In this document: positions 1-64,000 of the stretch, one piece after another | Layout: each line of letters starts with the position of its first letter | How positions within the stretch are numbered: the first letter of the stretch is position 1 | Origin: Candidatus Hadarchaeota archaeon | Lineage (GTDB): Archaea; Hadarchaeota; Hadarchaeia; Hadarchaeales; JAGGTB01 | Direction: 5' to 3' | DNA: 64,000 nt | NCBI GenBank assembly: GCA_964384105.1 | Contig: CAYLJV010000001.1 | Location: forward strand, 96,001 to 160,000 | Notes under the pieces: generated by a model | The model's input: the letters and a program-made list of their open reading frames with translations, nothing else | Database searches by the model: none | What the model was told of the DNA's origin: nothing | Program-made: the position numbers and the translations under genes

Positions 1-1851
1 TGAGATTAAGTCTTTTACATCAGGTACAATTCCGATGGCGGTAATCAGTAGTGTTGGAGTAATAGGTCCATATGGGGATTCGTTGTAAAGGCTATCTTTT
101 CCAGATATAAATGGGGTTTCCAAGGAACTTGCAATGTCATAACATGCTTTACAAGCTCTTACTAGTTTTCCCAGTTGTTCGGGTTTCTCTGGGTTTCCCC
201 AGGTGAAGTTATCTAATAGAGAAATCCTTCTGCCGCCTACTGCTACGTTGTTTCTAATTGCTTCTTCTATACTGGTTGCAGCCATCCAATATGGATCTAT
301 TTTTCCGTAATTGGGGGTTATTCCGCTGGATACTACTATTCCTTTTTGAGAGTCCTCGAATGGTTTTAATACCGATGCGTCATTGGGTCCACTGTGCTTT
401 CCTTGTAGTGGTTTTAGAATAGTGTTTCCCTGTACCTCGTGATCGTATGTTCTGATTACGGATTCTTTGCTCGAGATATTTGGGGAGGATAAGAGTTTCA
501 ATAGTATTTCCTCTAAATCTTCTGGTTCTCGTAAGGTTGGCTCTTTTAGTCCAGGTTTACTCCAAACCGCTTTTCGTGAGATTTTTGGTGGGTTGAATAG
601 AAATTCTAAATTGAGATTCATGATTAAGTGATCCCTATAGTTTACTTTGAGTCTACTCCCTTCGGTAAATCGGCCTATTGCAACTGCTTCTACTTCTTCG
701 CTTTCAAAAATATCGAGAACTTTTTGAAGGTTCTCCTCTTTTACAGTTAGAAACATTCTTTCTTGTGATTCAGATATCCATATTTCCCAGGGTGACATGT
801 TGGAATGTTTTAGTGGAACCTTTTCAAGTTCGATCTCTGCCCCACAATTTGCCTCTTCCGCAGTTTCTCCTATTGCAGAGGAAAGGCCTCCTCCTCCAAG
901 ATCGGTAATAGCCGTTCCGAGACCCTTATCTCTTATTCTTATTATTGCTCTTCTCAATTTCTCTTCTTCTATAGGGTTGGCTATCTGTACGGCGGGTCTT
1001 GATTCTTCTTCAGATTCTTCTGTTAGTTCTACAGATGCGAAGGTGACTCCGTGTATACCATCTTTTCCGGTTCTACCTCCTGCCAAAACTGCGATGTTCC
1101 CCGGTTCGGGATTTTTAATGTAAGACTTTTTGGGAATGGTCCCTATACACCCGCAGTATACTGCGATGTTCCCTACGTATCCTTCGTCAAAGCAAATTGC
1201 CCCATTTACAGTTGGGATCCCTATATTATTACCATAATGTCCGATACCGTCAACAACTCCCCTCAATAAAAATTTCGGATGTTTCGTCCCCTGAGGTAAT
1301 TTTTCATCGTCATAGTCAGGTGGGCCGAAGCATAAGACATCTGTGTTTGCTATAGGTCTAGCCCATACTCCAAGAATATCTCTTATAACTCCTCCAATCC
1401 CAGTGGCCGCTCCTCCGAAGGGTTCTATAGCCGATGGATGATTGTGAGTTTCTACCTTTGCGGCTACTGCTCTCTCTTTATCAAATTCTACTATTCCTGC
1501 GTTATCTTCAAAAACTGATATGCACCAGTCCTTTCCCGATTCCTCTGTGGCTTTTTTGATATAATCTCTGAATAGATTTACTTTTTCTCCATCGTAGTGT
1601 ATTTCTCCTTTGAATGTTCTGTGATAACAGTGTTCTGACCAAGTTTGTGCGATAGTATGTAGTTCGACATCTGTAGGAGCTTTACCTCTTTTCGAAAAGT
1701 GTTTTTTGCATTTTTTCATATCCTCGAGGCTTAAAGCTAGTCCAAGGTCTTTACTTATCTTCGAAAGTTGAGAGTTATCGGCTTCGGAAATTTTTATTTC
1801 AAAGAAATCAAAAGGGGCATCCTTTTTGACAAATAGTGAGGGTTTATTCAG
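1..1851 (-). CDS. purL: Phosphoribosylformylglycinamidine synthase subunit PurL (3' end runs off the window)
   Basis: Manual translation of the minus strand gives TWSEHCYHRTF, KVETHNHPSAIEPFGGAATG and FISGKDSLYNE motifs. The start is uncertain (CTG 1851 behind GAGGTGG, or TTG 1866). Confidence 0.95.
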   Translation of the reverse strand, partial: MNKPSLFVKKDAPFDFFEIKISEADNSQLSKISKDLGLALSLEDMKKCKKHFSKRGKAPTDVELHTIAQTWSEHCYHRTFKGEIHYDGEKVNLFRDYIKKATEESGKDWCISVFEDNAGIVEFDKERAVAAKVETHNHPSAIEPFGGAATGIGGVIRDILGVWARPIANTDVLCFGPPDYDDEKLPQGTKHPKFLLRGVVDGIGHYGNNIGIPTVNGAICFDEGYVGNIAVYCGCIGTIPKKSYIKNPEPGNIAVLAGGRTGKDGIHGVTFASVELTEESEEESRPAVQIANPIEEEKLRRAIIRIRDKGLGTAITDLGGGGLSSAIGETAEEANCGAEIELEKVPLKHSNMSPWEIWISESQERMFLTVKEENLQKVLDIFESEEVEAVAIGRFTEGSRLKVNYRDHLIMNLNLEFLFNPPKISRKAVWSKPGLKEPTLREPEDLEEILLKLLSSPNISSKESVIRTYDHEVQGNTILKPLQGKHSGPNDASVLKPFEDSQKGIVVSSGITPNYGKIDPYWMAATSIEEAIRNNVAVGGRRISLLDNFTWGNPEKPEQLGKLVRACKACYDIASSLETPFISGKDSLYNESPYGPITPTLLITAIGIVPDVKDLIS

Positions 1852-2098
1852 TTTTATCCACCTCAAATTTGTAGTCGTCTTTGACGGGATTTGCTAATAG
1901 TTTTCTGCAGAATTCTTCGGTCTTTTCTTCTGCTATTTCTTTTGTTTCTGCCTCGATTTCTATTTCGTAAACTTTGGCTGTTGATACGCTTTTCACTTTG
2001 TAACCCATATCTTTCAAGGCCTTTTCGGTGGTTATACCTTCAGAGTCCATATATCCTGGTTTTAGTTTCACCTCAACTCTGGCATGGTAAGATTTAAT
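1844..2098 (-). CDS. purS: FGAM synthase subunit PurS
   Basis: VKLKPGYMDSEG...LLANPVKDDY. The frame extends to ATT 2098, directly behind the RBS GGAGGTGG, with an in-frame TAA immediately upstream. Confidence 0.92.
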   Translation of the reverse strand: MKSYHARVEVKLKPGYMDSEGITTEKALKDMGYKVKSVSTAKVYEIEIEAETKEIAEEKTEEFCRKLLANPVKDDYKFEVDKTE

Positions 2099-2112
2099 TT
2101 ATACCACCTCCT

Positions 2113-3261
2113 TTAGCTATAAACAAATTTTCCGAACTGGCTATTGATTGTTACTTTGTTTTTTTGGCTGTTCGTCTCGCACCTGCCAATTATCTTTGCC
2201 CCAATATTGAAGCTCTCCGCTATTTCTAGAATCTCTTCTACATAGTTCTTTCTTACTATTATTTCGAAACCGGTGCCCATATTAAAATCCTCGAACATTG
2301 CCCTCCAACTTTCTTTGGAGGATTCTTTAATTAAGTGGAATATAGGATCAGGTTCTATTATATTATTTTTTATGAAGTGGATTTTTTCCCCTATTGCAAG
2401 TGATTTCGTTTGACCACCGCCAGTATTATGGACTATGCCTGTTATGTATGGATGGTGTTCTTTCAAAATCTCTTTTATTATCGGAGCAAATAATCTAGTT
2501 GGCGAAATTATTGCTTCCCCTATTGTCATTCCGAGTTCTTCTGAGTATTCATCGAATTCGAATTCTCCATAGTAACCCCGCCCCGTGCCTTCTATTTCAG
2601 GATACTTCTCTTCGTATTTTTTCTTCATGAGTGAATGTCTGGCTAAAGTAATACCGTTACACATTATTCCACTGTTCTCTTCTTTTTCATAGCTGGCTTT
2701 TCCACCGCTTCTTAGACCCACTATTAAGTCCCCTTCTTCAATTTTTTCCCCAGTAATCACTTCGGAGAGTTTGATTCTACCATATATAGTTCCTGAAACG
2801 TCCAGTGTCTCTAGCTGGTCAGGTAAGTCGGCGGTTTCGCCTCCTAGGAAAGAGATCTTGATACCTTGATCTTTCAGGCAGTCTAAAGCTTTTTTAAATC
2901 CGGAATTCAAAGCGGCTAGGGATTTCTTTTTCGGTATTTTTTTCTTATTTAGAGCTATGTAATCTACGAAGGCTATCGGACGGGCACCTATACTAATCAG
3001 GTCATCGACGTTCATTGCTAAAACATCTTGTCCAATACTTTCGAAATACTTTTCTTTCCCTGTTTCTTTCCAATGCAGATAATTTTGTACGGGTTTACTT
3101 CCTGCCCCATCAGTATGTAGGACTATTCCTTCCTTTTCATTGTCGGGGTCTTGTCCTACTGTACAAAATGCATTTGGGAAGAGGTTATCGAGGGATGATT
3201 TGAATACTTCTATTCCTTCTTTTTTTGCATCAACACCCACTTCCTCATATTTTGTGTTCAT
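2113..3261 (-). CDS. purM: AIR synthase PurM
   Basis: HTDGAGSK, AMNVDD, GGETA, HNTGGG and FNMGTG motifs; located in the purine operon. Confidence 0.93.
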   Translation of the reverse strand: MNTKYEEVGVDAKKEGIEVFKSSLDNLFPNAFCTVGQDPDNEKEGIVLHTDGAGSKPVQNYLHWKETGKEKYFESIGQDVLAMNVDDLISIGARPIAFVDYIALNKKKIPKKKSLAALNSGFKKALDCLKDQGIKISFLGGETADLPDQLETLDVSGTIYGRIKLSEVITGEKIEEGDLIVGLRSGGKASYEKEENSGIMCNGITLARHSLMKKKYEEKYPEIEGTGRGYYGEFEFDEYSEELGMTIGEAIISPTRLFAPIIKEILKEHHPYITGIVHNTGGGQTKSLAIGEKIHFIKNNIIEPDPIFHLIKESSKESWRAMFEDFNMGTGFEIIVRKNYVEEILEIAESFNIGAKIIGRCETNSQKNKVTINSQFGKFVYS

Positions 3262-3967
3262 TCCATACCTCCTCGAAAAATTTGTCTATTTCCCAGCTTT
3301 TTCTTTGTCTTTTTATGAAATCCGATTGTCTTTTTCTCCATTTTTCTTCCCATCGGTCTTTATAATCTATTTTTACTTTTCCGTCTTCTACCTCAAGTCT
3401 TTCGTCTACGTGTAGCTGTATAGCTTTTGAGTACAATCTATGTTCAAAGATTAGTATACGTTTGGAAAGAGTCTCTTGTGTGTCATCTTCTTTAACTGGT
3501 ACAGGATGTTGGAGTATAATAGGCCCAGCGTCAACTTTCTCGGATGCATAGTGGATGGTACACCCTGTAACTTTTACTCCAAATTCTAATGCCTGTTTCT
3601 GTGCGTTTAGACCTTTGAAGGATGGCAAAATGGAAGGATGAATGTTCATTATTCTTCTTTTGTATTTTCCTATAAGATGAGAGCCTAGTATTCTCATAAA
3701 CCCTGCGAGTATTACAAGATCGACATCTCTATCTTCAAAGATTTCGTCTACTTTTTCCTCAAATTTCTTCTCTTTACTTCCGAATTCCAAAGTTTGATAG
3801 GGTATGCCAAAATTCTCCGAGATTTTTATTGCATTCGCTTCAGGGTTATCGGTGATTAAGACTTCTGATTCTACATTTTGTAGCACATTTAATTCAATAT
3901 GCTCTAGGATCGCTTTGAAGTTGGATCCTCTTCCAGAAGCTAAAAAGCCTAGTTTTCTTTTTGACAA
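3245..3967 (-). CDS. purN: Folate-dependent GAR transformylase PurN
   Basis: ASGRGSN, LAGFMRIL, NIHPSILPSFKG and VDAGPII motifs. Confidence 0.95.
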   Translation of the reverse strand: MSKRKLGFLASGRGSNFKAILEHIELNVLQNVESEVLITDNPEANAIKISENFGIPYQTLEFGSKEKKFEEKVDEIFEDRDVDLVILAGFMRILGSHLIGKYKRRIMNIHPSILPSFKGLNAQKQALEFGVKVTGCTIHYASEKVDAGPIILQHPVPVKEDDTQETLSKRILIFEHRLYSKAIQLHVDERLEVEDGKVKIDYKDRWEEKWRKRQSDFIKRQRKSWEIDKFFEEVWNEHKI

Positions 3968-4046
3968 TGTATCACATCGGTACTTACAGTTCTATTTTGA
4001 CGAGTGATATGAAAAGTTTTTATCAATTTTAACAAAAGAGGAAGTC

Positions 4047-4640
4047 TCATCTACAGCTCTTATCACGGGTTTTTATGATTCTTTTCTCTGTAATGATTTT
4101 ATGGACTGGAACATCTGTTTCAGTGTGAGGTATTTCCTTCGAAATTTGGAAATCGAAAGCTAGAACGATGAAGTCAGTGTCGTTAGAGGCCTTCCTTAGA
4201 AACCTATCGTAGTATCCCTTTCCGAAACCAAGCCTGTTACCTTCCAAATCAAAACCTAGACCTGGAACGAATATTACTTCTACTTTTTTTATTGGAAACA
4301 GTCTTTTTTTATCTTTTCTTGGTTCTTTTATGCCGAATTTACCTTTTTCTAAATCTTTCTCAAAATTCTTCAATAATGAGAGTTTTAATTCTGAGCCATC
4401 TACGAAAGGAACTAGAATTTTTTTGTCCTTTTTTATCCACGATTTTATCATTTCTTCTGTTTCTACTTCTCCAGCTTTCTTCTTTGCTACATATATCGAT
4501 ATATTTTGTTTTGATTGAAATTCTGGCAGTTCTATTATTTTATCATGTATCTTTCTGCTTTTTCTAAGGACTTCTTCTCGGGTTAGCTTCTTTCTTTTTT
4601 CTTTTAGTTCCTTTCTCTTAGATTCCTTCCTCTTTTTCAT
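4047..4640 (-). CDS. 5-formyltetrahydrofolate cyclo-ligase
   Basis: FGIKEP, VPGLGFD and GNRLGFGKGYYDRFL motifs. The start may be 4640 or 4658. Confidence 0.93.
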   Translation of the reverse strand: MKKRKESKRKELKEKRKKLTREEVLRKSRKIHDKIIELPEFQSKQNISIYVAKKKAGEVETEEMIKSWIKKDKKILVPFVDGSELKLSLLKNFEKDLEKGKFGIKEPRKDKKRLFPIKKVEVIFVPGLGFDLEGNRLGFGKGYYDRFLRKASNDTDFIVLAFDFQISKEIPHTETDVPVHKIITEKRIIKTRDKSCR

Positions 4641-5490
4641 CGATTTCAATTTTTTCACCAGATGCGATCATAATGTTCTCTAGTAACATAGTTCTTGTCA
4701 TAGGGCCGACTCCCCCAGGAACGGGTGTTATGTGAGATACCCTATCTTTAATTTTTTCGAATTCAACATCTCCGTAAACCCCTTCTTCTAGGTAATTCAT
4801 ACCCACGTCTATAACTACCGAGTTTTCTGGTATCATATCCTCTGTCACAACAAAATCTGGTCTTCTCCCAACCGCTGTAATAAGAACATCTGCGGATAAG
4901 GTGTGCTTTTTGATATCTTTAGTTTTCGAGTGGCATATAGTTACTGTGGCATCCCTATCAAGCAAAAGTTTGGAAAGAGGCTTCCCGACTAGTCCGCTCC
5001 TATTTATTATCACAGCTTCTTTGCCCTTTAGATCTATATTATAGTATTCTATTAATCGGAGTATTCCTTTTGGTGTACAGGGAGTTAATCCATTTTCTGG
5101 AGCACTCGACCAAAGCTTCCCTATGTTGTATGGGTGGAGACCGTCTACATCCTTTGATGGCAATATTTTCTCAAGTATTTCAAATTGCTCAAGATGTGGT
5201 GGAATTGGAAGTTGAACAATTATTCCGGTTATGTGCTTGCTTTCGTTTAATTTTTTGATAAGTTTCAGAATTTCTTTTTGACTGGTGTCGGAAGGTAAAT
5301 TGTATGCTTCAAATCCGATTCCGACTTCTTTGCAGTCTTTTCTTTTTAATTCGACGTATTTTTTCGAGGTGGGATAGTCACCTATGAGTATCGGGGCTAA
5401 AGTTGGTTCTTTTTCTGAAGAGTCTAACTTTCTCCTGATTCTTTTCCTGATCTTCTCTGCAAGTTTTTTTCCATTTAGTAGAGTAGTCAT
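4618..5490 (-). CDS. folD: Methylene-THF dehydrogenase/cyclohydrolase
   Basis: GIIVQLP, KDVDGLHP, PCTPKG and TPVPGGVGPMT motifs. Confidence 0.96.
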   Translation of the reverse strand: MTTLLNGKKLAEKIRKRIRRKLDSSEKEPTLAPILIGDYPTSKKYVELKRKDCKEVGIGFEAYNLPSDTSQKEILKLIKKLNESKHITGIIVQLPIPPHLEQFEILEKILPSKDVDGLHPYNIGKLWSSAPENGLTPCTPKGILRLIEYYNIDLKGKEAVIINRSGLVGKPLSKLLLDRDATVTICHSKTKDIKKHTLSADVLITAVGRRPDFVVTEDMIPENSVVIDVGMNYLEEGVYGDVEFEKIKDRVSHITPVPGGVGPMTRTMLLENIMIASGEKIEIDEKEEGI

Positions 5491-5499
5491 GTTATCGCT

Positions 5500-6966
5500 C
5501 TAAAATTTCAATTCTTCAGCTTCTTTTTCCATATTTTCTTTTTTGGAGAGAATGGGATTAACAACATCATCCAAAAATTTTTCGCAACGTTGTGGTGCGT
5601 TCCCGATGTGTTGCGAGGGGTCTAATAGGTCTTTGATCTCTTCTTCAGAAAGTTCGGATCCTACAATTTCGTCCTCTTTTAAAAGTTTGTACAAAGGATT
5701 TTCTTTGTCTTTCATAACTTCCTTCCAAGCCTTAGACGAAATTTTTCTGAGCCTTTCGTGCATTTCTTGTCTATCTTTTCCCCTTTCTGCTAATTTCATA
5801 AGAATAGCCTCGGTTCCGGAGAATGGGGCATATTTTTTAAGATTTTTTTCCACACCTTCTGGATAGATTTCTAGGTCTTTGATTATATTTTGGTAAAGGT
5901 TCAGACATTCGTCTACTGCTAAGAAACTTTCCGGGATTATTATTCTTCGGTTTGCAGAATCATCTAAAGTTCTTTCTAGAATTGTCTGAGAAGCGTTTTC
6001 CCAAGCTACTCTGGGAAGTGTCATCACATATCGTGTTAGTGAGCACATTCTTTCTGAGGTTATTGGATTTTTTTTGGAAGGCATAGCAGAAGAGCCTACT
6101 TGTGATTCCTTCATTGGTTCTGACATTTCTGCATATAGTGGAGATTGTAGATGCCTAAGATCGAGAGCGAATTTATGTATGCTTTGAGCTATGCTGGATA
6201 AGATTGAGAGTACGAGTCCATCTATTTTTCTGGGGTAAGTTTGTGTAGAGACAGAGAATGAATCAATTCCTAGTTTATCCATCACTTTTTTTTCCATTTC
6301 GGTAGGATCGTTTTTCTCCCCCAGCAGTTTTTGATAGCTGGCGGAAGTTCCAACTGCTCCTTTGATTCCTTTTCCTTTCAGGATTTTTTTGAAAAGGAAT
6401 TCTATCGATTCGATGTCTAATACTAAATCCTGGGCATAGTTTGCGAATCTATAACCAAGCGTCGTGGGTTCTGCAGGTTGTAAGTGGGTCCAACCCATAC
6501 AGGGAACTTCTTTATATTCCTCTATGCGGTTTGAGAGTAGTTTGAGACAATTTATTAACCTAACAAGAATTAATTCCATCCCTTGTTTCATTCTTAAAAT
6601 ATCGGCGTTATCTTCGATGTCCATTGAGGTGGCTCCGAGGTGTATTTTTCCTCCACCTTCAGGACATTGTTCAGCGTATGTTTTTACTTCGGCCATCAGA
6701 TCGTGTCGGATTTCCTTTTCGATTTCATGAGCTCGATCTATGTCAATATTTTCGAATGAAGCCTTTGATTTAAGATCTTCTAACTCCTTTTTCGAAACTA
6801 GTCCGTATTCAGCTTGTGCTTCTGCTAACGCTACCCATATTTTCCTCCAAATAGTTCTGTAATTCACTTCCGAAAATATTTCTCGCATTTCTTGGCTTCC
6901 GTATCTCCACGTAAACGGAGAGAGGAAATCGTTGTAATCGAATTTTTCATTGCTCATTTTAATCAA
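5500..6966 (-). CDS. purB: Adenylosuccinate lyase
   Basis: HLGATS, THLQPAEPTT and GSSAMPSKKNP motifs. Confidence 0.95.
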   Translation of the reverse strand: MIKMSNEKFDYNDFLSPFTWRYGSQEMREIFSEVNYRTIWRKIWVALAEAQAEYGLVSKKELEDLKSKASFENIDIDRAHEIEKEIRHDLMAEVKTYAEQCPEGGGKIHLGATSMDIEDNADILRMKQGMELILVRLINCLKLLSNRIEEYKEVPCMGWTHLQPAEPTTLGYRFANYAQDLVLDIESIEFLFKKILKGKGIKGAVGTSASYQKLLGEKNDPTEMEKKVMDKLGIDSFSVSTQTYPRKIDGLVLSILSSIAQSIHKFALDLRHLQSPLYAEMSEPMKESQVGSSAMPSKKNPITSERMCSLTRYVMTLPRVAWENASQTILERTLDDSANRRIIIPESFLAVDECLNLYQNIIKDLEIYPEGVEKNLKKYAPFSGTEAILMKLAERGKDRQEMHERLRKISSKAWKEVMKDKENPLYKLLKEDEIVGSELSEEEIKDLLDPSQHIGNAPQRCEKFLDDVVNPILSKKENMEKEAEELKF

Positions 6967-7069
6967 TTCTTTAAGTTTTCAGAATATTTGTGACCAATAA
7001 ACTGAGTATTATCTAAACCTAAATGCATTTTGGCGTTTTCCGGTTCTCTAATAGTTATCACCTTAATTT

Positions 7070-8302
7070 TTATGCACCAAATTTCTCAAGCCAGTTGCTA
7101 TAACCAAAAAGAATTGGGGCCACATTTCCGCTTATTCTTCCCAATCCCCCATTTGGAGCGTTTTTCTCGTCGAATTTCTCGACTCGGTCTTGAGATACAT
7201 TCGGTCCCGCAAATAACATTGGTACCGGATCGGATACATGGTCACCATATACTATGGGCGTAGTATGGTCTCCTGTGAAAGCTATGTGTGTCTCGTTCCA
7301 GTCTAGGTTGTCTAAGAGATATTTTGCTACTCGATCCACTTTTTCTATATATTGGATTTTCTTTTCGGCGTCGTGGTCGTGTGCGCAGGAGTCGGCACCT
7401 TTCATATGGATAAAGACAAAATCTGTTCCTTTATTTATCTCTTTAACTGCCAACTTCGCTTTGTTTATAATAGGGGAGTCAGCTCCTCCGGTGACTCCTT
7501 CAGCTTTTTTGAATTTAAGTCCTATCGATTTTCCTACACCTGTGTAAAGAGAGCCACCTGATATTACGACTCCATTGATCCCGTAAAGATCTTTAAGAGT
7601 GGGAAGGTCTGGATTTATCGCTGCTCCTCTTATCAAGAGAACGTTTGCAGGTAATTTACCCTCTTCTTTTCTTTTTTTGTTAATTGGTAGGTCCTTCAGA
7701 ATTTCGTAAGATTGTTTTACTAGGTCATTAACTATATCGGCTGTTTTTTTGGATGATTTTCGGTCGTCTGTAGGTTGAGATTTGTTGATTTTCTTTCCCG
7801 TTTCATGGGGGTCAACATCTGTTATGGAGCCAGAGAGTTCGGACCCTCTGAGAACCAGTGCTCCTCTGTGCTCTACGCTGGTTTTGAACTCGATTTCAAC
7901 GTTTGAATCTTTAGGTTTCAGGTTCTGCAAAGCTTCTTCGAGTTTTTTCTGTCCTTTTTCGATTCTTCCTGCTCTTCGATCTTTAACTACAAAGTTTTCG
8001 TCCACGGTCCCAAAATTTGTCCTGAAGCTTACATCCCCCTTGTTCGGCTTTAGCCCGGTTCCTAATGCTTCAAAGACTCCTCTTCCTGTATAGTACTTGT
8101 ATGGATCGTATCCAAATATAGAAAGATGAGCTGTGTCGCTTCCAGGTCTGACACCGGGTTTTATTGGGTCCAATAGGCCGACAGCTCCTATTTCCGCTAA
8201 TCTATCAAGATTTGGGGTTTCAGCGGCTTCTAAGCACGTCTGGCCGTTATAGTCTGTTGGTCTTCCCCCAAGGCCGTCTGTTATTAATAATAGTGCCTTC
8301 AA
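7070..8302 (-). CDS. apgM: 2,3-BPG-independent phosphoglycerate mutase (archaeal type)
   Basis: DGLG, PGSDTAHLSIFGY, GRGVFEA and TGDHTTP motifs. Confidence 0.94.
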   Translation of the reverse strand: MKALLLITDGLGGRPTDYNGQTCLEAAETPNLDRLAEIGAVGLLDPIKPGVRPGSDTAHLSIFGYDPYKYYTGRGVFEALGTGLKPNKGDVSFRTNFGTVDENFVVKDRRAGRIEKGQKKLEEALQNLKPKDSNVEIEFKTSVEHRGALVLRGSELSGSITDVDPHETGKKINKSQPTDDRKSSKKTADIVNDLVKQSYEILKDLPINKKRKEEGKLPANVLLIRGAAINPDLPTLKDLYGINGVVISGGSLYTGVGKSIGLKFKKAEGVTGGADSPIINKAKLAVKEINKGTDFVFIHMKGADSCAHDHDAEKKIQYIEKVDRVAKYLLDNLDWNETHIAFTGDHTTPIVYGDHVSDPVPMLFAGPNVSQDRVEKFDEKNAPNGGLGRISGNVAPILFGYSNWLEKFGA

Positions 8303-8434
8303 GTTTTCTCCCCCTCAAAAGGAGTGCTTTGGGTTTAGAAAAAACTTTCGCTGTTTACTTTTAATTAAGAAAATATTTTAGCTTGATAACTACCTTAAAA
8401 GAGAGAATAAAAGGATGGAACTAAATAGATATTT

Positions 8435-8529
8435 GGGCCCGTAGCTCAGTCCGGATGGAGCGCCTGGCTTCGGTTCCTGATATTGGAGGAGAAACCAGGA
8501 AGTCGGGGGTTCAAATCCCTCCGGGCCCG
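8435..8529 (+). tRNA. tRNA-Arg(TCG) with a 20-nt intron at 37/38 (8474-8493)
   Basis: Acceptor GGGCCCG/CGGGCCC; anticodon stem CCTGG/CCAGG; CT-TCG-G; BHB central helix CTTC/GGAG; TTCAAAT T-loop. Confidence 0.93.
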
Positions 8530-8624
8530 CTTTTATTAAGATTTCTTACCTTCACCCTTTAGGTAGTTCCTTGGTATACTTTGCCGATCACTATTTACCT
8601 ATTTAAATACTCAATAACCTGTTT

Positions 8625-8698
8625 GGGCCGGTAGTCTAGCTTGGATAAGACATGGGCCTCCGGAGCCCACGACCCGGGTTCAAATCCCGGCCGGTCCG
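8625..8698 (+). tRNA. tRNA-Arg(CCG)
   Basis: Cloverleaf with anticodon arm TGGGC-CTCCGGA-GCCCA. Confidence 0.95.
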
Positions 8699-8701
8699 TT
8701 T

Positions 8702-8727
8702 CTTTTTGTTATGGGTGTAACAAAAAG
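8702..8727. repeat. Palindrome CTTTTTGTTA-TGGGTG-TAACAAAAAG (copy 1); possible bidirectional terminator or protein-binding site
   Basis: The 24-nt core is identical to the copy at 39906-39937. It lies between convergent genes. Confidence 0.65.
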
Positions 8728-8763
8728 TTCTGTTTATAAAGGCTCTTTTAGTGAAAAAGGGAA

Positions 8764-9186
8764 TTATCCCACATAGTTTAGTTTATTTGAGGCTTCAGAG
8801 TTTCCTTGAGATTTTGAACTTGGAAGGGGCACAGGTGGGGGAATATTTAGGGTTCTAGAAAGTATTGTTGCTTCAACTATAGATTTGTTAATCACATTTT
8901 GGATGACATAGTTTGGTGGCTTTTCTTTTTCTTCGTATTTCTCCCGAATTTTATCAAGTTCTGATTTTTCTCCTTTAACTTGTACATCTCCTCTAAATGT
9001 TATCTGAGCAACAGATGGATTATAACCTATATTTACTACAAAAGGCATCGAGAGAGATCCTTCTTTTGATTCTAGGCCTACAATGTTTAAACTGGTCGAG
9101 ATCTGAACTTTTTGGGGGGGAGACTTATTTTCGTCCCAAAATCTCTCGGCTGAAATATTCTTTATATTGACTCTAACTTGACTCAT
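8764..9186 (-). CDS. Hypothetical archaeal protein (SecB-like beta/alpha pattern)
   Basis: 140-aa ORF with alternating beta-strand pattern, then a helix and a PPPVPLP tail. Confidence 0.7.
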   Translation of the reverse strand: MSQVRVNIKNISAERFWDENKSPPQKVQISTSLNIVGLESKEGSLSMPFVVNIGYNPSVAQITFRGDVQVKGEKSELDKIREKYEEKEKPPNYVIQNVINKSIVEATILSRTLNIPPPVPLPSSKSQGNSEASNKLNYVG

Positions 9187-9315
9187 GTATCTCGCTTATT
9201 TCTAACAATGCTGATGGTTAAAGTTCTTATCCTCCTATGTTTATTCTACTTTTTTCAAGGAAGTAATTCTTTAGACAAATTTTTTATGAGTTATTTTCTG
9301 AGAATGTAAGTAAAA

Positions 9316-9457
9316 GGGGCCATAGTGTAGCCAGGCTAACACAGCAGGCTCCAGCGGAATTAGAATTAAACTTGCTGATGGTCAAGATGATGACCTGCTG
9401 GAGCGAGGATTCTGAAGAAACCTGCGACCCCCGGTTCAAATCCGGGTGGCCCCACCA
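9316..9457 (+). tRNA. tRNA-Trp(CCA) with a 65-nt intron at 37/38 (9355-9419), CCA end encoded
   Basis: Acceptor GGGGCCA/TGGCCCC-A-CCA; anticodon stem GCAGG/CCTGC. The intron contains CTGA, ATGATGA and an antisense TGCTGGAGC. Confidence 0.93.
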
Positions 9458-9622
9458 TTTTATCTTTAATGATAGAAGAATAATTCGTTTCAGTATCCAG
9501 TGATTTTGCCTGACTTAAGCGGGTGATAAACTATTTTTATTCTTTAGGTAACAAAAGATTATTCAATTTCTAAATAACAAGTTTTTAATGTTTGAATACA
9601 AGCTAATCGGTGAGTTGTCAGT

Positions 9623-10159
9623 ATGGTTGAAGATATTCCTAAAGCCCATTTTTATGGGAAGAGAATAATAATAGATGATGAATCTCAAGCTAGTAGGGTC
9701 CACCAATATGGCTCTACAGGTAAACCTCTATCTGGTGGCCGCCTTCAGCTTTCTCCTATTGAGGCCCTTTATCTTTTGGAAAAGGATAAAATACAGGTTT
9801 TTAGCGAAAAAGAGAAGAGAGAACTCGGTTTTAATGATCTTTCTTCTATGCTTGTGGAGGATAATCCTGACTTGCTTCTCAAATATAGGGTGTATAGAGA
9901 TCTTAGATCGAGAGGTTTAGTAGTTAAAACCGGACTGAAATACGGGGCCCATTTTAGAGTTTATGCTAGAGGTGAAAGCCCTGGTTCTTCTCACTCGCCT
10001 TATTTAGTCCATGCGATTTCGGAGGATTCAAAACTTACACCACAGGACCTGGCAGGTTCTGTTAGGTTGGCCCACAGTGTTAGAAAAAGAATGATATACG
10101 GTATCGTAGACGATGAAGGGGACATAACTTATTATTCGATAAAAAGGGAGAGTCTGTAA
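9623..10159 (+). CDS. endA: tRNA-splicing endonuclease (178 aa, size of the alpha4 type)
   Basis: LSPIEALYL, KTGLKYGAHFRVY, HSPYLV and RLAHSVRK (Tyr/His/Lys triad). Confidence 0.95.
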   Translation: MVEDIPKAHFYGKRIIIDDESQASRVHQYGSTGKPLSGGRLQLSPIEALYLLEKDKIQVFSEKEKRELGFNDLSSMLVEDNPDLLLKYRVYRDLRSRGLVVKTGLKYGAHFRVYARGESPGSSHSPYLVHAISEDSKLTPQDLAGSVRLAHSVRKRMIYGIVDDEGDITYYSIKRESL

Positions 10160-11260
10160 ATGACTGAGCAAATAGACCCGTGGAGTGAAGTGGTTCCAAG
10201 CGACTATGTTGAGCTGATGGAACAATTTGGGATAGGGTCTTTTGATGATCTCATTGATGATGTTCCCGATCCGAATCATCTGATGCGCAGGAAGATAATT
10301 TTCGGACACAGGGATTTTGATAGAGTTTTGAAGGCTATCAATAAAGGAGAGGACTATGTGGTGATGACTGGATTGATGCCTAGTGGGAAAATGCACCTTG
10401 GTCATAAATTAGTGGTGGATCAGTTAATTTGGTATCTTGAACATGGAGCTACTATATACCTCTGTGTAGCGGATTTGGAATCTCATATAGCTAGGGGTTT
10501 AAGCCTTGAAGAAGCTAGAAATTTTGCAATTGAAGAATATTTGACCAATTATATGGCCCTTGGTCTAGATATTGATAGATGCAAAGTTTACTTTCAGTCT
10601 AAGAGCGACGCAGTTCAAAAACTTGCCTATACTCTGGGTAGGAAAGTTAATTTCAGTGAGCTAAGGGCTATATACGGTTTCGAGAATGATACTGATGCTT
10701 CTCATATTTTTTATCCTATGATAGATGTTGCAGATATTCTTCGTCCTCAGCTGAGGGAGTTTGAAGGACCCAAACCTTCTGTTATTCCTGTTGGGATAGA
10801 CCAGGACCCACACCTTAGGTTGGCTAGGGATGTTGCAGCTAGATTTAAGAGTGATTTTGATTTTGCTCCACCTTCTTCTACCTATCATCGGTTGATGCCG
10901 GGTTTGACCGGAACGAAAATGTCCAGTAGTAATCCCAAGAGCGCCATCTTTCTTACGGATTCTATAGAAGATGTTGAAAAGAAGGTTAAGAGTTCTGTTA
11001 CGGGGGGTCGACATACAGTGGAGGAGCAGAGAGAGAAAGGTGGAAAGCCTGACGAATGTATGATATACGATTTGTATGTTTACCACCTCGTCCCAGATGA
11101 CGAAGAGTTATTGGAGTTGAGAGAAGCCTGTGAATCGGGGGAGGTTATCTGTGGGGAGTGTAAGGAGAAAGCTTTCAAATTTTTGAAAAAATTCCTAAAA
11201 AGTCACCAGGAAAAAAGGAAGAAAGCTCGAGAGAAGGTTAAAGAGTTTATTGAAGAGTAA
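10160..11260 (+). CDS. trpS: Tryptophanyl-tRNA synthetase
   Basis: TGLMPSGKMHLGH, GIDQDPH, KMSSS and C-terminal CGECK motifs. Confidence 0.96.
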   Translation: MTEQIDPWSEVVPSDYVELMEQFGIGSFDDLIDDVPDPNHLMRRKIIFGHRDFDRVLKAINKGEDYVVMTGLMPSGKMHLGHKLVVDQLIWYLEHGATIYLCVADLESHIARGLSLEEARNFAIEEYLTNYMALGLDIDRCKVYFQSKSDAVQKLAYTLGRKVNFSELRAIYGFENDTDASHIFYPMIDVADILRPQLREFEGPKPSVIPVGIDQDPHLRLARDVAARFKSDFDFAPPSSTYHRLMPGLTGTKMSSSNPKSAIFLTDSIEDVEKKVKSSVTGGRHTVEEQREKGGKPDECMIYDLYVYHLVPDDEELLELREACESGEVICGECKEKAFKFLKKFLKSHQEKRKKAREKVKEFIEE

Positions 11261-11310
11261 TTTTGAAGTAAATTCCTTAGTTATTTATATTCTCTTCAAA
11301 ACTTTCTATT

Positions 11311-11373
11311 TGTGCGATGACGAACTTGGCTTTACTGAATTTTTGATGATGTCGATCTTGAGTTCCGAGCACA
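11311..11373 (+). ncRNA. Box C/D guide sRNA
   Basis: Terminal stem TGTGC/GCACA; C box (GC)GATGA 11314-20; D' CTGA 11335-38; C' TGATGA 11344-49; D CCGA 11365-68; TATA-like TTTATAT about 25 nt upstream. Confidence 0.82.
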
Positions 11374-11404
11374 TCTAGTTAGAAGATATTAGAGTCTATT
11401 GAAA

Positions 11405-12151
11405 TCAGTAAATAATCGTTTCTATTCCCTTTTTCTCTAGGACTTCTTTTATCTCTGTAAGTTTTTTGTCACTAACTTTCTCTAGCTTTCGATGAGTGGG
11501 TCGATCTAGAGTATATAGTTGGACTTCTCTCGGATTTATTTTACTAACTACTTCGATCCAGTTCTCCAAGTCCTCATCGACATTACTAAACTCGCCCTTG
11601 AATTTAATTGATTGTATACAAAGTCTATCCACTTTTTTTAAGGCTTCTACTATTTCTCCATATTTGATTTTGAAAGGCCTGTTTATTTCTATGAATTTAT
11701 CTTCCGATCCTACGTCAAGTTTCATTATTGGAAAATCGATTTTATTGATAGTCTTGAGGATTTCTCTTTCCCCAATTCTACTAGAATTTGAGAGAAGGGC
11801 TATTTTTACATTCGAGTACTTATCTCTAACTTTTTTGGTCCTTTCTACTATCTCTGGGAAGTCTGGATGTAATGTTGGTTCACCGTTTCCAGAAAAGGTA
11901 ATGTAAGAGAGTTCATTGTTTATTTTTCTCAGAGCTTTTTCGAGTTTTTCTTCAACTTCGACTGGTCTTGGAACGTTTTCATGATTATATTCTACTAGTT
12001 TTGTTTCAGTTGGCCCATATTGACAGTAAACACAGTCAAAAGAGCAAATTTTTTTTGATTTAGGGGACAGATTCACCCCTAAAGAAGTGCCAAGTCTTCT
12101 AGATCTAACTGGGCCATACAGTATATCCTTTTGTAGTGGTATTCTATCCAT
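11405..12151 (-). CDS. Radical SAM protein (COG0731-like Fe-S oxidoreductase)
   Basis: YGPVRSRRLG-SLG, CSFDCVYC and FSGNGEPTLHP motifs; likely start at ATG 12151. Confidence 0.88.
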   Translation of the reverse strand: MDRIPLQKDILYGPVRSRRLGTSLGVNLSPKSKKICSFDCVYCQYGPTETKLVEYNHENVPRPVEVEEKLEKALRKINNELSYITFSGNGEPTLHPDFPEIVERTKKVRDKYSNVKIALLSNSSRIGEREILKTINKIDFPIMKLDVGSEDKFIEINRPFKIKYGEIVEALKKVDRLCIQSIKFKGEFSNVDEDLENWIEVVSKINPREVQLYTLDRPTHRKLEKVSDKKLTEIKEVLEKKGIETIIY

Positions 12152-12335
12152 TTTTCCCCTAATATTATTCCGAAATACTTGCGATTGATTGTTAAGTGTG
12201 TTCAAATAATATACATGACTTTTGATATTTTGAATCTGTTTTGTATTTCTTTCAAAAGAATAAGAAATCTTGTGAAGGAAACCTTGAAATATTTCAATCA
12301 CCTGTTGCTTGTTAAATAATTAAGAGTAGTCAACT

Positions 12336-13190
12336 ATGCATGTTGTTAGAAAATTTGATCCATGGAAAAACAATCTTTGTACGTGTCCTGAAAAATATTC
12401 TCTTAATCCATACACCGGCTGTGGACATGGTTGCATTTACTGCTATGCTACGTATATACCAAACTTCTACGATCCTAGGAGAAAGAAGAATTTGGTGAAA
12501 AGGTTAGAAAAAGATTTGACTAACATTCCTTCAAATTCAATCATATCAATTTCTAATTCTTCTGATCCGTATACGCCCATAGATAAGAAATATCGGGATA
12601 TGAGAAGATGTCTCGAAACTTTGGTGGACAATAATCTTAGGATATTGATAGTTACGAAGGGAGATTTGATTCTGAGGGATATAGATTTACTTTTAGAAAC
12701 CAGTTCTGCTGTTACTATTACCATTACCACTTTGAAGAAAAATTTAAGTAAAAAACTTGAACCAAATGCTCCAACTCCTCAAAGAAGACTTGAAGTTTTG
12801 GAAAAATTAAACGAAGAAGGTATTTCTACGGGCCTTCGGTTTGATCCGATATTTCCTATGTTGACCGAAGGAGAGATTGGGGATATTATTAAGAAGGGAA
12901 GTGATGTTGGAGTTAATCTCGTAGTCTCATCCACTTTTAAACCCCGTTTTGATTCTTGGAGGAAATATCACGCGACTTTTCCTGAAGTGGCTGAAGATAC
13001 AAAGCCAATGTATTTTGAGGAAGGAGAAAGATTTGGTAATTCCTGGTATTTATCCAAGATTATTAGGGAGAAGATACTCCTCCAGGTTAAAAAGGAGTGT
13101 TTAAAGCGTAATTTACCCTTTGCTACCTGTAGGGAGGGTTTTAATATGAATAGCTCTCCCAGTTGTGACGGTAGTCATCTTTGTTCGTAA
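12336..13190 (+). CDS. Radical SAM protein, SplB/COG1533-like
   Basis: NPYTGCGHGCIYCY, SSDPY, LEPNAP and CCDG-like C-terminal motif. Confidence 0.88.
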   Translation: MHVVRKFDPWKNNLCTCPEKYSLNPYTGCGHGCIYCYATYIPNFYDPRRKKNLVKRLEKDLTNIPSNSIISISNSSDPYTPIDKKYRDMRRCLETLVDNNLRILIVTKGDLILRDIDLLLETSSAVTITITTLKKNLSKKLEPNAPTPQRRLEVLEKLNEEGISTGLRFDPIFPMLTEGEIGDIIKKGSDVGVNLVVSSTFKPRFDSWRKYHATFPEVAEDTKPMYFEEGERFGNSWYLSKIIREKILLQVKKECLKRNLPFATCREGFNMNSSPSCDGSHLCS

Positions 13191-13237
13191 ACGATTTTTT
13201 TGATAAATATTTTCATTGCTAACAAGAAATTACCTAT

Positions 13238-13768
13238 TTGATGAAGAAAGTTTTGATTTTAGTATTTGGTTCTATTGAAGAGGAAAAATCCGTTTTTGAG
13301 AGAATTAGAGATGCTATTACTATGGTTTTCTCTATTTCGGTAGAGTATCATTCGAAGGTTGAGGTTCCTGTGAGTGATTTTAATCAGAAAAGAAATCAAT
13401 ATCATTCCTCTAGTTTCTTGAAAGTAGTTGCGGAAGAAACAAGGGAGGGTCTGGGATTGGGAGTTACTGACTTAGATTTGTATTCTGATAATTTGAATTT
13501 CGTTTTTGGTCAAGCTTCTCCGATGATTCACTCTGCTGTGATCTCTCTTTATCGGTTACGTCCATCTTTTTACGGAGAGGAGGACAAGACCCTTTTCTTA
13601 GAACGTCTGAGAAAAGAAGCAGTACATGAAATCGGTCATGTTTTGGGCCTTTCCCACTGTGATAGTCCGAGCTGTGTCATGTACTTTTCGAATAGTATAT
13701 TGGAGGTAGATAGAAAAGGGATCGAACTATGTGAACATTGTCGTGAAAGACTGAAGAGTATTTATTGA
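13238..13768 (+). CDS. amzA: Archaemetzincin Zn protease
   Basis: HEIGHVLGLSHC-x3-CVM plus C-terminal CxxC. Confidence 0.92.
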   Translation: MMKKVLILVFGSIEEEKSVFERIRDAITMVFSISVEYHSKVEVPVSDFNQKRNQYHSSSFLKVVAEETREGLGLGVTDLDLYSDNLNFVFGQASPMIHSAVISLYRLRPSFYGEEDKTLFLERLRKEAVHEIGHVLGLSHCDSPSCVMYFSNSILEVDRKGIELCEHCRERLKSIY

Positions 13769-13846
13769 ATAACCCTTTCAATATTTTTTAAGAAGTCGTA
13801 CTCTAATTGTAGCGAAAAGTTTTTTAGTACACAATATGGAAACTGA

Positions 13847-14086
<240 letters not shown>

Positions 14087-14132
14087 GTAACAAGATTAAT
14101 AAGCAAATTGGGAAAATTCTAGGTGAGAGAAA

Positions 14133-14378
14133 ATGGTTGATGTGGGATTGGAAATTGGACTGGGTATAGCTGCGATAGCTTCAGGTCTTGCCATAGGAGC
14201 GTCAGGCCTTGGTTCGGGTGTTGGTCAAGGGATAGTAACTCGAGCCGCTGCTCAGGAAGCTGAAGAGGATCCTGGTTTCTTTGGTAAAGGGTTATTATTG
14301 TCAGTATTACCTCAGACTCCCGTAATATTTGGATTAGTGGTAGCTATCTTGATCTTAATAAATTCACAGTTATTTTAA
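14133..14378 (+). CDS. atpK: A-ATPase proteolipid c paralog 2 (no ion-binding Glu; PQTP)
   Basis: GxGxGxGQG single hairpin; Gln occupies the Glu position. Confidence 0.88.
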   Translation: MVDVGLEIGLGIAAIASGLAIGASGLGSGVGQGIVTRAAAQEAEEDPGFFGKGLLLSVLPQTPVIFGLVVAILILINSQLF

Positions 14379-14409
14379 AAATTAAAAATATAATCGGAGG
14401 TAGAAAAAT

Positions 14410-14643
14410 ATGGTTACGTTAGAAGCAGCCGTTGCAACTATCGGTGCAGGTCTTGCTATAGGCGGTGCCGGTCTAGGTTCTGGAATAGGTCAGGGTATTG
14501 CCGCAGCCGCGGCAGCCGGAGCTACAGCTGAGGACCCAGGTTTCTTTGGTAGAGGTTTGGTATTTACAGTGCTTCCAGAAACTCAGGTTATCTACGGCTT
14601 GGTTGTTGCCATACTTATCCTAGCTGGTGTAGGAGTGCTCTAA
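14410..14643 (+). CDS. atpK: A-ATPase proteolipid c paralog 3 (Q...PETQ-x2-Y, Na+-type site)
   Basis: GIGQG in helix 1 and PETQVIYG in helix 2. Confidence 0.93.
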   Translation: MVTLEAAVATIGAGLAIGGAGLGSGIGQGIAAAAAAGATAEDPGFFGRGLVFTVLPETQVIYGLVVAILILAGVGVL

Positions 14644-14650
14644 CGAGTAG

Positions 14651-14696
14651 TAGGTCTCTGATTCTAGCGATAACGCTAGATTTTAGGGGCGGCCTA
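14651..14696 (+). promoter_or_regulatory. Intergenic stem-loop between atpK3 and atpE
   Basis: TCTAGCG-ATAA-CGCTAGA (14663-14680) enclosed by TAGGTC/GGCCTA. Confidence 0.5.
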
Positions 14697-14718
14697 TATT
14701 TTGGGAAGGTAATGAGTT

Positions 14719-15342
14719 ATGAACGGCTTGCAAAAGATAATTCAACAGATTGAAGAAAAATCTGAGAATAGAAAAGAGGCTATTCTTCAAGAAGCTAGAG
14801 AGAAGGCGGAGGAGAAGAAAGAGTCAGCAAAGAAGGAAGCAGAGAGAGAAAAAGAAAAAATAATCGAAAAGGGTAAGAGAGAAGCAGAAATAAGGGGGAG
14901 AAGGATTCTAGCTGGAGTTAGACAGGAGAATAGGCAGAAAAAACTGTCCATTAAGGAAGATATCATACAAGAGGTTTGGGAAAAGTCTGAAGATGAACTT
15001 TTTAGTCTAAAAGATAATGAAGGGAAATATAGAAATGTTTTGAAGCACTTGATCGAAGAAGGGGGAAAAGCTCTGGACGGGGGAGAACTTATTGTTCGCA
15101 TTTCCGAAGATGACGATGGAATATTTTCTAAGAAGATTTTAAAAGATATTTCGAAAGAGATTTCAGAAGAAATAGGAGAAAAGACCTCTATTGAGGTTTC
15201 CTCCGATCTATCTGGTTCTAAAGGAGGCGTAGTAATAGAAAAGAAACAGGGTAATGTCTCTATAGATAATACTTTCGAAGCTAGGATTAAAAGAATGAAG
15301 CAATCTCTCAGACCAAAATTAGCAGAGATATTGTTCGAATAG
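14719..15342 (+). CDS. atpE: A-ATPase subunit E
   Basis: Charged coiled coil plus GGVVI...IDNTFEAR. Confidence 0.93.
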   Translation: MNGLQKIIQQIEEKSENRKEAILQEAREKAEEKKESAKKEAEREKEKIIEKGKREAEIRGRRILAGVRQENRQKKLSIKEDIIQEVWEKSEDELFSLKDNEGKYRNVLKHLIEEGGKALDGGELIVRISEDDDGIFSKKILKDISKEISEEIGEKTSIEVSSDLSGSKGGVVIEKKQGNVSIDNTFEARIKRMKQSLRPKLAEILFE

Positions 15343-15355
15343 CAGGTGTCTAAAA

Positions 15356-16519
15356 ATGGCATTCATTATACCGGGAGTTTCCAGAATTGTGGAGTTCCTG
15401 ATAATATTTTCGATATCTTCAACCGTGATAGCACTTATTCTTGTCGTCCTTTTTCGGATTATCAAAAGGCATGGGGCTTATGCTTATACAAATGCTCGGG
15501 TAAGTGCGATGAAGAAATCGCTTTTTAGAAAAGAAAGGATTAACCCACTTTTGAAAAGCAAGGATCTGCAGAACATGTTAAATCTCCTGAAAGATTCTCC
15601 TTATTCTGAGTATGTTAGGAAGATAAAGGATCCTACTCCTGAGAAAATTGATGAGGCACTAGACAGACATCTTTACGATTCTTATAGGAAGATTTCTTCT
15701 CTGGCTCCTGGAGAACTTAGTGGTATCTACAAAGAAATGAGGAGGATAATGGAAGTTAGGGATATAAAAACTTTGATAGGAGCCAAAATAGCGGGGGTCC
15801 CACCAGAGGAAATTGAGGGTAAGTTGATAGGAACTTTACTCTCTGAGGACGCTTATGAACAAGCTCTTGAGGCCGAGAGTTTAGAGGAAGCCGTCTCTGT
15901 TTTTAAAGACACTGATTACTGGGATTCTATAAACGAGGGTCTGTCCGAAGTTAGAGAAACTGGGAAGATTCTCTCGCTTTGGAATAAAGTAGAAATAAAA
16001 TATTGGAAAAATGTTTGGAGAACTATTAGAACTTCCTCCGACAAGTACGCGAGTGTTATAGAGAAATCTGTTGGGATGGAGGTAGACATTCGAAATATCA
16101 TTACGATTCTTAGATGTAAAGCTGACCGGGTTAATGATGAAGAGATTGGAGAATATATTATACCGATCTACTATAAGCTCAGTCGACAGGATATAGACAA
16201 GGCGATAAAATCAGAGGATACAGAAAAGGCCGCAGCTGTGTTTGAAAGTTCTCCTTATGGTAAGGATATTTCAGAGGCTCTTATAGGATACAGGGAGGCC
16301 GGCTCAATTTTCGTTTTAGAGAATTCTTTGAAGAAATTATTACTCAAGAAGATAAGGAGTTTGGCTATAAAATACTACAGTGGAGCTGGTCCTTTAACTG
16401 GCCTCTTCCATGAGAAGTCTGTTGAGGTTAGCAATCTTAAGACTATAGCTAATGGAATATACGAAGGTTTGGGATCAGAGGAAATAAAGAACAGATTAGT
16501 GGCTCCAGAGGTGGGATAA
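15356..16519 (+). CDS. atpC: A-ATPase subunit C (with N-terminal hydrophobic segment)
   Basis: YAYTNARVSAMK and EVSNLKTIANG motifs; operon position. Confidence 0.92.
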   Translation: MAFIIPGVSRIVEFLIIFSISSTVIALILVVLFRIIKRHGAYAYTNARVSAMKKSLFRKERINPLLKSKDLQNMLNLLKDSPYSEYVRKIKDPTPEKIDEALDRHLYDSYRKISSLAPGELSGIYKEMRRIMEVRDIKTLIGAKIAGVPPEEIEGKLIGTLLSEDAYEQALEAESLEEAVSVFKDTDYWDSINEGLSEVRETGKILSLWNKVEIKYWKNVWRTIRTSSDKYASVIEKSVGMEVDIRNIITILRCKADRVNDEEIGEYIIPIYYKLSRQDIDKAIKSEDTEKAAAVFESSPYGKDISEALIGYREAGSIFVLENSLKKLLLKKIRSLAIKYYSGAGPLTGLFHEKSVEVSNLKTIANGIYEGLGSEEIKNRLVAPEVG

Positions 16520-16843
16520 GTGGAAATAGTAAGCATTACTGATTCTCTTACCGCTAGGGGCCTGAAGTTGGCTGGGGTAAATGAAACATTTGTAGCGGAT
16601 AGCAGAGAAGGGGCCAAGAGGGCGTTCGAGAAAATTTTGGAAATGGATAGTGTTGGCGTAGTTATTATCACTGAACAATTAGCCCAAAAGATAAATAATG
16701 AGTTAACTAATTTTAGAGAAAGCAAGGAGAGAGTGACTCCAATAGTAATTGAGATAAGCGGTCGAGAAGGGCCCGTTGAAGAAAGAAGGAAGGTTATAGA
16801 AAAACTTGTTAAGCGTGCAGTTGGAGTGAAAGTAGAAAGTTAG
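16520..16843 (+). CDS. atpF: A-ATPase subunit F
   Basis: [15 protein letters not shown] and LVKRAVGV motifs. Confidence 0.93.
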
Positions 16844-16853
16844 GTGTGTGAAT

Positions 16854-18653
16854 ATGGGAGAAATAGCTAGAGTATCCGGACCCGTTATTGTGGCAGATGG
16901 CATGAGAGGTGCCGAAATGAACGAGATTGTTAGAGTGGGGGCCGAGGGGTTAATAGGAGAAATAATTGAGTTAGAGGGAGATACAGCTACGATTCAGGTT
17001 TATGAAGAAACTTCTGGATTAAGACCCGGTGAAAAAGTTGAAAGGACAGGTGAACCCCTTTCCGTTGAGTTGGGACCCGGGCTTATTGGGACTGTTTATG
17101 ACGGGATTCAGAGGCCACTTTCAAAGATTCAGGATAAAGTGGGGAGTTTCATAGAAAGGGGTGTCAAAACAGATTCTTTGCCAAAGGACAAGAAATGGCA
17201 TTTTACACCCGCAAAGGAAAATGAGGGGAAAACTGTTGGAGTGGGTGACGTAGTAGGGGTGGTAGAAGAAACTAGTATGGTAGACCATAAGATTATGGTT
17301 CCGCCCGGTATCGAAGGTGAACTTGTCAAGATTGTCGAAGAAGGGGATTATAAGATTAATGATACGGTAGCTGTTATCTCGACCGAGGATGGAGAAAAAG
17401 AATTGGATATGGTTCAGGAGTGGCCTGTCAGAAAACCTCGTCCTTATGGTGATAAACTAGCTCCAAAAATACCGCTTATTACAGGTCAAAGGGTTGTGGA
17501 CTCGTTCTTCCCCGTTGCGAAGGGTGGAACTGCGGCTATCCCCGGTGGGTTTGGAACGGGTAAAACGGTTATGCTTCACCAGATGGCCAAATGGTCTGAC
17601 ACTCAGATAGTTGTCTATATTGGTTGTGGAGAGAGAGGTAACGAGATGACCGATGTGCTTCTTCACTTCCCTCAGCTTGAAGATCCGAGAACTGGAAAGC
17701 CCCTTATGGATAGGACGGCTTTGATAGCTAATACCTCTAATATGCCTGTTGCTGCGAGAGAAGCTAGTATCTATACTGGCATGACGATTGCAGAGTACTT
17801 TAGAGATATGGGCTATGATGTTGCTCTTATGGCAGATTCGACTTCTAGATGGGCGGAAGCTTTGAGGGAGATTTCAGGACGGCTTGAAGAAATGCCCAGT
17901 GAGGAGGGTTATCCAGCTTATTTAGCTTCACGTTTATCCGAATTTTATGAGAGAGCAGGGAGGGTAACTGTTGCGGGCAACAAAGATGAGAAGGGTTCCG
18001 TAACTGTAACTGGTGCTGTTTCTCCTCCTGGAGGAGACTTTTCTGAACCGGTCACTCAAAACACTCTTAGAATAATAAAGACTTTCTGGGCTCTTGACTC
18101 CGATTTGGCGGATAAAAGGCACTTTCCTGCTATAAACTGGCTTACAAGTTACTCAGGTTACGTTGAAAGAATTGAGAATTGGTGGATTGAGGAAGTCGGA
18201 GAGAATTGGAAGCAATATCGGGATAAGGCGGTATCAATCCTCCAAAAAGAAGATGAGTTAAGGGAAATAGTTCAGTTAGTCGGGCCCGATGCCCTTCCTG
18301 AGCGTGATAGAGCCATTTTGGAGGCTGCGAGTGTTATAAGAGAGGATTACTTGCAGCAAAATGCTCTGCACGAAGTCGATACTTATTGCTCTCCCGAGAA
18401 GCAATTGAGAATGTTTGAAATTACGCTTAAATTTTATGATAAAGTTGTAAGTGCGGTGGAAGAAGGTGCTCCTGTAGATCAGGTAACGAGGCTTCCAGTT
18501 AGGGGGAAGATAGCAAGAATGAAGACTACTCCTGAGGACCAATTTAAAGATGAGGCAAAGAAGATCGAGCAAGAGATAGACTCTCAAATAGAGAGCGTGC
18601 TGAAGGGTCGAGAGGTGGACTCTGAAATTGGGGGATCTTCGGAGAGTGAATAA
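16854..18653 (+). CDS. atpA: A-ATPase catalytic subunit A (no intein)
   Basis: [25 protein letters not shown] and PAINW motifs. Confidence 0.97.
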
Positions 18654-18655
18654 AG

Positions 18656-20053
18656 ATGGTTACTACTGAAAAAATAAGAGAATACAAAACTGTGACCGGA
18701 ATCTCGGGCCCCCTTATGGTTGTAGAAGGGGTCGAAGGCGTCGGTTACGATGAGATAGTTGAGATAGAGACACCCGATGGAGAAGAGAAAAGGGGTCAGG
18801 TTCTGGATGCACAGAGAGATAAAGCAGTTGTTCAAGTTTTTGAAGGTACCAGTGGGCTTGATGCTTCGGAGACGAAGGTGAGGTTTACTGGATCGACTAT
18901 GAAATTACCAGTTTCTATGGACCTGATGGGCAGAGTTTTCAGTGGAAGAGGTGAACCAATTGATGGTGGTCCTGAAGTTATTCCCGAGGAAGAGAGGAAT
19001 ATATACGGATCTCCAATTAATCCTACTGCTCGTGACTATCCTACTGACTTCATTCAAACAGGCATATCTGCGATTGATGGGATGAACACTCTGGTTAGAG
19101 GACAAAAGCTCCCAATATTCTCCGTTTCTGGCCTTCCGCACAACGAAATCGCAGCGCAGATTGCTAGGCAGGCGAGGATAATTGGCGAAGAGGAGGACTT
19201 CGCAGTTGTATTCTGTGCTATGGGGATAACTCAAGAAGAAGCTTCTTTCTTCAGAGAAGACTTCGAAGAGACCGGGGCTTTTGAAAGGGTTTCGATGTTT
19301 CTCAATCTTGCGGATGACCCGGCTATCGAAAGGATTGTTACTCCCAGAATAGCCCTTACCGCTGCAGAGTATTTCGCGTTTACCCAGGGAATGCATGTGC
19401 TGGTTATACTTACAAACATGACTAATTATGGAGAGGCTCTTAGGGAAGTTGCTGCTGCTAGAGAGGAGGTTCCAAGCAGGCGAGGATATCCGGGATACCT
19501 GTATACGGATCTTGCTTCTATTTACGAAAGAGCTGGTAGGATACGAGGTAAAGAAGGCTCAGTTACACAGATTCCGATTCTAACTATGCCAAGCGATGAT
19601 ATTACCCATCCAATTCCGGATCTTACAGGATACATTACTGAGGGCCAGTTGGTTATGGAGCGTGAACTAAACCGTAAAGGTATATATCCTCCGATGAACG
19701 TGCTTCCATCCCTTTCGAGATTGATGAAGGATGGAATTGGTGCAGGCAAGACGAGGGAGGATCATATGGATGTATCAAACCAACTTTATTCTGCGTATGC
19801 TGAGGGTAGAGATGTTCGCTCTTTGGTTGAGGTAGTAGGTGAAGAAGCTCTTTCCGAGAGAGATCGAAGATATCTAAGATTCTCGGATAAGTTCGAGAAC
19901 AGTTTCATTAATCAGGGTAGGGACGAAAACAGGGACTTGGAGCAAACTCTCGATCTTGGATGGGAGCTTTTGTCAGAGTTGCCCGAGGACGAGCTAAAGA
20001 GAGTTGAAACCGAGTACATAGAGAAATATCATCCCGATCACAAAGAGGCGTAA
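18656..20053 (+). CDS. atpB: A-ATPase subunit B
   Basis: [21 protein letters not shown] and [11 protein letters not shown] motifs. Confidence 0.97.
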
Positions 20054-20058
20054 GGATA

Positions 20059-20694
20059 ATGGGGGCTACAGCCGAAAACATCCAGCCCACAAGAGGAGAA
20101 CTTCTAAAGCTAAAAAGACGGATAGATTTGGCCAAGAGGGGTCATGAGCTACTTAGAGAAAAAAGAGATGCTTTGGTTACCGAGTTCTTTGACAATATCG
20201 ATCTTTTGAAGGGTAAGAGGAAGAAAGTAGAGGAGATAATGGGAGAAGCCTTCGAAAAGTTAGTCTCTGCCAAAGTTGTAATGGGATCTCTGGAACTCAA
20301 GAGGGCTGCTGAAGCATCTACGGCCGAACAGGACGTGGAGATCGCTTCCAGAAATATAATGGGTGTAAATGTACCCGTTCTTGAGTTGGGAGATGTTAGA
20401 AGGAAGAATATAGAAAGAGGTTACAGTCTCCAGGATACATCTTCTGAATTGGATGAAGCTTCCAGCAAGTTTGAAGAAGCTCTTGAGGTAATTTTAGAAT
20501 TGGCTGAGGCTGAAGAGACCGTGAAATTGTTAGCTAAGGAGATAGAGAAAACAAAGCGAAGGGTAAACTCCTTAGAGCATGTTTTGATTCCTCGACTCGA
20601 AGAGAGTAGAGATTACATAGAAATGAGATTAGAAGAACAGGAAAGAGAGAATTACTTCAGACTTAAAAGAGTAAAAGAGAAGATTCGAAGTTAA
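20059..20694 (+). CDS. atpD: A-ATPase subunit D
   Basis: PTRGEL and EIEKTKRRVNSLE motifs. Confidence 0.96.
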   Translation: MGATAENIQPTRGELLKLKRRIDLAKRGHELLREKRDALVTEFFDNIDLLKGKRKKVEEIMGEAFEKLVSAKVVMGSLELKRAAEASTAEQDVEIASRNIMGVNVPVLELGDVRRKNIERGYSLQDTSSELDEASSKFEEALEVILELAEAEETVKLLAKEIEKTKRRVNSLEHVLIPRLEESRDYIEMRLEEQERENYFRLKRVKEKIRS

Positions 20695-20736
20695 GACTTT
20701 TCTAGCCGCATTGAGATATGCTTTAAAGGAAGCATA

Positions 20737-21162
20737 ATGGACAAAGATGGATTTTTGAAAAAACAGATTCAGAACCTTAACCGTCATTTACCCAAGGGTA
20801 GAGCTACCTTGGCAGATCTTTTAGATCGGGATAAACCTCAGATAGAAAATAGAGATGGTTCTACTCATCGTTTCAAAAGAAAGGAATTAGAATTTTTAGC
20901 TGATCTCATTCCTAAGGAGGAATATCGGCGTCTGAGACTGCCTATTATAATAAGAGTTTCACCCGAGCTTGGTCGTGGTGCTGCAAAAATAACGGGTAAG
21001 ATCGAGAAGGAGATTTTTAAGAAGATCTTAGAAAAGGATGAAGAATTAGATGAGGGTGAACTTTTGGTATATCGGCCAGAAGTGAGAAAGATTAGACAAA
21101 AATTACCTACGACTACTCAATATGCTTTTCTTATATCCTCCAAAAGAGGTGACACTATTTGA
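20737..21162 (+). CDS. DUF61/UPF0216 family protein
   Basis: LNRHLP, RDGSTH, LRLPII and LPTTTQY motifs; commonly follows atpD in archaea. Confidence 0.8.
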   Translation: MDKDGFLKKQIQNLNRHLPKGRATLADLLDRDKPQIENRDGSTHRFKRKELEFLADLIPKEEYRRLRLPIIIRVSPELGRGAAKITGKIEKEIFKKILEKDEELDEGELLVYRPEVRKIRQKLPTTTQYAFLISSKRGDTI

Positions 21163-21461
21163 AAGAAATTTTAAAATCCGAAAACGATGAAGAAAGGATT
21201 ACTCTTTATTTTGTAGGTGTCTCGATAAGCTATGTTGCTATGGTCGGGGGTTTGATAGTCTTTATCATGCTATTAATAGATATTCCTTTACTTGTTTTAG
21301 GTTCCGTTCTCAATGCTTACCTTTCCTCGGCTCTCGGCTTTCTCTTAACCTTCTTGCACAAACCTCTTACAGAAACAGGATTTAGAAAATTCTTTATTTT
21401 TGGAAGTGTTTTTTTCCTTCTCGTATCGATTTTGATGCTCTTTAATTACATGGGATTTTAA
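21159..21461 (+). CDS. Small membrane protein (3 TM)
   Basis: Hydrophobic 100-aa ORF, TTG start after GAGGTG. Confidence 0.65.
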   Translation: MKEILKSENDEERITLYFVGVSISYVAMVGGLIVFIMLLIDIPLLVLGSVLNAYLSSALGFLLTFLHKPLTETGFRKFFIFGSVFFLLVSILMLFNYMGF

Positions 21462-21503
21462 CTGTAGTTTGGATATAGGATCTGAAAGGGGTCAGGAGGT
21501 TTT

Positions 21504-23489
21504 CTAGGCTTCCGTGAGGTTTCTCTTTACTCTGAATGGCGAGAATTTGTTTCCTTCACCTTTGTAGAATTTGTCGAAGAATTCAACGTAGTGAAGCCTT
21601 AATGAATGAACGAATGAGCTGATTAAGTTTATTAAAAGACTGAATATTTGTGTTCCGAGGAAGAGTATTACTCCAAAGATGATTCCTATTACGGGGACCG
21701 GCCAGATCATGTTTACAATTGCGTTGAATGTCAGAGCTAACGAGCTTGTTACCAGTGCCAGAGCCAAAATTCGGGTGTAGGACATTATATTTCCGAGCAT
21801 ACTGAACATTTCCATTATTCCCATTGGCCCCTCGCCCGCAAGTAGCATGAGGAGTGCTATTCCTGAGGCAATTCCTCCTACTACAACTACTGGGAAACTG
21901 AAGGTTATCCAGCCGAAGCCGTGACATACCATTATAGAGGCTCCAGGTATCAATAGTAACCAGGAAAGGCCATCGCCCACCGCTTCTTTCCATTTCTGTT
22001 GCTGAATTTTTTCCCAGAATCCAATTATAACTCCTAGGTATTCATGGAATATTCCAATGAATATCGAAATCAATAGCAGAGGCATCGGGTCTTTTACTGG
22101 ATTGTATATGGCTATGTCTCCGAGGCCCAGATATGTAGTAAGGTCTCCAAAGTAACTGCCTGTGATTATTCCCGTTCCAATAGTTGCGATTGATCCGAGT
22201 ATTAGTATTATCGAGAAATCTTTAATTGTCTTATTTTTTCTACCGAGTCCTCTAAGGAGTGGTATTGATATTGCGAGAGTTAGAGCACCATATGCCACGT
22301 CTGTGAGCATGAGTCCGAAGAATATTATATAGGTGATCGCAAGAAGTGGTGTTGGGTCTATTTCCCCTTTTCCTGGTGGCCCAAAAAGCTCAGTTAATAC
22401 TTCGAAATGTTTGAATATGGATGAATTTTGAAGGAGAGTAGGTGGTTCTTTATCGGGGTTTTTGGGATTCGAAATTTTAGTGTAACCGGTTCCATCTGAT
22501 GCTTCCGTGACTATTTTTTCTATCTCCTCGGTCTCCTTTTTTGGGATCCATCCTTGAATGATCGTGACGGTTTCGGTTTTACAAAATTTGTTAACGACTC
22601 CTGCTCGCTCTTTTTCTATATTCAAAATTTCTCTTGTTATTAGGAGGTCTTTCTTGTGTTTTTGAGAAAATTCCCTAAGTTCTTGCAGACAATTCTCTTT
22701 TTCTTCTTTTTTCTCCTGGAGATTCTTTTCCAATTCTTCTTTAACTTGTTCGGGTTTTCCCCTTTGTCTTGGTAACTTTAGTCCTTCAAAATCATACAAA
22801 CTGAGGAGTTCCGAGACTTTTTCCTTGTATTCAGCCAGTGTCCAAATACAAGCTATTCTTTTTTCTTCGTCTATTTCCCTATCTAAGAGAACTGCTTTCC
22901 CGTCAGTTTTTTCAATGATTTCGTCTTTTAGTTTCGCTAATTTTTCTTTTGATATAATCCCAAAATTGGAGAATACGAATTCAGAAGGTTCAAAAATATC
23001 CAAACTCTCATAGTCAAATTTTTCTAGAAGTTTTACGCTACGAATTTCTTCTCTTATTTCTGCGATACTATTATTTAGGGAGTCTAATTTTTCGTCTAAC
23101 TTATTTATTTTGGAAACGATTTTCTCTACTATTTCTTCCCCGTGTTCGATAACCTCTTCTCTCGATTTTATTCCGACTTTCTCTTTTTCTATTTCTTTCG
23201 GTCTGAGGAAGCTGTTCATTAAGCTTTTAATTTTCTTTGTGGGTGAAGTGCTAGGGGAAGGGAGTTTTTTGAAAGTGTCTAACGCCCTGTTTATCTCCAT
23301 GGTTAAACTCGTTACTTTTCCTAAAGCTGCAGGTGATGATTCTCTTTCTATATCTGTTTCTTTGGCTAATTTCTCATTGATTGACTCTAATTGAACGTTA
23401 CCTTTTTCATGAATAGACCTAACAATCTTCTCTCTCTTTTCTAACGGAGCGATTATATACAACTCCGCCATTTCTGCTGGCTTTAGCAT
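21504..23489 (-). CDS. atpI: A-ATPase subunit I (a)
   Basis: DPTP, FFGLMLTD, SYTRILAL and HSLRLHYVEFF motifs. Confidence 0.96.
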   Translation of the reverse strand: MLKPAEMAELYIIAPLEKREKIVRSIHEKGNVQLESINEKLAKETDIERESSPAALGKVTSLTMEINRALDTFKKLPSPSTSPTKKIKSLMNSFLRPKEIEKEKVGIKSREEVIEHGEEIVEKIVSKINKLDEKLDSLNNSIAEIREEIRSVKLLEKFDYESLDIFEPSEFVFSNFGIISKEKLAKLKDEIIEKTDGKAVLLDREIDEEKRIACIWTLAEYKEKVSELLSLYDFEGLKLPRQRGKPEQVKEELEKNLQEKKEEKENCLQELREFSQKHKKDLLITREILNIEKERAGVVNKFCKTETVTIIQGWIPKKETEEIEKIVTEASDGTGYTKISNPKNPDKEPPTLLQNSSIFKHFEVLTELFGPPGKGEIDPTPLLAITYIIFFGLMLTDVAYGALTLAISIPLLRGLGRKNKTIKDFSIILILGSIATIGTGIITGSYFGDLTTYLGLGDIAIYNPVKDPMPLLLISIFIGIFHEYLGVIIGFWEKIQQQKWKEAVGDGLSWLLLIPGASIMVCHGFGWITFSFPVVVVGGIASGIALLMLLAGEGPMGIMEMFSMLGNIMSYTRILALALVTSSLALTFNAIVNMIWPVPVIGIIFGVILFLGTQIFSLLINLISSFVHSLRLHYVEFFDKFYKGEGNKFSPFRVKRNLTEA

Positions 23490-23491
23490 GT

Positions 23492-23806
23492 TTATTCCTC
23501 TGTTACTTTTTTAATCACAAAATCGATTGCTTCAGGAATGTTTTTTCTTGATTCTTTTTCTAATTTAGAAAGTTCTTCCCCGGCTTTTTTTCTTATTTCT
23601 TCTGCTTTTTCCTCAGCGGATTTTTCTTTCTTTTTCTTTATTTCTTCAACTTTCTCTTTTGCTTCTTCCTTTGCTTTTTTCTTTATTTCTTCGGCTTCTT
23701 CCTTTGCTTCTTTGATTATAATTTTGGATCTTTTCTCAGCTTTTCTGAGGTCTTCCTCTGCCCTTTTTTCAGCTTCTCTAATTTTCCCTATGTCTTTGGA
23801 AACCAA
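23492..23806 (-). CDS. atpH: A-ATPase subunit H (G-like stalk)
   Basis: Glu/Lys coiled coil directly upstream of atpI. Confidence 0.85.
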   Translation of the reverse strand: MVSKDIGKIREAEKRAEEDLRKAEKRSKIIIKEAKEEAEEIKKKAKEEAKEKVEEIKKKKEKSAEEKAEEIRKKAGEELSKLEKESRKNIPEAIDFVIKKVTEE

Positions 23807-24139
23807 TTTTTTGCCTCCTCTCTTCTCTCTTTATATCTTCCAAATAAGTTTTCTTTTTACTTTTTTAACCTTTCTTCTAAAATTTGGGTTAATTTGAAAA
23901 GATTATTTTGATACTTATTTCGCTACTAGCTTTTTCCCGTATGTTATCCTCGAGAGTTGTTTTTAGTTTTGTTTTTCGATATTGTAAGGTACTAGTCTGA
24001 CTGCTAAATGGATAGAATCAAGTTTTTTGAATAAATGCGTTAATTTTTAGTATTTGAATTAGTTATATTAGCTAAGCTTATCATATTTTGCAAGTCCAAT
24101 ATAAATCAGTAAAAGATAAGGTTTTGTGGAGGTGAAACT

Positions 24140-25696
24140 TTGGATAATTCCCCTAAAATCGTCCTTACTGCCGATGAAACCATGATGAGTAAGTATCGGG
24201 GTGGGATTTTCATGGGATTTTCTACTTGTATGCCCCAAGGCATTATCCCTGACTGGCTGTATTTCAGAGTTTTTTCTCCTCCCGTTGATAGAGAGAACAA
24301 AAGGGCAATGTATTGCGATTTGGGCCTTAGAATGATGGAAGCTTCCTTATTGGAAAATGGATTTACGAGAGAGGATGTAGCAGTAGTTCACCCTCATGAT
24401 TTAGATGATATGGTAGGAGACGAAACGGAGATTGTAGCTATAGGTGGCCACGATCTTTTGGGTATTAATCCACCCACTTCTGAATTCGTCGAGCTGGCTT
24501 CTACGGGACCTCCTTACAATAGAATAAAATTTCTGGAACTTTTGGATAAATCCAATTCTAAGGATGTCAATGTGGTTATAGGTGGGAAAAGTGCTTGGCA
24601 AGTAGCAAATGAGAGAATTATGGATGAATTGGGAATAGATTATGTTCATCTAGGTGAGGGTGAAAAAACAGTACCACGAATGTTCAGAAGTATTTTGGAG
24701 GGTGGAAATGTTCCAAGGATATTAGAAGGTGAGGAAATCTCTGTTGAAGAAATCCCTAATATAAGGGGAGGGGTTATCCATGGGCTTGTAGAGATAATGA
24801 GAGGATGCGGAAGAGGATGCCAATTCTGTACTCCTAATATGCAAACTTTGAGACACAAACCTATAGATAAAATTTTGAAAGATGTGAAAGTCAATATTAA
24901 GGCGGGGGAGAACAAACCACTTCTTCATAGCGAGGATATCTTGCGTTATGGAGCTAAGAATATAGAAACAAATGATGAAAAAGTTATAGAACTTTTTGAG
25001 AGAGTGGCGTCTATCGAAGAGGTTACCGCAATGACCTCTAGCCATGTAGCTCTCGCTACGGTCTATCATAACCCTGATTTAGTAGAGAAGGTTTCTGAAA
25101 TTGCAATGTCTTTGCCTGAACAAAAATGGATAGGAGCTCAAATCGGTATTGAAACTGGCAGTCCCCGTTTGATGAAAAAGTATATGCGTGGAAAGACACT
25201 TCCATCTCCACCCGAAAAATGGCCAGAAATAGTCGAACAGGGTCTTGGGATTTTGGAAGATAATGGTTGGGTTGCTGCATGTACTCTGATGAACGGTCTT
25301 CCTGGAGAAACCCGAGATGATGTAATTAAGACTTTGGAGCTTTTAGATGATCTGAAGAACAAAAACTTCTTGATTGTACCATTGAGTTTTGTTTCTATGG
25401 AAGGATCATATCTTTCTGAAGAGAAGTCCTTCCGGGTTAAGGATATGCTTTCCGAACATTGGCAGGTTCTAGGTTGGTGTATGGATCACAATGCAAAAAT
25501 TGCTCGGAAGTTGAAGGATAACTACAACAAAGGTAATCGTATTTATAGTTGGCTTTTCGATCTTTTGATAGAATATTTGATAAAAGGTGCGGAAAAGTAT
25601 TCCAGGGGCATGAAAGAAGGGAATCCACCGAGGGATTACAGTAAGATACAAAAGAATTATACTGTTCCCGAGGTTCTAAGAAAAGATAGGTCTTAG
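24140..25696 (+). CDS. B12-binding-domain radical SAM protein (COG1032-like)
   Basis: GG, GEGE, EIMRGCGRGCQFC, GIETGS and GLPGET motifs. Confidence 0.88.
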   Translation: MDNSPKIVLTADETMMSKYRGGIFMGFSTCMPQGIIPDWLYFRVFSPPVDRENKRAMYCDLGLRMMEASLLENGFTREDVAVVHPHDLDDMVGDETEIVAIGGHDLLGINPPTSEFVELASTGPPYNRIKFLELLDKSNSKDVNVVIGGKSAWQVANERIMDELGIDYVHLGEGEKTVPRMFRSILEGGNVPRILEGEEISVEEIPNIRGGVIHGLVEIMRGCGRGCQFCTPNMQTLRHKPIDKILKDVKVNIKAGENKPLLHSEDILRYGAKNIETNDEKVIELFERVASIEEVTAMTSSHVALATVYHNPDLVEKVSEIAMSLPEQKWIGAQIGIETGSPRLMKKYMRGKTLPSPPEKWPEIVEQGLGILEDNGWVAACTLMNGLPGETRDDVIKTLELLDDLKNKNFLIVPLSFVSMEGSYLSEEKSFRVKDMLSEHWQVLGWCMDHNAKIARKLKDNYNKGNRIYSWLFDLLIEYLIKGAEKYSRGMKEGNPPRDYSKIQKNYTVPEVLRKDRS

Positions 25697-25741
25697 CTTT
25701 AATTTGTGAACAGTTTTTACTCTTAACGTTTCTTTAAATAA

Positions 25742-26353
25742 TTGGATATTATGAATTTCTCTGAAAAAGGTCCAAGGCCTAGATTCGGCGAAAGGGACCT
25801 CTGGAGGGCGTTAGAGTTTATAGAAAAAGAGGGAGAGTTGGGAAGAAAAAGACTTTCAGATAAGCTTGGTTTGGGGGAAGGATCTACTAGAACAATACTG
25901 GAACAGCTAAAGAATAGAGGATTGATAAAGTCTACTTCGACGGGACATTCTCTCACGAAAAAGGGCAAGAAAGAGTTGGATAGAAAGTCGGAAAAGTGTC
26001 TTTTTCTGGATGCTGGTGATCTTACTGTTGGGGAGAGGGATGCCGCAGTTTTGGTACGTGCTGCTGCTACTTCGGTGAGATGGGGAATCGAGCAAAGAGA
26101 TGAGGCGATAAAGGTAGGGGCAGAAGGTGCCACCATCTTGGTATATAAAGACGGGAGTCTTGGTACGCCGGGATTGGATATGGAGGTTGATGAAACTGTT
26201 GAAAAGGAATTGTTAGATTATGTTCATCCTGAAGAAGGTGATGTGATAGTTATCGGCACCTCTGAGGAAAAGAGTATGGCTAAGATGGGAGCTCTAGCAG
26301 CAGCCGAGGCACTCGAATCCGAATCTTCTACCAAGAGGCCTTCTCGTAGCTAA
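25742..26353 (+). CDS. wHTH regulator with C-terminal DUF4443/DUF2111-like domain
   Basis: GRKRLSDKLGLGEGSTRT wHTH and GIEQRDEAIKVGAEGAT. Confidence 0.8.
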   Translation: MDIMNFSEKGPRPRFGERDLWRALEFIEKEGELGRKRLSDKLGLGEGSTRTILEQLKNRGLIKSTSTGHSLTKKGKKELDRKSEKCLFLDAGDLTVGERDAAVLVRAAATSVRWGIEQRDEAIKVGAEGATILVYKDGSLGTPGLDMEVDETVEKELLDYVHPEEGDVIVIGTSEEKSMAKMGALAAAEALESESSTKRPSRS

Positions 26354-26774
26354 ATTTTATGTTATCTTCGTCTTTGAGTTCGTAACTATCTATTCCAGTT
26401 TGTAAAATTTCCCATTTTCTATTTTCTCGATCCAATCTATATACTATCCAATATTCTCCTGCCGACTCATTTTCATGTAAACTATTTATCTCAGTTACGT
26501 ACATTCCCATTCCTGGGTAGTTTATGGTTTCGACAGTTGCTATCCTCTGAAGGGCGTCTATAGCTGTAGCCCCTCTGGTAAGGTGAACTGTATATCTGTT
26601 CTGGTTGTCCTCTGTTTCTATCGTTACTCCTGCGTTTACAATTGTCCAATCTAGTTGATTCACTCTATTTTGCAGGGAGTCTACCTGTACTGCGGTATAA
26701 ATAAGACCTAGTCCCAAGAAAATTACTATGATTACGAGTATCTTCGTTTCTTTGTTCAATTTTTTTATTTCCAC
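26328..26774 (-). CDS. Membrane-anchored DUF4430 (transcobalamin-like beta-grasp) protein
   Basis: N-terminal TM, G-YVTEIN, YW-x2-Y and G-x-DSY-x-LKDED-x-I-x-F-x-Y. Confidence 0.8.
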   Translation of the reverse strand: MEIKKLNKETKILVIIVIFLGLGLIYTAVQVDSLQNRVNQLDWTIVNAGVTIETEDNQNRYTVHLTRGATAIDALQRIATVETINYPGMGMYVTEINSLHENESAGEYWIVYRLDRENRKWEILQTGIDSYELKDEDNIKFSYEKASW

Positions 26775-27445
26775 TCCCTTATTCTTTCCGCTTCTCTCGT
26801 TGCTACGGGAACTCTAACTTTGACTCTGTTCATCATTTTTCCTAGACCCACTAATGGAGGTACGAAGATGAGGGAACCTAAATGATAGAGTGTGAATGGT
26901 ATTTGTGCTATGTAAACTTCGTAGAGTGCGGTTAAAGTGATTGGTCGCCATAGCGCCCAGGTTCCGAACGCGGTAAATACGTCAAAAAATACTATTGCAA
27001 TTGCTGCAGTGAAGGTTGCCTCGACGGCGAGATTGGAGAACTTATCGAAAAACGAAAAATCCTTTTTCATACCTATGATCCAACAAATCAGGAATCCCGG
27101 CCAGGTAAACAGATAAATCGTTCTAAAACCCCAAAAAATCACATCTATTGAGAATACACTTGCTAGTGCCAAGAATCCGAAATACCGATTTATCTTGGAC
27201 CATCTCCTGCTACTACCTGTGTAGAGAGAAAAGGCACCTATGATAACCAATGTTGGAGTTATGAGTTCGATATTTGGTATCGTAATACCTGATAGATAAA
27301 GGAGTTTGCTTACAGCGATTAGGGAAATACCGATTATAACAAATATTTTGAATCTTTTGGCTAGTATCTCATCAGGGTTTTTTCCCCTCCAGAGCTTTCT
27401 AGTCAACCAGAACCTAAACTCGTTAAGTTGTCGTTTTACGTTCAT
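26765..27445 (-). CDS. ECF S-component-like membrane protein
   Basis: About 6 TM segments; PNIE motif after TM1; IPF...H near the C-terminus. Confidence 0.65.
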   Translation of the reverse strand: MNVKRQLNEFRFWLTRKLWRGKNPDEILAKRFKIFVIIGISLIAVSKLLYLSGITIPNIELITPTLVIIGAFSLYTGSSRRWSKINRYFGFLALASVFSIDVIFWGFRTIYLFTWPGFLICWIIGMKKDFSFFDKFSNLAVEATFTAAIAIVFFDVFTAFGTWALWRPITLTALYEVYIAQIPFTLYHLGSLIFVPPLVGLGKMMNRVKVRVPVATREAERIREWK

Positions 27446-27450
27446 TGAAT

Positions 27451-27469
27451 CCTGGATATATTATCCAGG
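27451..27469. promoter_or_regulatory. Perfect palindrome CCTGGATA-TAT-TATCCAGG; candidate operator
   Basis: Lies between a TATA-like box (about 27477-84, minus strand) and the ATG at 27445. Confidence 0.6.
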
Positions 27470-27508
27470 TTAAAATTTAAAAATTATTTGACCCAGTGTT
27501 TGGTCTTC

Positions 27509-28606
27509 CTATCTTCGGGCCGTTCTATTAAAGAGCCAAACACCTAAGAAATAGAGTCCTATCGCAAAAATTGCCAGTATAAGGAGATTTTGTGCTATTC
27601 CCCCTATTCCTGAGCCAAGTAGCATTACTCTTCTTATTGCGTTGTTTGCGTAAGATAATGGGTAGAGATATGCGATGTACTGGACCAGATTTGGCATGGC
27701 TGAGATCGGGAAGAAAACACCGCTTACAAACATAGCCGGTAAGATGACCATCATCGATATTTCAGAGTAAGTGGTTTCGTTTTCAGCGATCGCAGATAAA
27801 ACTAGTCCTATACCTACGGAAGCAATTGTCATTAACAATACTATTATTCCTACTAAGGCCCAAGAGCCGTTCATTGCGACTCCGAAAAGGAGAGAGATAA
27901 AAAGGATTATAATCACGGATCTGATTAGTTGAGTCGCTATCGCAAATGTTGTTTTCCCTGCGATTATGTCATTTGCACTTGCGGGTGTCATGGCCAACCT
28001 ATCAAGAGTACCTTCTTCTTTCTCCCCCGCTAATGCTCTTCCGGTTCCTTGAGCAGCTCCGAAGAAAATCGTCAGCACGATTATTGCTGGAGCCAAGAAA
28101 TCGATATAGTCGAGGTCGCCGTATTGCTCTGAGGCCTTGACTGGGGGTAGGCCTCCCTGAAGTCTATCTGCAATGTTTTTTACCCCCTCCATAACCGAAG
28201 CTCTCACCTGCTGGCTTTTAGTGGGGTCTACCAGTACGGATATTTTTCCACTTTCCAAATTTTTGATAGAAAAGCTTTCGGGCACATAGACTACCGCGTC
28301 GTATTCTCCTTTTTCCATCAGTTCTTTTGCTTCTATTAGTCCTAATTCCGAGTTGACATGTACTTCAAAAAGATCTGAATTTTCCCCCGAGGAGATCATA
28401 GCATTTTGAAACGCAATTGTGTCGGTGGCATTTTGGTTTTCTGTCACTACTAATGTATCGATTCCTGAGACTTGACCACTGAAACCTACTCCAAAGAAAA
28501 ATATCATCATCATTGGAAAAAGAAAAAGAGCGATAACCCGACCTCGAGTTCTTAGTAGGTCCAGCGCATCTTTTTTGAATATCTTTTTGACTCTTCTAAT
28601 ATCCAT
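27509..28606 (-). CDS. ABC-2 type exporter permease
   Basis: EKEEGTL, SGVFFP and PLSYA motifs. Confidence 0.9.
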   Translation of the reverse strand: MDIRRVKKIFKKDALDLLRTRGRVIALFLFPMMMIFFFGVGFSGQVSGIDTLVVTENQNATDTIAFQNAMISSGENSDLFEVHVNSELGLIEAKELMEKGEYDAVVYVPESFSIKNLESGKISVLVDPTKSQQVRASVMEGVKNIADRLQGGLPPVKASEQYGDLDYIDFLAPAIIVLTIFFGAAQGTGRALAGEKEEGTLDRLAMTPASANDIIAGKTTFAIATQLIRSVIIILFISLLFGVAMNGSWALVGIIVLLMTIASVGIGLVLSAIAENETTYSEISMMVILPAMFVSGVFFPISAMPNLVQYIAYLYPLSYANNAIRRVMLLGSGIGGIAQNLLILAIFAIGLYFLGVWLFNRTARR

Positions 28607-29568
28607 TAGTTATCACCGGTCACATGAATGAAGACGTCTTCAAGAGTAGGTTCCAAGACTTCTACTCCTCGAACATCTATCTTTTTCTTAGAGAGAAGCT
28701 GTGGTATCTCATAGAGAGCTTTGCTTCGATTGGCTGTGGCTATCTTTAACCCACCTTCTAATTTCTCGATTTTTTGGACTAGTTTGTGATTCCGAAGTAT
28801 TTCTGTTGATTTTTTTTCTGAGTTGGTGGGTATCAAGACTTTTATAATATCTCCGCCCCCTATCAGACGTTTAAGATTCTTTGCAGTGTCTATTTCCATT
28901 AATTTTCCCTTGTGCATTATTCCGATTCTATCTGATAGGGTGTCAGCCTCTTCCATTATGTGTGTATTAATGAAGATAGTGACACCTTCTTCGTTTAAGT
29001 CCTCTATTAGATTCCAGAGTCTTCTTCTCGTTTGTGGGTCTAGGCCAGTAGTGGGTTCGTCTAGGATCAATAGTTTTGGATGATGTATCAGTCCGGATGC
29101 TAAAGATAATCTTTGTTTCATTCCTCCTGAGAATCCTTTTACTAGACTATCCTTCCTATCCTCGAGATTTACTAGGTCAAGAAGGTCTTCTATTCTTTCT
29201 TTGGTTATTTCTTCAGGAACTCCGTATAGGGCGCCCATCATTTCAAGTGTTTCCTTTGCTGTCAGTTTTTCGTATAGTGACTTTTTTTGAGGGACTATAC
29301 CAACTAGTTTTCTTACTTCCCCCGGGTCTTTTTTTATATCGTAACCATCGAGTTCAACACTGCCTTTGGTTGGAGATTCGAGGGTAGTTATTATTCTTAC
29401 GAGAGTGGTCTTTCCTGCTCCGTTGGGGCCTAAAAGGCTGAATATTTCACCTCTTTTGACGTCGAAGTTTATATTGTCGATTGCAGTGATCTTCTCTCCA
29501 CGAGTTGAGTATATTTTAACTAAATTTCTAATTTTCAAAATATGGTCATTTTTCTTTTTTTTATCCAT
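28606..29568 (-). CDS. ABC exporter ATPase (DrrA-like)
   Basis: GPNGAGKT, FSGGMKQR, LDEPTTGLD and PTLEDVF motifs. Confidence 0.93.
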   Translation of the reverse strand: MDKKKKNDHILKIRNLVKIYSTRGEKITAIDNINFDVKRGEIFSLLGPNGAGKTTLVRIITTLESPTKGSVELDGYDIKKDPGEVRKLVGIVPQKKSLYEKLTAKETLEMMGALYGVPEEITKERIEDLLDLVNLEDRKDSLVKGFSGGMKQRLSLASGLIHHPKLLILDEPTTGLDPQTRRRLWNLIEDLNEEGVTIFINTHIMEEADTLSDRIGIMHKGKLMEIDTAKNLKRLIGGGDIIKVLIPTNSEKKSTEILRNHKLVQKIEKLEGGLKIATANRSKALYEIPQLLSKKKIDVRGVEVLEPTLEDVFIHVTGDN

Positions 29569-29610
29569 CTTCGAGACCCCCTCATTACTAAGCTATTAGA
29601 TCAGAATTTC

Positions 29611-30000
29611 TTATCGAATTTCTTTTTTCAACATTTCCAATAATTCAATAGCTTTTTCTTTTCCAAAGAAATTCTTGTAGACATTTAATGCTCCGAAAAT
29701 CATCTTTTGGGACTTTTCTTCCATTTCTTCTATGCTATTTTTTAGCTCCTCTAGTTTCTCTTCTCCTTTCTCGGTGAGTTCAAAGTATTTCCTGTCTTTT
29801 GGTTTCTTCTCAGTTTTCCTGATGTAACCTTTTTTTTCAAGTCTTTCAAGTGTACCATATATTGTTCCGTAGCTTGGTTCCCAGTGCCCCCCTGATATTT
29901 TTTCTATTCTTTTTAGTATTTCGTAGCCGTATGTGGGTTTCTTGTTCATCATTCGGAGGATCATATATTTCGGAAATATTTTTGGATTTTTCTTTTCCAT
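29611..30000 (-). CDS. PadR family regulator
   Basis: YGYEI, SYGTIYGTLERLE and RKYFELTEKG motifs. Confidence 0.92.
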   Translation of the reverse strand: MEKKNPKIFPKYMILRMMNKKPTYGYEILKRIEKISGGHWEPSYGTIYGTLERLEKKGYIRKTEKKPKDRKYFELTEKGEEKLEELKNSIEEMEEKSQKMIFGALNVYKNFFGKEKAIELLEMLKKEIR

Positions 30001-30039
30001 TTTTTACCGATATCATATAACTGAAAGCTTTTAATAATG

Positions 30040-30067
30040 TTACGGATTGTAATATTACGTCTTGTAA
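30040..30067. promoter_or_regulatory. Tandem TTAC-N5-GTAA boxes; candidate PadR operator
   Basis: TTACGGATTGTAA (30040-52) and TTACGTCTTGTAA (30055-67) in the divergent padR/RND promoter. Confidence 0.55.
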
Positions 30068-30099
30068 TAAAGCTTAATAGTCAATCTTGCTAGGAATAA

Positions 30100-32409
30100 A
30101 TGATTAATATGATGGAAACACTGGCCAGGGCTTCTGAAAAGCGGCCGAAGGTAGTTGTGTTAGTGGTAGCCCTCGTTACCATTGCCATGATTTATGGTGC
30201 CTCCAATTTGACAATGTCTACCGAAACCGAAGCCTTTCTTCCAGAGGATTATACTTCGGTTAGAGTGACCAACATTCTTGAGAATAGAGGAGAAGATTCT
30301 ATCAACGAGATATTGCTAGTGGAGGGCGGAGATCTGACTAGTGCAGACTCTTTCCGGTTATTGTTTGAATTGCAGCAAAGTCTTTTGCAAGATCCCTCTT
30401 TTGAAAATTACATTAGTAGAATACAATCCTATCCCAGCTATCTTGTTCCAAACATTGAAGAACAAGTTGATAATTGGAGATCGCTATCGGATTCTCAACT
30501 TGAGGCAGTGATAGATCAGCTTATACAGAGATCTGAGATCAAACAACAGATAAATGCTTTCCTCTCCGAAAATCGGGATGCTACTCTAATTGTTTTATCC
30601 TTAAATGGGCAGTTGCCTTTGTCGGAACTATACGAGGGAACAGAAGAACTTCGCGATTTTTCTGAGCAGTTTAACAAAAACAATGAAGCCCTAAAATCGG
30701 GGGTTACGGGCTCCATAAGTATGGAATTGGATACCCAGGGGATGATGAATAGAGATAATCAGATTTTGATTCCTGCCGCTATTGTATTGATAATCATAAT
30801 TCTATATTTTGCTTTCAGACGTTTTTCTGATGTTGGTCTTCCCTTCCTTGTGCTTGGTTTAGGGGCAATTTGGATGGTTGGTGCGATGGGCTATCTCGGG
30901 ATTTCTTTTAATATGATCTACGTAGCACTTGTTCCGATTATTTTGGGTGTTGGTATTGATTATACCATTCACATGTTGAACCGTTATTACGAAGAAAGGG
31001 GTAAGGGTATAGCCGTTGAGAAGTCTGCGTTAACATCAGTGAGAAATGTCGGTGTTGCAATTCTTTTGACCGCAGTTACTACGATTATAGGATTTTCTTC
31101 TTTCGGAATTTCCGACATGCCACCTATCAGAGATTTTGGTTTTCTTGCTGCTGGTGGGGTCTTTTTCATTTTCATTCTTGCCATGACTCTACTTCCCTCG
31201 CTCTTGGTTCTTAGAGACCGAGGGGGAGAGGAGGAAATAAGAGATAGGGGAGAGCGAAGAGAGGATAAAGTAGGAAAAGCTCTCTCTAAGTTGGAGATGG
31301 GGGTCCAAAGCCATGGAAAATCAATATTGGTCATCGCAGGTGTTGTTACTGTTTTGGCTGTAGTTCCTGCTCTTGGTGTTACGACTACGATGTCCTTTGA
31401 CATGTTCCTTCCAAGTGGTATAGACTCGGTGGAGACCATGAATAAAGTTGAAACTTACTTTGGTGGACAGGGTGGGTTCAGTGAGGATTATGTTCTTGTT
31501 CAAGGTGACGTGACTTCACCTCAATCCCTCGAGGAGATGTATAGCTTGCAGAATTCTGTGTTGTCGGATCCCGAGAGTGAGGGCTTGATTATTAGGTCTT
31601 CTAGTCTTGCAGATTTGATTCTTTATTCAACCGGAGGCGATATGCCGCAGACGAAAGAACAGGTGGAAATGATTTTGGCTAGTCTGAGAGCAGAGAGGCC
31701 TGAACAACTTGATCGGTTTTTGATTACGGAAGACAAAGCGGTAGTTCGATTTTCTATGAGTGCGGAAACTGACAAAGAGATGGAGGAGGCAACCAATATA
31801 ATCAGGGCTCACGTGAGGCAGTTATCGGGGCAACAGACAGAGTTAGATTACACTCTTGATGGTGAGCCGGCCGTTGGAGGTCCTCCTGCTATTATATCGG
31901 ATATTATGGGTAGCATAGAGCCGAGTATGAGAAACTCTATTCTCTTGGCGATAATACTGGTGGTCGTAGTTTTGTCTTTGGTATTTAGGTCAATTTTTGT
32001 GGGAATAGTTGGGGCTATACCCGTTTCTATAGCTCTCGTCTGGGAGCTGGGAACCCTTGGTTGTTTGGGTTGGTCCTTGGATGTTATGAATATGATGGTC
32101 TCAGCCTTGGCCATAGGTATTGGAGTTGATTTTGCGATTCATATAACGCATAGATTCCAAGAGGAGTGGAAAAATAATGGTAAATCTCCTGAAGAGGCTA
32201 TTTCTATAACGATCCAGAGCGTTGGTCGTGCAATAACGGCGGCGGCCGCTACTACTATCGGTGTATTTGTTGTTCTCTCACTCTCCAGAATGCCGCCTAT
32301 AGCGAGGTTTGGTCAGATATCGGCGCTGGTGATATTCTTCTCTCTAGTTGGTGCTCTATTGATTTTGCCATCAGCTCTACTAGCTTATGCTAGGTGGAAG
32401 GGAGAATAG
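30100..32409 (+). CDS. RND/MMPL family transporter
   Basis: Duplicated 1+5 TM architecture with GVGIDY and GIGVDF motifs. Confidence 0.92.
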   Translation: MINMMETLARASEKRPKVVVLVVALVTIAMIYGASNLTMSTETEAFLPEDYTSVRVTNILENRGEDSINEILLVEGGDLTSADSFRLLFELQQSLLQDPSFENYISRIQSYPSYLVPNIEEQVDNWRSLSDSQLEAVIDQLIQRSEIKQQINAFLSENRDATLIVLSLNGQLPLSELYEGTEELRDFSEQFNKNNEALKSGVTGSISMELDTQGMMNRDNQILIPAAIVLIIIILYFAFRRFSDVGLPFLVLGLGAIWMVGAMGYLGISFNMIYVALVPIILGVGIDYTIHMLNRYYEERGKGIAVEKSALTSVRNVGVAILLTAVTTIIGFSSFGISDMPPIRDFGFLAAGGVFFIFILAMTLLPSLLVLRDRGGEEEIRDRGERREDKVGKALSKLEMGVQSHGKSILVIAGVVTVLAVVPALGVTTTMSFDMFLPSGIDSVETMNKVETYFGGQGGFSEDYVLVQGDVTSPQSLEEMYSLQNSVLSDPESEGLIIRSSSLADLILYSTGGDMPQTKEQVEMILASLRAERPEQLDRFLITEDKAVVRFSMSAETDKEMEEATNIIRAHVRQLSGQQTELDYTLDGEPAVGGPPAIISDIMGSIEPSMRNSILLAIILVVVVLSLVFRSIFVGIVGAIPVSIALVWELGTLGCLGWSLDVMNMMVSALAIGIGVDFAIHITHRFQEEWKNNGKSPEEAISITIQSVGRAITAAAATTIGVFVVLSLSRMPPIARFGQISALVIFFSLVGALLILPSALLAYARWKGE

Positions 32410-32545
32410 TATCCGAGTCGGTAATATTTCAGGGATTTTGGGTTTTTTTCGGAGCTTGGGGTATATAAATAGATAATAGACGTGAGGTCTATTTGTGAAT
32501 ATAGACTTTTTACATGTTTTGGTTGATTCGAACAAGAGGCTCTGA

Positions 32546-33205
32546 TTAGTCAATTCCCCGAAGAAGACGGCTTAATCGAATTACTTCTTGAGTTTCTCCA
32601 ACTAGTACTACTCGATCTCCCTTTTTAAATGAGGTATGGCCTCTAGGAGGTATGAGTTTACCATCTCTAGTTATCATGGCTACTGTACAAAGTTCAGGTA
32701 TTTTGAGTTCTTCTATGGTTTTGCCGATAGCATTGGAATGGTCTGTTACTGTAACTTCGAGCACTTCAGCTTTATTTCCTCCAAGTGTTAAGATACCGTA
32801 TATTTCGGGTCCTGTCAAAGCCTTTTCGAATAAACCAGCTGAAGCATTAATAGAACTTATCGCTGCATCTGCCCCCAGGTCTTGGAACATTTTTGCATGA
32901 TCGCTTTTGTTTACTCTTGCAACTACTCGAGGAATTCCAAAGTTTTTGGCGATTTTACAGGCCATTAAATTAACCTCATCATCGCCCGCCAATGCCGCAA
33001 GCGCATCGACTTTTTTTCCACCGGCTTTTTCAACGTCGTCCATGTCGGAACCGCTTCCATGGATAACGGGGCAGTCCAACTTTTTAGTCAATTCAAAAAC
33101 TCTGTCTTCGTCTATCTCTATGATTGTTGGTTCGTGTCCAGTATTTAGTAGCCTATTCGCTACTTGAACTCCTGTTCTTCCGCCGCCCACTATAACAATC
33201 TGCAT
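32546..33205 (-). CDS. trkA: TrkA-family K+ transport regulatory subunit
   Basis: GGGRTG RCK_N plus RCK_C (IPPRG). Confidence 0.9.
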   Translation of the reverse strand: MQIVIVGGGRTGVQVANRLLNTGHEPTIIEIDEDRVFELTKKLDCPVIHGSGSDMDDVEKAGGKKVDALAALAGDDEVNLMACKIAKNFGIPRVVARVNKSDHAKMFQDLGADAAISSINASAGLFEKALTGPEIYGILTLGGNKAEVLEVTVTDHSNAIGKTIEELKIPELCTVAMITRDGKLIPPRGHTSFKKGDRVVLVGETQEVIRLSRLLRGID

Positions 33206-33330
33206 TCTATCCTGAGTTGGCTTTAACGTTTTAATATATTTAACTTTTTCTTAATTATAGGGATTCTTTTTACTAATTTATCATTTTATTTATAAATTAA
33301 ATTACATATTAAATAATAAAAGAAATTGGG

Positions 33331-34128
33331 GTGATGGAAAAATTGTTTAAACATTCCATAGACACTTTTAAGGGTATGGGCTCAAGAATTGATGAAATTG
33401 ATAGGCGTATACTGTACAGGCTAGTACAGGACTCGCGGAATACTTCTACTCCAGAGATTGCTGAAGAAGTAAATGTTTCTCCTGGGACTATTAGAAACAG
33501 AATAAATCAACTTGAAGATGAGGGAATAATTCTTGGTTACCATGCAAACATCAATTACGAAAAAGTAGGCAATAGGTTGGTTAATCTCTTTAAGTGCTCT
33601 TCTTCGGTTAGAAATAGGCAGAAACTTGTGAAAAAAGTTCTGCAAGTTCCAGGTGTAATCGGTGTTAGTGAGATAATGTCTGGAGATGAGGATCTTCATA
33701 TAAAGGCTGTTGCTGAAAGTACTGAAGATATAAGGAGAATTGCTAATGATTTGATAGAGCTTAACATAGAAATCACGGATGAAGATTTGGTCTTGAGAGA
33801 ATACTTTCATCCTTATCACAAGTTTGGGCCTAAAGGAAAGAAAATAGAATCTATGGTTGATTTTAGGAGAATCACTGGAGGGGCGGAGACCGCCAATTTT
33901 ACAGTTCCTGAAGGGGTTCCAGTCGAAGGAAAAACGGTCAAAGAGATAAATGATATGGGTCTTTTGGATAGGAATGCCTTACTTTTGGCCGTAGAAAGAG
34001 AAGATAAGACTATTACCCCAAAGGGAAATACGACAATTAAAACTGGTGATATTGTAACTATCTTTTCTCCTACAGGTATTGCCAAGGAAACTCTCAGAGC
34101 ATTTACTACCCTAGAAAAGAATAGATGA
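33331..34128 (+). CDS. Lrp/AsnC regulator fused to a TrkA_C (RCK_C) domain
   Basis: IDEIDRRIL...TIRNRINQLEDEGII HTH plus C-terminal PKGNTTIKTGDIV. Confidence 0.88.
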   Translation: MMEKLFKHSIDTFKGMGSRIDEIDRRILYRLVQDSRNTSTPEIAEEVNVSPGTIRNRINQLEDEGIILGYHANINYEKVGNRLVNLFKCSSSVRNRQKLVKKVLQVPGVIGVSEIMSGDEDLHIKAVAESTEDIRRIANDLIELNIEITDEDLVLREYFHPYHKFGPKGKKIESMVDFRRITGGAETANFTVPEGVPVEGKTVKEINDMGLLDRNALLLAVEREDKTITPKGNTTIKTGDIVTIFSPTGIAKETLRAFTTLEKNR

Positions 34129-34192
34129 CCGACTGGTCTATTATCGATAAATTTTATCTTCCTATTTTGTAGAGTGTAGGTGGGATATAATT

Positions 34193-34497
34193 TTGAATGT
34201 TACTACTACGAACTCTATAGAGGGTAAGAAAATTCGGAAGTATCTAGGCGTTGTTTCTGGCGCGGCGATTATGGGTGCGAATATTATGTGAGATTTCTTA
34301 GCGGATATAAGAGATGTTGTTGCTGGAAGGTCTGGACAATACGAGAAGGAGAGAGGGGGTAGGCCTTGAGAGACCTCGAAGCAGGAGCCGAGGAATTAGG
34401 TGCCGATGCAGTTATGGGTGTTGGTCTAGATTACGAAGAAATGGGAGAGGGTATTCTGTGGATAACCGCCACTGGAACGGCTGTCAAGCCGGAATAG
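34193..34497 (+). pseudogene. YbjQ/UPF0145 family pseudogene
   Basis: TTTNSIEGKKI...GANIM*DFLADIRD..GRSGQYE, then a frameshift, then GADAVMG..LDYE...ATGTAVK. In-frame TGA at 34289-91. Confidence 0.85.
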
Positions 34498-34544
34498 TTA
34501 CCTTATGAAGTAGATATTTTTCCTGAATTTTACTATGGGTGAAG

Positions 34545-35606
34545 TTATTTCTCTGTTTCCAGCAAGTTTTCCAAGATATCGGCCCAAGCTTGACTGAATC
34601 CCCTTTCTTCCTTAGGTCTGAATTCTTGGTCTGCTCTTTTTTTCATTTCGACTTTTACCTCTTTCAATTTCTTCCTGGAGTAGGTTCCGTCTGAAATTTT
34701 TTGAACTAAAGTCAGTTCATGATCTGAATCTATGGCTGCCAGAACACCTTTCAAAGCTTGCCTGTATCCAATGTTCTTTCCAGATTCCTCCCTAAATTTT
34801 CGAGCAAATTTTGATATTTCTTCCGCTCGTCCTTCTCGGAGACTCGGTATTTTGATTAAGTTTTCCAAGGAAGCTTCTGCTATGTTTTTGATTGAATAAT
34901 ATCCATATTCTTGGATTTCTTTTGCTACAGAGGCTTCTGTAATGTCCATGAGTCGTTTTTTTTCTTGTTCTTTTGCCGCTAGTATGATTTTATCCGAAGT
35001 TTTTGTCCCTATTTTTGGTAATTTCTCTAATTCCGAAGGATCAGTATTTGCTAATATGTTGGTGGAGTAATACCCGTGTTTAAATAGTTCTTTGGCTCTG
35101 TCCTTTCCTACTCCATGTAACTCTTCTACTTCTTTTTTGAGTTTTTGCGCCGCATAGTTTTTTATCTTTTTAGCGCTCTTTCTCCCTATCTTGGGTATCT
35201 TTGCTAGCTCTTTTGCGGAAGTCGTGTGAAGGTCCTCGAGGGACGTATATCCTTCTTTCCAGATTTCTTCTGCTCTATCTTTTCCAACCCCTGGAATCGA
35301 CTCTATTCTTTTTTTCAAAAACGCTTGAGCAGATTTTTTTATCTTTTTTGCTTTTCCTTCACTTAAACAAGGGATTTTTATAATTTTCTCGAGCGGGGCG
35401 GATCCTAGGCTCTCTATCGAATCGTATCCATACATTTGAATCTCATGCGCTTCTTTTGGTCCGATTCCAGGAAGTTCTTCGATCTTTGTGGAACCATAAC
35501 CATTCATTTTCTCTTCTTTCAGTACTTTTTCGATCAGTTTTTTTACTTTCTCTCGATTTTTTTCTTTTATAGCCGTTACAAAACGAGTCAACTCTTTTTC
35601 TGTCAC
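34545..35606 (-). CDS. Protein with four tandem (HhH)2 repeats inside a helical domain
   Basis: Repeats of about 59 aa (LPGIGP, IPGVGK, LHGVGK...GY-x-S). Confidence 0.85.
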   Translation of the reverse strand: MTEKELTRFVTAIKEKNREKVKKLIEKVLKEEKMNGYGSTKIEELPGIGPKEAHEIQMYGYDSIESLGSAPLEKIIKIPCLSEGKAKKIKKSAQAFLKKRIESIPGVGKDRAEEIWKEGYTSLEDLHTTSAKELAKIPKIGRKSAKKIKNYAAQKLKKEVEELHGVGKDRAKELFKHGYYSTNILANTDPSELEKLPKIGTKTSDKIILAAKEQEKKRLMDITEASVAKEIQEYGYYSIKNIAEASLENLIKIPSLREGRAEEISKFARKFREESGKNIGYRQALKGVLAAIDSDHELTLVQKISDGTYSRKKLKEVKVEMKKRADQEFRPKEERGFSQAWADILENLLETEK

Positions 35607-35799
35607 AAATTACCCCCCTTTTTTTCGAAATTACTTCTATTGGTGACCTGTAATAGACTTATCCGATTGTCCTTATGACCTGTTTATCAGTGTTGAATAA
35701 ATTGAGCAAACTCGGAAAAGAGTTCTTTTTAGGGACAGAGATGTTGGAGAAGTGGGGTTTATTTATAAAGAGCATTTCTAATAACATATAAGGGGTAAT

Positions 35800-35970
35800 T
35801 TGAAAAAGCTTTTAGAAGATGAAAAGGCTCAAGGAGCTACCGAATATCTTCTGATCTTAGCCGGTGTTCTCGGTGTTGTGGCTATGGCGATTAGTTATAT
35901 AATTGAACTCGCAAATAAGGCCGAAGCAGCAGCAGAAAGCAATGCGGATAAAGTCTTTGAGAATCTTTGA
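35800..35970 (+). CDS. Class III signal peptide (pilin-like) small protein, 56 aa
   Basis: Manual translation: MKKLLEDEKAQGATEYLLILAGVLGVVAMAISY...; TTG start after AGGGG. Confidence 0.82.
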   Translation: MKKLLEDEKAQGATEYLLILAGVLGVVAMAISYIIELANKAEAAAESNADKVFENL

Positions 35971-36102
35971 ATGAGTTGATGTTTAGCTCTTTTTCCGTTT
36001 GTCGTTAGAAACGAGTCTTTGGTCCTTTGTATAGTGTAACAAAAATCCAATAGCATATCAAAATTCTATAAAAAATAGTTTTAATTTAAACTTTGCAAGG
36101 GC

Positions 36103-36228
36103 CTAATCCTTTTTCTCTTCACCTTTGGAAACTATTGTTAGTTCTGCGCCGCAAACTGAACACTTTGCATCTTTAGTGATTCTAGGCTCTTCGTCTACCT
36201 CTTTACCACAAAGGCCACATTTAGGCAT
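36103..36228 (-). CDS. 41-aa double-CxxC zinc-ribbon protein
   Basis: Manual translation: MPKCGLCGKEVDEEPRITKDAKCSVCGAELTIVSKGEEKKD. Confidence 0.7.
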   Translation of the reverse strand: MPKCGLCGKEVDEEPRITKDAKCSVCGAELTIVSKGEEKKD

Positions 36229-36335
36229 TACATTCACATTCCGACTTTTCAGCCGTTTTTATTTATAAATTCAAACTAAATAAATGGTTCCTAAAATTTT
36301 CTTTTTAAGCAATATGTCTAGAAACAAATCAAAAA

Positions 36336-37004
36336 TCACTTTATACCAAAGGCCTCTGCTGCCTCCATTATACTCTCGGACTTCCCTGAGAGAAATACTC
36401 TATCGTTTGCCTTTATTTCCTCATTACCTCGGGGTATTATGAAACTGTCCTCTCTGTATATGCCTGCGAAGACACAGTTATCCGGAAACTTGTCTTCCAT
36501 TATTATCTCAGCTATTCGTTTATCCCTAAGAGGAGAATCCTCTGGTATCTCTACAATAAATATTGAAGCTTCACCGGACCCTAGGTCAACTACCTTTTTC
36601 ACGGATGGGTGTTCAATTTCTAGAAGAATAGAGTCCATATATATGTCTACAGTATTTAGGGCTCTCTTGGCCCCTGCTACGTTATAAGCAACTTTGTAAG
36701 ACGGGTCCCTCATCCTTACCAGAATGTTTGGAACGTTAAATGCGTTAGAGAGTATAGTAAAAGAAAGATTAGCTGAGTCTTTCCCTATCAGGCCGATGCA
36801 AACATCAGCTTTTTCTATCCCTGCTTTTTTAAGAATCTCTATATTTGAAGCGTCCCCGCAAATCACATTTGCACCAGTATCCATACTGACCCTGTTACAA
36901 GCATCTCCATCAATATCTATTACAATGACATCGTGGCCTCGTTCCACTAGTTCTTCCGTGACTCTTCTTCCAACCTGTCCAGCTCCCGCAACAATTATAT
37001 GCAA
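36336..37004 (-). CDS. trkA: TrkA-family K+ transport regulatory subunit
   Basis: GAGQVG, GDAS and IIPRG motifs; downstream of trkH. Confidence 0.92.
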   Translation of the reverse strand: MHIIVAGAGQVGRRVTEELVERGHDVIVIDIDGDACNRVSMDTGANVICGDASNIEILKKAGIEKADVCIGLIGKDSANLSFTILSNAFNVPNILVRMRDPSYKVAYNVAGAKRALNTVDIYMDSILLEIEHPSVKKVVDLGSGEASIFIVEIPEDSPLRDKRIAEIIMEDKFPDNCVFAGIYREDSFIIPRGNEEIKANDRVFLSGKSESIMEAAEAFGIK

Positions 37005-37015
37005 GTTACCACACC

Positions 37016-38496
37016 TTAAGCTTTCCAGACCTCTTTATTTAAAAGTATAAATATCGGCAGTACTTCCAACCTCCCTACAAGCATTGCAAATATATAAAAG
37101 GATTTAACTACTGCGTTCAAGCTCGCCATCTCTGCTACTGAAAGATAGCTAGGACCTATATTCCCAAGAGCCGAGAATATCCCTGAAAAAGATTCTAAAG
37201 GCCCATAACCAGAGAAAAGGGCAGTGACGAACCCACCCATAACCAGAATCAAAATCCATGTACCGATGATAATAAAAATTCTTTCCAGGTCACTTCTATC
37301 AATCTTTTCTCCATCGACCATCAGTGGTGTAAGCATTTCTCTCGGCCTGGAAGCTCTTTTCATCCGATTCCAAATACCTTTTATCATTATCCCAACCCTT
37401 CTTACCTTTACTCCACCACCTGTAGAACTCACACAACCTCCGATGACCATTAGTATTAGAAAGACCTGCTTCGCCAACGCACCAAAAAATTCACTACCGA
37501 TGAATCTGGTTTGATAACCAGTTGTTGTAGCTACAGAAACAACCTGAAAACTGTATTCCTGAACAAAGGTTCTATCGCATGGTCAAATATGCCAACCTCG
37601 TACATGATGAAGAATGTAGATAAACCTAGTATAGCCCACCACATTTTCATCTCAAGATTATTCCAAAGGGAACTCAATTTGCCTTTCAAAACTTGATAGT
37701 GAACTACAAAATTTGTCCCCCCAAGAAACATGAAAAAGATCACGGTGTATTCGATAAGTTTGTAATTTTCGAATCCATTGATTCTATAGAATTCGATACT
37801 AGCATTATGTGGGGAAAATCCTCCAGTTGACAAAGTAGTGAAGGCATGATTTACCGCATCAAAAAGAGTTGTTCCCTCAGCCCAAAGTAAAAGGACCATT
37901 AAGGCCGTGAAGCCTCCAAAAATCATCCATAAATATTTTATAGTTCTCGCAATATTTGGCACGGGTTTGCTAGCCTTAATCTTATGAGACTCTCCTCTGT
38001 AGAGTATGTGTTCTGATATTCCTTTTCTACCAATGAAAAGAAAGAAAGACAGTATTCCTAAACCACCTATCCACTGAATCAAACTTCTCCAGAAAATTAG
38101 TGATTTTGGAAATGGGTCCAGATTAGTTATCATCGTGATACCCGTCGTGGTGAATCCACTTACGGCTTCAAAGTATGAATTTATGAAGCTCATATCTGAG
38201 ATTATTAAAAAGGGAAATGAACAGAAAAAAGAAATAATTATCCAAGCTAGACCAGTAAGGAAAAGGCCTTGGACTAGATTTAGTCTTCTGCACTCGAATT
38301 TTTTGTTAAAAATTAAACCAAAGAAAATAGACAAAACTCCAGGAATTATATATCCCAAATAAATGTTATTCCCCAGATAGGTCCACTCTTGGTAAACCAA
38401 CCCAACAAAAATCGGTATAAGACAAACTATACCAATAAGTATGAGAATTCTTCCTAAATGTCCAAGCGAGTACCTCAAATTTTTCGGCAAATTCAT
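37016..38496 (-). pseudogene. trkH: TrkH K+ channel split by a one-base frameshift near 37547-37550 (real lesion or sequencing error)
   Basis: Pore motifs SGFTTTG, LSTGGF, ATTTGY and GNIGP fall in two frames. Adding one T to GTTTT-CAG restores VFQVVSVATTTGY. Confidence 0.88.
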
Positions 38497-38871
38497 ATTA
38501 TCGAATCTGCGATGGTTTCATTATTTTTATTAAAGGATAGATTAAAACGCTCTTTTTTTATTTTCACGGTAAACCTTCCAAAATCAATAAACTCAGTATC
38601 TCATCTTCTTGATACTTATGTAAAATTTTCGTCGTAATTAAAACAACTATAAAAAATATCTACAATATTGAGAAAATTACCTCTGCCAAAATCTTAACGG
38701 GCTAAATTTCGGGGTCTTGCCGAGGATCTGAGCCCAATGCAGCTAATACGGGAATTTATCTAATGAAGAATAGAGATAGGAATCAGGAACTCAAATCAAA
38801 GATTTCAAAAGACGTGAGGCCTCCGGAATAAAGAAATAGTGAAAACCCGCATTACCCATCGGGTTAAGACT

Positions 38872-39468
38872 ATGATTCCATTTGAAGCTCTCGAGGGATT
38901 GGCTCAACAATATGGTTATATCGGCTTCTTTTTGGCTGCGTTTTTGTCATCCACAATAATACCTTTTTCGGTAGAAGCGCTTTTGTTCTTTGCCATAGGG
39001 CTGGGAATGGGCGCAGTTCAAACAGTCTTTTTGTTTACTGTGGCCTCTACATTAGGAGGATTAACCACTTATCTAATTGGATTTTCTGGAGGGAAAATTC
39101 TTGGAAAAAAAATCGAATCCGGAAAAATAAATAGATATAAAAAAGCCGTCGATCGAGGGGGACCCCCAATGATCTTTTTGGCGGCATTTACTCCGCTACC
39201 ATACGAACTTTTCTCTCTTCCTTCGGGACTTTTAAGGATGAATATATACCTTTTTCTGATATCTACCGCAGCCGGGAGAGCTTTAAGGTTCAGTTTAATT
39301 GTGCTTTTTGGAAGAAAGGTACTAGAAATAACTCACTCAGGAAATTGGGGTCTGTTAGCAGTCTTCATAGTAGTAGGTTTGACTATTATAGTACTTTCGA
39401 GTTATTTTTCTTGGAAGGTGATAAAATCGGGGGAGGGGGACACTGAAGAAAATGGAAACTCAAGTTGA
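38872..39468 (+). CDS. DedA/YqaA (VTT domain) membrane protein
   Basis: AFLSSTIIPFSVE, FTPLPYE and GRALRF motifs. Confidence 0.88.
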   Translation: MIPFEALEGLAQQYGYIGFFLAAFLSSTIIPFSVEALLFFAIGLGMGAVQTVFLFTVASTLGGLTTYLIGFSGGKILGKKIESGKINRYKKAVDRGGPPMIFLAAFTPLPYELFSLPSGLLRMNIYLFLISTAAGRALRFSLIVLFGRKVLEITHSGNWGLLAVFIVVGLTIIVLSSYFSWKVIKSGEGDTEENGNSS

Positions 39469-39556
39469 GACTAATCGACCCTTCGAAACTAAACACAAAA
39501 ATAAAACTTTCATTTTTTAGTAAAGTTTATATACCAGTAAGCAATGTTAAATTGCA

Positions 39557-39840
39557 GGGGTTTAGGAGGGAGTAAAAAAACACTTTAATTGTTTGAATCG
39601 ATCTTTGAGATTTTAATAAATCACATATCGCACTCCCGCCGGTGTCTTTTACCTTCTCTTGAATTCATCGAGTTTTCAGCATCGGCGGATTTGGTGTCTC
39701 TCAATAATTTTTAATCTCTTTGTTTAAGGTGGGGGACACCGGGGCCGGGCGATGCCGGCAGGCGATGCTTCGGTCGGCTACCGATCAGCTGCTTTGCAAC
39801 CTGCCCGCGAAAGGGTAACATTCCCGGCCCTTTACTCTCA
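39557..39840 (+). ncRNA. Putative structured ncRNA A, ending in the shared module 39742-39830
   Basis: TATA TTTATATA 39526-33; closing stem 39568-76/39831-39; 17-bp stem with G-U pairs; module shared with 57928-58027. Confidence 0.6.
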
Positions 39841-39905
39841 CTATCACAAGCTCAATTTTTTGAAATAATATGTCTTTCGGTTTTTTTTGGAACTTCTGCA
39901 CAAAG

Positions 39906-39937
39906 AAATTTTTTGTTATGGGTGTAACAAAAAATTT
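39906..39937. repeat. Palindrome AAATTTTTTGTTA-TGGGTG-TAACAAAAAATTT (copy 2)
   Basis: 13-bp perfect arms and the same 6-bp spacer as 8702-8727. Confidence 0.65.
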
Positions 39938-39998
39938 TAAATTCCAAGTATGTTGAGGAGATCTTCCTTAGATAGTTTTGCGAAGCGGTAGTGGGTTG

Positions 39999-40076
39999 TG
40001 GTGGGGCTGCCCGGATTTGAACCGGGGTCACTGGCACCCAAAGCCAGAAGGCTAGTCCTGACTACCCCACAGCCCC
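39999..40076 (-). tRNA. tRNA-Pro(TGG), CCA end encoded
   Basis: GGGGCTG/CAGCCCC-A-CCA; anticodon arm CTGGC-TTTGGGT-GCCAG. Confidence 0.95.
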
Positions 40077-40347
40077 TATTATTTTCAGAAAAGAATTGAG
40101 TAGAATCACTATTAAAATGAGTGTCTGAATTGGTTAATTTCTGGATTAAACCAGTTCTAGTAATAGAGTTTTTATAACTATTGCATATTCATAAATCCAG
40201 ACTCCAGCAAATAGGTTCTAAAAGAGTACTCAGTGGTTGTCAGATATTTGCTGACTACAGTTGGAGATAGTAAAAATATTAATAATTTTGATAGTTAAAT
40301 CTCTCTATTAATACTAGAATATCGCCCTCTCCATGACTCTCTTAATT

Positions 40348-40602
40348 CTATTCTTTGGGTAAGTCGGATAGTCTCTTCAGTTTTATTGTTCCTCGAATCC
40401 TGGTATTTTGGCCGGTTCCGCCATCTACTTTCAATATATCCAATTCTTCTAAGGATAGGAAAATACTGCTCAAACTGTCAATATTTTTTAAGAATTTTTC
40501 CGACAGAGAACATTCTTTTTGGATCTCTTCTAGGTTGTGCCATTCGCAATCGGAGAGGTACTCGACTATTCTATCTATTTTCTCCCAGTTGTCTTTTTTC
40601 AT
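40348..40602 (-). CDS. Small wHTH-like hypothetical protein
   Basis: 84 aa; I-x2-L...WH-x-LEEI...LS pattern. Confidence 0.6.
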   Translation of the reverse strand: MKKDNWEKIDRIVEYLSDCEWHNLEEIQKECSLSEKFLKNIDSLSSIFLSLEELDILKVDGGTGQNTRIRGTIKLKRLSDLPKE

Positions 40603-40720
40603 GGAATGACCAATTTATCTCCCGCTTGAACCTGCATAAAAATTTTGCTAAACAATATTCGGGATAGAGTCGAGACATCTTTTAATTTGTTTAGTTTTCC
40701 TAATGTTTTTCTTATCTATT

Positions 40721-40879
40721 TTACGATTCTTTTTCATATTTGCGTTTTTCTTTGCCAATAATTCTCTTGAGGTAAGTATTTTCTACTGAAGATGATTCTT
40801 TTTTATTTGATTCCGGATCGTCTTCCTTTTTTACCTTTTTGCTTCTTGATTTCTTTTCTTTATGTTTGTCTTTTTTCAT
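40721..40879 (-). CDS. 52-aa Lys-rich hypothetical protein
   Basis: Manual translation: MKKDKHKEKKSRSKKVKKEDDPES...; GGAG upstream. Confidence 0.4.
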   Translation of the reverse strand: MKKDKHKEKKSRSKKVKKEDDPESNKKESSSVENTYLKRIIGKEKRKYEKES

Positions 40880-41002
40880 CTCGAACTCCACTAGACTCTA
40901 TGGGATGATGCTTAATAATAGCAATTATGGATAAAGATAAAATTCCAAAAACCGAATTCTTATTCAAAAACATAGGATGTCTGCCGGTTCGTCTTTTTTA
41001 CG

Positions 41003-41317
41003 CTAGGAAGGTTTTCTTTTGACTACCGCTAACCTTCCTTGGTCGTCCTCGATTTCGAAACCATGACGCTGATACCAATCCAGTCTGGGTTTGAAGGTTT
41101 TTGCGACTATTTCCGAATTTTCAAAGTCTTTTAGAATATGCTTTAGGAGGGTGGAACCAACTCCCTTACTTCTGCTATTTCTTTTGATGTTTATCTGTTT
41201 GAGCTTAATTGGCTCGACGGAGTCTATCAGAGTTGCGCTCCCGATTATTCGACTTCCGTAGTCGTTCCAGACTACATATTTACATTTTTTCCCGGACTCT
41301 TCGCGTTCTATCTGCAT
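41003..41317 (-). CDS. GNAT acetyltransferase
   Basis: RSKGVGSTLL and WYQRHGF motifs. Confidence 0.85.
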   Translation of the reverse strand: MQIEREESGKKCKYVVWNDYGSRIIGSATLIDSVEPIKLKQINIKRNSRSKGVGSTLLKHILKDFENSEIVAKTFKPRLDWYQRHGFEIEDDQGRLAVVKRKPS

Positions 41318-41409
41318 TGTAATCCTAAAAGCAACGATGAGCTACTATAAAAGTCTTGAGGGGAAGCTCATTTAATTGGGACTTTTATGATATCAAAAGG
41401 TGATTTTCT

Positions 41410-42531
41410 CTATTTTTTTTCTAATGCCATGTCTAGGATCTTATTTACTTCTTTATTCAGTTCCTCTGGAAGTCCCAGGATTCTTACGTCCATGAAACCG
41501 CGCGTGATTAAGGATATTGCTCTGTCTCGGGGTATTCCTCGAGTCATTAGATATTCTATCTGTTTTTCGGAAATTTTTCCCACTGCTGCTTCGTGAGTTA
41601 TGTCTGCGCCTTTTTTTCTTGCAACTAGTTCAGGTATCGATCTGATGATGGAGTCATTATCCATAATCAGTCCCCGACATTCAAGGTGCCCTTTACACTC
41701 CGAATTGTTTCCATCTATTTCGCCTCTTACAATTATTTTGGCTCCATCTTGGACTATCGCTCGGGATATCATCTCTGCCCTGCTCTCTTTCCCGTTGAGT
41801 ACTGCCTTAGAACCGATATCTAGATTAGAATTTTTTTGACTGTAGAGAATATTATTGAAGCTAACTTTCGATTCCTTACCATTACAATACGCCTCAGGAT
41901 ACATCTGGACATCTTTGACCGGCTCTAAATTCACATAGTTTGAAGTGAAGCTTCCTTTATCTTCTATCAAAGCTGCACTACGGGGTCTGACAAAGGTTTC
42001 TTCGCCCCAGTCATGAATCATTGTAAAATTAAGCTCTGCGTTTTTCTTGATGTAGTATTCGGTTACGCCTAGATGGGACCCTTTTGTGACTCCGTGGCTT
42101 TGGGTACATCCACTTATTATATGAGCTTTGGAATTTTCTTCCGCTATTATTATGTTATGTACCTTCTGCTCTTGGTTTTGTTTTCTCATTAATAGGCAGG
42201 ACTGAAGTGGGAACATAATCTCTTGATTCGGTAAGATTCTCATGAAATATCCGCCGCCGAATTCTTCAGAAACTTTTTCCGTGAATTCGTCCTTTTCTTT
42301 ATCTATTAAGTTCCAGAGATAGTCCTTCACCCAGTCGTATTTCTCTAGAGCTTCCTTCGTATCCATTAGTTCTAATTTTCCACCGAATTTTTCGTTAACT
42401 TTTGAGTATACAGTGGACTGGTCTACGTGGAATAGTGTTCCAGAACGGGTTTCCTCCTCTTCGATTCCCACCTTGTAGGCTTCTTTGATTATTTCATGAG
42501 GAATTTTCTCTAGCTCTGATCCTTCTCCCAA
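41410..42531 (-). CDS. sufB: SufB/SufD-family Fe-S scaffold (minimal archaeal SUF)
   Basis: GHLECRGL, ITHEAAVGKI and YLMTRG motifs. Confidence 0.93.
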   Translation of the reverse strand: MGEGSELEKIPHEIIKEAYKVGIEEEETRSGTLFHVDQSTVYSKVNEKFGGKLELMDTKEALEKYDWVKDYLWNLIDKEKDEFTEKVSEEFGGGYFMRILPNQEIMFPLQSCLLMRKQNQEQKVHNIIIAEENSKAHIISGCTQSHGVTKGSHLGVTEYYIKKNAELNFTMIHDWGEETFVRPRSAALIEDKGSFTSNYVNLEPVKDVQMYPEAYCNGKESKVSFNNILYSQKNSNLDIGSKAVLNGKESRAEMISRAIVQDGAKIIVRGEIDGNNSECKGHLECRGLIMDNDSIIRSIPELVARKKGADITHEAAVGKISEKQIEYLMTRGIPRDRAISLITRGFMDVRILGLPEELNKEVNKILDMALEKK

Positions 42532-42532
42532 T

Positions 42533-43276
42533 TTACCATCCCTCTGTGACTCTTTCTTTGCAGGAGAAACACTCTTTGTATCCTTTCTCTTTTATTTCCT
42601 TGAGTATTCTATGGGGGTCGGGATAGCATCTGATCTTTTTTCCAAACATGACGCATGCGTGGTCCACATCCACGTGTTCCAAGATGCCACCTTGGTGAGT
42701 AACGATCAAAGCTGAGCTGCTAGTTTCCTTTATATATTCCTGAATCTTTCTTCCTATCAGCTTCAAACTTTCGACATCTACTCCAGAATCTGGTTCATCT
42801 AAGAGCAATAGCTTAGGTTTTAAGAAAAACATCTGGAGAGTTTCAGCTCTTTTTCTTTCTCCTCCAGAAAAACCTACATTTATTTCCCGATCGAGAAAGT
42901 CGGTGAGTCGTAGCGTTTCTATTAACTCCCGCTCTTTTTTAGTAAAGCTATCATTTCTCTCCTTTCCGGCAGATAACTTTAGTAAATCAGATAGTTTTAT
43001 TCCAGTGATTTCAGGCGGATGTTGGAATCCGATAGAAATTCCAAGTTTTGCTCTTTCCTCAACGCTTAGGTTGGTTATATCCTTTCCAAGGAATCTTATT
43101 TCCCCATCGATGTTTTTTGGAGGGACTAGGCCCATTATTGCGTGTAGTAGAGTCGTTTTTCCGGAACCGTTTGGCCCAAATAGGACGTAGCTTTCTCCTT
43201 CGTTTAATTTAAGAGAAATCTTGTCTAGGATTTTTTTGTTTCCCATCTTTACTTTCAGATCTTCTACTTCCAGCAT
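42533..43276 (-). CDS. sufC: SufC-type ATPase with C-terminal CxxC
   Basis: GPNGSGKT, NVGFSGGERKR and LDEPDSGVD motifs. Confidence 0.93.
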   Translation of the reverse strand: MLEVEDLKVKMGNKKILDKISLKLNEGESYVLFGPNGSGKTTLLHAIMGLVPPKNIDGEIRFLGKDITNLSVEERAKLGISIGFQHPPEITGIKLSDLLKLSAGKERNDSFTKKERELIETLRLTDFLDREINVGFSGGERKRAETLQMFFLKPKLLLLDEPDSGVDVESLKLIGRKIQEYIKETSSSALIVTHQGGILEHVDVDHACVMFGKKIRCYPDPHRILKEIKEKGYKECFSCKERVTEGW

Positions 43277-43512
43277 TTTATTTCCAAATCCTGTTATTCG
43301 TCTTTTTTGATACCTTTGATTGTTTATGTTATTAAACTGATGATTGCGCTCTTCTCTTCCTGTCTTGGTGGAAATTTTCGACTGTGGAAAGGAATATCAG
43401 TTTTCCGTAAGATTGATTATGAGCTCGTCTGTAGAAGAGTAACTCTCGGGTTGATCGGCATGTTGATGCTTTAAAATTCAAAAAATATTAGTTATCTCGA
43501 GTAATAGTACGA

Positions 43513-44490
43513 GTGATTAAAGTGAAAATAGTAGCTATTGAGGATCTACAGTTGGAAGAAAATGAAGTAAGGCGGATTTTCTCAGAATTTTTGAAACCGG
43601 ATAACGACTTGAAATACTTCAAGAATAAGCCGGATTCTCAATCTGAGCTAATAGACAGGTTATCGGATGCCGAGATAGCTATTGGCGTTAATTTTCCTAT
43701 TAGTCGAGAAGCGATATCTGAGTCAACGAATCTAAAGATGATATCTACCTCTTTTACAGGATACGATCACGTCGATATCGATGCTGCGACCGAGAGAGGG
43801 GTAGTAGTAACCAATGTTCCGGAATATGCCACTTATGCTGTGACTGAATTGGTCTTTGGATTTATTTTTTCTATTTTAAGAAAGTTAAACAAGGCAGATG
43901 CTGTGGTTAGGACCGGCTGGACCAGAGAAGGTCTTTTAGGGAAGGAGCTTTTCGGTAAGACTCTTGGTGTTATTGGGGCGGGTAATATCGGTCAGGAGGT
44001 CGCTAGAATTGGAAACACTTTCGGAGCAGATGTTCTAATTTACGATTATGCTCAGAGGGAGGATATAGCTGAGAAGGCGGATGCTGAACTCTCCAGATTA
44101 GAAGATCTGTTAAAAAATAGCGATATAATCACGATTCATGTTCCATTGAACGAGGAGACATATGGATTTATTGGAAAAGAGGAGATCGATTTGATGAAAG
44201 AGGGAGCTATTCTGATAAACGCAGCAAGAGGACCAATAGTTATGAGAGAACCACTTATGGAAGCTCTGAAGACAGATAAAATCAGCGCAGGCTTGGATGT
44301 TTATCATGAGGAACCTCTCTCGCCCGATGATCCTTTAACAAAGACCGAAAATACAGCTTTTACACCCCATATAGGCTTCTATACGGAGGAGGCTCTTTTT
44401 AGAAGAACTAAAACAGCTTTTGAGAATATCGAAAGTTTCTTAGAAGGAGACCCTAAAAACGTGGTTAATCCTACCGTTTTAGATAAATAG
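43513..44490 (+). CDS. D-2-hydroxyacid dehydrogenase family protein
   Basis: TGYDHVD, GAGNIG, INAARG and TPHIG motifs. Confidence 0.93.
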   Translation: MIKVKIVAIEDLQLEENEVRRIFSEFLKPDNDLKYFKNKPDSQSELIDRLSDAEIAIGVNFPISREAISESTNLKMISTSFTGYDHVDIDAATERGVVVTNVPEYATYAVTELVFGFIFSILRKLNKADAVVRTGWTREGLLGKELFGKTLGVIGAGNIGQEVARIGNTFGADVLIYDYAQREDIAEKADAELSRLEDLLKNSDIITIHVPLNEETYGFIGKEEIDLMKEGAILINAARGPIVMREPLMEALKTDKISAGLDVYHEEPLSPDDPLTKTENTAFTPHIGFYTEEALFRRTKTAFENIESFLEGDPKNVVNPTVLDK

Positions 44491-44522
44491 ATTTGATAGA
44501 AATTCTAATTTCTAATTATTAA

Positions 44523-45128
44523 TCACTCAAGAAGCGTAAAACTGTCCAAAACTGTGTTTAGCTGAGATTTTAACTGTTCATGGGATCCTTCGTATGAATA
44601 GTAGGAGATTGAATATCCAGAATTATCTCTTTTCAGGAGTATTGTTCTCGCAATTGTATTGTTTTTCTCATTCTCTTGAGTTGCTCTATAGGAGAAATCA
44701 ATCCCTGATGCGTCTTTTATTTGTATATCCTTCTTTTCTTCTAGGAGATTCATGTTTTCGTTGTTTTTAATTGTTGTGTCTATCTGTTCCCATATTGATT
44801 CCAAGGAGTTTCCAAAAGAAGGTACCGTGTAGATCTGTATCTCTGCCTGAGGTCTACCAGCAGTGGAGTTTTCTAGGATAGAAACCCTAAAAGTTCCGAA
44901 GGCTACGGTATTTTCTTCGTGCCAATTAGAGGGATATTCGAAGGAGAATTCGTATTCTTCGCTTACAAATTTTTTGTAGTCTCCATTCTGGACAGATGCA
45001 CTACCCGATGTTTCACTGATATAGAGAGTTCCAACTATAGCTATGGCTATAATAACCGCGATGACCGGTATCGCATCTAGTCCCGTTCCCCGGTTTATCC
45101 TGTCGTGTTCTTCGTCCATGCTAATCAA
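44523..45128 (-). CDS. Membrane-anchored PsbP/DUF1795-like protein
   Basis: N-terminal TM, FSFEYPSNW and C-terminal LDSF. Confidence 0.75.
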   Translation of the reverse strand: MISMDEEHDRINRGTGLDAIPVIAVIIAIAIVGTLYISETSGSASVQNGDYKKFVSEEYEFSFEYPSNWHEENTVAFGTFRVSILENSTAGRPQAEIQIYTVPSFGNSLESIWEQIDTTIKNNENMNLLEEKKDIQIKDASGIDFSYRATQENEKNNTIARTILLKRDNSGYSISYYSYEGSHEQLKSQLNTVLDSFTLLE

Positions 45129-45241
45129 CCAAACAACTCGCTCGTTTAAAGGATTTCCCCTTTCTAATTGACTTTTTGATTCGAAAAACCGAAAATTTTA
45201 TTGAGTTAATTCGGTCGGTTTATATATGGGGAGGTGTTAAA

Positions 45242-45955
45242 TTGGGCAATAAAGATTTTTTTCGATTAAAAGACGTCAATATCTCTTACGGGCGAATCAG
45301 AGTTATAAAAGAAGTTAACATGAAAGTCAAAGCAGGAGAGTCCGTGGCTCTTCTTGGGCCAAACGGCTCTGGTAAAACGACGCTGATGAACGGGATTATT
45401 GGCTTGAAAGATGTGAAGGGGGAGATAATTTTCAACGGAGAGAACATAGCACCGTTGTCAGCTCACGAGATAGCTCATCGAAAAATAGCGCTTGCTTCCG
45501 AGAGGGGTTCGTTCTTCCCGACGATGAACGTGGCAGAGAATCTATTGATGAGCAGTATAACCCTGAGTAGAGACGAGAGGCAGGAGAGGCTGAAAGAAGT
45601 CTTGGGTCTTTTCCCTAGACTCGACGAGAGAGAAAAGCAGGAGGTTCAGAGCTTGAGTGGTGGAGAGAGAAAGATGCTCACTATTGGTATGGCTTTGATG
45701 AAGAACCCCGAGTTGGTCCTTGCTGACGAGCCTGCGATGGGTCTAGCTGTCGGTATAGTCGAAGACGTTATCAAGAAACTAAATGAGTTGAACGACAGGG
45801 GAATTGCTATAATTACCACCGAACAGAATATCGACTTTGTTCTTAAAGTCGCCGATAAGGTATATCTGTTGGATATGGGTGAGTTATCTGAGCCAATTCC
45901 CACTGATAAGTTAGAAGAATCGGAATTTGTAGAAAAAACTTACTTTGGAGAGTAG
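45242..45955 (+). CDS. LivF-like ABC ATPase (orphan)
   Basis: GPNGSGKT, LFPRL-x-ER, LSGGERKML and DEPAMGLA motifs; TTG start after GGAGGTG. Confidence 0.88.
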   Translation: MGNKDFFRLKDVNISYGRIRVIKEVNMKVKAGESVALLGPNGSGKTTLMNGIIGLKDVKGEIIFNGENIAPLSAHEIAHRKIALASERGSFFPTMNVAENLLMSSITLSRDERQERLKEVLGLFPRLDEREKQEVQSLSGGERKMLTIGMALMKNPELVLADEPAMGLAVGIVEDVIKKLNELNDRGIAIITTEQNIDFVLKVADKVYLLDMGELSEPIPTDKLEESEFVEKTYFGE

Positions 45956-46105
45956 GGTTCGAACGATCTTGCTTGTTATAGAGGCGTTTATTTATCGTTA
46001 GCGTCAGCTCTAAGCCGATTTAATTGATTTCTTCTTTAAAAACAAATTAAGGAAAATAAGAGAAAAAAGGCCGAAATCAAAAATATTATCAATATTTAAA
46101 ATCGA

Positions 46106-46465
46106 TCATTGGCCGCCGGACATCATTTTTTGTAGTTTCTTCTGGTTTTCTTGTGCTTTTTCTTGAATACTATCTTCTTTACTTTCCATCGATTTTAGTT
46201 GAGTTTCCATTTTTTCTTTCATGTCCGTTAATTCTTCCATGAGTTCTTCTTTATCCGATTTCACTCCAATAGGTCCAACTACTCTAAAAACATCATCATC
46301 TTCATCGACGTCTTCGAGAGCATCGAACGCTTTGTCGAGATACTTTTGCTGTGCCTTGATTTGGTGCTTGTGTTCGTCTATCTGTTGTAGTTGTTGTTGC
46401 TGTTTTTGGAGTTCACCTATCATTTGCTTTGCTTCATCTGACATATTTTGTGGATTTGGTTGCAA
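46106..46465 (-). CDS. pfdB: Prefoldin beta subunit
   Basis: Q-rich coiled coil and VFRVVG hairpin; TTG 46465 behind GGAGGTG. Confidence 0.88.
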   Translation of the reverse strand: MQPNPQNMSDEAKQMIGELQKQQQQLQQIDEHKHQIKAQQKYLDKAFDALEDVDEDDDVFRVVGPIGVKSDKEELMEELTDMKEKMETQLKSMESKEDSIQEKAQENQKKLQKMMSGGQ

Positions 46466-46707
46466 TTTTTTCACCTCCTGAAGTCGGAGTATAGTGTTAA
46501 TACTGTCTCCCCTAGTAAAAAAGGTCGGAATTGTCAGATTTCGATAAAATCTAAATATTTTTGAAAAAATTGCCCTTGACAAGACAAAAAATCAAAATGT
46601 TCTCTTTTTTTGGGAGCCTTCCTGTCTATTAAAATCATTGAGGGCCGTTCTTCCTCCAACTGTTATGAAAATAAAAAATCGAAAGAAGACTCGGGTTTGA
46701 GAAATAT

Positions 46708-47232
46708 TTAACTGGAGATTTTTTCTTTGGAGAGACTTAAGTGATCTTTTTCTATTTCGACTATAGCTTTGAAGAGTTTCCTGACCTCCGGTTCTTCTGC
46801 CTCTGAGGCAAACCTTGAATAAGCTTTTATTGCTCTATCCTCTCGCTTGTGAGCTTCTCGATAATTCTCTAATGCGTCTTTTGAGCATTTTTCGTAGCTT
46901 GGTATCTCTTCTTCGGGCACATCTATAACTTCGGCTAGCGCTTCAGCATGCTCTGCTTCTATTTTTCCTAGTCTTTTAAAAATCGCGGCGTCTGATTCGC
47001 TCTCCGTTTTTTTAGCAGCGCAAGCATAGAACTTTGCGTTGTCAATTTCCAGTTCTATTGCCTCTAAAACGTTTTTACGAGACTTCTCAGAAACTTCTTT
47101 GGGCATTAATCGTTCGTATTTCTCTAATTTTTTCAAATATTCTTGATGAGCTCCACAGTAGGGACAGTTCTCTGGTTTCGAGTATCCCAGATACGTTTCT
47201 CCACAAATCTCACATCTGAAAGCTGTGAACAT
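46708..47232 (-). CDS. Reverse rubrerythrin-like protein (rubredoxin plus ferritin-like domain)
   Basis: CEICG, CPYCGA and ExxH di-iron motifs. Confidence 0.9.
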   Translation of the reverse strand: MFTAFRCEICGETYLGYSKPENCPYCGAHQEYLKKLEKYERLMPKEVSEKSRKNVLEAIELEIDNAKFYACAAKKTESESDAAIFKRLGKIEAEHAEALAEVIDVPEEEIPSYEKCSKDALENYREAHKREDRAIKAYSRFASEAEEPEVRKLFKAIVEIEKDHLSLSKEKISS

Positions 47233-47381
47233 ATAAAAATCACCTCTTCATATTTATAATCTATTTCGAAGCTTTTAGCCTCTTTGTGTGAGTGGATTTC
47301 GTTATTGATCTTTTACGATGAATTCGTAATAATAAAGATAATAAAATAAAAGATTATTAGAAGAGTTTCTCCATATTCCGT

Positions 47382-47576
47382 TTACTCTATCTTTTTTACT
47401 TTAATGGCCTTTGGGCCCTTTTCCCCTTCTTCGGAGTCGAACTCTACGGTGTCTCCTTCGTTTAGTTTTCCAGACACGATATCGTCTCCGTGAACATAGA
47501 GATCTTTTTTTCCTTCCTCGGGTTCGATAAAGCCGTAGTTTCTCATTCCGTTAAAGAATTTTACTGTTCCTTTCAT
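47382..47576 (-). CDS. Cold-shock domain protein
   Basis: MKGTVKFFN..NYGFI..DLYVH; RBS AGGAGGTG. Confidence 0.93.
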   Translation of the reverse strand: MKGTVKFFNGMRNYGFIEPEEGKKDLYVHGDDIVSGKLNEGDTVEFDSEEGEKGPKAIKVKKIE

Positions 47577-47838
47577 GTTATTACACCTCCTGGATTTCAC
47601 TGCTGCGATTCAGAAATGCAAACTATCCTTGGATTAAAAATAGATGTCTCTAAACCTTGTAACAGAATTTTTTTACTTTCCTTATCAACATCGGCTTGTG
47701 AACTTAAAAAGAGTCCCTTTGTTCGAAAGTGTTTAGTAGCTACGTTTTCTTTTATTACTTTTGAGATAACTAGTCTTATTCTTTTATTTTGAGGGTATAG
47801 GCCGGAAGGTACTAGTAGGAGGGAAGAAAGGTAATAAT

Positions 47839-48771
47839 GTGAGCTCTATTGAGGATTCCGAGAAGGAATCCGTTAAGTGTCCGAGCTGCGGTGGCACTTC
47901 CGTGGTGAGGGACTATCAGCACAACGTCACAATATGCGCTGATTGCGGCAGGATCCTAGAAGAGAATATAAAGGATCGGGGCCCGGAGTGGAGAGCATTT
48001 AGCTCCGAGGAATATGATAATAAGAAGCGATCAGGACCTCCTTCTACCCAGACTATTCATGATAGGGGTCTTTCTACAAAGATAGATTGGAAAAACAGGG
48101 ATGCACGGGGTAAGAATCTCTCACCTGAAAAGTCTCGACAGATGTATCGATTAAGAAAGTGGGATAATAGAAGCAAGATCGCCAATTCGGAGGATAGGAA
48201 CTTAATTATTGCACTCAGTGAGATGAGTAGAATGGTTTCTCAACTCGGTCTGCCGAGAAGTACGCAGGAGATAGCATCCAAAATTTACCGAAAAGCTGTC
48301 GAGGAAGGCCTGATTCGCGGGAGGTCGATTGAGGGTATTGTCTCGGCTACACTTTACGCGGCGTGCAGGGAGGCACAGATGCCTCGAACCCTCGAAGAGA
48401 TCGCTGAAGTGAGTCGAATTGATATTAGAAAAATTTCAAGTAATTATATGTTTTTAATCCGAGAGTTGGATCTCCATCTTCCGCCGACCGATCCAGCGAG
48501 ATATATAACTAGATTTGGAAGTGAACTTGGCCTTTCCGGCGAAGTTCAAACTGAGGCGATGCATATGATCAAAAAAATTCGAGATAAAAAGTTGACTTCC
48601 GGTAAGAGTCCCAGCGGGACGGCTGCGGCGTGTCTATACATTGCGGCTTTGAGGGGTGGAGAGAGGGTAACTCAGAGGGAAGTTGCGGAGGTTGCTGGAG
48701 TGACCGAAGTCACTGTCAGAAACAGATACAAAGATACGATCGACGATTTAGGTATCGAGCTTCAGCCTTGA
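47839..48771 (+). CDS. tfb: Transcription initiation factor IIB
   Basis: Zn ribbon, GPEWRAF, RGRSIE and TQREVAEVAGVTEVTVRNRY motifs. Confidence 0.96.
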   Translation: MSSIEDSEKESVKCPSCGGTSVVRDYQHNVTICADCGRILEENIKDRGPEWRAFSSEEYDNKKRSGPPSTQTIHDRGLSTKIDWKNRDARGKNLSPEKSRQMYRLRKWDNRSKIANSEDRNLIIALSEMSRMVSQLGLPRSTQEIASKIYRKAVEEGLIRGRSIEGIVSATLYAACREAQMPRTLEEIAEVSRIDIRKISSNYMFLIRELDLHLPPTDPARYITRFGSELGLSGEVQTEAMHMIKKIRDKKLTSGKSPSGTAAACLYIAALRGGERVTQREVAEVAGVTEVTVRNRYKDTIDDLGIELQP

Positions 48772-49131
48772 TTGTGAAATATGGGCTTTTATTCAAAGTT
48801 TTTAGAAAAGCTGTCACTGCTTCTTTTTTGAAAGACTTATAGGTATCACTTTTCACGGTCTTCGAATCTCTCAGATAAAAACTCCTAAATAGGTCTTAAT
48901 TTGAAATCAAAGCATAATTAGAAGATTTAGTATAGGTCACCTATAATTAGATTCTTGATCCGAATATTTAATATCTAATTAATTTAGTTGCCTTTACTGA
49001 ATTCTATTCCCATCACTAACACACATTGAAGTTAGAATTTGACAAAATTTTATTTTAGCCAATTTTCGTACTTCTACAGCAGATTTTGTCGAAAAACCTT
49101 TCGATAGTGTTCCGAAGTCGAAATATATTTC

Positions 49132-49674
49132 TTATTCTTCGTATTTTTCTTTGAAGAGATCTACTACCGGTTTTAGACCAGTTCTAACTACCTTTCTGAG
49201 TGATTTTGACCTTCCAATAAGATCCGCTACTGGTGGGGATAGTGTGTAGTATAAATTCACTAATTGCTTTCCCCAGTTTCTTTGGACGAGGTAAGAGTCT
49301 CTAAATTTGCGCAAGACATTGATTTCTTTTGCGAGTGGGGTCCCGTAAGCGGCTGTTGCTATGAAACAACCTTGTTGTCTCCTCTCCATATCGTGGTAGT
49401 AGTATTTCCCACAGACCGGACACTTGAATTTTAAATGCATATGCATTTCTTCACTTGATCCAAATCCGAGAAATCCTCCACGCGTTTCTACTTCTCTAAC
49501 TTCGGGTTTCTCTACCTCCATTATCTCCGCATCTTCGTCACACACTATTAGGGGAGTAGCTCCGATGGCGATAATTCCCGATGATTCCAACTCGTTTTCG
49601 TTCTTTTCTTCACTTTCTTCTTCTATTTCTTCTTCAGATTTTTCTTCAGTTTCCTTTTTTGGCAATACAATCAA
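49132..49674 (-). CDS. Zn-ribbon protein with a C-terminal CFI-box (GCFIATAAYG) domain
   Basis: Acidic N-terminus, CPVCG and GCFIATAAYG...LRKFRD...YY-x2-SPP. Confidence 0.82.
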   Translation of the reverse strand: MIVLPKKETEEKSEEEIEEESEEKNENELESSGIIAIGATPLIVCDEDAEIMEVEKPEVREVETRGGFLGFGSSEEMHMHLKFKCPVCGKYYYHDMERRQQGCFIATAAYGTPLAKEINVLRKFRDSYLVQRNWGKQLVNLYYTLSPPVADLIGRSKSLRKVVRTGLKPVVDLFKEKYEE

Positions 49675-49777
49675 CCAATCCTATTCCTTTTTCATCATAA
49701 ATAAATCCACTTTTACATGAGCATGGCTAAAGGATCTAAATGAAGAATAGTTTTTTCTGTTAATTAAGGATTCTAGT

Positions 49778-50674
49778 TTATTTGAAAAGATCTCCGATTT
49801 CTTTTTTAAGTCCGGTAAGCATCCCTCTTACCAAAGCTTTCCACTTTTGCTCACCTTCTTTGAATATTAGCGCAGAGCAGTCTATACCGTTCACGATTTC
49901 ATCGGTCATCCAACCAAATAAGTACCGAGTGAAAACGTACTCTTTAGTTGGGCCCAGTATGATTAAATCGTAATCCTTTTTCGTTTCTTCTATCAAAGCT
50001 TTCGAAATTTTTTTATGTTGAATTATTTTTGTCTCGCACTCTACACCTAGATTATGCATGAAAGTTTTTGGTCCATTTAGGATTTCTTGAGCTTCTTCCT
50101 CAGTCTCGTCCTCTTGAAGAATATGGACTAATACACAGTCGGCCTTTGTTCCTTCAATTAATTTGGCGGTAACCGACAGCCGCTTTCTATAGTCGTAATC
50201 TTTGTACCCTACTGGGAAAAGAATCTTTTTTATATCCTGAACATTTCCAGTTCTATTTTTGAAGACTAGAACGTCTCGATCCGAATTGGCAAATATACGT
50301 TCAAGCGGATTTTGTCTCAGTGACCTTAGACTCATCTTGCCGCCCCACCCCATTAATATTAGATCGGAATCATTTTCCTCTGCCTCTTCGAGAACCCCTT
50401 GCCACACAGCCTCACTATATCTTATCTTTGGGACTATCTTTGTCCATCTACTAGCTGCCGTTTTCTCTCGATACCTCTCTATAGTTTTCGATGAACGACG
50501 CCAATCCTTTTGCATTTCTATGAAACTTCCTTCTTCGACTACAGTGAGAAATATGATTTTTCCATGATCTACTAGAACAGAAGCGAGTTCTGTTATTCTA
50601 TTTACATCGTTTGGATGTCGTACGGGTACTAGCAAGTTTTTATATCTATATTCATTCCCCAACATTATCCCCAT
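49778..50674 (-). CDS. Tandem universal stress protein at the end of the kdp operon (KdpQ-like position)
   Basis: Two USP domains (LLVPV...DLILMGW and ILFPV...DLIILG). Confidence 0.82.
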   Translation of the reverse strand: MGIMLGNEYRYKNLLVPVRHPNDVNRITELASVLVDHGKIIFLTVVEEGSFIEMQKDWRRSSKTIERYREKTAASRWTKIVPKIRYSEAVWQGVLEEAEENDSDLILMGWGGKMSLRSLRQNPLERIFANSDRDVLVFKNRTGNVQDIKKILFPVGYKDYDYRKRLSVTAKLIEGTKADCVLVHILQEDETEEEAQEILNGPKTFMHNLGVECETKIIQHKKISKALIEETKKDYDLIILGPTKEYVFTRYLFGWMTDEIVNGIDCSALIFKEGEQKWKALVRGMLTGLKKEIGDLFK

Positions 50675-51236
50675 CCATAAGTCTTTTTACATCTATATTC
50701 AGTAAGAGGACGTTTACTCTCTTCAGTCCAAACATTCCGAGTAGAGGGTCCTCTGTATGTTTCTCGATCAGGTCCTTAAGTTTGCTTTCGGAAACGCCTG
50801 TATTTTTAGAAACACGAGGTATCTGCAACATCGCAGAATTAACTGTTATGTGGGGATCGAGAGCCGACCCGGACTCCGTAACTAGGTCCGATGGGACTTC
50901 TAAGTTCTCTGAGTTTTCCGAGATTTCCTCCAAAATTTCTCTAACTCTTTCGGTGAGTTCTGGGTTTTGTGGACCAAGGTTTTTGCTTCCCGATTTTCTA
51001 GCATCGTAATCTATTGAAGAAGGCCTTCCGTGGAAGTATCTTGAATCATCGAAATCCTGGCCGATCAACTTTGAACCGACTATCTCATTTTCATATTCAA
51101 CTAAGCTACCCTGGCGTGAGTCACTCCAGATCTGGCCTACCAATCCAACAGATAAGGGATAAGCTATTGAGAAGATTATTATTCCTACTATAATCAGTCT
51201 AACTGCCACGGATAAGTTCTTCAGTTTTTCATTCAT
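50652..51236 (-). CDS. kdpC: K+-transporting ATPase subunit C
   Basis: [23 protein letters not shown] and VNVLLLN motifs. Confidence 0.95.
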
Positions 51237-53281
51237 CCAAACACCCCAATTGTAACGAGTAATAGGTCAATAAGCTTGATAGACACAAAAGGAGCTATCA
51301 ATCCAGCTCCGCCGTATAATAAGAGGTTCTTTCTCAACAACACGGAAGCACTTTCGGCCTTATAATCCACTCCCCTCATTGCTAGGGGGATCAGGAACGG
51401 GATTATCAACGCATTATATATTAGGGACGCCACGATGGCGCTCTGTGGAGAAAATAGATTCAACACATTCATCTTTGAGAGTGCGGGAATACCGGCGCTG
51501 AAAATTGCCGGAACCAGAGCAAAGTATCTGGAAACATCGTTTGCAATACTGAATGTTGTTAAGGACCCTCGAGTCATCAACAGTTGCTTTCCTATCGACA
51601 CAACTTCGATGAGCTTTGTTGGATCGGAATCCAAATCCACCATGTTTCCAGCTTCCTTAGCAGCGTTCGTACCCGCCTGCATAGCGAGACCTACATCTGC
51701 TTTCGCAAGAGCGGGAGCATCATTGGTTCCATCTCCAGTCATACCAACTAATTTTCCTTCTCCCCTGATTTTCTCAACTAATTCAATTTTTTCCTCTGGT
51801 TTAAACTCGGCGTAATATTCGTCTATTCCCGCCTTCTCAGCAACAGCCCGAGCGGTTCTCTCATTGTCTCCAGTGGCCATGATAGTTTGAACTCCCATAT
51901 TTTGGAGTTCCTCGATTCTCTCTCGGATTCCCGGTTTCAGCTCATCATGAAGCTCTATTAGACCTACTATGTCTTTGTTGACCGCTACTGCCAGAGGGGT
52001 CCCTCCTTTATCGGATATGTTGTTAGCTTTTTCTTCCAAATCCGATGGGATATTTTCAGCATACTCTCTGATGGCGTCGACAGCCCCTTTTCTAACTTCA
52101 GTTCCATCGGAAAGATCAATTCCACTCATTTTTGTTTTAGCAGAGAACTCAATGAAATTATTTTCCGATAATTCCCCTTCATCAATATTGACCTCCATTT
52201 CATCGGCAAGAACCACAACGGACCGACCCTCAGGGGTTTCATCAAAGTATGATGCTTTTAGACTCGCAGAAGCGATGTCCGAATCTTCATATTTCCCCAG
52301 TGGCACGAAACTTTCGGCCGTTCTCTCTCCAGTAGTGATGGTTCCAGTTTTGTCCAAAATTAGTGCATCGAGGTCACCTGCCGATTCCACGGCTTTACCT
52401 GTCTTGGCTATTACGTTGTCTTTGGTCACATTTGTCATACCTGCGATCCGGATAGTAGCTAGTAAGGCCCCAATTGTAGTTGGCATCAGACCAACCAATA
52501 ACGCAATTAGATTGGCCACGTCTACGGTCATATTCACGTAGGTTCCAAAAAATCTCATAGTTGTTACGGCCACCAAATAGATGAAGGTAAAACTGGCCAG
52601 AAGTAGGATCATCGAGATTTCGTTCGGTGTTTTTTCCCGAGTAGCCGATTCTACCAATCCAATCATCTTGTCCAAAAATGATTCTCCTGGCTCTGCAGTG
52701 ACTTCAATTTTCAAACGGTCGCTGAGCACCTCGGTCCCCTCCGTTACCGAGCTTCTATCACCACCACTCTCACGAATAACTGGTTCAGACTCCCCCGTAA
52801 CTGCCGACTCATCGATTGAAGCACTCCCTTCTATGACGGTTCCATCTCTGGGGATAAGATCTCCTTCTTCCACGAATACTAAGTCTCCTTTAGCTAGGTC
52901 ATCGCTATCCACTATCTCGTAATTTCCATCGGAGATTTCCTCCAAACCAAGATCCTTCGAGAGTTTTTTTCCTTTCGTCTCGGTTTTCAGTTCTCTCAAA
53001 CTATCAGCGTGAGCTTCACCTTCCAGTTCTGCAAGAGATTCAGCATAATTTGCGAAAAGAACTGTGAATAGTAAGAGGGCCGTGATTATACCATAGTACC
53101 ACTGAGCCTCGGCACCGCCAAAGAAAGGAGGGTATAAGGTTAATATGAAAGTCATAATTGTGCCGATTTCTACGACAAACATTACGGGGTTTTTGATTAG
53201 ATATGTGGGGTCGAGCTTGATGACCGCCTCCTTCATTGCATCCAATTGTTTATCCCAATCAACCACTCTACAGACCTCCAC
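51233..53281 (-). CDS. kdpB: K+-transporting P-type ATPase subunit B
   Basis: TGES, PTTIG, DKTGTIT and [10 protein letters not shown] motifs. Confidence 0.97.
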
Positions 53282-55007
53282 TCAGTAATTCTCCTATCGG
53301 GCCGAGGGCGAGAGATGGTAGGAAAATTAGTCCTCCTATTATTACCATAACACCTATGAAAAGTACCAAAAAGGAGATGCTTTCTATTTTCAAAGTTCCT
53401 TCTGTTTCTGGTCTAATCTTCTTGCTCGCTAGAGATCCAGCTATTATTATCTGGCCTGTTATTGGCAGATATCGACCGAGGAGAATTTGAATACCATTCG
53501 TTAGGTTATAGAAAATACTATTGTCAACAAGCCCTTCAAAACCACTCCCATTATTAGCCGAAGCCGAGAACATTTCATACAGTATCTCAGCAAAACCTCT
53601 GAATCCGGGGTTACTGATCGCTTCTTTCCCGATATCCGTAATGACGGCCAGGGAAGTAGGAATCAGCACGAGAGTGGGTAATAGCAATATTATCAGGGCA
53701 GCAATTTTTATTTCAGTCCATTCGATCCGTTTCCCCAGATATTGGGGTGCACGCCCGATCATCAGACCTGCTATAAAAACAGCGAGGAATAGATAAGTCA
53801 TTAGATTGAGAAGTCCAACTCCTAGTCCATTATAGAGGCAATTCATGCTCATTCCAAGGAAAAGCGGAAGTGTACCTTGTGCAGTGTAACTGTTATGCAT
53901 ACTGTTTACTGCACCATTGGTGGTAGAAGTGGTGGAAACACCCCAGAGGGCACTCATAACCGGCCCGAAACGGACCTCCTTGCCTTCCATGTTACCGTGA
54001 AGTTGAACAACTCTGCCATTCTCAGTGACAACGTTAACCCCTGGATTAGGCTGGAGTTCTCCGTTTATACCAACGAAAAGGAGTCCTAGGAAAAGTACAA
54101 AGAAGGCACCTATGAGAACTGCCGAATGCCATCTCTTGCCAATCCATATTCCAAAGGCATATATTACGGAGATAGGAGCTGCCAGTAGGAATAGGTTAAG
54201 GATTAAATTAGAGAGCACGGTAGGGTTTTCGAAGGGGTGAGCTGCATTTGCAGCGAAGTATCCACCTCCATTAGTTCCAAAAATCTTTATTGATTCTATG
54301 CCCGCAACTGGGCCAATTCTTATTGCCTGTTCTCCTCCTTCGATCGAATTTAAAGCTACTTGTCCACCAAAAGTCTGGGGCACTCCCTGGGAAACCAAAA
54401 ATACCCCCAGTATTATGGCTATCGGAATAAGAAAGCGTACTGATCCCCTTATTAGGTTGGTGTAGAAGTTACCAAGATCGTCGTTTTCCTCGTTCAAAAG
54501 ACCCTTTGTAAAACCAACTGCGAGACTGAGTCCTGTGGCCGCGGACATGAACATCGCCAGTCCAACACCGAACAACTGACTGAAATAAGATAGACTCTCT
54601 CCGGCGTAATGTTGCTGATTAGTGTTAGTTACAAAAGTGGAAGCTGTATGAAATGCTTGATGCCAGCTCATTCCGTCTAGATTGAGTGGATTTAGAGGTA
54701 GAATACCCTGAAAACGGAAAATAAAAATTAATAGCGTAAATAAAACTGCGTTAAATACGAACAAAGAAACAAGATATTTCCGCCAGTCCATGCCTTCGTC
54801 AGGGTCGACACCAATCAATTTGTAAATAAGGTTCTCTAATGGAGAGAAAATTCGATTCAATTTTTTGATCCAACTGAGCCAAGATGGAAGGGAACCCTTA
54901 CTGTTCGTTTGGTCTCTAAATATCCAAGCAAGATATTCTCCAAGGAAGTATATTAGAGCTAATAGAAAAACCAAGAAAAATAGTATTTGGAATATCACAC
55001 CGAACAT
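53268..55007 (-). CDS. kdpA: K+-transporting ATPase subunit A
   Basis: TNTNQQ, GTNGGG, TNGAVN and ANNGS filter motifs. Confidence 0.97.
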
Positions 55008-55020
55008 AATTTCTCCTCAA

Positions 55021-55110
55021 TTAGAACTTGGTCGGGTTAAACAGCACGTATGCAAGATAAATTATCAAGAAAACTACAACACCTAGATAAACATAATCAC
55101 CTATTTCCAT
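55021..55110 (-). CDS. kdpF: KdpF (29 aa)
   Basis: Manual translation: MEIGDYVYLGVVVFLIIYLAYVLFNPTKF; directly upstream of kdpA. Confidence 0.9.
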   Translation of the reverse strand: MEIGDYVYLGVVVFLIIYLAYVLFNPTKF

Positions 55111-55347
55111 CCTTCTCCCCTTTATCAAACATTAGGAAACTTCTTTCTTTTTAGTCTCCCAGTTTCTCTTTTTCCTTCTTACATGATATTTGTTTTCCTG
55201 CCCTCAGTTACCAAACAAAAATTTTTGATGAAGAAGTCTTTCTTTTTATTACCTGGTCTTCTACAGGCTTTCATCGAAGATTTTTTTGCCTGATTTGGAT
55301 TCTTACTTCGTCAATCTTTCATACGTCGGTATACATATCATATACCG

Positions 55348-55548
55348 ATGACAACAACTGTTCGTATAGATAAAGAGACTAGAGAACTACTGAAGGAAGC
55401 GGGTAGTAAGGAACAAACTTACAACGATATAATTCGTGAGTTGTTGGAGATGTGGGGAATGTTCATCGAGGACTTGTATTCTATTCTGGAAGAAACCAGG
55501 GAAGAGGATTGGTTGGACACTGACGAGCTCAGGAAGGAACTTAAATGA
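55348..55548 (+). CDS. RHH-type antitoxin-like protein
   Basis: MTTTVRI..ETRELL...TYNDIIREL with acidic tail; overlaps a toxin relic at ATGA. Confidence 0.75.
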   Translation: MTTTVRIDKETRELLKEAGSKEQTYNDIIRELLEMWGMFIEDLYSILEETREEDWLDTDELRKELK

Positions 55549-55705
55549 CTGTTCTTTGAAGCCCAATTCTAGAAAGTAACTGGGAAAGCTCGAGAAAGAG
55601 ACACAAACTATGAATAATTAACAAGGTAGAGGAGTTCCACACTAAGGACAGAGGTGACATTTACGTTCTGAGAGTTACTCATTGGAAACATGCGTACCGT
55701 GAGGA
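55545..55705 (+). pseudogene. Degraded RelE/ParE toxin
   Basis: Fragments SRK*LGKLEKETQ, IINKVEE and DIYVLRVTHWKHAYR spread across frames. Confidence 0.55.
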
Positions 55706-55861
55706 TGTTATAAGTGCTCTTCGGGGAAAAATCGACAGATGATGATTCTTGTTTTTTGTAAATCTCTAAATTTTTCTTTAACGGTAAGATTGTTGAATAA
55801 AGAGTAAGTAGACTTTTAGTAAAACTTAATAATTTTGTAAACATATTTGTTTACAGATACT

Positions 55862-56074
55862 ATGCCACAAGTTCAAGTAAGAGTTTCGGATGAAATGATG
55901 AAAACTCTTGATGAGTGGATCAAGGCTGGTAAATACAAGAGCAGGAGTGATGCTATTAGAACTGTTCTAGCTAAACACGAAGAGAGGGAAAAAACTCGTG
56001 AGTTCTACGAAATGTTGATTAAGAGAAGTAAAGAATCTAAGGGACACCCTGAGAAGCTTGTTTTTTTGGAGTAA
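55862..56074 (+). CDS. CopG/Arc/MetJ RHH antitoxin
   Basis: VQVRVSD...G-x-YKSRSDAIR. Confidence 0.85.
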   Translation: MPQVQVRVSDEMMKTLDEWIKAGKYKSRSDAIRTVLAKHEEREKTREFYEMLIKRSKESKGHPEKLVFLE

Positions 56075-56079
56075 TCTCT

Positions 56080-56346
56080 ATGGGGTTCGAAGTCTTGTTG
56101 CATCCAAAGGCAAATGAATTTCTCGTGAAATCAGATAATGATCTTCAGTATCGTATCAAAGATAAGCTAAAAAAGCTAGGTTCAAATCCCAGAAGAGGAA
56201 AAAAGTTAGTACATTCAGACTTCTGGAGGTTAAGAATTGGAAATTATCGTGCAATATATGAAATTGATCAAAATGAGGAGGAGGTTGTAATTTTGTTCAT
56301 AGGGCATAGAAAGGACGTCTACGATGATTTCTCGAGACTAATCTAG
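56080..56346 (+). CDS. relE: RelE family toxin
   Basis: WRLRIGNYRAIYEI...IGHRKDVY. Confidence 0.92.
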   Translation: MGFEVLLHPKANEFLVKSDNDLQYRIKDKLKKLGSNPRRGKKLVHSDFWRLRIGNYRAIYEIDQNEEEVVILFIGHRKDVYDDFSRLI

Positions 56347-56602
56347 TTTGGGTTTTCCATGTAGAAATAATTTTTCCACTTCAATTAAGAAGAATTTTTT
56401 AGATTTTCTGTATTATGATTTTATGAATTTAGCTTTTTGTTTAGAAGGACCTTACTTAAATTCTCTTTTATTAATCTCAAAAAAATAATTCATTAATTAG
56501 CTAATCTATATGTGTAGAAAGCCTCTTGAGAGTAATACTAGTGTATAAGGTCATCTCAAAGGTCGAATCCACTTTTCGAAGGGAATAAGATAATTCCACA
56601 TC

Positions 56603-56860
56603 TTATAAATTGCAATTAATCCAATCCTTAAATTTTTGGAAATCCTTGGCACCAGCCTGATCAGCGATACTCCGAAGTGTTCCCGTTCTAATTGACTTGT
56701 GTAACGGAACTATAACAATTCGAACATCATCCTGTTTAGTTGGATGTTCGTAACGAAGCTTCACGTGGCTACCCGTCCGATCCACAACTTGGAATTGGTT
56801 CTTCGTAAGGGCCTTCACTATCTCATGACCAGAAAAATCAGATGATGTCATGTAAACCAA
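56603..56860 (-). CDS. hicA: HicA family toxin
   Basis: TGSHVKL, VPLH and GTLRSI motifs. Confidence 0.9.
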   Translation of the reverse strand: MVYMTSSDFSGHEIVKALTKNQFQVVDRTGSHVKLRYEHPTKQDDVRIVIVPLHKSIRTGTLRSIADQAGAKDFQKFKDWINCNL

Positions 56861-57163
56861 TTACTGCATAAACTTAGGGAGTACTCTACTGTTCTCGCGG
56901 GTCTTTTTGACCTTATCATGATCAATACCGAGGCTTTTAAGGATCTCTCGCTCCTTCTTAGAAATATCGATAGATTCATTGATCTTTTTCCTGTAGAGTG
57001 TCACTGCCTCATCGAGGTTTTTCAGGGCCGCTTGGCGGGTCTTACCCTGGCTCGCAATACTCGTATCTCCATCCTTTGCAATCCATATGTCATCCTCCTT
57101 CCAGAGAAGGTAAGGAGCTTTCTCGGTCGGATTTTTCAGTCTTGTTGCCATTTCATTTTCCAA
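56861..57163 (-). CDS. hicB: HicB-like antitoxin (short, no DNA-binding domain)
   Basis: ASQGKTRQAALKNLDEAV; upstream of hicA. Confidence 0.85.
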   Translation of the reverse strand: MENEMATRLKNPTEKAPYLLWKEDDIWIAKDGDTSIASQGKTRQAALKNLDEAVTLYRKKINESIDISKKEREILKSLGIDHDKVKKTRENSRVLPKFMQ

Positions 57164-57502
57164 TATCTTTTTCTTACCTATAAAAACCCGTACCTCTGAT
57201 TATTGGTATTTTCCGAAGGAAAGCCCAGGGAATATCTCATTTAAGCTCTTCTTTTTCTCCGTTAATGAGCTCTATTTAAAATACGCTAGAGAATATTAGA
57301 ATCAGGATATACCACACGATGCCAAAAATAACGTGAAGTCGAAATCTGCACCTAAACGAGCTAAACAGCCTCAAGCATATCCCACAGACCATTTAATAAG
57401 TTTTCTCTTAGCCTTTCAAGGTTCTTTAGACTTTTATTAAAGAATTAAAGCTCTTTTTAACTCTTGTTTAAAAATAAAAGGTCCATAGTAAGCTTAAAAG
57501 CA

Positions 57503-57576
57503 AGCCCCGGGTGGGATTTGAACCCACGACCTGCCGCTTACAAGGCGGCCGCTCTTACCAACTGAGCTACCGAGGC
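57503..57576 (-). tRNA. tRNA-Thr(TGT)
   Basis: GCCTCGG/CCGGGGC; anticodon arm GCCGC-CTTGTAA-GCGGC. Confidence 0.95.
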
Positions 57577-57783
57577 ACTATTAGTTTTCTGGTAGTAGTT
57601 GTTTTTCTAATAATGGTTACTACTATTAATGTGCTAATTTTTGTTTTCTAGTAATATGGAATATTGAGTTAAAATCACACGTTTTTAAGTAATATACACT
57701 ACATTTAATAGTTATAACACCGTAATGAAAAATGAAAATCGGTGGAGGTGCTGAGAAGACATCAAAAGATCAAAGTTTCAGTT

Positions 57784-58048
57784 ATCACGGTCCCGTCTGG
57801 CTCTGCTTTTTCTCCTTGACTCCGACTGTTAAATAGGCCGGACGGATAAACGCCCTCCTCTACTGAGGATGAAGTTTTTCACCCCCTACTGACTCAGTAA
57901 GGGGGAGCGAACCGCGAGGTTTAGTTTTTAGGAGGCCGGGCGCTGCTGGTAGGTTGTTTTTTCAGTTGGCATCTGAGAGATTCATAAAAAGCCTACCCGC
58001 GAAAGGGTAACATTCCTGGTCTCCTAACGTCGTGGTTCATCAGAGCCA
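57784..58048 (+). ncRNA. Putative structured ncRNA B, containing the shared module 57928-58027
   Basis: Closing stem TGGCTCTG/CAGAGCCA, several hairpins including a GCGA tetraloop, and a 21-nt exact match to copy A. Confidence 0.6.
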
Positions 58049-58097
58049 ATCTTGGAAATATTTTCGAAGATAATTTAACGTTGGGGTAGTCATGTTT

Positions 58098-58778
58098 CTA
58101 TTCTGCCGCTATTGTGCCTTCAGCGAGCTCTACCATTGCCTTCTTTGGTTCTTCTGCTTTTACTACACCTGAGGCGATTAGAATGCCTTCGGCACCCAGT
58201 TCTAAGGCTATTTTCACGTCTTCCCCGTCTGATATCCCTGCCCCACATAGCACATGGACGTCAGGGTCTACCTTCTTAACTTCTTCAACGGTCTCTTCTA
58301 TAATATCAGGACTTACCTTGGAGACGGACCGCCCTGTTCCTATCAGTTCTGGTGGTTCGACGGCCACCATGTCGGGATGAAATTCTGCGACCTTTCGTGC
58401 GATATTGGAGTCTTCGGCGCAAACTATACTAGTGAGACCAGATTCCTTGAGCCTCTCAACTATTTTCTCTATCTCTTCCAGCTCCAACTGTTTTTCCGAG
58501 TGATTTACTAATGAGCCAACTGCTCCGGCCTTTTTGGCGGCTTCGGGTAAGAGAGAACCAGTACCCTGGCCAGGGGTTAGAGGATCGACGTGCTGTGCGT
58601 ACACAGGAACATCCACTTGACTAGTGACCCGATATAGGTCTGCGTATTGAGGGGAAACTCCCACTCCAACTCCTTTTTCTTCTCCAGCTTCAGCTATCGC
58701 TTTCGAAATTTGAACGGATTTTTTCCCTATTCCTTGAGAATAGGCTTTTAGATTTACAATTATTGTCGGAAATTTCAT
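58098..58778 (-). CDS. tpiA: Triosephosphate isomerase (archaeal type)
   Basis: VNLKAY, NHSE, AVEPPELIGTG and LCGAGI motifs. Confidence 0.96.
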   Translation of the reverse strand: MKFPTIIVNLKAYSQGIGKKSVQISKAIAEAGEEKGVGVGVSPQYADLYRVTSQVDVPVYAQHVDPLTPGQGTGSLLPEAAKKAGAVGSLVNHSEKQLELEEIEKIVERLKESGLTSIVCAEDSNIARKVAEFHPDMVAVEPPELIGTGRSVSKVSPDIIEETVEEVKKVDPDVHVLCGAGISDGEDVKIALELGAEGILIASGVVKAEEPKKAMVELAEGTIAAE

Positions 58779-59009
58779 TTTGGATCCATCTAGAAAATGC
58801 CTTGTTGGCTTAAAATGTTTTGCGAAATTTTCTATAGGATATTTTACCATGAATGTATTGATTAAAGAACTGTACAATAACAGTTGGCTTCATTCTGTTG
58901 GAAATTTTATAAAATATAGAATTAAAACCCTATTCCTTATTGATTCTACCGATTTTGGAAAATTTTGAAACGATAACGATTTTTATCTTTTTTGTGATTA
59001 TTTTAAGGA

Positions 59010-59744
59010 ATGATTGGCGAAAGTTTAGTCCTTCTTTGGCTCTCGGTAGCAACTTTGCTGGCGTCGGTAGTGGGAACCTTTACTGGTTTTGGAGTTTCCA
59101 CGATTCTGATTCCTGTATTTCTTCTATTTTTTCCAGTATCTGAAACTTTACTTCTCGTGGGTGTGATACATTGGTTTGGAAATGTCTGGAAATTACTATT
59201 GTTTAGAAAAGGGATAGAATATAGATTAATTTTGCTTTTCGGAGTACCCGGTGTGATATTGAGCTATACAGGTGCTCGATTGTCCTTGGAAATACCTCAG
59301 GCAATTCTGGCAAGAGCCATTGGTCTATTGATAATTTCATACGTTCTGTTCATTTACTTCAAGCCCGATTACGAGCTACCAGAGAATAGGAAGAATGCAC
59401 TTATTGGCGGAACATTGTACGGATTCTCCTCTGGCATTTCTGGTATAGGAGGTGAATTGCGGTCTATGTTTCTAACTTCCTTTCACTTGCCAAAAGCCGT
59501 GTATCTTGCCACTACTGGAGCTATTTCTCTCACCATCGATTCGACTCGTATAGTTACCTACATAGCAGGTGGAACAAGGGTTGGAAGCAACATTATCATT
59601 ACTTTGATGGGCTTGGTTTTGCTTTCTTTAATTGGTGCATACGTAGGGAAGCGTTTTGTAGAAAAAGTTCGAAAACGAAGGTTCAGGATGGTGGTCGTAC
59701 TTTCTCTGCTTCTGGTTTCTCTGAAGCTTTTGCTATTTCCTTGA
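59010..59744 (+). CDS. TauE/SafE (DUF81) family exporter
   Basis: GFG...IP and SG-x-SG-x-GG repeats; about 8 TM. Confidence 0.85.
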   Translation: MIGESLVLLWLSVATLLASVVGTFTGFGVSTILIPVFLLFFPVSETLLLVGVIHWFGNVWKLLLFRKGIEYRLILLFGVPGVILSYTGARLSLEIPQAILARAIGLLIISYVLFIYFKPDYELPENRKNALIGGTLYGFSSGISGIGGELRSMFLTSFHLPKAVYLATTGAISLTIDSTRIVTYIAGGTRVGSNIIITLMGLVLLSLIGAYVGKRFVEKVRKRRFRMVVVLSLLLVSLKLLLFP

Positions 59745-59791
59745 ACTATGTGTTTTCCTTTAGTGCTCTGATTATTGCCTAAGTTGATATA

Positions 59792-59933
59792 TGCCGGGGG
59801 CGGGACTCGAACCCGCGACCTCGCGATTTCCCACATCATCTCGTGGATCAGCACTCACAACCGAGATTAAGAGGCTATGAGTCGCGCGCTACTAACCACC
59901 TGAGCTATCGGGTCCAGTTAAGGATACCCCGGC
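59792..59933 (-). tRNA. Elongator tRNA-Met(CAT) with two introns: 8/9 (59907-59925, 19 nt) and 37/38 (59828-59875, 48 nt)
   Basis: Removing both introns gives GCCGGGG-TA-GCTCAG...CGCGA-CTCATAA-TCGCG-AGGTC-GCGGG-TTCGAGT-CCCGC-CCCCGGC-A. Both junctions form BHB motifs. Confidence 0.9.
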
Positions 59934-60066
59934 TCAGCCCCGGCACATTTGTTTACTATTGGCGTCTCTCTTAAAAGATGCTTTTGTTGTACGATCTTAA
60001 AGTTTCTAAAAGAATGATGATAGTAGTTTTGAATCATTAGATTTGCTTTTTTGGATAAGGATTTTC

Positions 60067-60771
60067 CTATATTTCTTTTAGGACCTTAGAGAATTCTTTC
60101 TTATTTTTAATAATTTTACAACTATCTTCGTATCCGATGAATAGCTGGTCCAACAGGTCTATGAATATTCCATTGTCTATTACTCCTGGAACTTGGTTCA
60201 ACCTCTTTTCCAGTTTTGAAGGTTTTTCAATGATCCCGAAGTCCGCATCTAGTATGTAATTTCCATTATCGGTGACGAATGGCCCGCCAGCTTTAGATTT
60301 TCTTAGTTTCGTCTTGCTACCAAGACTTTCCAAAATTCCAGCTATATAATCATAAGAAAAGGGAATTATCTCAACCGGAACCGGGTTTTTCTCACCTAAA
60401 TTCTTCACAACTTTTGTTTTGTCTACGACTATTGCCACCTTTCTTGCAGCTTTTGCGACTATTTTTTCTCTTGTGTGGGCCCCTCCTCCTCCTTTAATCA
60501 TATCGAGTTCGGGATTTACCTCGTCTGCTCCATCTATAGTCAAATCTAGCTCAATATTCTTTTTCAAGGAAGTCAAATTCAAATTCATTCGATCTGCTAG
60601 TTGTTGAGTTGAAATCGAGGCACATACAAATTCTGCCTTGGATTTCTTTTCACCCAAAATTTTAACCACTTCGGCGAGGGTCGAACCAGAACCAAGGCCC
60701 ACCACCATATTGTCTTCTACCAGTTTGGCGGCTTCCATCGCTGCATTTTTTTTCCATTTTTCTCTTGACAT
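60067..60771 (-). CDS. rpiA: Ribose-5-phosphate isomerase A
   Basis: GLGSGST, DGADEV, KGGGGA and TDNGN motifs. Confidence 0.96.
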   Translation of the reverse strand: MSREKWKKNAAMEAAKLVEDNMVVGLGSGSTLAEVVKILGEKKSKAEFVCASISTQQLADRMNLNLTSLKKNIELDLTIDGADEVNPELDMIKGGGGAHTREKIVAKAARKVAIVVDKTKVVKNLGEKNPVPVEIIPFSYDYIAGILESLGSKTKLRKSKAGGPFVTDNGNYILDADFGIIEKPSKLEKRLNQVPGVIDNGIFIDLLDQLFIGYEDSCKIIKNKKEFSKVLKEI

Positions 60772-60920
60772 TATTTCATGATTTTCTAGATACTATTGGC
60801 AAATAAATCCTGCTAGTTTTTTGCTTATTTGTAATACTTCCTGTGTAAATGGACTCTCTGAGTTTTGGGGTAATTTTTTAGAAGATAGAGTTAATAAGTC
60901 TAGAAAAGAAAAACGTAAAT

Positions 60921-61469
60921 TTGGAGATAAAAATGGATCGTAGCGTACCTGTTAAAGACTCCATGACGGTAAATGTAATCACGGCCAAACCTAAAGATTC
61001 CGTTACCGAGATTGCGGATATAATGGTAAAAAATGGAATCGGTAGTGTAGTGATTACTAAAGGAGAAAAACCGGTAGGTATCATATGTGAAAGAGATTTA
61101 CTTGATAAGGTTATCTCCTCCGACCTCAAGCCTAGCGAGGTTACTGCTGAGAGTGTTATGGTAACGGATCTGATTACTATCGGTCCTTCTGCCGATATGC
61201 TCGATGCTATGAGGAGAATGATCGATAATGACATTGGTCACCTTCCGGTAATAGAGAATGGCAAGTTGGTTGGCATTGTAACGGTTCAGGATGTATTGGA
61301 AGTTACACCTCAGATTCTCGAGATAATTCCTGAACATGCGGAGATTGAATCCTCCGAGGAATCTATAGAGGAGAGTGTCTGCGAGATTTGTGGTGAAGCC
61401 AGAAAACCGTTAATACAATACGAAGACAAGTGGATTTGTGAAGAATGCCGTGACTTTTTGGTTGGATGA
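60921..61469 (+). CDS. CBS-pair protein with C-terminal Zn ribbon
   Basis: Two CBS motifs plus CEICG...CEEC. Confidence 0.9.
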   Translation: MEIKMDRSVPVKDSMTVNVITAKPKDSVTEIADIMVKNGIGSVVITKGEKPVGIICERDLLDKVISSDLKPSEVTAESVMVTDLITIGPSADMLDAMRRMIDNDIGHLPVIENGKLVGIVTVQDVLEVTPQILEIIPEHAEIESSEESIEESVCEICGEARKPLIQYEDKWICEECRDFLVG

Positions 61470-62266
61470 TTTTGAAGAGTCCACAAGAGATTTTGAAGTC
61501 GACCAAGGCGGGCAATATCCTAAAAGAGGATTATATTGTTCTATCGCCTTCTGATTTAGCTACTAGAGCGCGGGAAGTTATTAGATCAGAGGAGATTAGA
61601 GTCCTTCCAGTAGTGGAAGACAGGAAACTTAAAGGAGTATTGAGTGCACAGGACCTTCTGAAAATAACTTCTACTAGTTCTAACGTCAAGGTTTCCGGTC
61701 TTATGGAGACTCCGCCTATTTTTGGAACTCCTGATTGGGATCTGGCGGAGTTGTTCGGGAGAGCAGTTGAGTTTGATGTCTACGATATCCCCATAATCGA
61801 AGGTTCTGAGGATAAGACTTTCCGAGGTATGGTAAGGATAGAAAATATTTTGAACGAAATAGTGGATTGTTGTGGAGATGAGCCCAAAGTTGAGGAGATT
61901 ATGACTAGGGAAGTCTTGGTAACCCATCCCGGAAAAAAGTTGTCTAGTGTTTGGAATAAGATGGAGGAAAGCAATATTTCGGGCGTTCCTGTGGCAAAAA
62001 AGGAAAAACCAATAGGGATGATAACTCGCTTGGATATCTTAAAGTTTGGAAAGGCCAGATTGGCCTTAGAATCTGAAGGTGGGAGAGATCCACCTAAAGT
62101 AGAGATCATAATGACTTCTCCTGTGGTGACTGTCGCACCCGAAGACTCAATCGGAAAATCGGTCAAGATCATGAGGGATAATGATATAGGAAGGTTGCCA
62201 GTAACTAAAGACGAAAGATTGATAGGTATAATTGACCGAGAAGATATAATTAGAACTTACTTATGA
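61466..62266 (+). CDS. Four-CBS-domain protein
   Basis: Repeated LPVV...GII motifs. Confidence 0.9.
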   Translation: MILKSPQEILKSTKAGNILKEDYIVLSPSDLATRAREVIRSEEIRVLPVVEDRKLKGVLSAQDLLKITSTSSNVKVSGLMETPPIFGTPDWDLAELFGRAVEFDVYDIPIIEGSEDKTFRGMVRIENILNEIVDCCGDEPKVEEIMTREVLVTHPGKKLSSVWNKMEESNISGVPVAKKEKPIGMITRLDILKFGKARLALESEGGRDPPKVEIIMTSPVVTVAPEDSIGKSVKIMRDNDIGRLPVTKDERLIGIIDREDIIRTYL

Positions 62267-62275
62267 GGTAATATT

Positions 62276-63181
62276 TTGCCAAGACCGCCATCTGCAAGCT
62301 ATAAATCAAGGGACCGAGGCCCCCTCGAGTTCGAATCAAAGCTCCACGAAGAAGAAGGCAATATAATGGATATAGCTAAGAGGGAAGCCGAAATGGTATC
62401 ACCTAGTTTTCCTATAAAAAAGGCTTCCGAGGAGATGGTTAAAAAAGGTATAAGGCGTCTCCCTGTCGTATCGGCTGGAACTGAAAAGTTACAGGGAATG
62501 TTCGTGTCTCGAGACATCGTGGATTTTCTTGGTGGGGGAGAAAAACACCAGATTATCCAAAATAAGCACAAAGGAAATTTTCTTTCGGCTATAAATGATC
62601 CCGTTAAGATTATTATGAATCCCGAAGCTCCTCACACGAGCAATACATCTTCTATATCAGAGGTGGCAAAACTTCTTTACGAAACTGGCGCGGGTGGGGT
62701 CCCTATCTTGGATAAGGAACGTGTTGTGATTGGAATAGTGACTGAAAGAGATTTCGCAGGTTACATGCCGTCTCCGGCCCAAGCTCGAGTGGAGGGTTAC
62801 ATGACCCAAAATGTGGTTACTGCTGATCCAAATCTTTTTCTTATAGATGCAATGAAGAAGATGATTTCCGAGGGTTTCCGTAGATTGCCAATTGTAGAGG
62901 ATGGAGAGTTAGTCGGAATAATAACTTCAGTCGATGTTTTGGATTATTTTGGGTCTAGTGAGGTTTTCAATCATATGGCCAGCGATAATGCGATGGATGC
63001 GATGTCTATCGAGATAAGTGAAATAATGACCGAAGATCCTGTCACTGCTACTCCTGACGATGATTTGGGTGAAGTTGCAAGAGAGATGAGGAAGAGGGGT
63101 TACGGAGGATTACCGGTCATAGAAAACGGAAACTTAGTTGGAATTATAACTGAAAGAGACATCTTGGAGATCCTACTTTAA
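62276..63181 (+). CDS. Four-CBS-domain protein (MJ1225-like)
   Basis: RRLPVV, DIVDFLGGG and GIITERD motifs. Confidence 0.9.
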   Translation: MPRPPSASYKSRDRGPLEFESKLHEEEGNIMDIAKREAEMVSPSFPIKKASEEMVKKGIRRLPVVSAGTEKLQGMFVSRDIVDFLGGGEKHQIIQNKHKGNFLSAINDPVKIIMNPEAPHTSNTSSISEVAKLLYETGAGGVPILDKERVVIGIVTERDFAGYMPSPAQARVEGYMTQNVVTADPNLFLIDAMKKMISEGFRRLPIVEDGELVGIITSVDVLDYFGSSEVFNHMASDNAMDAMSIEISEIMTEDPVTATPDDDLGEVAREMRKRGYGGLPVIENGNLVGIITERDILEILL

Positions 63182-63214
63182 TTTTCGAGAGTTAACTACC
63201 TTTGGTGAGATAAT

Positions 63215-64000
63215 TTGAAAGCACTGACAGAAGCGTTCCACGACCCAAAAGAGGCTAAAAGAATTTCTACGAAGATAGCGGATATTGCCGATTCTTTCGG
63301 AGAAGTAAAATTGATGAACGTGTGTGGGACTCACGAATATAGTATAGTAAAGTATGGATTACGTAACTTAATCCCCGATAATGTAAAACTGATTGCTGGA
63401 CCGGGATGCCCGGTCTGTGTTACACCTGCGAGGGAGATAGACGAAGCTATCGAGTTAGCAAATCGAGGCATTATAGTAACTACTTTTGGAGATATGTATC
63501 GTGTCCCGGGGAGTTCGTCTTCACTCTCTGATGCTAAAACTAATGGAGCAAGTGTCAGAATAGTTTACGGAATCTCGGATTCTGTAGAGATCGCTCGTAA
63601 GAATCCGGATAAGGAGGTTGTGCATGTTGCGATTGGTTTTGAAACTACTGCACCGACCACCTCAGCGGAATTACTCAGAAATCCTCCGGAGAATTTTAGC
63701 GTACTTGTGAGTCACAGGATAATGCCTCCTGTTATGGATTTCTTGCTTTCCTCAGGGGAAACGGATATCGACGGGTATATATGTCCCGGCCACGTTTCTA
63801 CGATAATCGGTTCCAACCCCTACAAGCCGTTGAGCGAGGTTTATGGAGTCTCTCAGGTAATTTCTGGATTTGAACCTTTGGACATACTCCTGAGTGTCCT
63901 AATGTTGCTTCAACAGATTCAGGAGGGTAGAAGCGAGGTCGAAAATGAGTACGAAAGGTTCGTGAAACCGGAAGGAAATACGAAAGCTAAGAAGCAAATG
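63215..64000 (+). CDS. hypD: Hydrogenase maturation protein HypD (partial, runs off the window)
   Basis: Manual translation gives VCGTHE, GPGCPVCVTP, GFETTAP and PGHVS motifs. Confidence 0.96.
   Translation, partial: MKALTEAFHDPKEAKRISTKIADIADSFGEVKLMNVCGTHEYSIVKYGLRNLIPDNVKLIAGPGCPVCVTPAREIDEAIELANRGIIVTTFGDMYRVPGSSSSLSDAKTNGASVRIVYGISDSVEIARKNPDKEVVHVAIGFETTAPTTSAELLRNPPENFSVLVSHRIMPPVMDFLLSSGETDIDGYICPGHVSTIIGSNPYKPLSEVYGVSQVISGFEPLDILLSVLMLLQQIQEGRSEVENEYERFVKPEGNTKAKKQM

Follow-up and report, generated by a model that had tools for sequence, protein, structure and literature searches.

Seven diverged copies of a probable structured RNA gene in an archaeal genome

The two copies in the window

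The window, a stretch of 64,000 nucleotides that was analysed as a whole, carries two copies (A and B) of a structured module, adjoining tRNA-Pro and tRNA-Thr genes. An earlier note on this DNA had placed the module at 39742-39830 (GGGCCGGG...CCCGGCCC) and 57928-58027 (TTAGGAGGCCGGG...CCTGGTCTCCTAA), and both copies were found there, in gaps without any plus-strand open reading frame (ORF) of at least 60 amino acids. The 21-mer CCCGCGAAAGGGTAACATTCC is the same in both (39804-39824 and 57996-58016); allowing up to three mismatches, it has 2 matches in the window, where 0 are expected and where none of 100 shuffles gave any. The two-sided change in the inner stem (GGCAGG/CCTGCC in copy A versus GGTAGG/CCTACC in copy B) and the maintenance of outer stem pairing in copy B by means of G-U were likewise seen as described.

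Each copy of the module is the last of three hairpins (H1, H2 and H3) in a longer unit, for which the features of the two copies are listed in Table 1. The TATA-like boxes of copies A and B are putative promoters. A sigma-70 promoter scan is inapplicable to archaea.

Table 1. Features of copies A and B, in window positions. R1 is a covariance model.
Copy	Feature	Position	Strand	Sequence and remarks
A	TATA-like box, read from the sequence	39526..39533	+	TTTATATA; AAAG before it; about 23 nt 5' of the purine-rich block
A	Purine-rich, Shine-Dalgarno-like 5' block	39557..39573	+	GGGGTTTAGGAGGGAG; predicted transcript start
A	Hairpin H1	39636..39688	+	CCGCCGGT / ATCGGCGG; large loop with conserved CTTCTCTTGA at 39653-39662
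A	Hairpin H2	39693..39740	+	Loop diverged to AATCTCTTTGTTT; in other copies TTTCTCACCTCCTTGTTT, resembling the 16S 3' end
A	Hairpin H3 (module)	39741..39831	+	Outer stem, asymmetric junction, inner stem, variable apical hairpin; 113.5 bits with R1
A	Invariant 3' joiner	39806..39822	+	CGCGAAAGGGTAACATT; possible C-GAAA-G mini-hairpin (GNRA loop)
A	3' tail	39832..39888	+	CTCTCACTATC...; T6 at 39856-39861 and T8 at 39881-39888 are likely termination signals
B	TATA-like stretch (inferred)	57704..57717	+	TTTAATAGTTATAA
B	Purine-rich 5' block	57741..57750	+	GGTGGAGGTG
B	Hairpin H1	57793..57845	+	CCGTCTGGC / GCCGGACGG; TTTCTCCTTGA in loop
B	Hairpin H2	57851..57909	+	CGCCCTCC ... GGGGGAGCG; TTTTTCACCCCCTAC in loop
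B	Additional small hairpin between H2 and H3	57910..57921	+	AACC-GCGA-GGTT
B	Hairpin H3 (module)	57928..58027	+	Outer stem extended, two G-U pairs; 92.9 bits with R1
B	Invariant 3' joiner	57998..58014	+	CGCGAAAGGGTAACATT

Seven copies in the genome

Covariance-model searches, which the earlier note had asked for, were carried out on the 1.62-Mb genome and gave seven copies (A-G), together with one module in a related genome. Model R1 has seven matches in the genome with scores of 51.6-115.4 bits, and the whole-unit model R3 finds the same seven loci at 163-231 bits. The 21-mer matches five times in the genome, its reversed control not at all. The module is repeated, as the earlier note had seen, but it occurs in seven copies across the genome and not just twice.

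Homology between the copies extends far past the module, over about 300-350 nt from the TATA-like box to a T-rich end. The order within the unit is TATA-like box, purine-rich 5' leader, H1, H2, H3 (the module) and T-rich 3' end, and all seven copies have the upstream TATA-like box. Identity between the paralogues is only 70-77%; copies D and E, for example, are 76% identical over 355 nt, with the similarity beginning around the region of the TATA-like box and running to TTTTCGGTT. At the position of the additional small hairpin of copy B, copy G has a different one.

The genes beside the copies are unrelated housekeeping genes and no protein gene recurs among them. Copy G adjoins the SRP RNA gene. 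A tandem duplication spanning about 3 kb produced copies C and D along with TFB genes, and about 1.8 kb away from copy C there is a gene for an integrase. Downstream on the same strand, an ORF follows copies E and F after about 70 and 135 nt, respectively, the next gene is 788 nt from copy C and 1432 nt from copy D, and no gene follows copies A, B and G. A search of the genome with the variable segments of the units gave the paralogues only, and no long match at other places (blastn, word size 9, E<=1e-3).

Conservation of the fold and strand

Conservation of the fold was evaluated on the paralogue alignment (A5), which was fitted to the model. For the whole unit, with 41 pairs in seven copies, 91.3% of the 287 cells are paired, compared to 40-52% when the partners are slid. 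Two-sided changes are seen at 10 of the 41 pairs against 3.4 +/- 1.5 in shuffled alignments (none of 500 reaches 10) and 2-5 with slid partners, where the shuffle control overstates the support for the fold, since the seven sequences are paralogues from one genome. For the H3 module alone, using eight sequences, 94.1% of the cells are paired and 8 of 30 pairs carry two-sided changes (3.0 +/- 1.2 shuffled, 1-3 slid). Helix 1 (8 pairs) and helix 2 (6 pairs) are paired in 85.7% and 81% of their cells, respectively.

Across the helices of the unit, the seven copies hold 28 G-U cells, summed from the per-pair table. On the opposite strand these would be A-C mismatches, which points to the plus strand. 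The fold is also better on this strand (z -4.18 versus -2.60 on the minus strand), and the strand assigned by the earlier note is therefore retained.

The most constant part of H3 is the 17-nt joiner CGCGAAAGGGTAACATT, which is invariant in five copies (A-E) amid stems and an apical loop that differ; F and G have one extra A (GAAAGAGG). It may form a C-GAAA-G mini-hairpin, and the module of the related genome reads C-GAGA-G at this place, thereby retaining a GNRA loop. Pairing in the H3 junction is ambiguous, with three alternatives. The H3 apex and the 5' leader vary among the copies. Two long-range pairings of the 5' block were unsupported, one with the 3' tail as a closing helix (cognate -13.8 versus non-cognate -12.7 kcal/mol, p 0.16) and the other with the H2 loop (-19.6 versus -18.2, p 0.16).

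The H2 loop shares a 9-mer, UCACCUCCU, with the 16S rRNA, whose 3' end reads GAUCACCUCCU. Copies D and F carry this 9-mer exactly in their H2 loops, copy C has an exact CACCUCC, copies E, G and B have near-matches, and A has diverged; this likeness was noticed after the fact, and the 9-mer is degenerate in four of the seven copies. The words GGAGG, GAGGT, AGGTG and GGTGA are enriched 3-6 times upstream of ORF starts, which indicates that the organism uses Shine-Dalgarno-like sites.

Comparison with known RNA families

Rfam 15 (4227 models) was searched at gathering thresholds with the window and with four loci holding the other five copies, and only tRNAs and the SRP RNA were found. At E<=10 the surroundings of copies A, B, E and G gave noise only (14.7-24.5 bits, for thresholds of 43-115). 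The Rfam scan suggested in advance thus returned no match at the gathering score and no credible one below it.

Like the archaeal SRP (7S) RNA and RNase P RNA, the unit is about 300 nt long, has a GC-rich fold in an AT-richer genome and forms its own gene near tRNA genes. Both of these are single genes here, at C4:84328-84638 (RF01857, 190.1 bits) and C3:148469-148758 (RF00373, 219.8 bits), whereas the unit has seven copies, and neither model matches the units even at E<=10.

In archaeal H/ACA guide RNAs, a hairpin with a pseudouridylation pocket carries a K-turn or K-loop in its upper stem, and an ACA (ANA) box follows the lower stem on the 3' side. By eye, no ACA follows the outer stem of H3, where the copies read UUUACU, UUAUU, UCAAA, UUAAU, UUCAU, UUCCUU or AACG; the sole ACA sits within the junction strand. 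C/D box or L7Ae-binding K-turn RNAs are recognised by a C box (RUGAUGA) and a D box (CUGA), or by a 3-nt bulge followed by tandem sheared G-A pairs. The 5' junction strand of H3 is variable (CGAUGCC, CGCUGCU, CGUUCC, CGUGCC, CGCUCC, CGCGCC) and by eye has no partner GA opposite, and no tandem G-A K-turn was found in a consistent register, again by eye.

The omega RNA of TnpB/IscB (right end of IS200/IS605; HEARO) was also considered, which overlaps or adjoins a tnpB or iscB gene or what is left of one and resembles the end of the element. No unit lies beside the one TnpB gene of the genome, HEARO has no match in Rfam, and comparison of the seven units with the TnpB locus (blastn-short) gave only matches of 9-13 nt. 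None of the ribozyme families of Rfam (hammerhead, twister, pistol, hatchet, HDV, hairpin and others) matches. A small protein gene was rejected, as the gaps in the paralogue alignment are often not multiples of three and no plus-strand ORF of at least 60 amino acids is present in A or B. Copy D contains a frame of 52 amino acids.

Distribution and RNA-library contigs

The module was found in 2 of the 66 genomes searched from the phylum, probably Hadarchaeota, this genome included, and in one of the six other genomes of the genus; the family is taken to be lineage-restricted. The second genome has a lone module, which scores 39.6 bits with R1, a model built without it. This module lies in a phosphate-type ABC transporter (pst-like) operon, on the strand of the genes and flanked by those for the second permease and the ATPase; ACUCACCUCC follows it and, about 70 nt further on, GGAGGUG. 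The pst-like loci of the present genome have no module, and no match was found in phage, plasmid or viral collections. Four relatives have a syntenic SRP-tRNA-Ser site without the unit; since synteny in them does not extend to the far flank, no empty site is called.

Two RNA-library contigs contain nothing but the unit, X13 (252 nt, window positions 39599-39850, in copy A) and X6 (237 nt, 39593-39832), and a further contig, from run X5 with no library type on record, begins at 39559. The contigs were assembled at a depth of 2.3 and 4.3 from relatives that are 90-95% alike, may reflect DNA carry-over and are uninformative on ends or strand. The two that hold the unit alone are a weak hint of a discrete transcript in the relatives.

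Interpretation

We consider it very probable that the units are a real family of structured non-coding RNA genes. The 'new ncRNA family' of the earlier note is supported by seven structured paralogues, changes that preserve the stems, promoter-like boxes of their own and the lack of an Rfam match. The copies, the conservation of the fold, the strand, the absence of an Rfam match and the narrow distribution are shown here. Each of the seven genes would have its own TATA-like box and a T-tract end, and would produce a structured RNA of about 300 nt in which a 5' leader rich in purines precedes three hairpin domains: H1 with CUUCUCUUGA in its loop, H2 with UUUCUCACCUCCUUGUUU in its loop, and H3, a long hairpin with the invariant 17-nt junction strand. 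The family may have expanded by duplication of chromosomal segments, followed by divergence in which the fold was kept.

Some form of RNA or RNP that acts in trans is somewhat more likely than not. The proposed description of a conserved handle with variable cargo fits the joiner, which is invariant in five copies among variable stems and apical loops, and the module that stands alone in the second genome. H3 would be a self-contained handle that a protein or a tertiary contact recognises and that lends stability. The exposed loops are rich in pyrimidines, and one of them repeats the anti-Shine-Dalgarno 9-mer of the 16S 3' end; these loops might pair with purine-rich ribosome-binding sites of mRNAs, and the RNAs might influence translation or the stability of mRNAs in trans, in the way of bacterial multicopy regulatory sRNAs. 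Pairing with ribosome-binding sites as the specific mechanism is a tentative suggestion; with the mechanism included, we put this explanation as a whole at somewhat under an even chance.

An RNA subunit of a protein complex, for instance for modification, processing or as part of a nuclease, is an unlikely alternative. In this view a protein would bind H3 as the handle, and the 5' leader and H3 apical loop, both variable, would specify different substrates in the seven paralogues. It draws on the invariance of the junction strand next to variable stems, the variability of the H3 apex and 5' leader, the separable module that occurs alone in the second genome, and a size and complexity resembling those of RNP RNAs; against it, no protein gene recurs next to the copies, the variable segments match only paralogues, and features of K-turn, H/ACA or C/D RNAs were not seen. 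Less probable still is a cis-acting, riboswitch-like sensor, with H3 as a three-way junction binding a ligand or protein and a CUCACCUCC-like 3' flank competing for a nearby Shine-Dalgarno-like sequence and thus controlling translation. The argument raised earlier against a 5' riboswitch is good for copies A and B, and the location of the module inside an operon in the related genome leaves room for a cis-acting role of the module as such. A cis-regulatory leader is expected in the 5' UTR of a recurring class of genes or between its cistrons, on their strand, a position that the lone module of the second genome has in form. The operon context with its GGAGGUG downstream, the invariant junction nucleotides and the nearby same-strand ORFs of E and F speak for a sensor. 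Neither the absent downstream genes of A, B and G nor the long distances in C and D agree with it; the genes near the seven copies are unrelated and those downstream share no function, the units have promoter-like boxes and T-tracts of their own, no Rfam riboswitch matches, and the module is missing from this genome's pst-like loci.

Very little weight is given to a mobile repeat, which had been offered as an alternative, or to a selfish one, be it MITE/SINE-like or derived from an IS200/IS605-type element as its RNA end (TnpB omega RNA). In its favour, the unit is multicopy in one genome and absent from most relatives, an integrase gene lies near copy C, and the genome has one TnpB gene. An identity of 70-77% is far from recent transposition, though, and no terminal inverted repeats or flanking duplications were seen in the flank alignments (by eye). 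No transposase is adjacent, the unit edges are a promoter-like box and a T-tract, C and D came by tandem duplication along with the TFB genes, similarity to the TnpB locus is limited to short matches, no reverse transcriptase was found, and the phage, plasmid and viral collections gave no match. The catalytic role that had also been raised is without supporting evidence, and a self-cleaving or otherwise catalytic RNA is the least probable of all: the one point in its favour is a strongly conserved unpaired junction, while none of the 4227 Rfam models gave a ribozyme match, even with E<=10 as the cut-off, and the RNA-library contigs pass through the module unbroken. For any function, presence of the module in only two of 66 genomes gives no backing from broad conservation.

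Known sRNA systems offer comparisons for a trans-acting RNA. Qrr1-5 of Vibrio, RsmX/Y/Z and CsrB/C are RNAs of 100-350 nt whose partners (Hfq, CsrA/RsmA) and targets are known. They resemble the present family in having several diverged paralogues per genome, each with promoter and terminator, as well as conserved stems and recurring single-stranded loop motifs; the family differs in its archaeal host, in having no sequence or Rfam similarity to them, and in the H3 junction domain, which has no counterpart. The C-rich-loop sRNAs of Firmicutes (RNAIII, RsaE/RoxS) pair with Shine-Dalgarno sequences by C/U-rich hairpin loops complementary to ribosome-binding sites, comparable to the H2 loop with UCACCUCCU. 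There is no homology, and the motif here is a full anti-Shine-Dalgarno copy instead of UCCC, degenerate in four of the seven copies.

At its furthest, this reading would define a novel class of archaeal riboregulators, which we regard as improbable: an anti-Shine-Dalgarno copy in a hairpin loop would titrate Shine-Dalgarno-led mRNAs or a factor binding the 16S 3' end, and would be held on a new protein- or ligand-binding junction fold, H3, that may also be usable as a cis-acting operon switch.

Copies and extent of the RNA unit

The GC-rich hairpin module described in the earlier note (H3 below) was located in both of its window copies, A and B. The 21-mer CCCGCGAAAGGGTAACATTCC is identical in the two, the inner stem has changed on both sides between them (GGCAGG/CCTGCC in A, GGTAGG/CCTACC in B), and the outer stem of copy B is still paired through two G-U pairs, all as had been claimed. 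Likewise, tRNA genes lie beside both copies, and no plus-strand ORF of at least 60 amino acids occurs in the gaps that hold them. No third site in the window matched the 21-mer with up to three mismatches, and 100 shuffles yielded no match at all. The module is present twice in the window, as the note had it, but not in the genome, where seven copies were found.

The assembly of this genome (G000) totals 1.62 Mb, divided among 12 contigs, at a G+C content of about 40%; the window corresponds to C1:96001-160000. CCCGCGAAAGGGTAACATTCC with at most three mismatches matched it five times and the reversed control never. A covariance model of the module (R1) was built from these five copies and gave seven matches of 115.4 to 51.6 bits, the two extra ones (F and G) carrying the variant CCGCGAAAGAGGTAACGTYCC. 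The same seven copies were recovered, at 163-231 bits, by R3, a model that spans the whole body in 237 positions.

Alignment of the copies together with their flanks showed that homology extends beyond the module. At the 5' edge of the unit, A-rich sequence precedes a TATA-like box (TTTATATA, TTTTTATA or TTTTTAAC), which is followed by a purine-rich block (GGGAGGGAG, GGGGGTGA or GGAGGTG), an AT-rich leader that varies among copies, hairpin H1 (CCGCCGGTG...CACCGGCGG, loop with CTTCTCTTGA), hairpin H2 (GGTGTCCC...GGGGCAC, loop with TTTCTCACCTCCTTGTTT), H3, and a tail of about 50 nt with TTTTCGGTT or a longer run of T at its end. Between H2 and H3, copies B and G carry an extra small hairpin. Of all pairs, D and E are the closest, at 76% identity over 355 nt, which is exactly the span from TATA-like box to tail; the remaining pairs are 70-77% identical over their alignable parts.

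Positions of the RNA copies, neighbouring genes and other features (window positions unless a contig, C, or locus, L, is named)
Feature	Position	Strand	Remarks
Copy A, module	39742-39830		21-mer 39804-39824; neighbours TrkH-like and VTT-domain genes
Copy B, module	57928-58027		21-mer 57996-58016; neighbour triose-phosphate isomerase
Copy E			neighbours nitroreductase, PEP carboxylase
Copy F	C1:397609-397720	minus	neighbours flavodoxin, TenA
Copy G	C4:84893-85008	minus	neighbours SRP RNA, tRNA-Ser
tRNA-Pro	39999-40076	minus	beside copy A
tRNA-Thr	57503-57576	minus	beside copy B
Tandem TFB paralogues	L031 (C3:114230-124131), locus 1116-2069 and 4343-5278	minus	one RNA copy (C, D) before each
Phage-integrase-family gene	L031, locus 8181-9299		near C and D
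Canonical TFB gene	47839-48771		421.5 bits to NF001658
TnpB gene	C3:6807-7001 (L135)		Cas12f1-like_TNB, 75.2 bits; 393-aa open frame
16S rRNA gene, two parts	C9:16055-16757; C6:69770-70532		at contig ends
tRNA with insertion	9316-9454		Rfam, 45.2 bits; 69-nt insertion in anticodon arm
tRNA-Arg(TCG)	8435-8529		23-nt insertion
PF01451 gene of relative G002	L116 (G002:C102:940-4163), locus 224-673	minus	end of pst-like operon
Contig of run X13	39599-39850		252 nt; 14 substitutions, 6 gaps
Contig of run X6	39593-39832		237 nt
Contig of run X5	39559-39798		243 nt; library type absent from record

Secondary structure and strand

RNAalifold folded the seven copies into H1, H2 and a three-part H3. Over the whole unit, standard pairs occupy 91.3% of 287 cells, a share that falls to 40-52% once the 3' partners have been slid 1-3 columns along the alignment. 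Both sides have changed in 10 of the 41 pairs, against 2-5 when slid and 3.4 +/- 1.5 when shuffled (none of 500 shuffles reached 10), a control that overstates the support for the fold because the sequences are related paralogues. For the module alone, in an alignment of eight sequences fitted to the model and including the copy of a second genome (G002), 94.1% of cells are paired and 8 of 30 pairs have changed on both sides (3.0 +/- 1.2 shuffled, 1-3 slid); its inner stem is fully paired (100%), with changes on both sides in three of six pairs.

The unit of copy A folds at -98.9 kcal/mol on the plus strand (z -4.18, none of 200 shuffles as good) and at -83.3 kcal/mol on the minus strand (z -2.60). 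Furthermore, 28 G-U cells were counted from the per-pair table in the helices of the seven copies, and the TATA-like box and T-tracts lie on the same strand. This points to the plus strand as the RNA strand of A and B, in agreement with the earlier note.

The junction of H3 is paired as UGCC with GGUA in one fold and as UGC with GCG in the RNAalifold fold of seven copies. As an alternative to both, it may form a mini-hairpin C-GAAA-G; the extra A of F and G opposite a bulged G is consistent with this, as is C-GAGA-G, still a GNRA loop, in G002.

Two further pairings were rejected. A helix that closes the unit by pairing its 5' purine block with the pyrimidine-rich 3' tail looks good by eye in six of seven copies, but cognate duplexes reach -13.8 kcal/mol against -12.7 for non-cognate ones, and 16% of permutations equalled the cognate energies (p 0.16). 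For the 5' block with the H2 loop, cognate pairing was no better than non-cognate (p 0.16). Purine-rich stretches here pair with pyrimidine-rich ones whatever the combination.

Comparison with known elements

Rfam gave no family at threshold for the unit, either in the window or at the loci of the other five copies, and searches at E<=10 around A, B, E and G returned noise only. SRP RNA and RNase P RNA, which the note had set aside, are single genes elsewhere in G000 (190.1 and 219.8 bits), and inspection by eye found no ACA box 3' of any stem, in line with its statement on H/ACA RNA, and no K-turn in consistent register within the units. A reading frame is not kept among the copies, and blastn gave no match of the units to phages and plasmids. 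No reverse transcriptase was found in G000; its one TnpB gene lies in a locus that has nothing in common with the units beyond 9-13-mers. This single clear TnpB is unrelated to the RNA family. Full-text literature searches, judged by their listings, returned nothing on such an RNA. By any test run here the unit belongs to no described family. With no Rfam match and a fold kept in seven copies, the new ncRNA family of the earlier note is real: an uncatalogued, lineage-restricted family of structured RNA genes.

Distribution in related genomes

R1 was run over 41 genomes (G000 and 40 relatives) and matched two, G000 and G002, which belong to the same genus. The closest A-ATPase matches of G000, at 62-63% to Hadesarchaea MAGs among others, suggest Hadarchaeota; a protein-atlas look-up of the PEP carboxylase was uninformative on taxonomy. 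With the G002 copy included in the model (R2), matches were found in 2 of 65 genomes of the order and 2 of 66 of the phylum; many of these are incomplete MAGs (56-95% complete) and the result is to be read as 'not found in those searched', not as 'absent'. R3 matched four of nine genomes of the family at E<=1, of which only G000 and G002 (48.3 bits) are credible. The weak matches, of 13.9-21.1 bits, in G004, G005, a second G002 contig (C45) and at four other places in G000 were discarded as noise, being pyrimidine-rich and, by eye, apparently coding stretches.

The G002 copy consists of the module alone. It occupies part of the 175 nt that separate the second permease gene from the ATPase gene in an operon for a phosphate-type ABC transporter, on the strand of both genes. 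Downstream of it come ACTCACCTCC and, some 70 nt later, GGAGGTG. The two pst-like loci of G000 are without the module. The pst-like operon of G002 ends with a gene of the low-molecular-weight phosphotyrosine phosphatase/arsenate-reductase family.

In the species representatives and viral contigs (genome_contigs, viral_contigs) an exact 20-mer gave no loci, nor did a first gapped pattern in metagenome_contigs. A looser gapped pattern gave eight loci among all species representatives, one of them real (L147, 73.8 bits), which was not counted as independent because its score is identical to that of the G002 match; its eight loci in metagenome_contigs included no real one (best 16.8 bits). At the site of copy G, relatives retain the order PP-loop gene, SRP RNA, tRNA-Ser, and no unit was found there with filters off (best E 0.43); the far side is not syntenic.

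A 17-mer with at most two mismatches matched nine times in eight of 40 relatives. These matches were rejected: none has the module stems by eye, and the genomes gave no covariance-model match. Four of the nine are one 23S rRNA site. This hairpin loop (L008, L009, L010 and L015; relatives G014, G022, G033 and G029) reads CCCUCGAAAAGGUAACA, or CCCUCGAAAGGAUAACA in L010, and CCCUCGAAAAGGUAACA agrees with CGAAAGGGUAACA of the module at 12 of 13 positions, a likeness that could be chance or a common loop motif. The corresponding part of the G000 23S rRNA is missing from the assembly.

Transcription

No RNA library was found with the source organism itself at high share. Contigs of four sequencing runs were compared over 39300-40100; window parts that these runs leave uncovered, and further runs of small share, did not enter the evidence. 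Two studies supplied the RNA libraries X13 and X6, and in each library one short contig contains the unit and nothing else, a weak hint that relatives in salt-lake and sediment samples contain a discrete RNA of such length; these contigs are of low depth and from relatives 90-95% alike, with ends and strand not readable and DNA carry-over possible. The DNA run X1 has the locus at >=99% identity, broken at the repeat. One difference in X13, 39642 G>A, turns a G-U pair in H1 of copy A into A-U.

Genomic context

The neighbours of the copies are unrelated housekeeping genes. Each of the copies C and D has a TFB paralogue downstream of it on its own strand, at 788 and 1432 nt; no relative turned up when a TFB paralogue served as query for related loci. 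A third, canonical TFB gene stands between A and B, some 8-9 kb from each, and together with the tandem pair gives G000 at least three TFB genes. Two further repeat families, neither related to the RNA, occur in the C/D locus: one of 60 nt at locus positions 2800 and 8104 (87% identity), of which a stretch of 33 nt recurs at 594, and one of 30 nt at 2353, 2699 and 7420. They may represent remnants of attachment sites or a further small RNA. Elsewhere in the window, two tRNA genes carry insertions that are probably archaeal introns; the one with the 69-nt insertion was not reported by ARAGORN.

Possible function

The H2 loop carries UCACCUCCU, a 9-mer that recurs at the 3' end of the G000 16S rRNA (GAUCACCUCCU). 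This 9-mer is exact in D and F, has one or two changes in E, G and B, and is diverged in A; in C, CACCUCC is exact. Pyrimidine-rich sequence is also found in the 3' tail (CUCACCUUCCC, CUCACUAUC) and the H1 loop (CUUCUCUUGA), and Shine-Dalgarno-like pentamers are enriched 3-6 times upstream of ORF starts in G000. These features, the 16S-like motif having been spotted after the fact, make a family of trans-acting RNAs with anti-Shine-Dalgarno-like loops the best-supported reading. The loops would be offered in trans to purine-rich mRNA sites, and H3 would act as a separable handle that binds a protein or lends stability. The 16S rRNA gene itself is split by an assembly break, and a tRNA-Ala-like sequence is found in the spacer after its 3' end.

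Other roles are less favoured. That the RNA is an RNP scaffold or a guide RNA we consider unlikely. A sensor acting in cis is suggested by the module inside the transporter operon of G002, and we hold this for distinctly improbable as a role of the family. The mobile repeat raised as an option in the earlier note has very little probability: TFB genes (spacing 3227 nt) and RNA units (about 2570 nt) repeat together at the C/D locus, so that C and D are products of a tandem segment duplication rather than of transposition. Least of all do we expect a ribozyme.

Bacteria have multicopy regulatory sRNAs, as well as sRNAs with C-rich loops that pair with ribosome-binding sites, and in its possible way of working the present family may be most like these two. 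To our knowledge very few structured regulatory or RNP RNAs have come from uncultured archaeal phyla, and archaeal RNA families seldom comprise several diverged paralogues; the present one is unusual for the domain in its fold, its copy number and its 16S-like loop. The reach of the finding is limited by the narrow spread of the family within the phylum. Its compact, defined fold and invariant junction strand suit it well to structure probing and pull-down, and the anti-Shine-Dalgarno repeat in one loop offers a testable idea of how translation might be controlled in an archaeon that makes use of such sites.

Follow-up and report, generated by a model that had tools for sequence, protein, structure and literature searches.

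A candidate intron between positions 8 and 9 and a leader copy of the 5' acceptor strand in an elongator tRNA-Met gene of a Hadarchaeota archaeon

Layout of the tRNA-Met gene

The window analysed here is a stretch of 64,000 nucleotides from the genome of a Candidatus Hadarchaeota archaeon, in which positions 59933-59792 of the minus strand form an elongator tRNA-Met(CAU) gene carrying two predicted introns, one of 48 nt at 37/38 and one of 19 nt (59925-59907) at 8/9. The gene with its 8/9 intron had been described in an earlier, sequence-only reading of the window, together with an exact second GCCGGGG upstream of it, and the letters are as described there. On the minus strand, T (59945) is followed by GCCGGGG (59944-59938), CTGA (59937-59934), GCCGGGG again (59933-59927) and T8 (59926), and then by the 19-nt insert (59925-59907) and A9 with GCTCAG (59906-59900). 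The upstream GCCGGGG is an exact repeat of the 5' acceptor strand of the tRNA, with 4 nt between the repeats. In the order of transcription the features are:

59970-59976, minus strand: TATA box TTTTAAG, with the leader copy 25 nt and the true G1 36 nt further downstream
59938-59945, minus strand: leader copy of the 5' acceptor strand, GCCGGGG (59944-59938) with a T (59945) that can pair with the discriminator A73
59934-59937, minus strand: leader CTGA (-4 to -1), which pairs with tRNA positions 12-15 and extends the outer helix of the splice motif
59926-59933, minus strand: exon 1, tRNA positions 1-8, delimited by sequence, motif scan and in-silico splicing
59907-59925, minus strand: predicted 8/9 intron of 19 nt, a 3-bp hairpin with a 6-nt loop plus the CCCG strand of the central helix
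59876-59906, minus strand: exon 2, tRNA positions 9-37, with the D arm and the anticodon CAT (59879-59877)
59828-59875, minus strand: predicted 37/38 intron of 48 nt, in which CTGA and GATGATG boxes accompany a segment antisense to the anticodon loop
59792-59827, minus strand: exon 3, tRNA positions 38-73, with the T arm (59816-59800), CCCCGGC (59799-59793) and A73 (59792); CCA is not encoded

One promoter serves all three exons, which follow each other in collinear order within 153 nt; this sets the gene apart from split and permuted tRNA genes. Once both predicted introns are cut out in silico, the result is a canonical tRNA that ARAGORN calls as a normal 75-nt tRNA-Met(CAT) with its first base at 59933. 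Neither ARAGORN nor Rfam at the gathering score picks up the gene in its unspliced form; in E-value mode the Rfam model gives 26.3 bits against a 29-bit cut-off, with a wrong alignment. A comparison of this kind had been proposed in the sequence-only reading. Standard tRNA finders thus miss the interrupted gene, and the genome appears to be without an elongator tRNA-Met.

The TATA-like TTTTAAG, likewise picked out by that reading, aligns with the box of the tRNA-Met gene at all four same-genus loci (TTTTAAA in one of them). Hand counts of the TATA-to-G1 distance within the genus give 25, 28, 33 and 40 nt, a range that holds both of the distances seen here, 25 nt to the upstream copy and 36 nt to the true G1. 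From the usual archaeal distance between TATA box and start, we predict that transcription begins at about 59946-59948, i.e., 1-3 nt upstream of the leader copy.

The motif at the 37/38 intron, checked by hand, has an outer helix of 5 bp, a central helix of 4 bp with one G-U and a weak inner helix of 1 bp. The two boxes of this intron are conserved among the tRNA-Met genes of relatives, and the intron might act as a methylation guide.

The bulge-helix-bulge motif of the 8/9 intron

The motif around the 8/9 intron consists of an outer helix of 6 bp, four of them from the leader, between CTGAGC (59937-59932) and GCTCAG (59905-59900), a central helix of 4 bp between CGGG (59931-59928) and CCCG (59912-59909), and an inner helix of 3 bp between TCC (59924-59922) and GGA (59915-59913). 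The 3-nt bulges GTA and ATA lie on opposite strands, and all pairs are Watson-Crick with no G-U. Exon 1 contributes G1 and C2 to the outer helix and C3-G6, as the 5' strand, to the central one; its last two bases, G7 and U8, fall in the 5' bulge. The arrangement has the strict hBHBh' form, with outer and inner helices both present, and cutting after the second base of each bulge restores the canonical tRNA. Just such a motif, with the leader CTGA in its outer helix, had been drawn from the sequence alone. A motif scanner run over the minus strand of 59960-59780 returns it as the top one of 7 candidates, with exon ends at 59926 and 59906, and the RNAfold minimum free energy (MFE) structure of 59975-59790 is identical to the fold proposed before, including the pairing of the 3' acceptor strand with the upstream copy (-72.9 kcal/mol, z = -2.97; 2 of 200 shuffles equally stable).

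All-Watson-Crick motifs with an outer helix of at least 5 bp and an inner helix of at least 3 bp number 29 over both strands of the whole genome, and a shuffled 717-kb contig yields 6 by the same criteria. The 8/9 motif is unlikely to have arisen by chance. We hold it highly probable that a real intron is spliced through this motif and, at a step lower, probable that the leader CTGA belongs to what is recognised. TGA at -3 to -1 is present in 4 of 26 intron-less relatives; hence, some of the pairing of the leader CTGA may pre-date the intron.

Carriers of the arrangement and its recent gain

The same arrangement occurs in contigs from four runs of four studies, which sampled mats, brines and salt lakes:

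Run X1 contig: 59789-59996, 0 differences
Run X5 contig: 59791-59984, 1 difference
Run X6 contig: 59872-59988, 0 differences
Run X20 contig (RNA library): 59792-59937, 4 differences

The X20 variant begins about 6 nt ahead of the leader copy. Its 7-mer is unchanged, but two of the six bases in front differ and an insertion of 3 bases follows. X20 also has the sole variant inside the 8/9 intron, at 59907 in the 3' bulge, with the helices intact. This is the only RNA-library contig; it is unspliced and possibly derives from DNA in that library. No joined exons, circular intron or processing intermediate appear among the contigs compared, nor any transcript starts or ends—the comparison used contigs, and the unspliced X20 contig is no evidence that the spliced form is absent. 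In the X5 and X6 contigs, similarity drops abruptly just outside 59791 and 59988, a break that could be a recombination boundary or reflect a different species or a chimeric contig.

Among relatives, 29 of 29 tRNA-Met genes are uninterrupted at 8/9. A phylum-wide pattern search of the 65 other genomes found no genuine interrupted gene (two genomes matched, neither match being a tRNA), which leaves this genome as the only one with a genuine interrupted tRNA-Met among the 66 of the phylum. Going by these sequence comparisons, the 8/9 intron is a recent, lineage-specific gain confined to one species-level lineage. Compared with its kin, the gene is longer by 30 bases (59937-59908), located after tRNA position 7 and before position 8; these can equivalently be read as the 19-nt 8/9 intron plus an 11-nt leader repeat. 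The sequence-only reading had overlooked that copy and intron might be a single 30-nt insertion. MAFFT aligns the acceptor strand of the relatives with the true copy rather than the upstream one. Covariation of leader copy and motif in related genomes, proposed earlier as a check, is not seen; all carriers are nearly identical, and the case for conservation of the copy therefore rests on one variant.

The 8/9-gap pattern combined with the D arm of the genus had no match in metagenome contigs. A wider pattern matched 94 stretches in genome contigs and at least 120 in metagenome contigs, none of these 214 matches having a T arm with a matching 3' strand; we rejected them as carriers, since each is a chance 8-mer ahead of an ordinary, mostly bacterial, tRNA D arm. 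Viral contigs gave 3 chance matches and none to a 17-nt piece of the intron, and by blastn-short the insert has no second copy in the genome and best foreign matches of 12-13 nt.

Genome context of the only elongator tRNA-Met found

BLAST of the genome, which is 90.2% complete, finds no second copy of the tRNA-Met gene, and a CAU anticodon occurs otherwise only in the initiator and in one tRNA-Ile-like gene, probably tRNA-Ile2 judging from an acceptor strand shared, and an anticodon arm near-identical, with tRNA-Ile(GAU). No second intact elongator tRNA-Met, named in the sequence-only reading as part of a refutation, was found at this completeness. The interrupted gene adjoins rpiA, like all four same-genus loci. 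Two more non-canonical introns occur in the genome, both at 30/31, where they rearrange the tRNA body; no leader-type duplicate is evident by eye in the sequences of these genes. The view in the sequence-only reading that such introns belong mainly to Thermoproteota does not fit these cases, nor the link drawn in the accessible text of Kaneta et al. (2018) between DPANN α4-type enzymes and disrupted tRNA genes.

The genome also has an odd tRNA-like gene at C4:41380-41515. Elsewhere, a duplicated 3' fragment of tRNA-Leu(GAG) lies at a distance of 18 kb from its gene, an integrase-family match stands between the two, and two further integrase-family loci lie at most 2 kb from tRNA genes. The integrase-family search gave no match on contig C1, which holds the tRNA-Met gene, and a 7-nt repeat with 4 nt between its copies and no recombinase does not conform to the att-site duplication model of Sugahara et al. 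(2012).

The splicing endonuclease

The window also codes for the presumed splicing enzyme:

9623-10159, plus strand: EndA, tRNA-splicing endonuclease, 178 aa (PF01974, 2.3e-34; PF02778, 4.8e-15)

It has the two-domain build, an N-terminal PF02778 and a catalytic C-terminal PF01974 domain in one polypeptide. PF01974 marks one locus in the 90%-complete genome, with no second (β) subunit gene detected by a search that could miss a divergent one. The gene is flanked by an intron-bearing tRNA-Trp gene (9316-9457) and an ORF of 366 aa (10160-11260) that we take for a probable TrpRS. Aligned with the Methanocaldococcus jannaschii enzyme (1a79), it shows no large gaps and is 4 residues longer in an N-terminal loop; it is without the 9-residue loop of the A. 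pernix protein (3p1z_B) and the 5-residue insert of ARMAN-2 (4fz2), where the gap falls before the catalytic His. Hence the earlier assignment as a strict α4-type enzyme holds up so far as the alignment goes: the ORF is real, single and M. jannaschii-like, and it appears to be of the narrow-specificity α4 type, the loops linked to broad specificity being absent. Matching either insert to the 'L3' loop that Kaneta et al. describe is guesswork on our part. The Atlas matches of this EndA point to DPANN clusters. In the part of Hirata et al. (2011) available, a narrow-type enzyme barely cleaved a motif-bearing D-loop intron. RtcB (594 bits) and the RNase P RNA (220 bits) are both encoded in the genome.

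Folding with and without the leader copy

None of the 46 other ARAGORN-called tRNA genes has a copy (6 or 7 nt) of its own 5' strand within 40 nt upstream. The energies used are nearest-neighbour values for 37 °C and standard salt, and the organism lives in salty habitats. In the ensemble of the transcript with the copy, the copy pairs with 59793-59799 at probabilities of 0.98-1.00, pairs of the outer helix reach 0.99-1.00 and those of the central helix 0.72-0.73, against 0.00 for the true acceptor stem, and the motif fold is favoured by 13.6 kcal/mol. A transcript that begins at CTGA, without the copy, has motif pairs at 0.01-0.02 and the true acceptor stem at 0.95-0.98, the motif fold being disfavoured by 2.6 kcal/mol; for one that begins at G1 it is disfavoured by 10.8 kcal/mol. 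The motif hairpin itself is formed within the first 48 nt of the transcript (-16.8 kcal/mol) and is part of the MFE fold at every growing length tested (48, 68, 98, 128 and 148 nt). Since the hairpin is formed before the 3' strand exists, the copy may help, on kinetic grounds, without being required. The proposal in the sequence-only reading that the precursor uses a surrogate acceptor stem is thus backed by the ensemble, which favours the motif when the copy is there, but is weakened by a hairpin already in place within the first 48 nt.

That reading also had splicing precede RNase P cleavage. In the model without the 8/9 intron, CTGAGC remains paired with GCTCAG, and for this reason the leader copy keeps an advantage of 9.7-10.1 kcal/mol over the true strand. 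With the leader ahead by about 10 kcal/mol after splicing, an order of splicing and then RNase P needs a refolding step, which that reading left out of account and which would call for tertiary folding or proteins that the energy model ignores. Overall, we put the functional importance of the leader copy at close to an even chance, inclining slightly to doubt.

A proposed maturation pathway

These observations can be arranged in a provisional pathway. Transcription would begin 1-3 nt upstream of the leader copy, and the first 48 nt are computed to fold into the strict bulge-helix-bulge hairpin from the leader CTGA, positions 1-8, the intron and positions 9-15. The 3' acceptor strand, as it emerges, would pair with the free leader copy, so that the hairpin is not invaded; with the 3' strand held in this way, the splice motif persists. 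The single narrow-type EndA would then cut both bulges behind their second base, and RtcB would join position 8 to position 9, whereupon the RNA would refold, with the true 5' strand taking over the 3' strand, and RNase P would remove the leader, including the copy.

The reading that we favour, with some reserve, is that of a working elongator tRNA-Met gene with a recently gained second intron, in which the leader copy is a cis decoy that frees the motif from the acceptor stem. Most likely, copy and intron arrived together in one insertion, and a copy that arrives with the intron would make the new intron spliceable from the start. Only tentatively would we go as far as a fuller version, in which the copy is a selected cis decoy without which the sole elongator tRNA-Met would be unspliceable, the order from splicing to 5' maturation is enforced, a narrow EndA is enabled to act and intron and decoy were born in one 30-nt insertion. 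If this were true, the insertion would be a snapshot of a bulge-helix-bulge intron born viable, with an insert that brings its own copy of the flanking exon and so spares the new motif from competition with the tRNA fold.

Alternative explanations

The most serious alternative, which we consider rather unlikely, accepts that the intron is real and spliced but sees in the leader copy merely a scar of insertion, the motif being cut before the 3' strand competes. Such a scar could go back to one insertion of 30 nt, to a tandem duplication of 11 nt, or to an integrase-type duplication of the tRNA 5' end of which it is the remnant. The early hairpin at -16.8 kcal/mol agrees with this, as does the identity of the 11-nt units 59948-59938 and 59937-59927 at 9 of 11 positions. 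The 25 nt from TATA box to copy equal the TATA-to-G1 distance of the closest relative (G002), which fits the upstream copy as the ancestral strand, and the copy, by its 9.7-10.1 kcal/mol, is a liability once the RNA is spliced. The available part of Sugahara et al. (2012) describes how integration of a mobile element brought a tRNA gene both an intron and a duplicate of its 5' fragment, and the present genome has its duplicated tRNA-Leu(GAG) 3' fragment and integrase-family loci near tRNA genes. Against this, the motif is nearly absent at equilibrium without the copy (the 0.01-0.02 given above), X20 keeps the GC-rich 7-mer in an otherwise AT-rich, fast-changing leader, the repeats are 4 nt apart with no integrase near the tRNA-Met gene, and the viral contigs hold no element-borne copy. 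Scar and function may also hold together.

The remaining explanations fare much worse. That the gene is a decaying pseudogene, with a working elongator tRNA-Met in the unassembled 10% of the genome, is very unlikely: the completeness of 90.2% and the lack of spliced RNA among the contigs leave room for it, but the exons are intact and give a canonical cloverleaf, the structure recurs in four studies with 0-4 differences, the rpiA-linked site is that of the full-length gene in each of the four same-genus loci, and a perfect motif is not expected of decay. Less probable still is a 7/8 intron, which would make the upstream copy the mature 5' strand and have all 30 nt (59937-59908) excised. The mature sequence would be identical, and the TATA spacing to the upstream copy is that of G002; however, neither scanner nor hand check finds a bulge-helix-bulge with cuts at 59938|59937 and 59908|59907, and the A (minus strand) of X20 at 59907 would put an A at tRNA position 8, where U is almost invariant in tRNAs. 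As for an artefact of assembly or duplication, a refutation that the sequence-only reading had itself raised, mis-assembly can create short direct repeats; the probability here is negligible, given independent contigs from four runs of four studies that carry the arrangement, one of them with sequence variants of its own.

Comparison with known systems

Going by the accessible text of a 2026 preprint on Asgard tRNA introns, the entry of introns into archaeal tRNA genes is an open question; a related one is how non-canonical introns persist under a supposedly strict endonuclease. The locus described here offers a recent gain in an essential single-copy gene, with the intron-less state kept in all kin, and its architecture suggests a testable solution to the folding conflict between motif and acceptor stem.

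The closest known class is that of the non-canonical archaeal tRNA introns (Marck & Grosjean 2003 and Sugahara et al. 2008, as summarised by Yoshihisa 2014), which are the same kind of short, protein-spliced intron outside 37/38, with a 4-bp helix between 3-nt bulges and with a canonical intron in the same gene, as here. The positions that Yoshihisa (2014) names in the text available are 20/21, 22/23, 25/26, 29/30, 30/31, 45/46, 53/54, 56/57, 59/60 'etc.' and 3/4, but not 8/9; we found no literature on introns between positions 8 and 9, though supplementary intron tables (Sugahara 2008/2009, 2026 Asgard preprint) may list such. Unlike the introns in these summaries, the present motif uses the whole 5' acceptor strand and four leader bases and has a spare strand in the leader, and the host is not a member of the Thermoproteales and has an EndA without the specificity loop. 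In split and permuted tRNA genes (Randau et al. 2005, Soma et al. 2007, Chan et al. 2011, via summaries), leader or trailer sequence that the mature tRNA lacks contributes to the motif, as here; in contrast, the present gene gives one collinear transcript, with neither trans-splicing nor a circular intermediate, and its leader contributes four outer-helix base pairs and a decoy strand.

Caldiarchaeum subterraneum (Sugahara et al. 2012, as far as available) likewise combines a fresh non-canonical intron with an upstream direct repeat of the 5' part of the tRNA, and in both cases the gain can be seen inside one population or species. In Caldiarchaeum the repeat spans positions 1-27 and is found 1.8 kb away, on the far side of a recombinase-bearing element, with no folding role proposed in that part of the paper; in the present gene it is 7 nt long, 4 nt away and inside the transcript. 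The 37/38 intron has its own parallels in the box C/D guide of the tRNA-Trp intron and the haloarchaeal Cm34 guide sR-tMet: it also has CTGA and GATGATG boxes, and in its antisense stretch C34 faces the fifth base upstream of CTGA, as in Cm34 guides. Unlike sR-tMet, the guide-like element lies within the tRNA-Met precursor rather than in a separate RNA, with one box pair evident.

Finally, pairing between leader and 3' end in bacteria (PMC9433436, accessible portion) hinders RNase P, affecting how or when it acts, as is proposed here. In that system the pairing extends the true acceptor stem, whereas here the leader strand would replace the true 5' strand—if the decoy role is true, this would be a new way for a leader to order the steps of tRNA processing.

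A splice motif built partly from the leader in tRNA-Met

The elongator tRNA-Met(CAU) gene is laid out on the minus strand as follows.

59976-59970, minus: TATA-like TTTTAAG, separated by 25 nt from the leader copy
59944-59938, minus: leader copy GCCGGGG of the 5' acceptor strand, preceded by T at 59945
59937-59934, minus: leader bases CTGA, between the two GCCGGGG copies
59933-59927, minus: second GCCGGGG, followed by T at 59926
59925-59907, minus: 19-nt intron between tRNA positions 8 and 9 (8/9 intron)
59906-59900, minus: A and GCTCAG, followed by the remainder of the tRNA with anticodon CAT
59875-59828, minus: 48-nt intron at the canonical position 37/38
59799-59793, minus: 3' acceptor strand CCCCGGC, after the T arm
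59792, minus: discriminator A

The order of leader copy, CTGA, second copy and 19-nt insert matches that of the sequence-only reading. The unspliced gene is called neither by ARAGORN nor by Rfam at the gathering score; run by E-value instead, the Rfam tRNA model misaligns the gene and scores it at 26.3 bits, below the cut-off of 29. Once both predicted introns are sliced out in silico, ARAGORN returns a normal 75-nt tRNA-Met(CAT) starting at 59933.

A scanner for strict helix-bulge-helix-bulge-helix motifs, run over 59960-59780, yields seven candidates, of which that at 8/9 is clearly the best (outer helix 6 bp, central 4 bp, inner 3 bp, no G-U pairs); it bounds the exons at 59926 and 59906. 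Four of the six outer-helix pairs join the leader CTGA to tRNA positions 12-15, and tRNA positions 3-6 supply one side of the central helix. The RNAfold minimum free energy (MFE) structure of 59975-59790 contains the same motif together with the upstream 7-mer paired to the 3' acceptor strand (-72.9 kcal/mol, z = -2.97; 2 of 200 shuffles fold equally well), bearing out the claim of a textbook strict bulge-helix-bulge. Such motifs are rare in the genome: slightly relaxed criteria give 29 over both strands, against six in a shuffled 717-kb contig. In addition, a 6- or 7-nt copy of the gene's own 5' strand in the 40 nt upstream occurs in none of the 46 other tRNA genes. The genome-wide scan also gives a few very strong motifs outside tRNA genes, at G000:C3:114485 (minus) and C2:180598 (G000 being the genome that contains the window, C1 and so on its contigs); one of them (outer helix 7 bp, inner 6 bp) lies within a putative element beside tRNA-Leu(GAG). 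Some of these may be rRNA-processing or other sites of the tRNA-splicing endonuclease EndA.

The arrangement is real DNA, and the suspicion of an assembly artefact is dispelled by its recurrence in independently built contigs from public runs of four studies: X1 (208 nt, 59789-59996, no differences), X5 (59791-59984, one difference), X6 (59872-59988, none) and X20, an RNA library (59792-59937, four differences, ungapped). In X20, the 16 letters past 59937 on the minus strand hold the 7-mer again, preceded by TGT, with three extra bases (CTT) between it and CTGA; two of the six bases preceding the 7-mer differ from the window. One X20 difference, at 59907, alters base 2 of the 3' bulge, within the 8/9 intron, and two more lie in the 48-nt intron. 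This contig is unspliced; it begins about 6 nt before the leader copy and stops 12 nt beyond A73, which would fit a primary transcript, with the proviso that contigs cannot show ends and an RNA library may contain DNA. The X5 and X6 contigs have 0-1 differences over gene, leader and promoter, and beyond 59791 and 59984-59988 they are unalignable at 90%; this could reflect a recombination boundary, another species with the same allele, or chimeric contigs.

A BLAST search of the host genome (90.2% complete) with the gene returns only itself and one T-arm match, revealing no second elongator tRNA-Met. The genome has two other CAU tRNAs, including the initiator:

G000:C8:35433-35567: initiator tRNA (CAU), with an acceptor strand beginning with A

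The rpiA gene adjoins tRNA-Met here and in all four same-genus loci (protein identity 58-62%). Genes for EndA, RtcB and RNase P RNA are all present.

The leader copy and the order of maturation

The splice motif draws on tRNA positions 1-6, and so does the normal acceptor stem; the two folds therefore compete. Pair probabilities came from ensemble calculations on unaltered sub-sequences with three transcript starts, the energies being modelled for secondary structure at 37 C.

Predicted pairing by transcript start
Start 59947 (copy included): motif outer helix 0.99-1.00, central helix 0.72-0.73; true acceptor stem 0.00; motif fold favoured over true-stem fold by 13.6 kcal/mol
Start 59937 (CTGA only): motif 0.01-0.02; true acceptor stem 0.95-0.98; motif fold disfavoured by 2.6 kcal/mol
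Start 59933 (5'-matured): motif 0.00; true acceptor stem 0.97-1.00; motif fold disfavoured by 10.8 kcal/mol

In the transcript that includes it, the leader copy pairs with the 3' strand at a probability of 0.98-1.00. By these ensemble values the copy is predicted to relieve the competition, so that the leader would have to persist until splicing: retained and bound to the 3' strand, it would act as a decoy that leaves the true 5' strand free to build the splice motif. The first 48 nt already suffice for the motif hairpin to fold (-16.8 kcal/mol), and the hairpin is retained in the MFE fold of every longer transcript tested; hence, co-transcriptional cutting could render the copy helpful, not essential. 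With the 8/9 intron removed, pairing of the copy with the 3' strand is still better by 9.7-10.1 kcal/mol in the model, since the CTGAGC/GCTCAG helix persists. Tertiary contacts, salt or proteins would thus have to bring about a refolding before RNase P gains access to the true G1, and this requirement is the weakest link of the model. The observation itself is confirmed, and the surrogate-acceptor interpretation is supported in part: its structure and thermodynamic logic hold in the model, with splicing, processing order and the necessity of the copy standing as proposals.

Other disrupted tRNA genes and EndA

Outside the window, two more tRNA genes carry a non-canonical intron, in each case at 30/31 and within a strict motif:

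G000:C1:351151-351247: tRNA-Ile2 candidate, a CAU tRNA only once a 21-nt 30/31 intron is removed (outer helix 3 bp, inner 5 bp)
G000:C8:12441-12560, minus: tRNA-Leu(TAG), with a 34-nt 30/31 intron (outer helix 3 bp, inner 7 bp)

The former is probably tRNA-Ile2, as its acceptor strand is that of tRNA-Ile(GAU) and the anticodon arms of the two are nearly identical. ARAGORN mislabels the two as Ser(aga) and Pro(agg), respectively. After splicing at the motif, its 'Ala(ggc)' at G000:C1:336773-336911 becomes tRNA-Asn(GTT) with a 64-nt canonical intron, and its 'Leu(caa)' at G000:C5:3039-3130 becomes tRNA-Pro(CGG) with a 14-nt one. Standard calls for intron-bearing tRNA genes in this genome are unreliable. 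A tRNA-like sequence at G000:C4:41380-41515 (ARAGORN His(gtg)) combines an acceptor stem of 8 bp with an insertion of ~54-60 nt; a search for motif and identity gave nothing convincing there, and a normal tRNA-His is present on C9.

EndA (9623-10159; 178 aa) has both Pfam domains and is the sole such gene found in the genome. Its residues 12-173 align to the homotetramer of M. jannaschii apart from length differences of 4 residues and of 1 residue, and it has neither the loop of 9 residues found in the A. pernix enzyme nor the 5-residue insert that precedes the catalytic His in ARMAN-2, in keeping with the earlier assignment to the strict type. The A. pernix loop gives broad specificity, and a narrow-type enzyme barely cut a motif-bearing D-loop intron in full pre-tRNA (Hirata et al. 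2011); DPANN alpha4-type enzymes having a C-terminal loop accompany more disrupted tRNA genes (Kaneta et al. 2018). The two introns at 30/31 in this genome imply that its EndA can process strict motifs at sites other than 37/38. Unlike these two, the 8/9 intron consumes the acceptor strand.

C/D-like boxes in canonical introns

The 37/38 intron of tRNA-Met (59828-59875, minus) carries CTGA and GATGATG boxes that are conserved in the genes of relatives sampled across the phylum (loci L002-L030). An antisense stretch aligns C34 with the fifth base before CTGA, and the intron looks like a putative box C/D-type guide for Cm34, with one evident box pair and no match in an Rfam search. In haloarchaea, by contrast, Cm34 is guided by the separate sR-tMet RNA. 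At 9316-11260 on the plus strand, tRNA-Trp, EndA and an ORF read from its sequence as a putative TrpRS form a tight cluster, and the 65-nt intron of this tRNA-Trp contains GATGATG and CTGA boxes.

Distribution and origin

A search among 40 relatives recovered 29 orthologous tRNA-Met loci, including four of the six same-genus genomes, and positions 7, 8 and 9 are contiguous in all 29; the remaining two same-genus genomes, at 70% and 85% completeness, yielded no full-length match. A gap-tolerant pattern run over 66 genomes of the phylum matches G000 and two non-tRNA sites. Wider patterns found no genuine case in species-representative genomes or viral contigs, nor among the matches listed from JGI metagenome contigs. 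Hence, the 8/9 intron and leader copy are a recent gain in one species-level lineage, which has been repeatedly sampled from mats, brines and salt lakes.

Relative to its kin, the gene has 30 additional bases between positions 7 and 8 (59937-59908), which can be read as the CTGA leader and a duplicate of positions 1-9, followed by a short hairpin and a strand complementary to positions 3-6. One insertion would give rise to intron and decoy simultaneously, an attractive origin because, by the ensemble values, an essential gene would have had difficulty splicing a lone intron. Alternatively, a tandem duplication of 11 nt is possible, as the two units are identical at 9 of 11 positions. From the TATA box to the copy there are 25 nt, the same as from TATA to G1 in the closest relative (G002); the true G1, at 36 nt, also fits, since spacings within the genus span 25 to 40 nt. 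MAFFT favours the true copy over the leader copy as the ortholog of the relatives' acceptor strand.

Intron gain with a duplicated 5' tRNA fragment has been attributed to mobile-element integration (Sugahara et al. 2012). No mobile element or integrase was found at the tRNA-Met gene. Elsewhere, the genome shows traces of integration at tRNA genes: tRNA-Leu(GAG) (G000:C3:111883-111970) has a ~40-nt copy of its 3' part 18 kb downstream (about C3:130090-130137), with an integrase-family match between them (C3:122662-122925), probably an integrated element bounded by the tRNA repeat. Further integrase-family matches lie 1-2 kb from tRNA-Ser(CGA) on C5 and tRNA-Gly(GCC) on C2.

Comparison with known systems

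Non-canonical introns with this motif and several introns per gene are established, and in split and permuted tRNAs motifs are known to be built with leader or trailer sequence. The many intron positions listed by Yoshihisa (2014) have 3/4 as an extreme and do not include 8/9; a 2026 Asgard census refers to a few insertions in 'acceptor stem and junctions' given in its supplement. A literature search, in which the notation 8/9 is not directly searchable, returned no description of a leader-encoded acceptor-strand duplicate. The intron is of an ordinary type; what sets it apart is where it lies, that it uses leader bases and, most of all, the proposed decoy strand.

Follow-up and report, generated by a model that had tools for sequence, protein, structure and literature searches.

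A conserved C/D box-like element in the elongator tRNA-Met intron of Hadarchaeota with a putative guide for C34 of its own precursor

The main finding of this study is that the canonical intron within the gene for elongator tRNA-Met in a Candidatus Hadarchaeota genome carries a guide-like stretch and C/D box-like motifs, and that the guide is complementary to the anticodon loop of the very precursor in which it lies. On the comparative sequence evidence this feature is real, conserved and functional, and it can be regarded as a variant of the tRNA-Trp-type self-guiding intron, set in tRNA-Met. The reading that best accounts for the observations, and that we consider fairly probable, is that the intron is a C/D RNA with a single guide and a single K-motif, which would act on its own pre-tRNA to give Cm34 and would then refold for splicing.

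The elongator tRNA-Met gene and the layout of its intron

The gene lies in a window of 64,000 nucleotides, which is the whole stretch of DNA that was analysed, from a genome of 1.62 Mb in 12 contigs (Table 1). Besides the window's gene this genome holds two further CAU tRNAs, one of them an initiator (A1-U72, GGG/CCC anticodon stem) with a 57-nt intron and the other Ile2-like, with arms nearly identical to those of tRNA-Ile(GAU), which leaves elongator tRNA-Met as the identity of the gene in the window. It has the acceptor stem GCCGGGG/CCCCGGC, the anticodon stem CGCGA/UCGCG and the discriminator base A at 59792, its larger intron follows A37 (59876) at the canonical 37/38 site, and its neighbours, TauE, ribose-5-phosphate isomerase and triosephosphate isomerase, are ordinary. 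The gene was overlooked by ARAGORN and by Rfam at the gathering score, and in E-value mode it reaches 26.3 bits with the Rfam tRNA model, below the cut-off of 29 because a second, non-canonical intron is present. The two helices of this smaller intron pair 59935-59932 with 59905-59902 and 59931-59928 with 59912-59909, the outer helix taking in two bases of the leader. Relatives have tRNA-Met orthologues without this 5' intron, which was missing from all 29 compared, four of the same genus included, and it looks like a recent gain. The 5' leader of the gene (59927-59944, minus strand) duplicates the acceptor strand, in the form GCCGGGG-CUGA-GCCGGGG.

Several observations concern other tRNA genes of the genome. 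By eye, the 57-nt intron of the initiator tRNA-Met (G000:C8:35433-35567, minus strand, outside the window) shows no CTGA, no TGATGA and no C/D boxes. The gene at G000:C1:336773-336911 (plus strand, outside the window) is called Ala(ggc) by ARAGORN, and by eye it is Asn(GUU) with a 64-nt intron containing GGAUGAAG. At 8435-8530 of the window (plus strand) the ARAGORN call depends on the setting: it is tRNA-Arg(tcg) when introns are not looked for, and tRNA-SeC(tca), with an intron of 20 nt, when they are.

Table 1. Positions of the tRNA-Met gene, its introns and the elements of the canonical intron within the window
Feature	Positions	Strand	Remarks
Elongator tRNA-Met(CAU) gene	59792..59933	minus	Read from sequence; carries two introns
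Second, non-canonical 19-nt intron, tRNA position 8/9	59907..59925	minus	From the fold and manual re-pairing of the outer helix; complete bulge-helix-bulge
Anticodon: C34 (59879), A35, U36	59877..59879	minus	C34 is the proposed 2'-O-methylation target, with N+5 geometry
Canonical 37/38 intron, 48 nt, GCCTCTTAATCTCGGTTGTGAGTGCTGATCCACGAGATGATGTGGGAA	59875->59828	minus	Read from sequence
First three intron bases G, C, C	59873..59875	minus	Pair and covary with the 5' end of the guide
Guide GGUUGUGAGU	59853..59862	minus	10 bp with A31-A37 and the first three intron bases of the pre-tRNA
Box D-like CUGA	59848..59851	minus	1 base (G, 59852) 3' of the guide duplex
Helix P3, strand x (UCCAC)	59843..59847	minus	Pairs with GUGGG at 59834-59830
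8-nt spacer UCCACGAG, proposed K-loop	59840..59847	minus	Between CUGA and AUGAUG
Box C-like AUGAUGU	59833..59839	minus	6/7 matches to RUGAUGA
UGGG	59830..59833	minus	Pairs with C32-A35 to form the central bulge-helix-bulge helix

In RNA letters the order within the canonical intron is CGGUUGUGAGU-G-CUGA-UCCACGAG-AUGAUG-UGGGAA, and rereading of the sequence bore out the layout CGGTTGTGAGT-G-CTGA-TCCACGAG-ATGATG that an earlier, sequence-only reading of this DNA had given. The consensus boxes of archaeal C/D guides are CUGA for box D and RUGAUGA for box C; here box D is exact and box C is imperfect (AUGAUGU). The 10-bp guide duplex takes up positions 2-11 upstream of CUGA, with C34 at position 5, and the earlier statement that C34 pairs with the fifth base 5' of CUGA (G at 59856), as the N+5 rule demands, is upheld and extends to the relatives, in which this geometry is conserved. 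On the 3' side UGGG is followed by the bulge AA (59829-59828) and then by A38. The description of a minimal single-guide RNA also agrees with the sequence, the 48-nt intron having one C34 guide, one CTGA and one TGATG; it has no second guide for position 39, and after box C there is only UGGGAA. Canonical archaeal C/D sRNAs have two K-motifs, C/D and C'/D', and because the C'/D' motif (the second K-motif) is absent from these 48 nt, the tRNA-Met intron is not a canonical C/D sRNA.

The guide had further been described as enclosed by a stem of ATCTCG (59867-59862) and CGAGAT (59843-59838). The two strands are indeed complementary, but the enclosing stem is not conserved and is at chance level across relatives: in 36 Hadarchaeota-type introns its mean best helix is 3.19 bp, against 3.06 bp in cross-paired and 3.30 bp in shuffled sequences, and it was rejected as a conserved feature. 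As for the chance level of the guide and boxes themselves, 21 of 200,000 shuffled versions of the intron had a 7-bp guide putting C34 at N+5 of CTGA, and none of the 200,000 combined a guide and N+5 CTGA with RTGATG 3-12 nt downstream.

Conservation in Hadarchaeota and homologues in DPANN archaea

Conservation of the guide and boxes in relatives, which had been proposed as a check, was examined with a covariance model built from 30 sequences, and the element proved to be kept in 53 of 66 genomes of the phylum; among the high-quality genomes of phylum Hadarchaeota the model matches 22 of 26. Two groups were free of the element by the same model, namely one family (0/3 genomes) and the only genome of a second order (0/1). 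BLAST against 41 related genomes found the intron-bearing gene in most of them, with 76-94% identity across the intron. The length of the orthologous introns is 37-58 nt, with 46 nt the commonest value. CUGA, UGAGU and AUGAU are invariant in all 30 aligned sequences, and the guide duplex is always 1 nt away from CUGA in the 30 BLAST-retrieved sequences. Of 47 distinct introns, 35 have a gap of 8 nt between CUGA and AUGAU; this set was partly retrieved by a pattern fixing UGAGU-N-CUGA, and it is the BLAST and model sets that tell how constant the spacing is. Public genomes were also scanned with a pattern, which gave 95 stretches, 80 of them listed. Among the 80 matches listed, 40 are titled Hadarchaeota or Hadesarchaea and 2 more are of that type under other titles, 15 are longer tRNA-Met introns of the DPANN type, and 23, most of them bacterial, are without tRNA context. 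In the element-free family the elongator tRNA-Met is intronless in the 2 genomes checked of 3, and pattern searches of all 3 genomes found neither such a motif nor a stand-alone guide; the element is therefore dispensable there, or has been replaced.

The DPANN homologues keep C34 at N+5 and the 1-nt distance from guide to CUGA, and in 3 of 12 introns the pair between nt 31 and the 3' base of the guide has changed from A-U to G-C. In all 12 a stem of 2-4 bp stands directly after CUGA and directly before N-AUGAU, and it covaries, with 10 different stem sequences among the 12 introns; a thirteenth row of this comparison was a bacterial chance match without the stem and was left out of the 12. 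As read from these alignments, a stem so placed between CUGA and AUGAU has K-turn geometry. The Hadarchaeota introns have instead a loop, usually of 8 nt, between CUGA and AUGAUG, which may act as a K-loop. Among 401 Nanoarchaeota genomes sampled there were 18 pattern matches, against 1 in the reversed control, and one genome of this sample (G129, ~0.5 Mb) has a 66-nt tRNA-Met intron with a six-GC hairpin and the same guide and N+5 geometry.

A separate observation concerns the 3' part of the intron in the DPANN loci L047, L057, L067, L068, L082, L098, L100 and L104. There it complements exon 1 (e.g. GGCGCUC), the complement being the 3' strand of the D-stem, nt 26 and nt 27-28, and CUGA or CUGG comes next. 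In these longer DPANN introns the 3' complement could act either as a second guide or as a helper pairing.

Competing folds and the partner of the guide

Apart from the guide, the intron contains another partner of the anticodon loop. C32-A35 can pair with a UGGG or UGAG that stands two bases ahead of the 3' splice site, and 98.2% of the cells are paired. Pairing with UGGG yields a 4-bp helix with two 3-nt bulges, which is a bulge-helix-bulge; the bulges, read from sequence, are U36 A37 G and A A A38, and the distal helix is weak. The UGGG-C32-A35 helix and the guide hairpin are mutually exclusive. For a 65-nt anticodon arm the guide fold is the minimum-free-energy structure at -21.4 kcal/mol, against -17.3 kcal/mol for the best splicing-competent fold. 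A further helix, P3, joins the five bases that follow CUGA to the five that follow AUGAU, with 90.3% of cells paired. Two of its pairs show double changes and its score was reached by 0 of 500 shuffles; over the 47 introns its mean best helix is 4.0 bp, compared with 3.33 bp in cross-paired and 3.15 bp in shuffled sequences. P3 would set box C in a hairpin loop and would cross the K-loop pairing, and because this moderately supported helix competes with the K-loop, we are less confident in the simple C/D reading. We infer that P3 may be part of a switch in which GUGGG is parked on an anticodon-like decoy as long as the guide holds the anticodon.

Such folds bring up the alternative that the intron is a structural or regulatory switch without methylation, its hairpin masking the anticodon and timing splicing, with CUGA and AUGAU forming an L7Ae K-turn that acts as chaperone or stabiliser, or with P3 as the true structure. 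In favour of this alternative, the anticodon loop has two conserved pairings that exclude each other, P3 covaries, a second K-motif is lacking, and L7Ae is described as binding K-turns in RNAs besides C/D guides (PMC4245976). A mere switch, however, does not require that CUGA and AUGAU be invariant, nor does it need the fixed 1-nt distance between guide and CUGA, seen in 30/30 BLAST sequences and in the DPANN introns, that sets C34 at N+5. We regard a switch without methylation as unlikely.

The question of which RNA the guide pairs with bears on the reading of the intron as a guide for its own precursor. The sequence-only reading had placed the target in the spliced tRNA, across the ligated junction. 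Direct reading agrees that CGGUUGUGAGU is complementary over 11 nt, with two G-U pairs, to ACUCAUAAUCG (A31-G41 of the spliced tRNA). It is true that this 11-mer arises only after ligation, but in the unspliced RNA a 10-bp partner of equal quality is available, ACUCAUA plus GCC. The two candidate pairings were compared on a MAFFT alignment. With A31-A37 and the first three intron bases as partner, 99.6% of 284 cells are paired, 3 pairs of this precursor hairpin show compensatory changes, the covariation score was reached by 0 of 500 shuffles, and RNAalifold predicts the guide hairpin independently. The pair types are GC14 AU10 GU4 CG1 for the first intron base and CG19 UA3 GC1 for the third. 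Among the 47 distinct introns of the Hadarchaeota type, pairing is seen at the first intron base in 47, at the second in 46 and at the third in 42, with thirteen combinations among them; the third base fails to pair in five, mostly the shortest introns, in which it appears to sit in the loop.

Pairing of the guide with 38-41, in contrast, is found in 62% of cells and shows no covariation, and in 500 shuffles the observed values were reached 371-469 times. Of 29 distinct relatives, 15 have A38 unpaired, and position 41 is unpaired in 19 of 25; in the 47 introns A38, U39, C40 and N41 pair with the guide in 29, 45, 35 and 8, respectively. The claim of a target across the ligated junction was thus not sustained, and by covariation it is the unspliced precursor that the guide has as its conserved target. 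In this genus the guide also fits the junction, but as a by-product of GGU pairing with AUC as well as with GCC. It is quite improbable that an excised, perhaps circular intron acting in trans on the spliced tRNA, across the junction A31-G41, is what the guide serves. The 11-bp pairing exists in this genome, where the excised intron could also pair with spliced tRNA, and 5 of the 47 introns, though only these and mostly of this genus, pair fully with 38-41; moreover, the tRNA-Met and tRNA-Trp introns of Halobacterium salinarum are described as circularised and the tRNA-Trp intron RNP as acting in trans. Against this stand the absence of covariation with 38-41 and the fact that changes in the 5' part of the guide go along with those in the first bases of the intron. 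That the real target is another RNA (rRNA or another tRNA), the complementarity to the anticodon being the usual intron-anticodon pairing, is very improbable indeed, for although tRNA introns commonly pair with the anticodon loop and a suspected Met sRNA in relatives turned out to fit tRNA-Leu(CAA), the guide covaries with the first bases of its own intron, and the splicing motif already has UGGG as anticodon partner, so that the guide is a second, extra complement.

The methylation machinery is encoded in this genome, with fibrillarin (PF01269, 314 bits) and Nop5 (PF01798, 244 bits) in adjacent genes and L7Ae at 94 bits (PF01248). A separate tRNA-Met guide sRNA, which had been named as a finding that would speak against self-guiding, was sought in this genome by patterns and none was found: loose and strict patterns for a stand-alone Met guide stayed at chance level, with 33 loose matches against ~49 expected by our own arithmetic. 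A strict regular expression for canonical double-guide sRNAs gave only 4 candidates in the genome, as pattern matches alone. One sRNA of a relative (G018:C3:11657-11747, minus strand; L170/L177) was considered as a Met guide and rejected, having two mismatches to Met and an exact fit to C34 of tRNA-Leu(CAA). This C/D sRNA is a canonical one with two guides, and GAUNUUGAGUU-CUGA, its D guide, sets C34 of tRNA-Leu(CAA) at N+5; homologues occur in G012, G014, G029 and G033, and none was found in the window's genome.

Relation to known guides and biological meaning

The guides of tRNA-Trp introns have two K-motifs, and one-motif 'half-mers' methylate less efficiently in vitro. The single K-motif of the tRNA-Met intron thus speaks against the C/D reading, as do its imperfect box C and the loss or absence of the element in the intronless family. 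It has been recognised for some time that the tRNA-Trp introns of Euryarchaeota guide Cm34 and Um39 (Clouet d'Orval 2001; Singh 2004). They resemble the tRNA-Met intron in lying at the canonical 37/38 site and in setting C34 of their own tRNA at N+5, and also in that the guide pairs with the precursor and the guide fold alternates with the splicing fold. The tRNA-Trp intron of this genome shares a CUGA-8 nt-AUGAUGA core with the Met intron; the sequence-only reading had noted this common spacing, and it was recovered as CTGA TGGTCAAG ATGATGA. The two differ in that Trp introns are reported to be ~65-105 nt long with two guides (34 and 39), whereas the Met introns, at 37-58 nt, have one guide and one K-motif.

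The tRNA-Trp gene of the window deserves a description of its own. It lies at 9316-9457 (plus strand), with the intron at ~9355-9419 in the order guide-CUGA-8 nt-AUGAUGA-guide. Box C is followed by 12 nt (CCUGCUGGAGCG) that pair with nt 31-37 and the first intron bases, but the next 4 nt do not make up a conserved D' box. The first guide of this intron is GYGGGUCUG-CUGA in most relatives, where it sets position 39 at N+5; this genome has AAUUAAACUUG in its place, and the position-39 guide seems to have been lost from it. The textbook order of a C/D sRNA is C-D'-C'-D, relative to which the order in the tRNA-Trp intron looks circularly permuted.

Cm34 of archaeal elongator tRNA-Met is known and C/D-guided, and separate guide sRNAs have been described for it, sR-tMet in Haloferax volcanii (Joardar 2011) and a guide in Pyrococcus. 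These have the same target as the one proposed here, C34 of elongator tRNA-Met, but they are stand-alone genes for trans-acting sRNAs, whereas in Hadarchaeota the guide would be the intron itself. sR-tMet is said to pair with both exon and intron of the precursor, and in this it is like the guide of the Hadarchaeota intron. In Hadesarchaea a variant of the endonuclease has been linked to many disrupted tRNA genes. A 66-nt elongator tRNA-Met intron of Nanoarchaeum equitans has been described as a stable C/D box-like RNA (Randau 2012, PMC3491384). It concerns the same tRNA and the same intron site, with box D and an imperfect box C, and the G129 intron has the features that this report describes, 66 nt and a six-GC hairpin; the Hadarchaeota form is shorter and is without the GC hairpin, the K-turn stem and the 3' extension. 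The main text of the report gives no target, the words wobble, C34 and anticodon having 0 occurrences each. Our literature search for a self-guiding tRNA-Met intron found Randau 2012 alone, and this report, as its main text stands, is the only precedent for the tRNA-Met element, and one that comes without a target. The tRNA-Trp intron figures in reviews of 2014 and 2024 as the one, or 'unique', case of an intron that guides modification of its own tRNA; in the text of the 2024 review it is the sole example, and tRNAMet has 0 occurrences.

If the intron is indeed a single-guide C/D RNA for its own precursor, GGUUGUGAGU would first pair with A31-A37 and the first three intron bases in the pre-tRNA, the step for which covariation was found. 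CUGA and the AUGAUG 8 nt further on would then form a K-loop that binds L7Ae, as the covarying K-turn stem of the DPANN homologues suggests, and Nop5-fibrillarin would methylate the 2'-OH of the C34 paired to the fifth guide base. Last, in what is the probable order, UGGG would re-pair with C32-A35, a pairing seen across the relatives, and give the bulge-helix-bulge for the endonuclease. Once excised, and possibly in circular form, the intron may act on further precursors as well. A more far-reaching version, which we advance tentatively and at somewhat less than even confidence, is that no C/D guide in nature would be smaller than this intron of 37-48 nt with a single K-motif and a single guide, acting in cis in the pre-tRNA as a two-state switch, guide-anticodon plus P3 in one state and UGGG-anticodon in the other, that would force methylation of C34 before splicing, and that it is ancient, common to Hadarchaeota and DPANN archaea. 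If this version is true, it would explain the retention of the elongator tRNA-Met intron, and C/D RNPs with a single K-turn would then be functional in vivo, probably with two precursors joined into a dimer through Nop5.

In summary, the element would represent a second class of self-guiding intron, in tRNA-Met, that is phylum-wide and reaches DPANN archaea. An intron of 37-48 nt may offer a very small natural substrate for the study of C/D RNPs with one K-motif, and would allow the ordering of methylation and splicing by RNA refolding to be studied. For the organisms that carry it, the element would give a functional reason for the persistence of the tRNA-Met intron.
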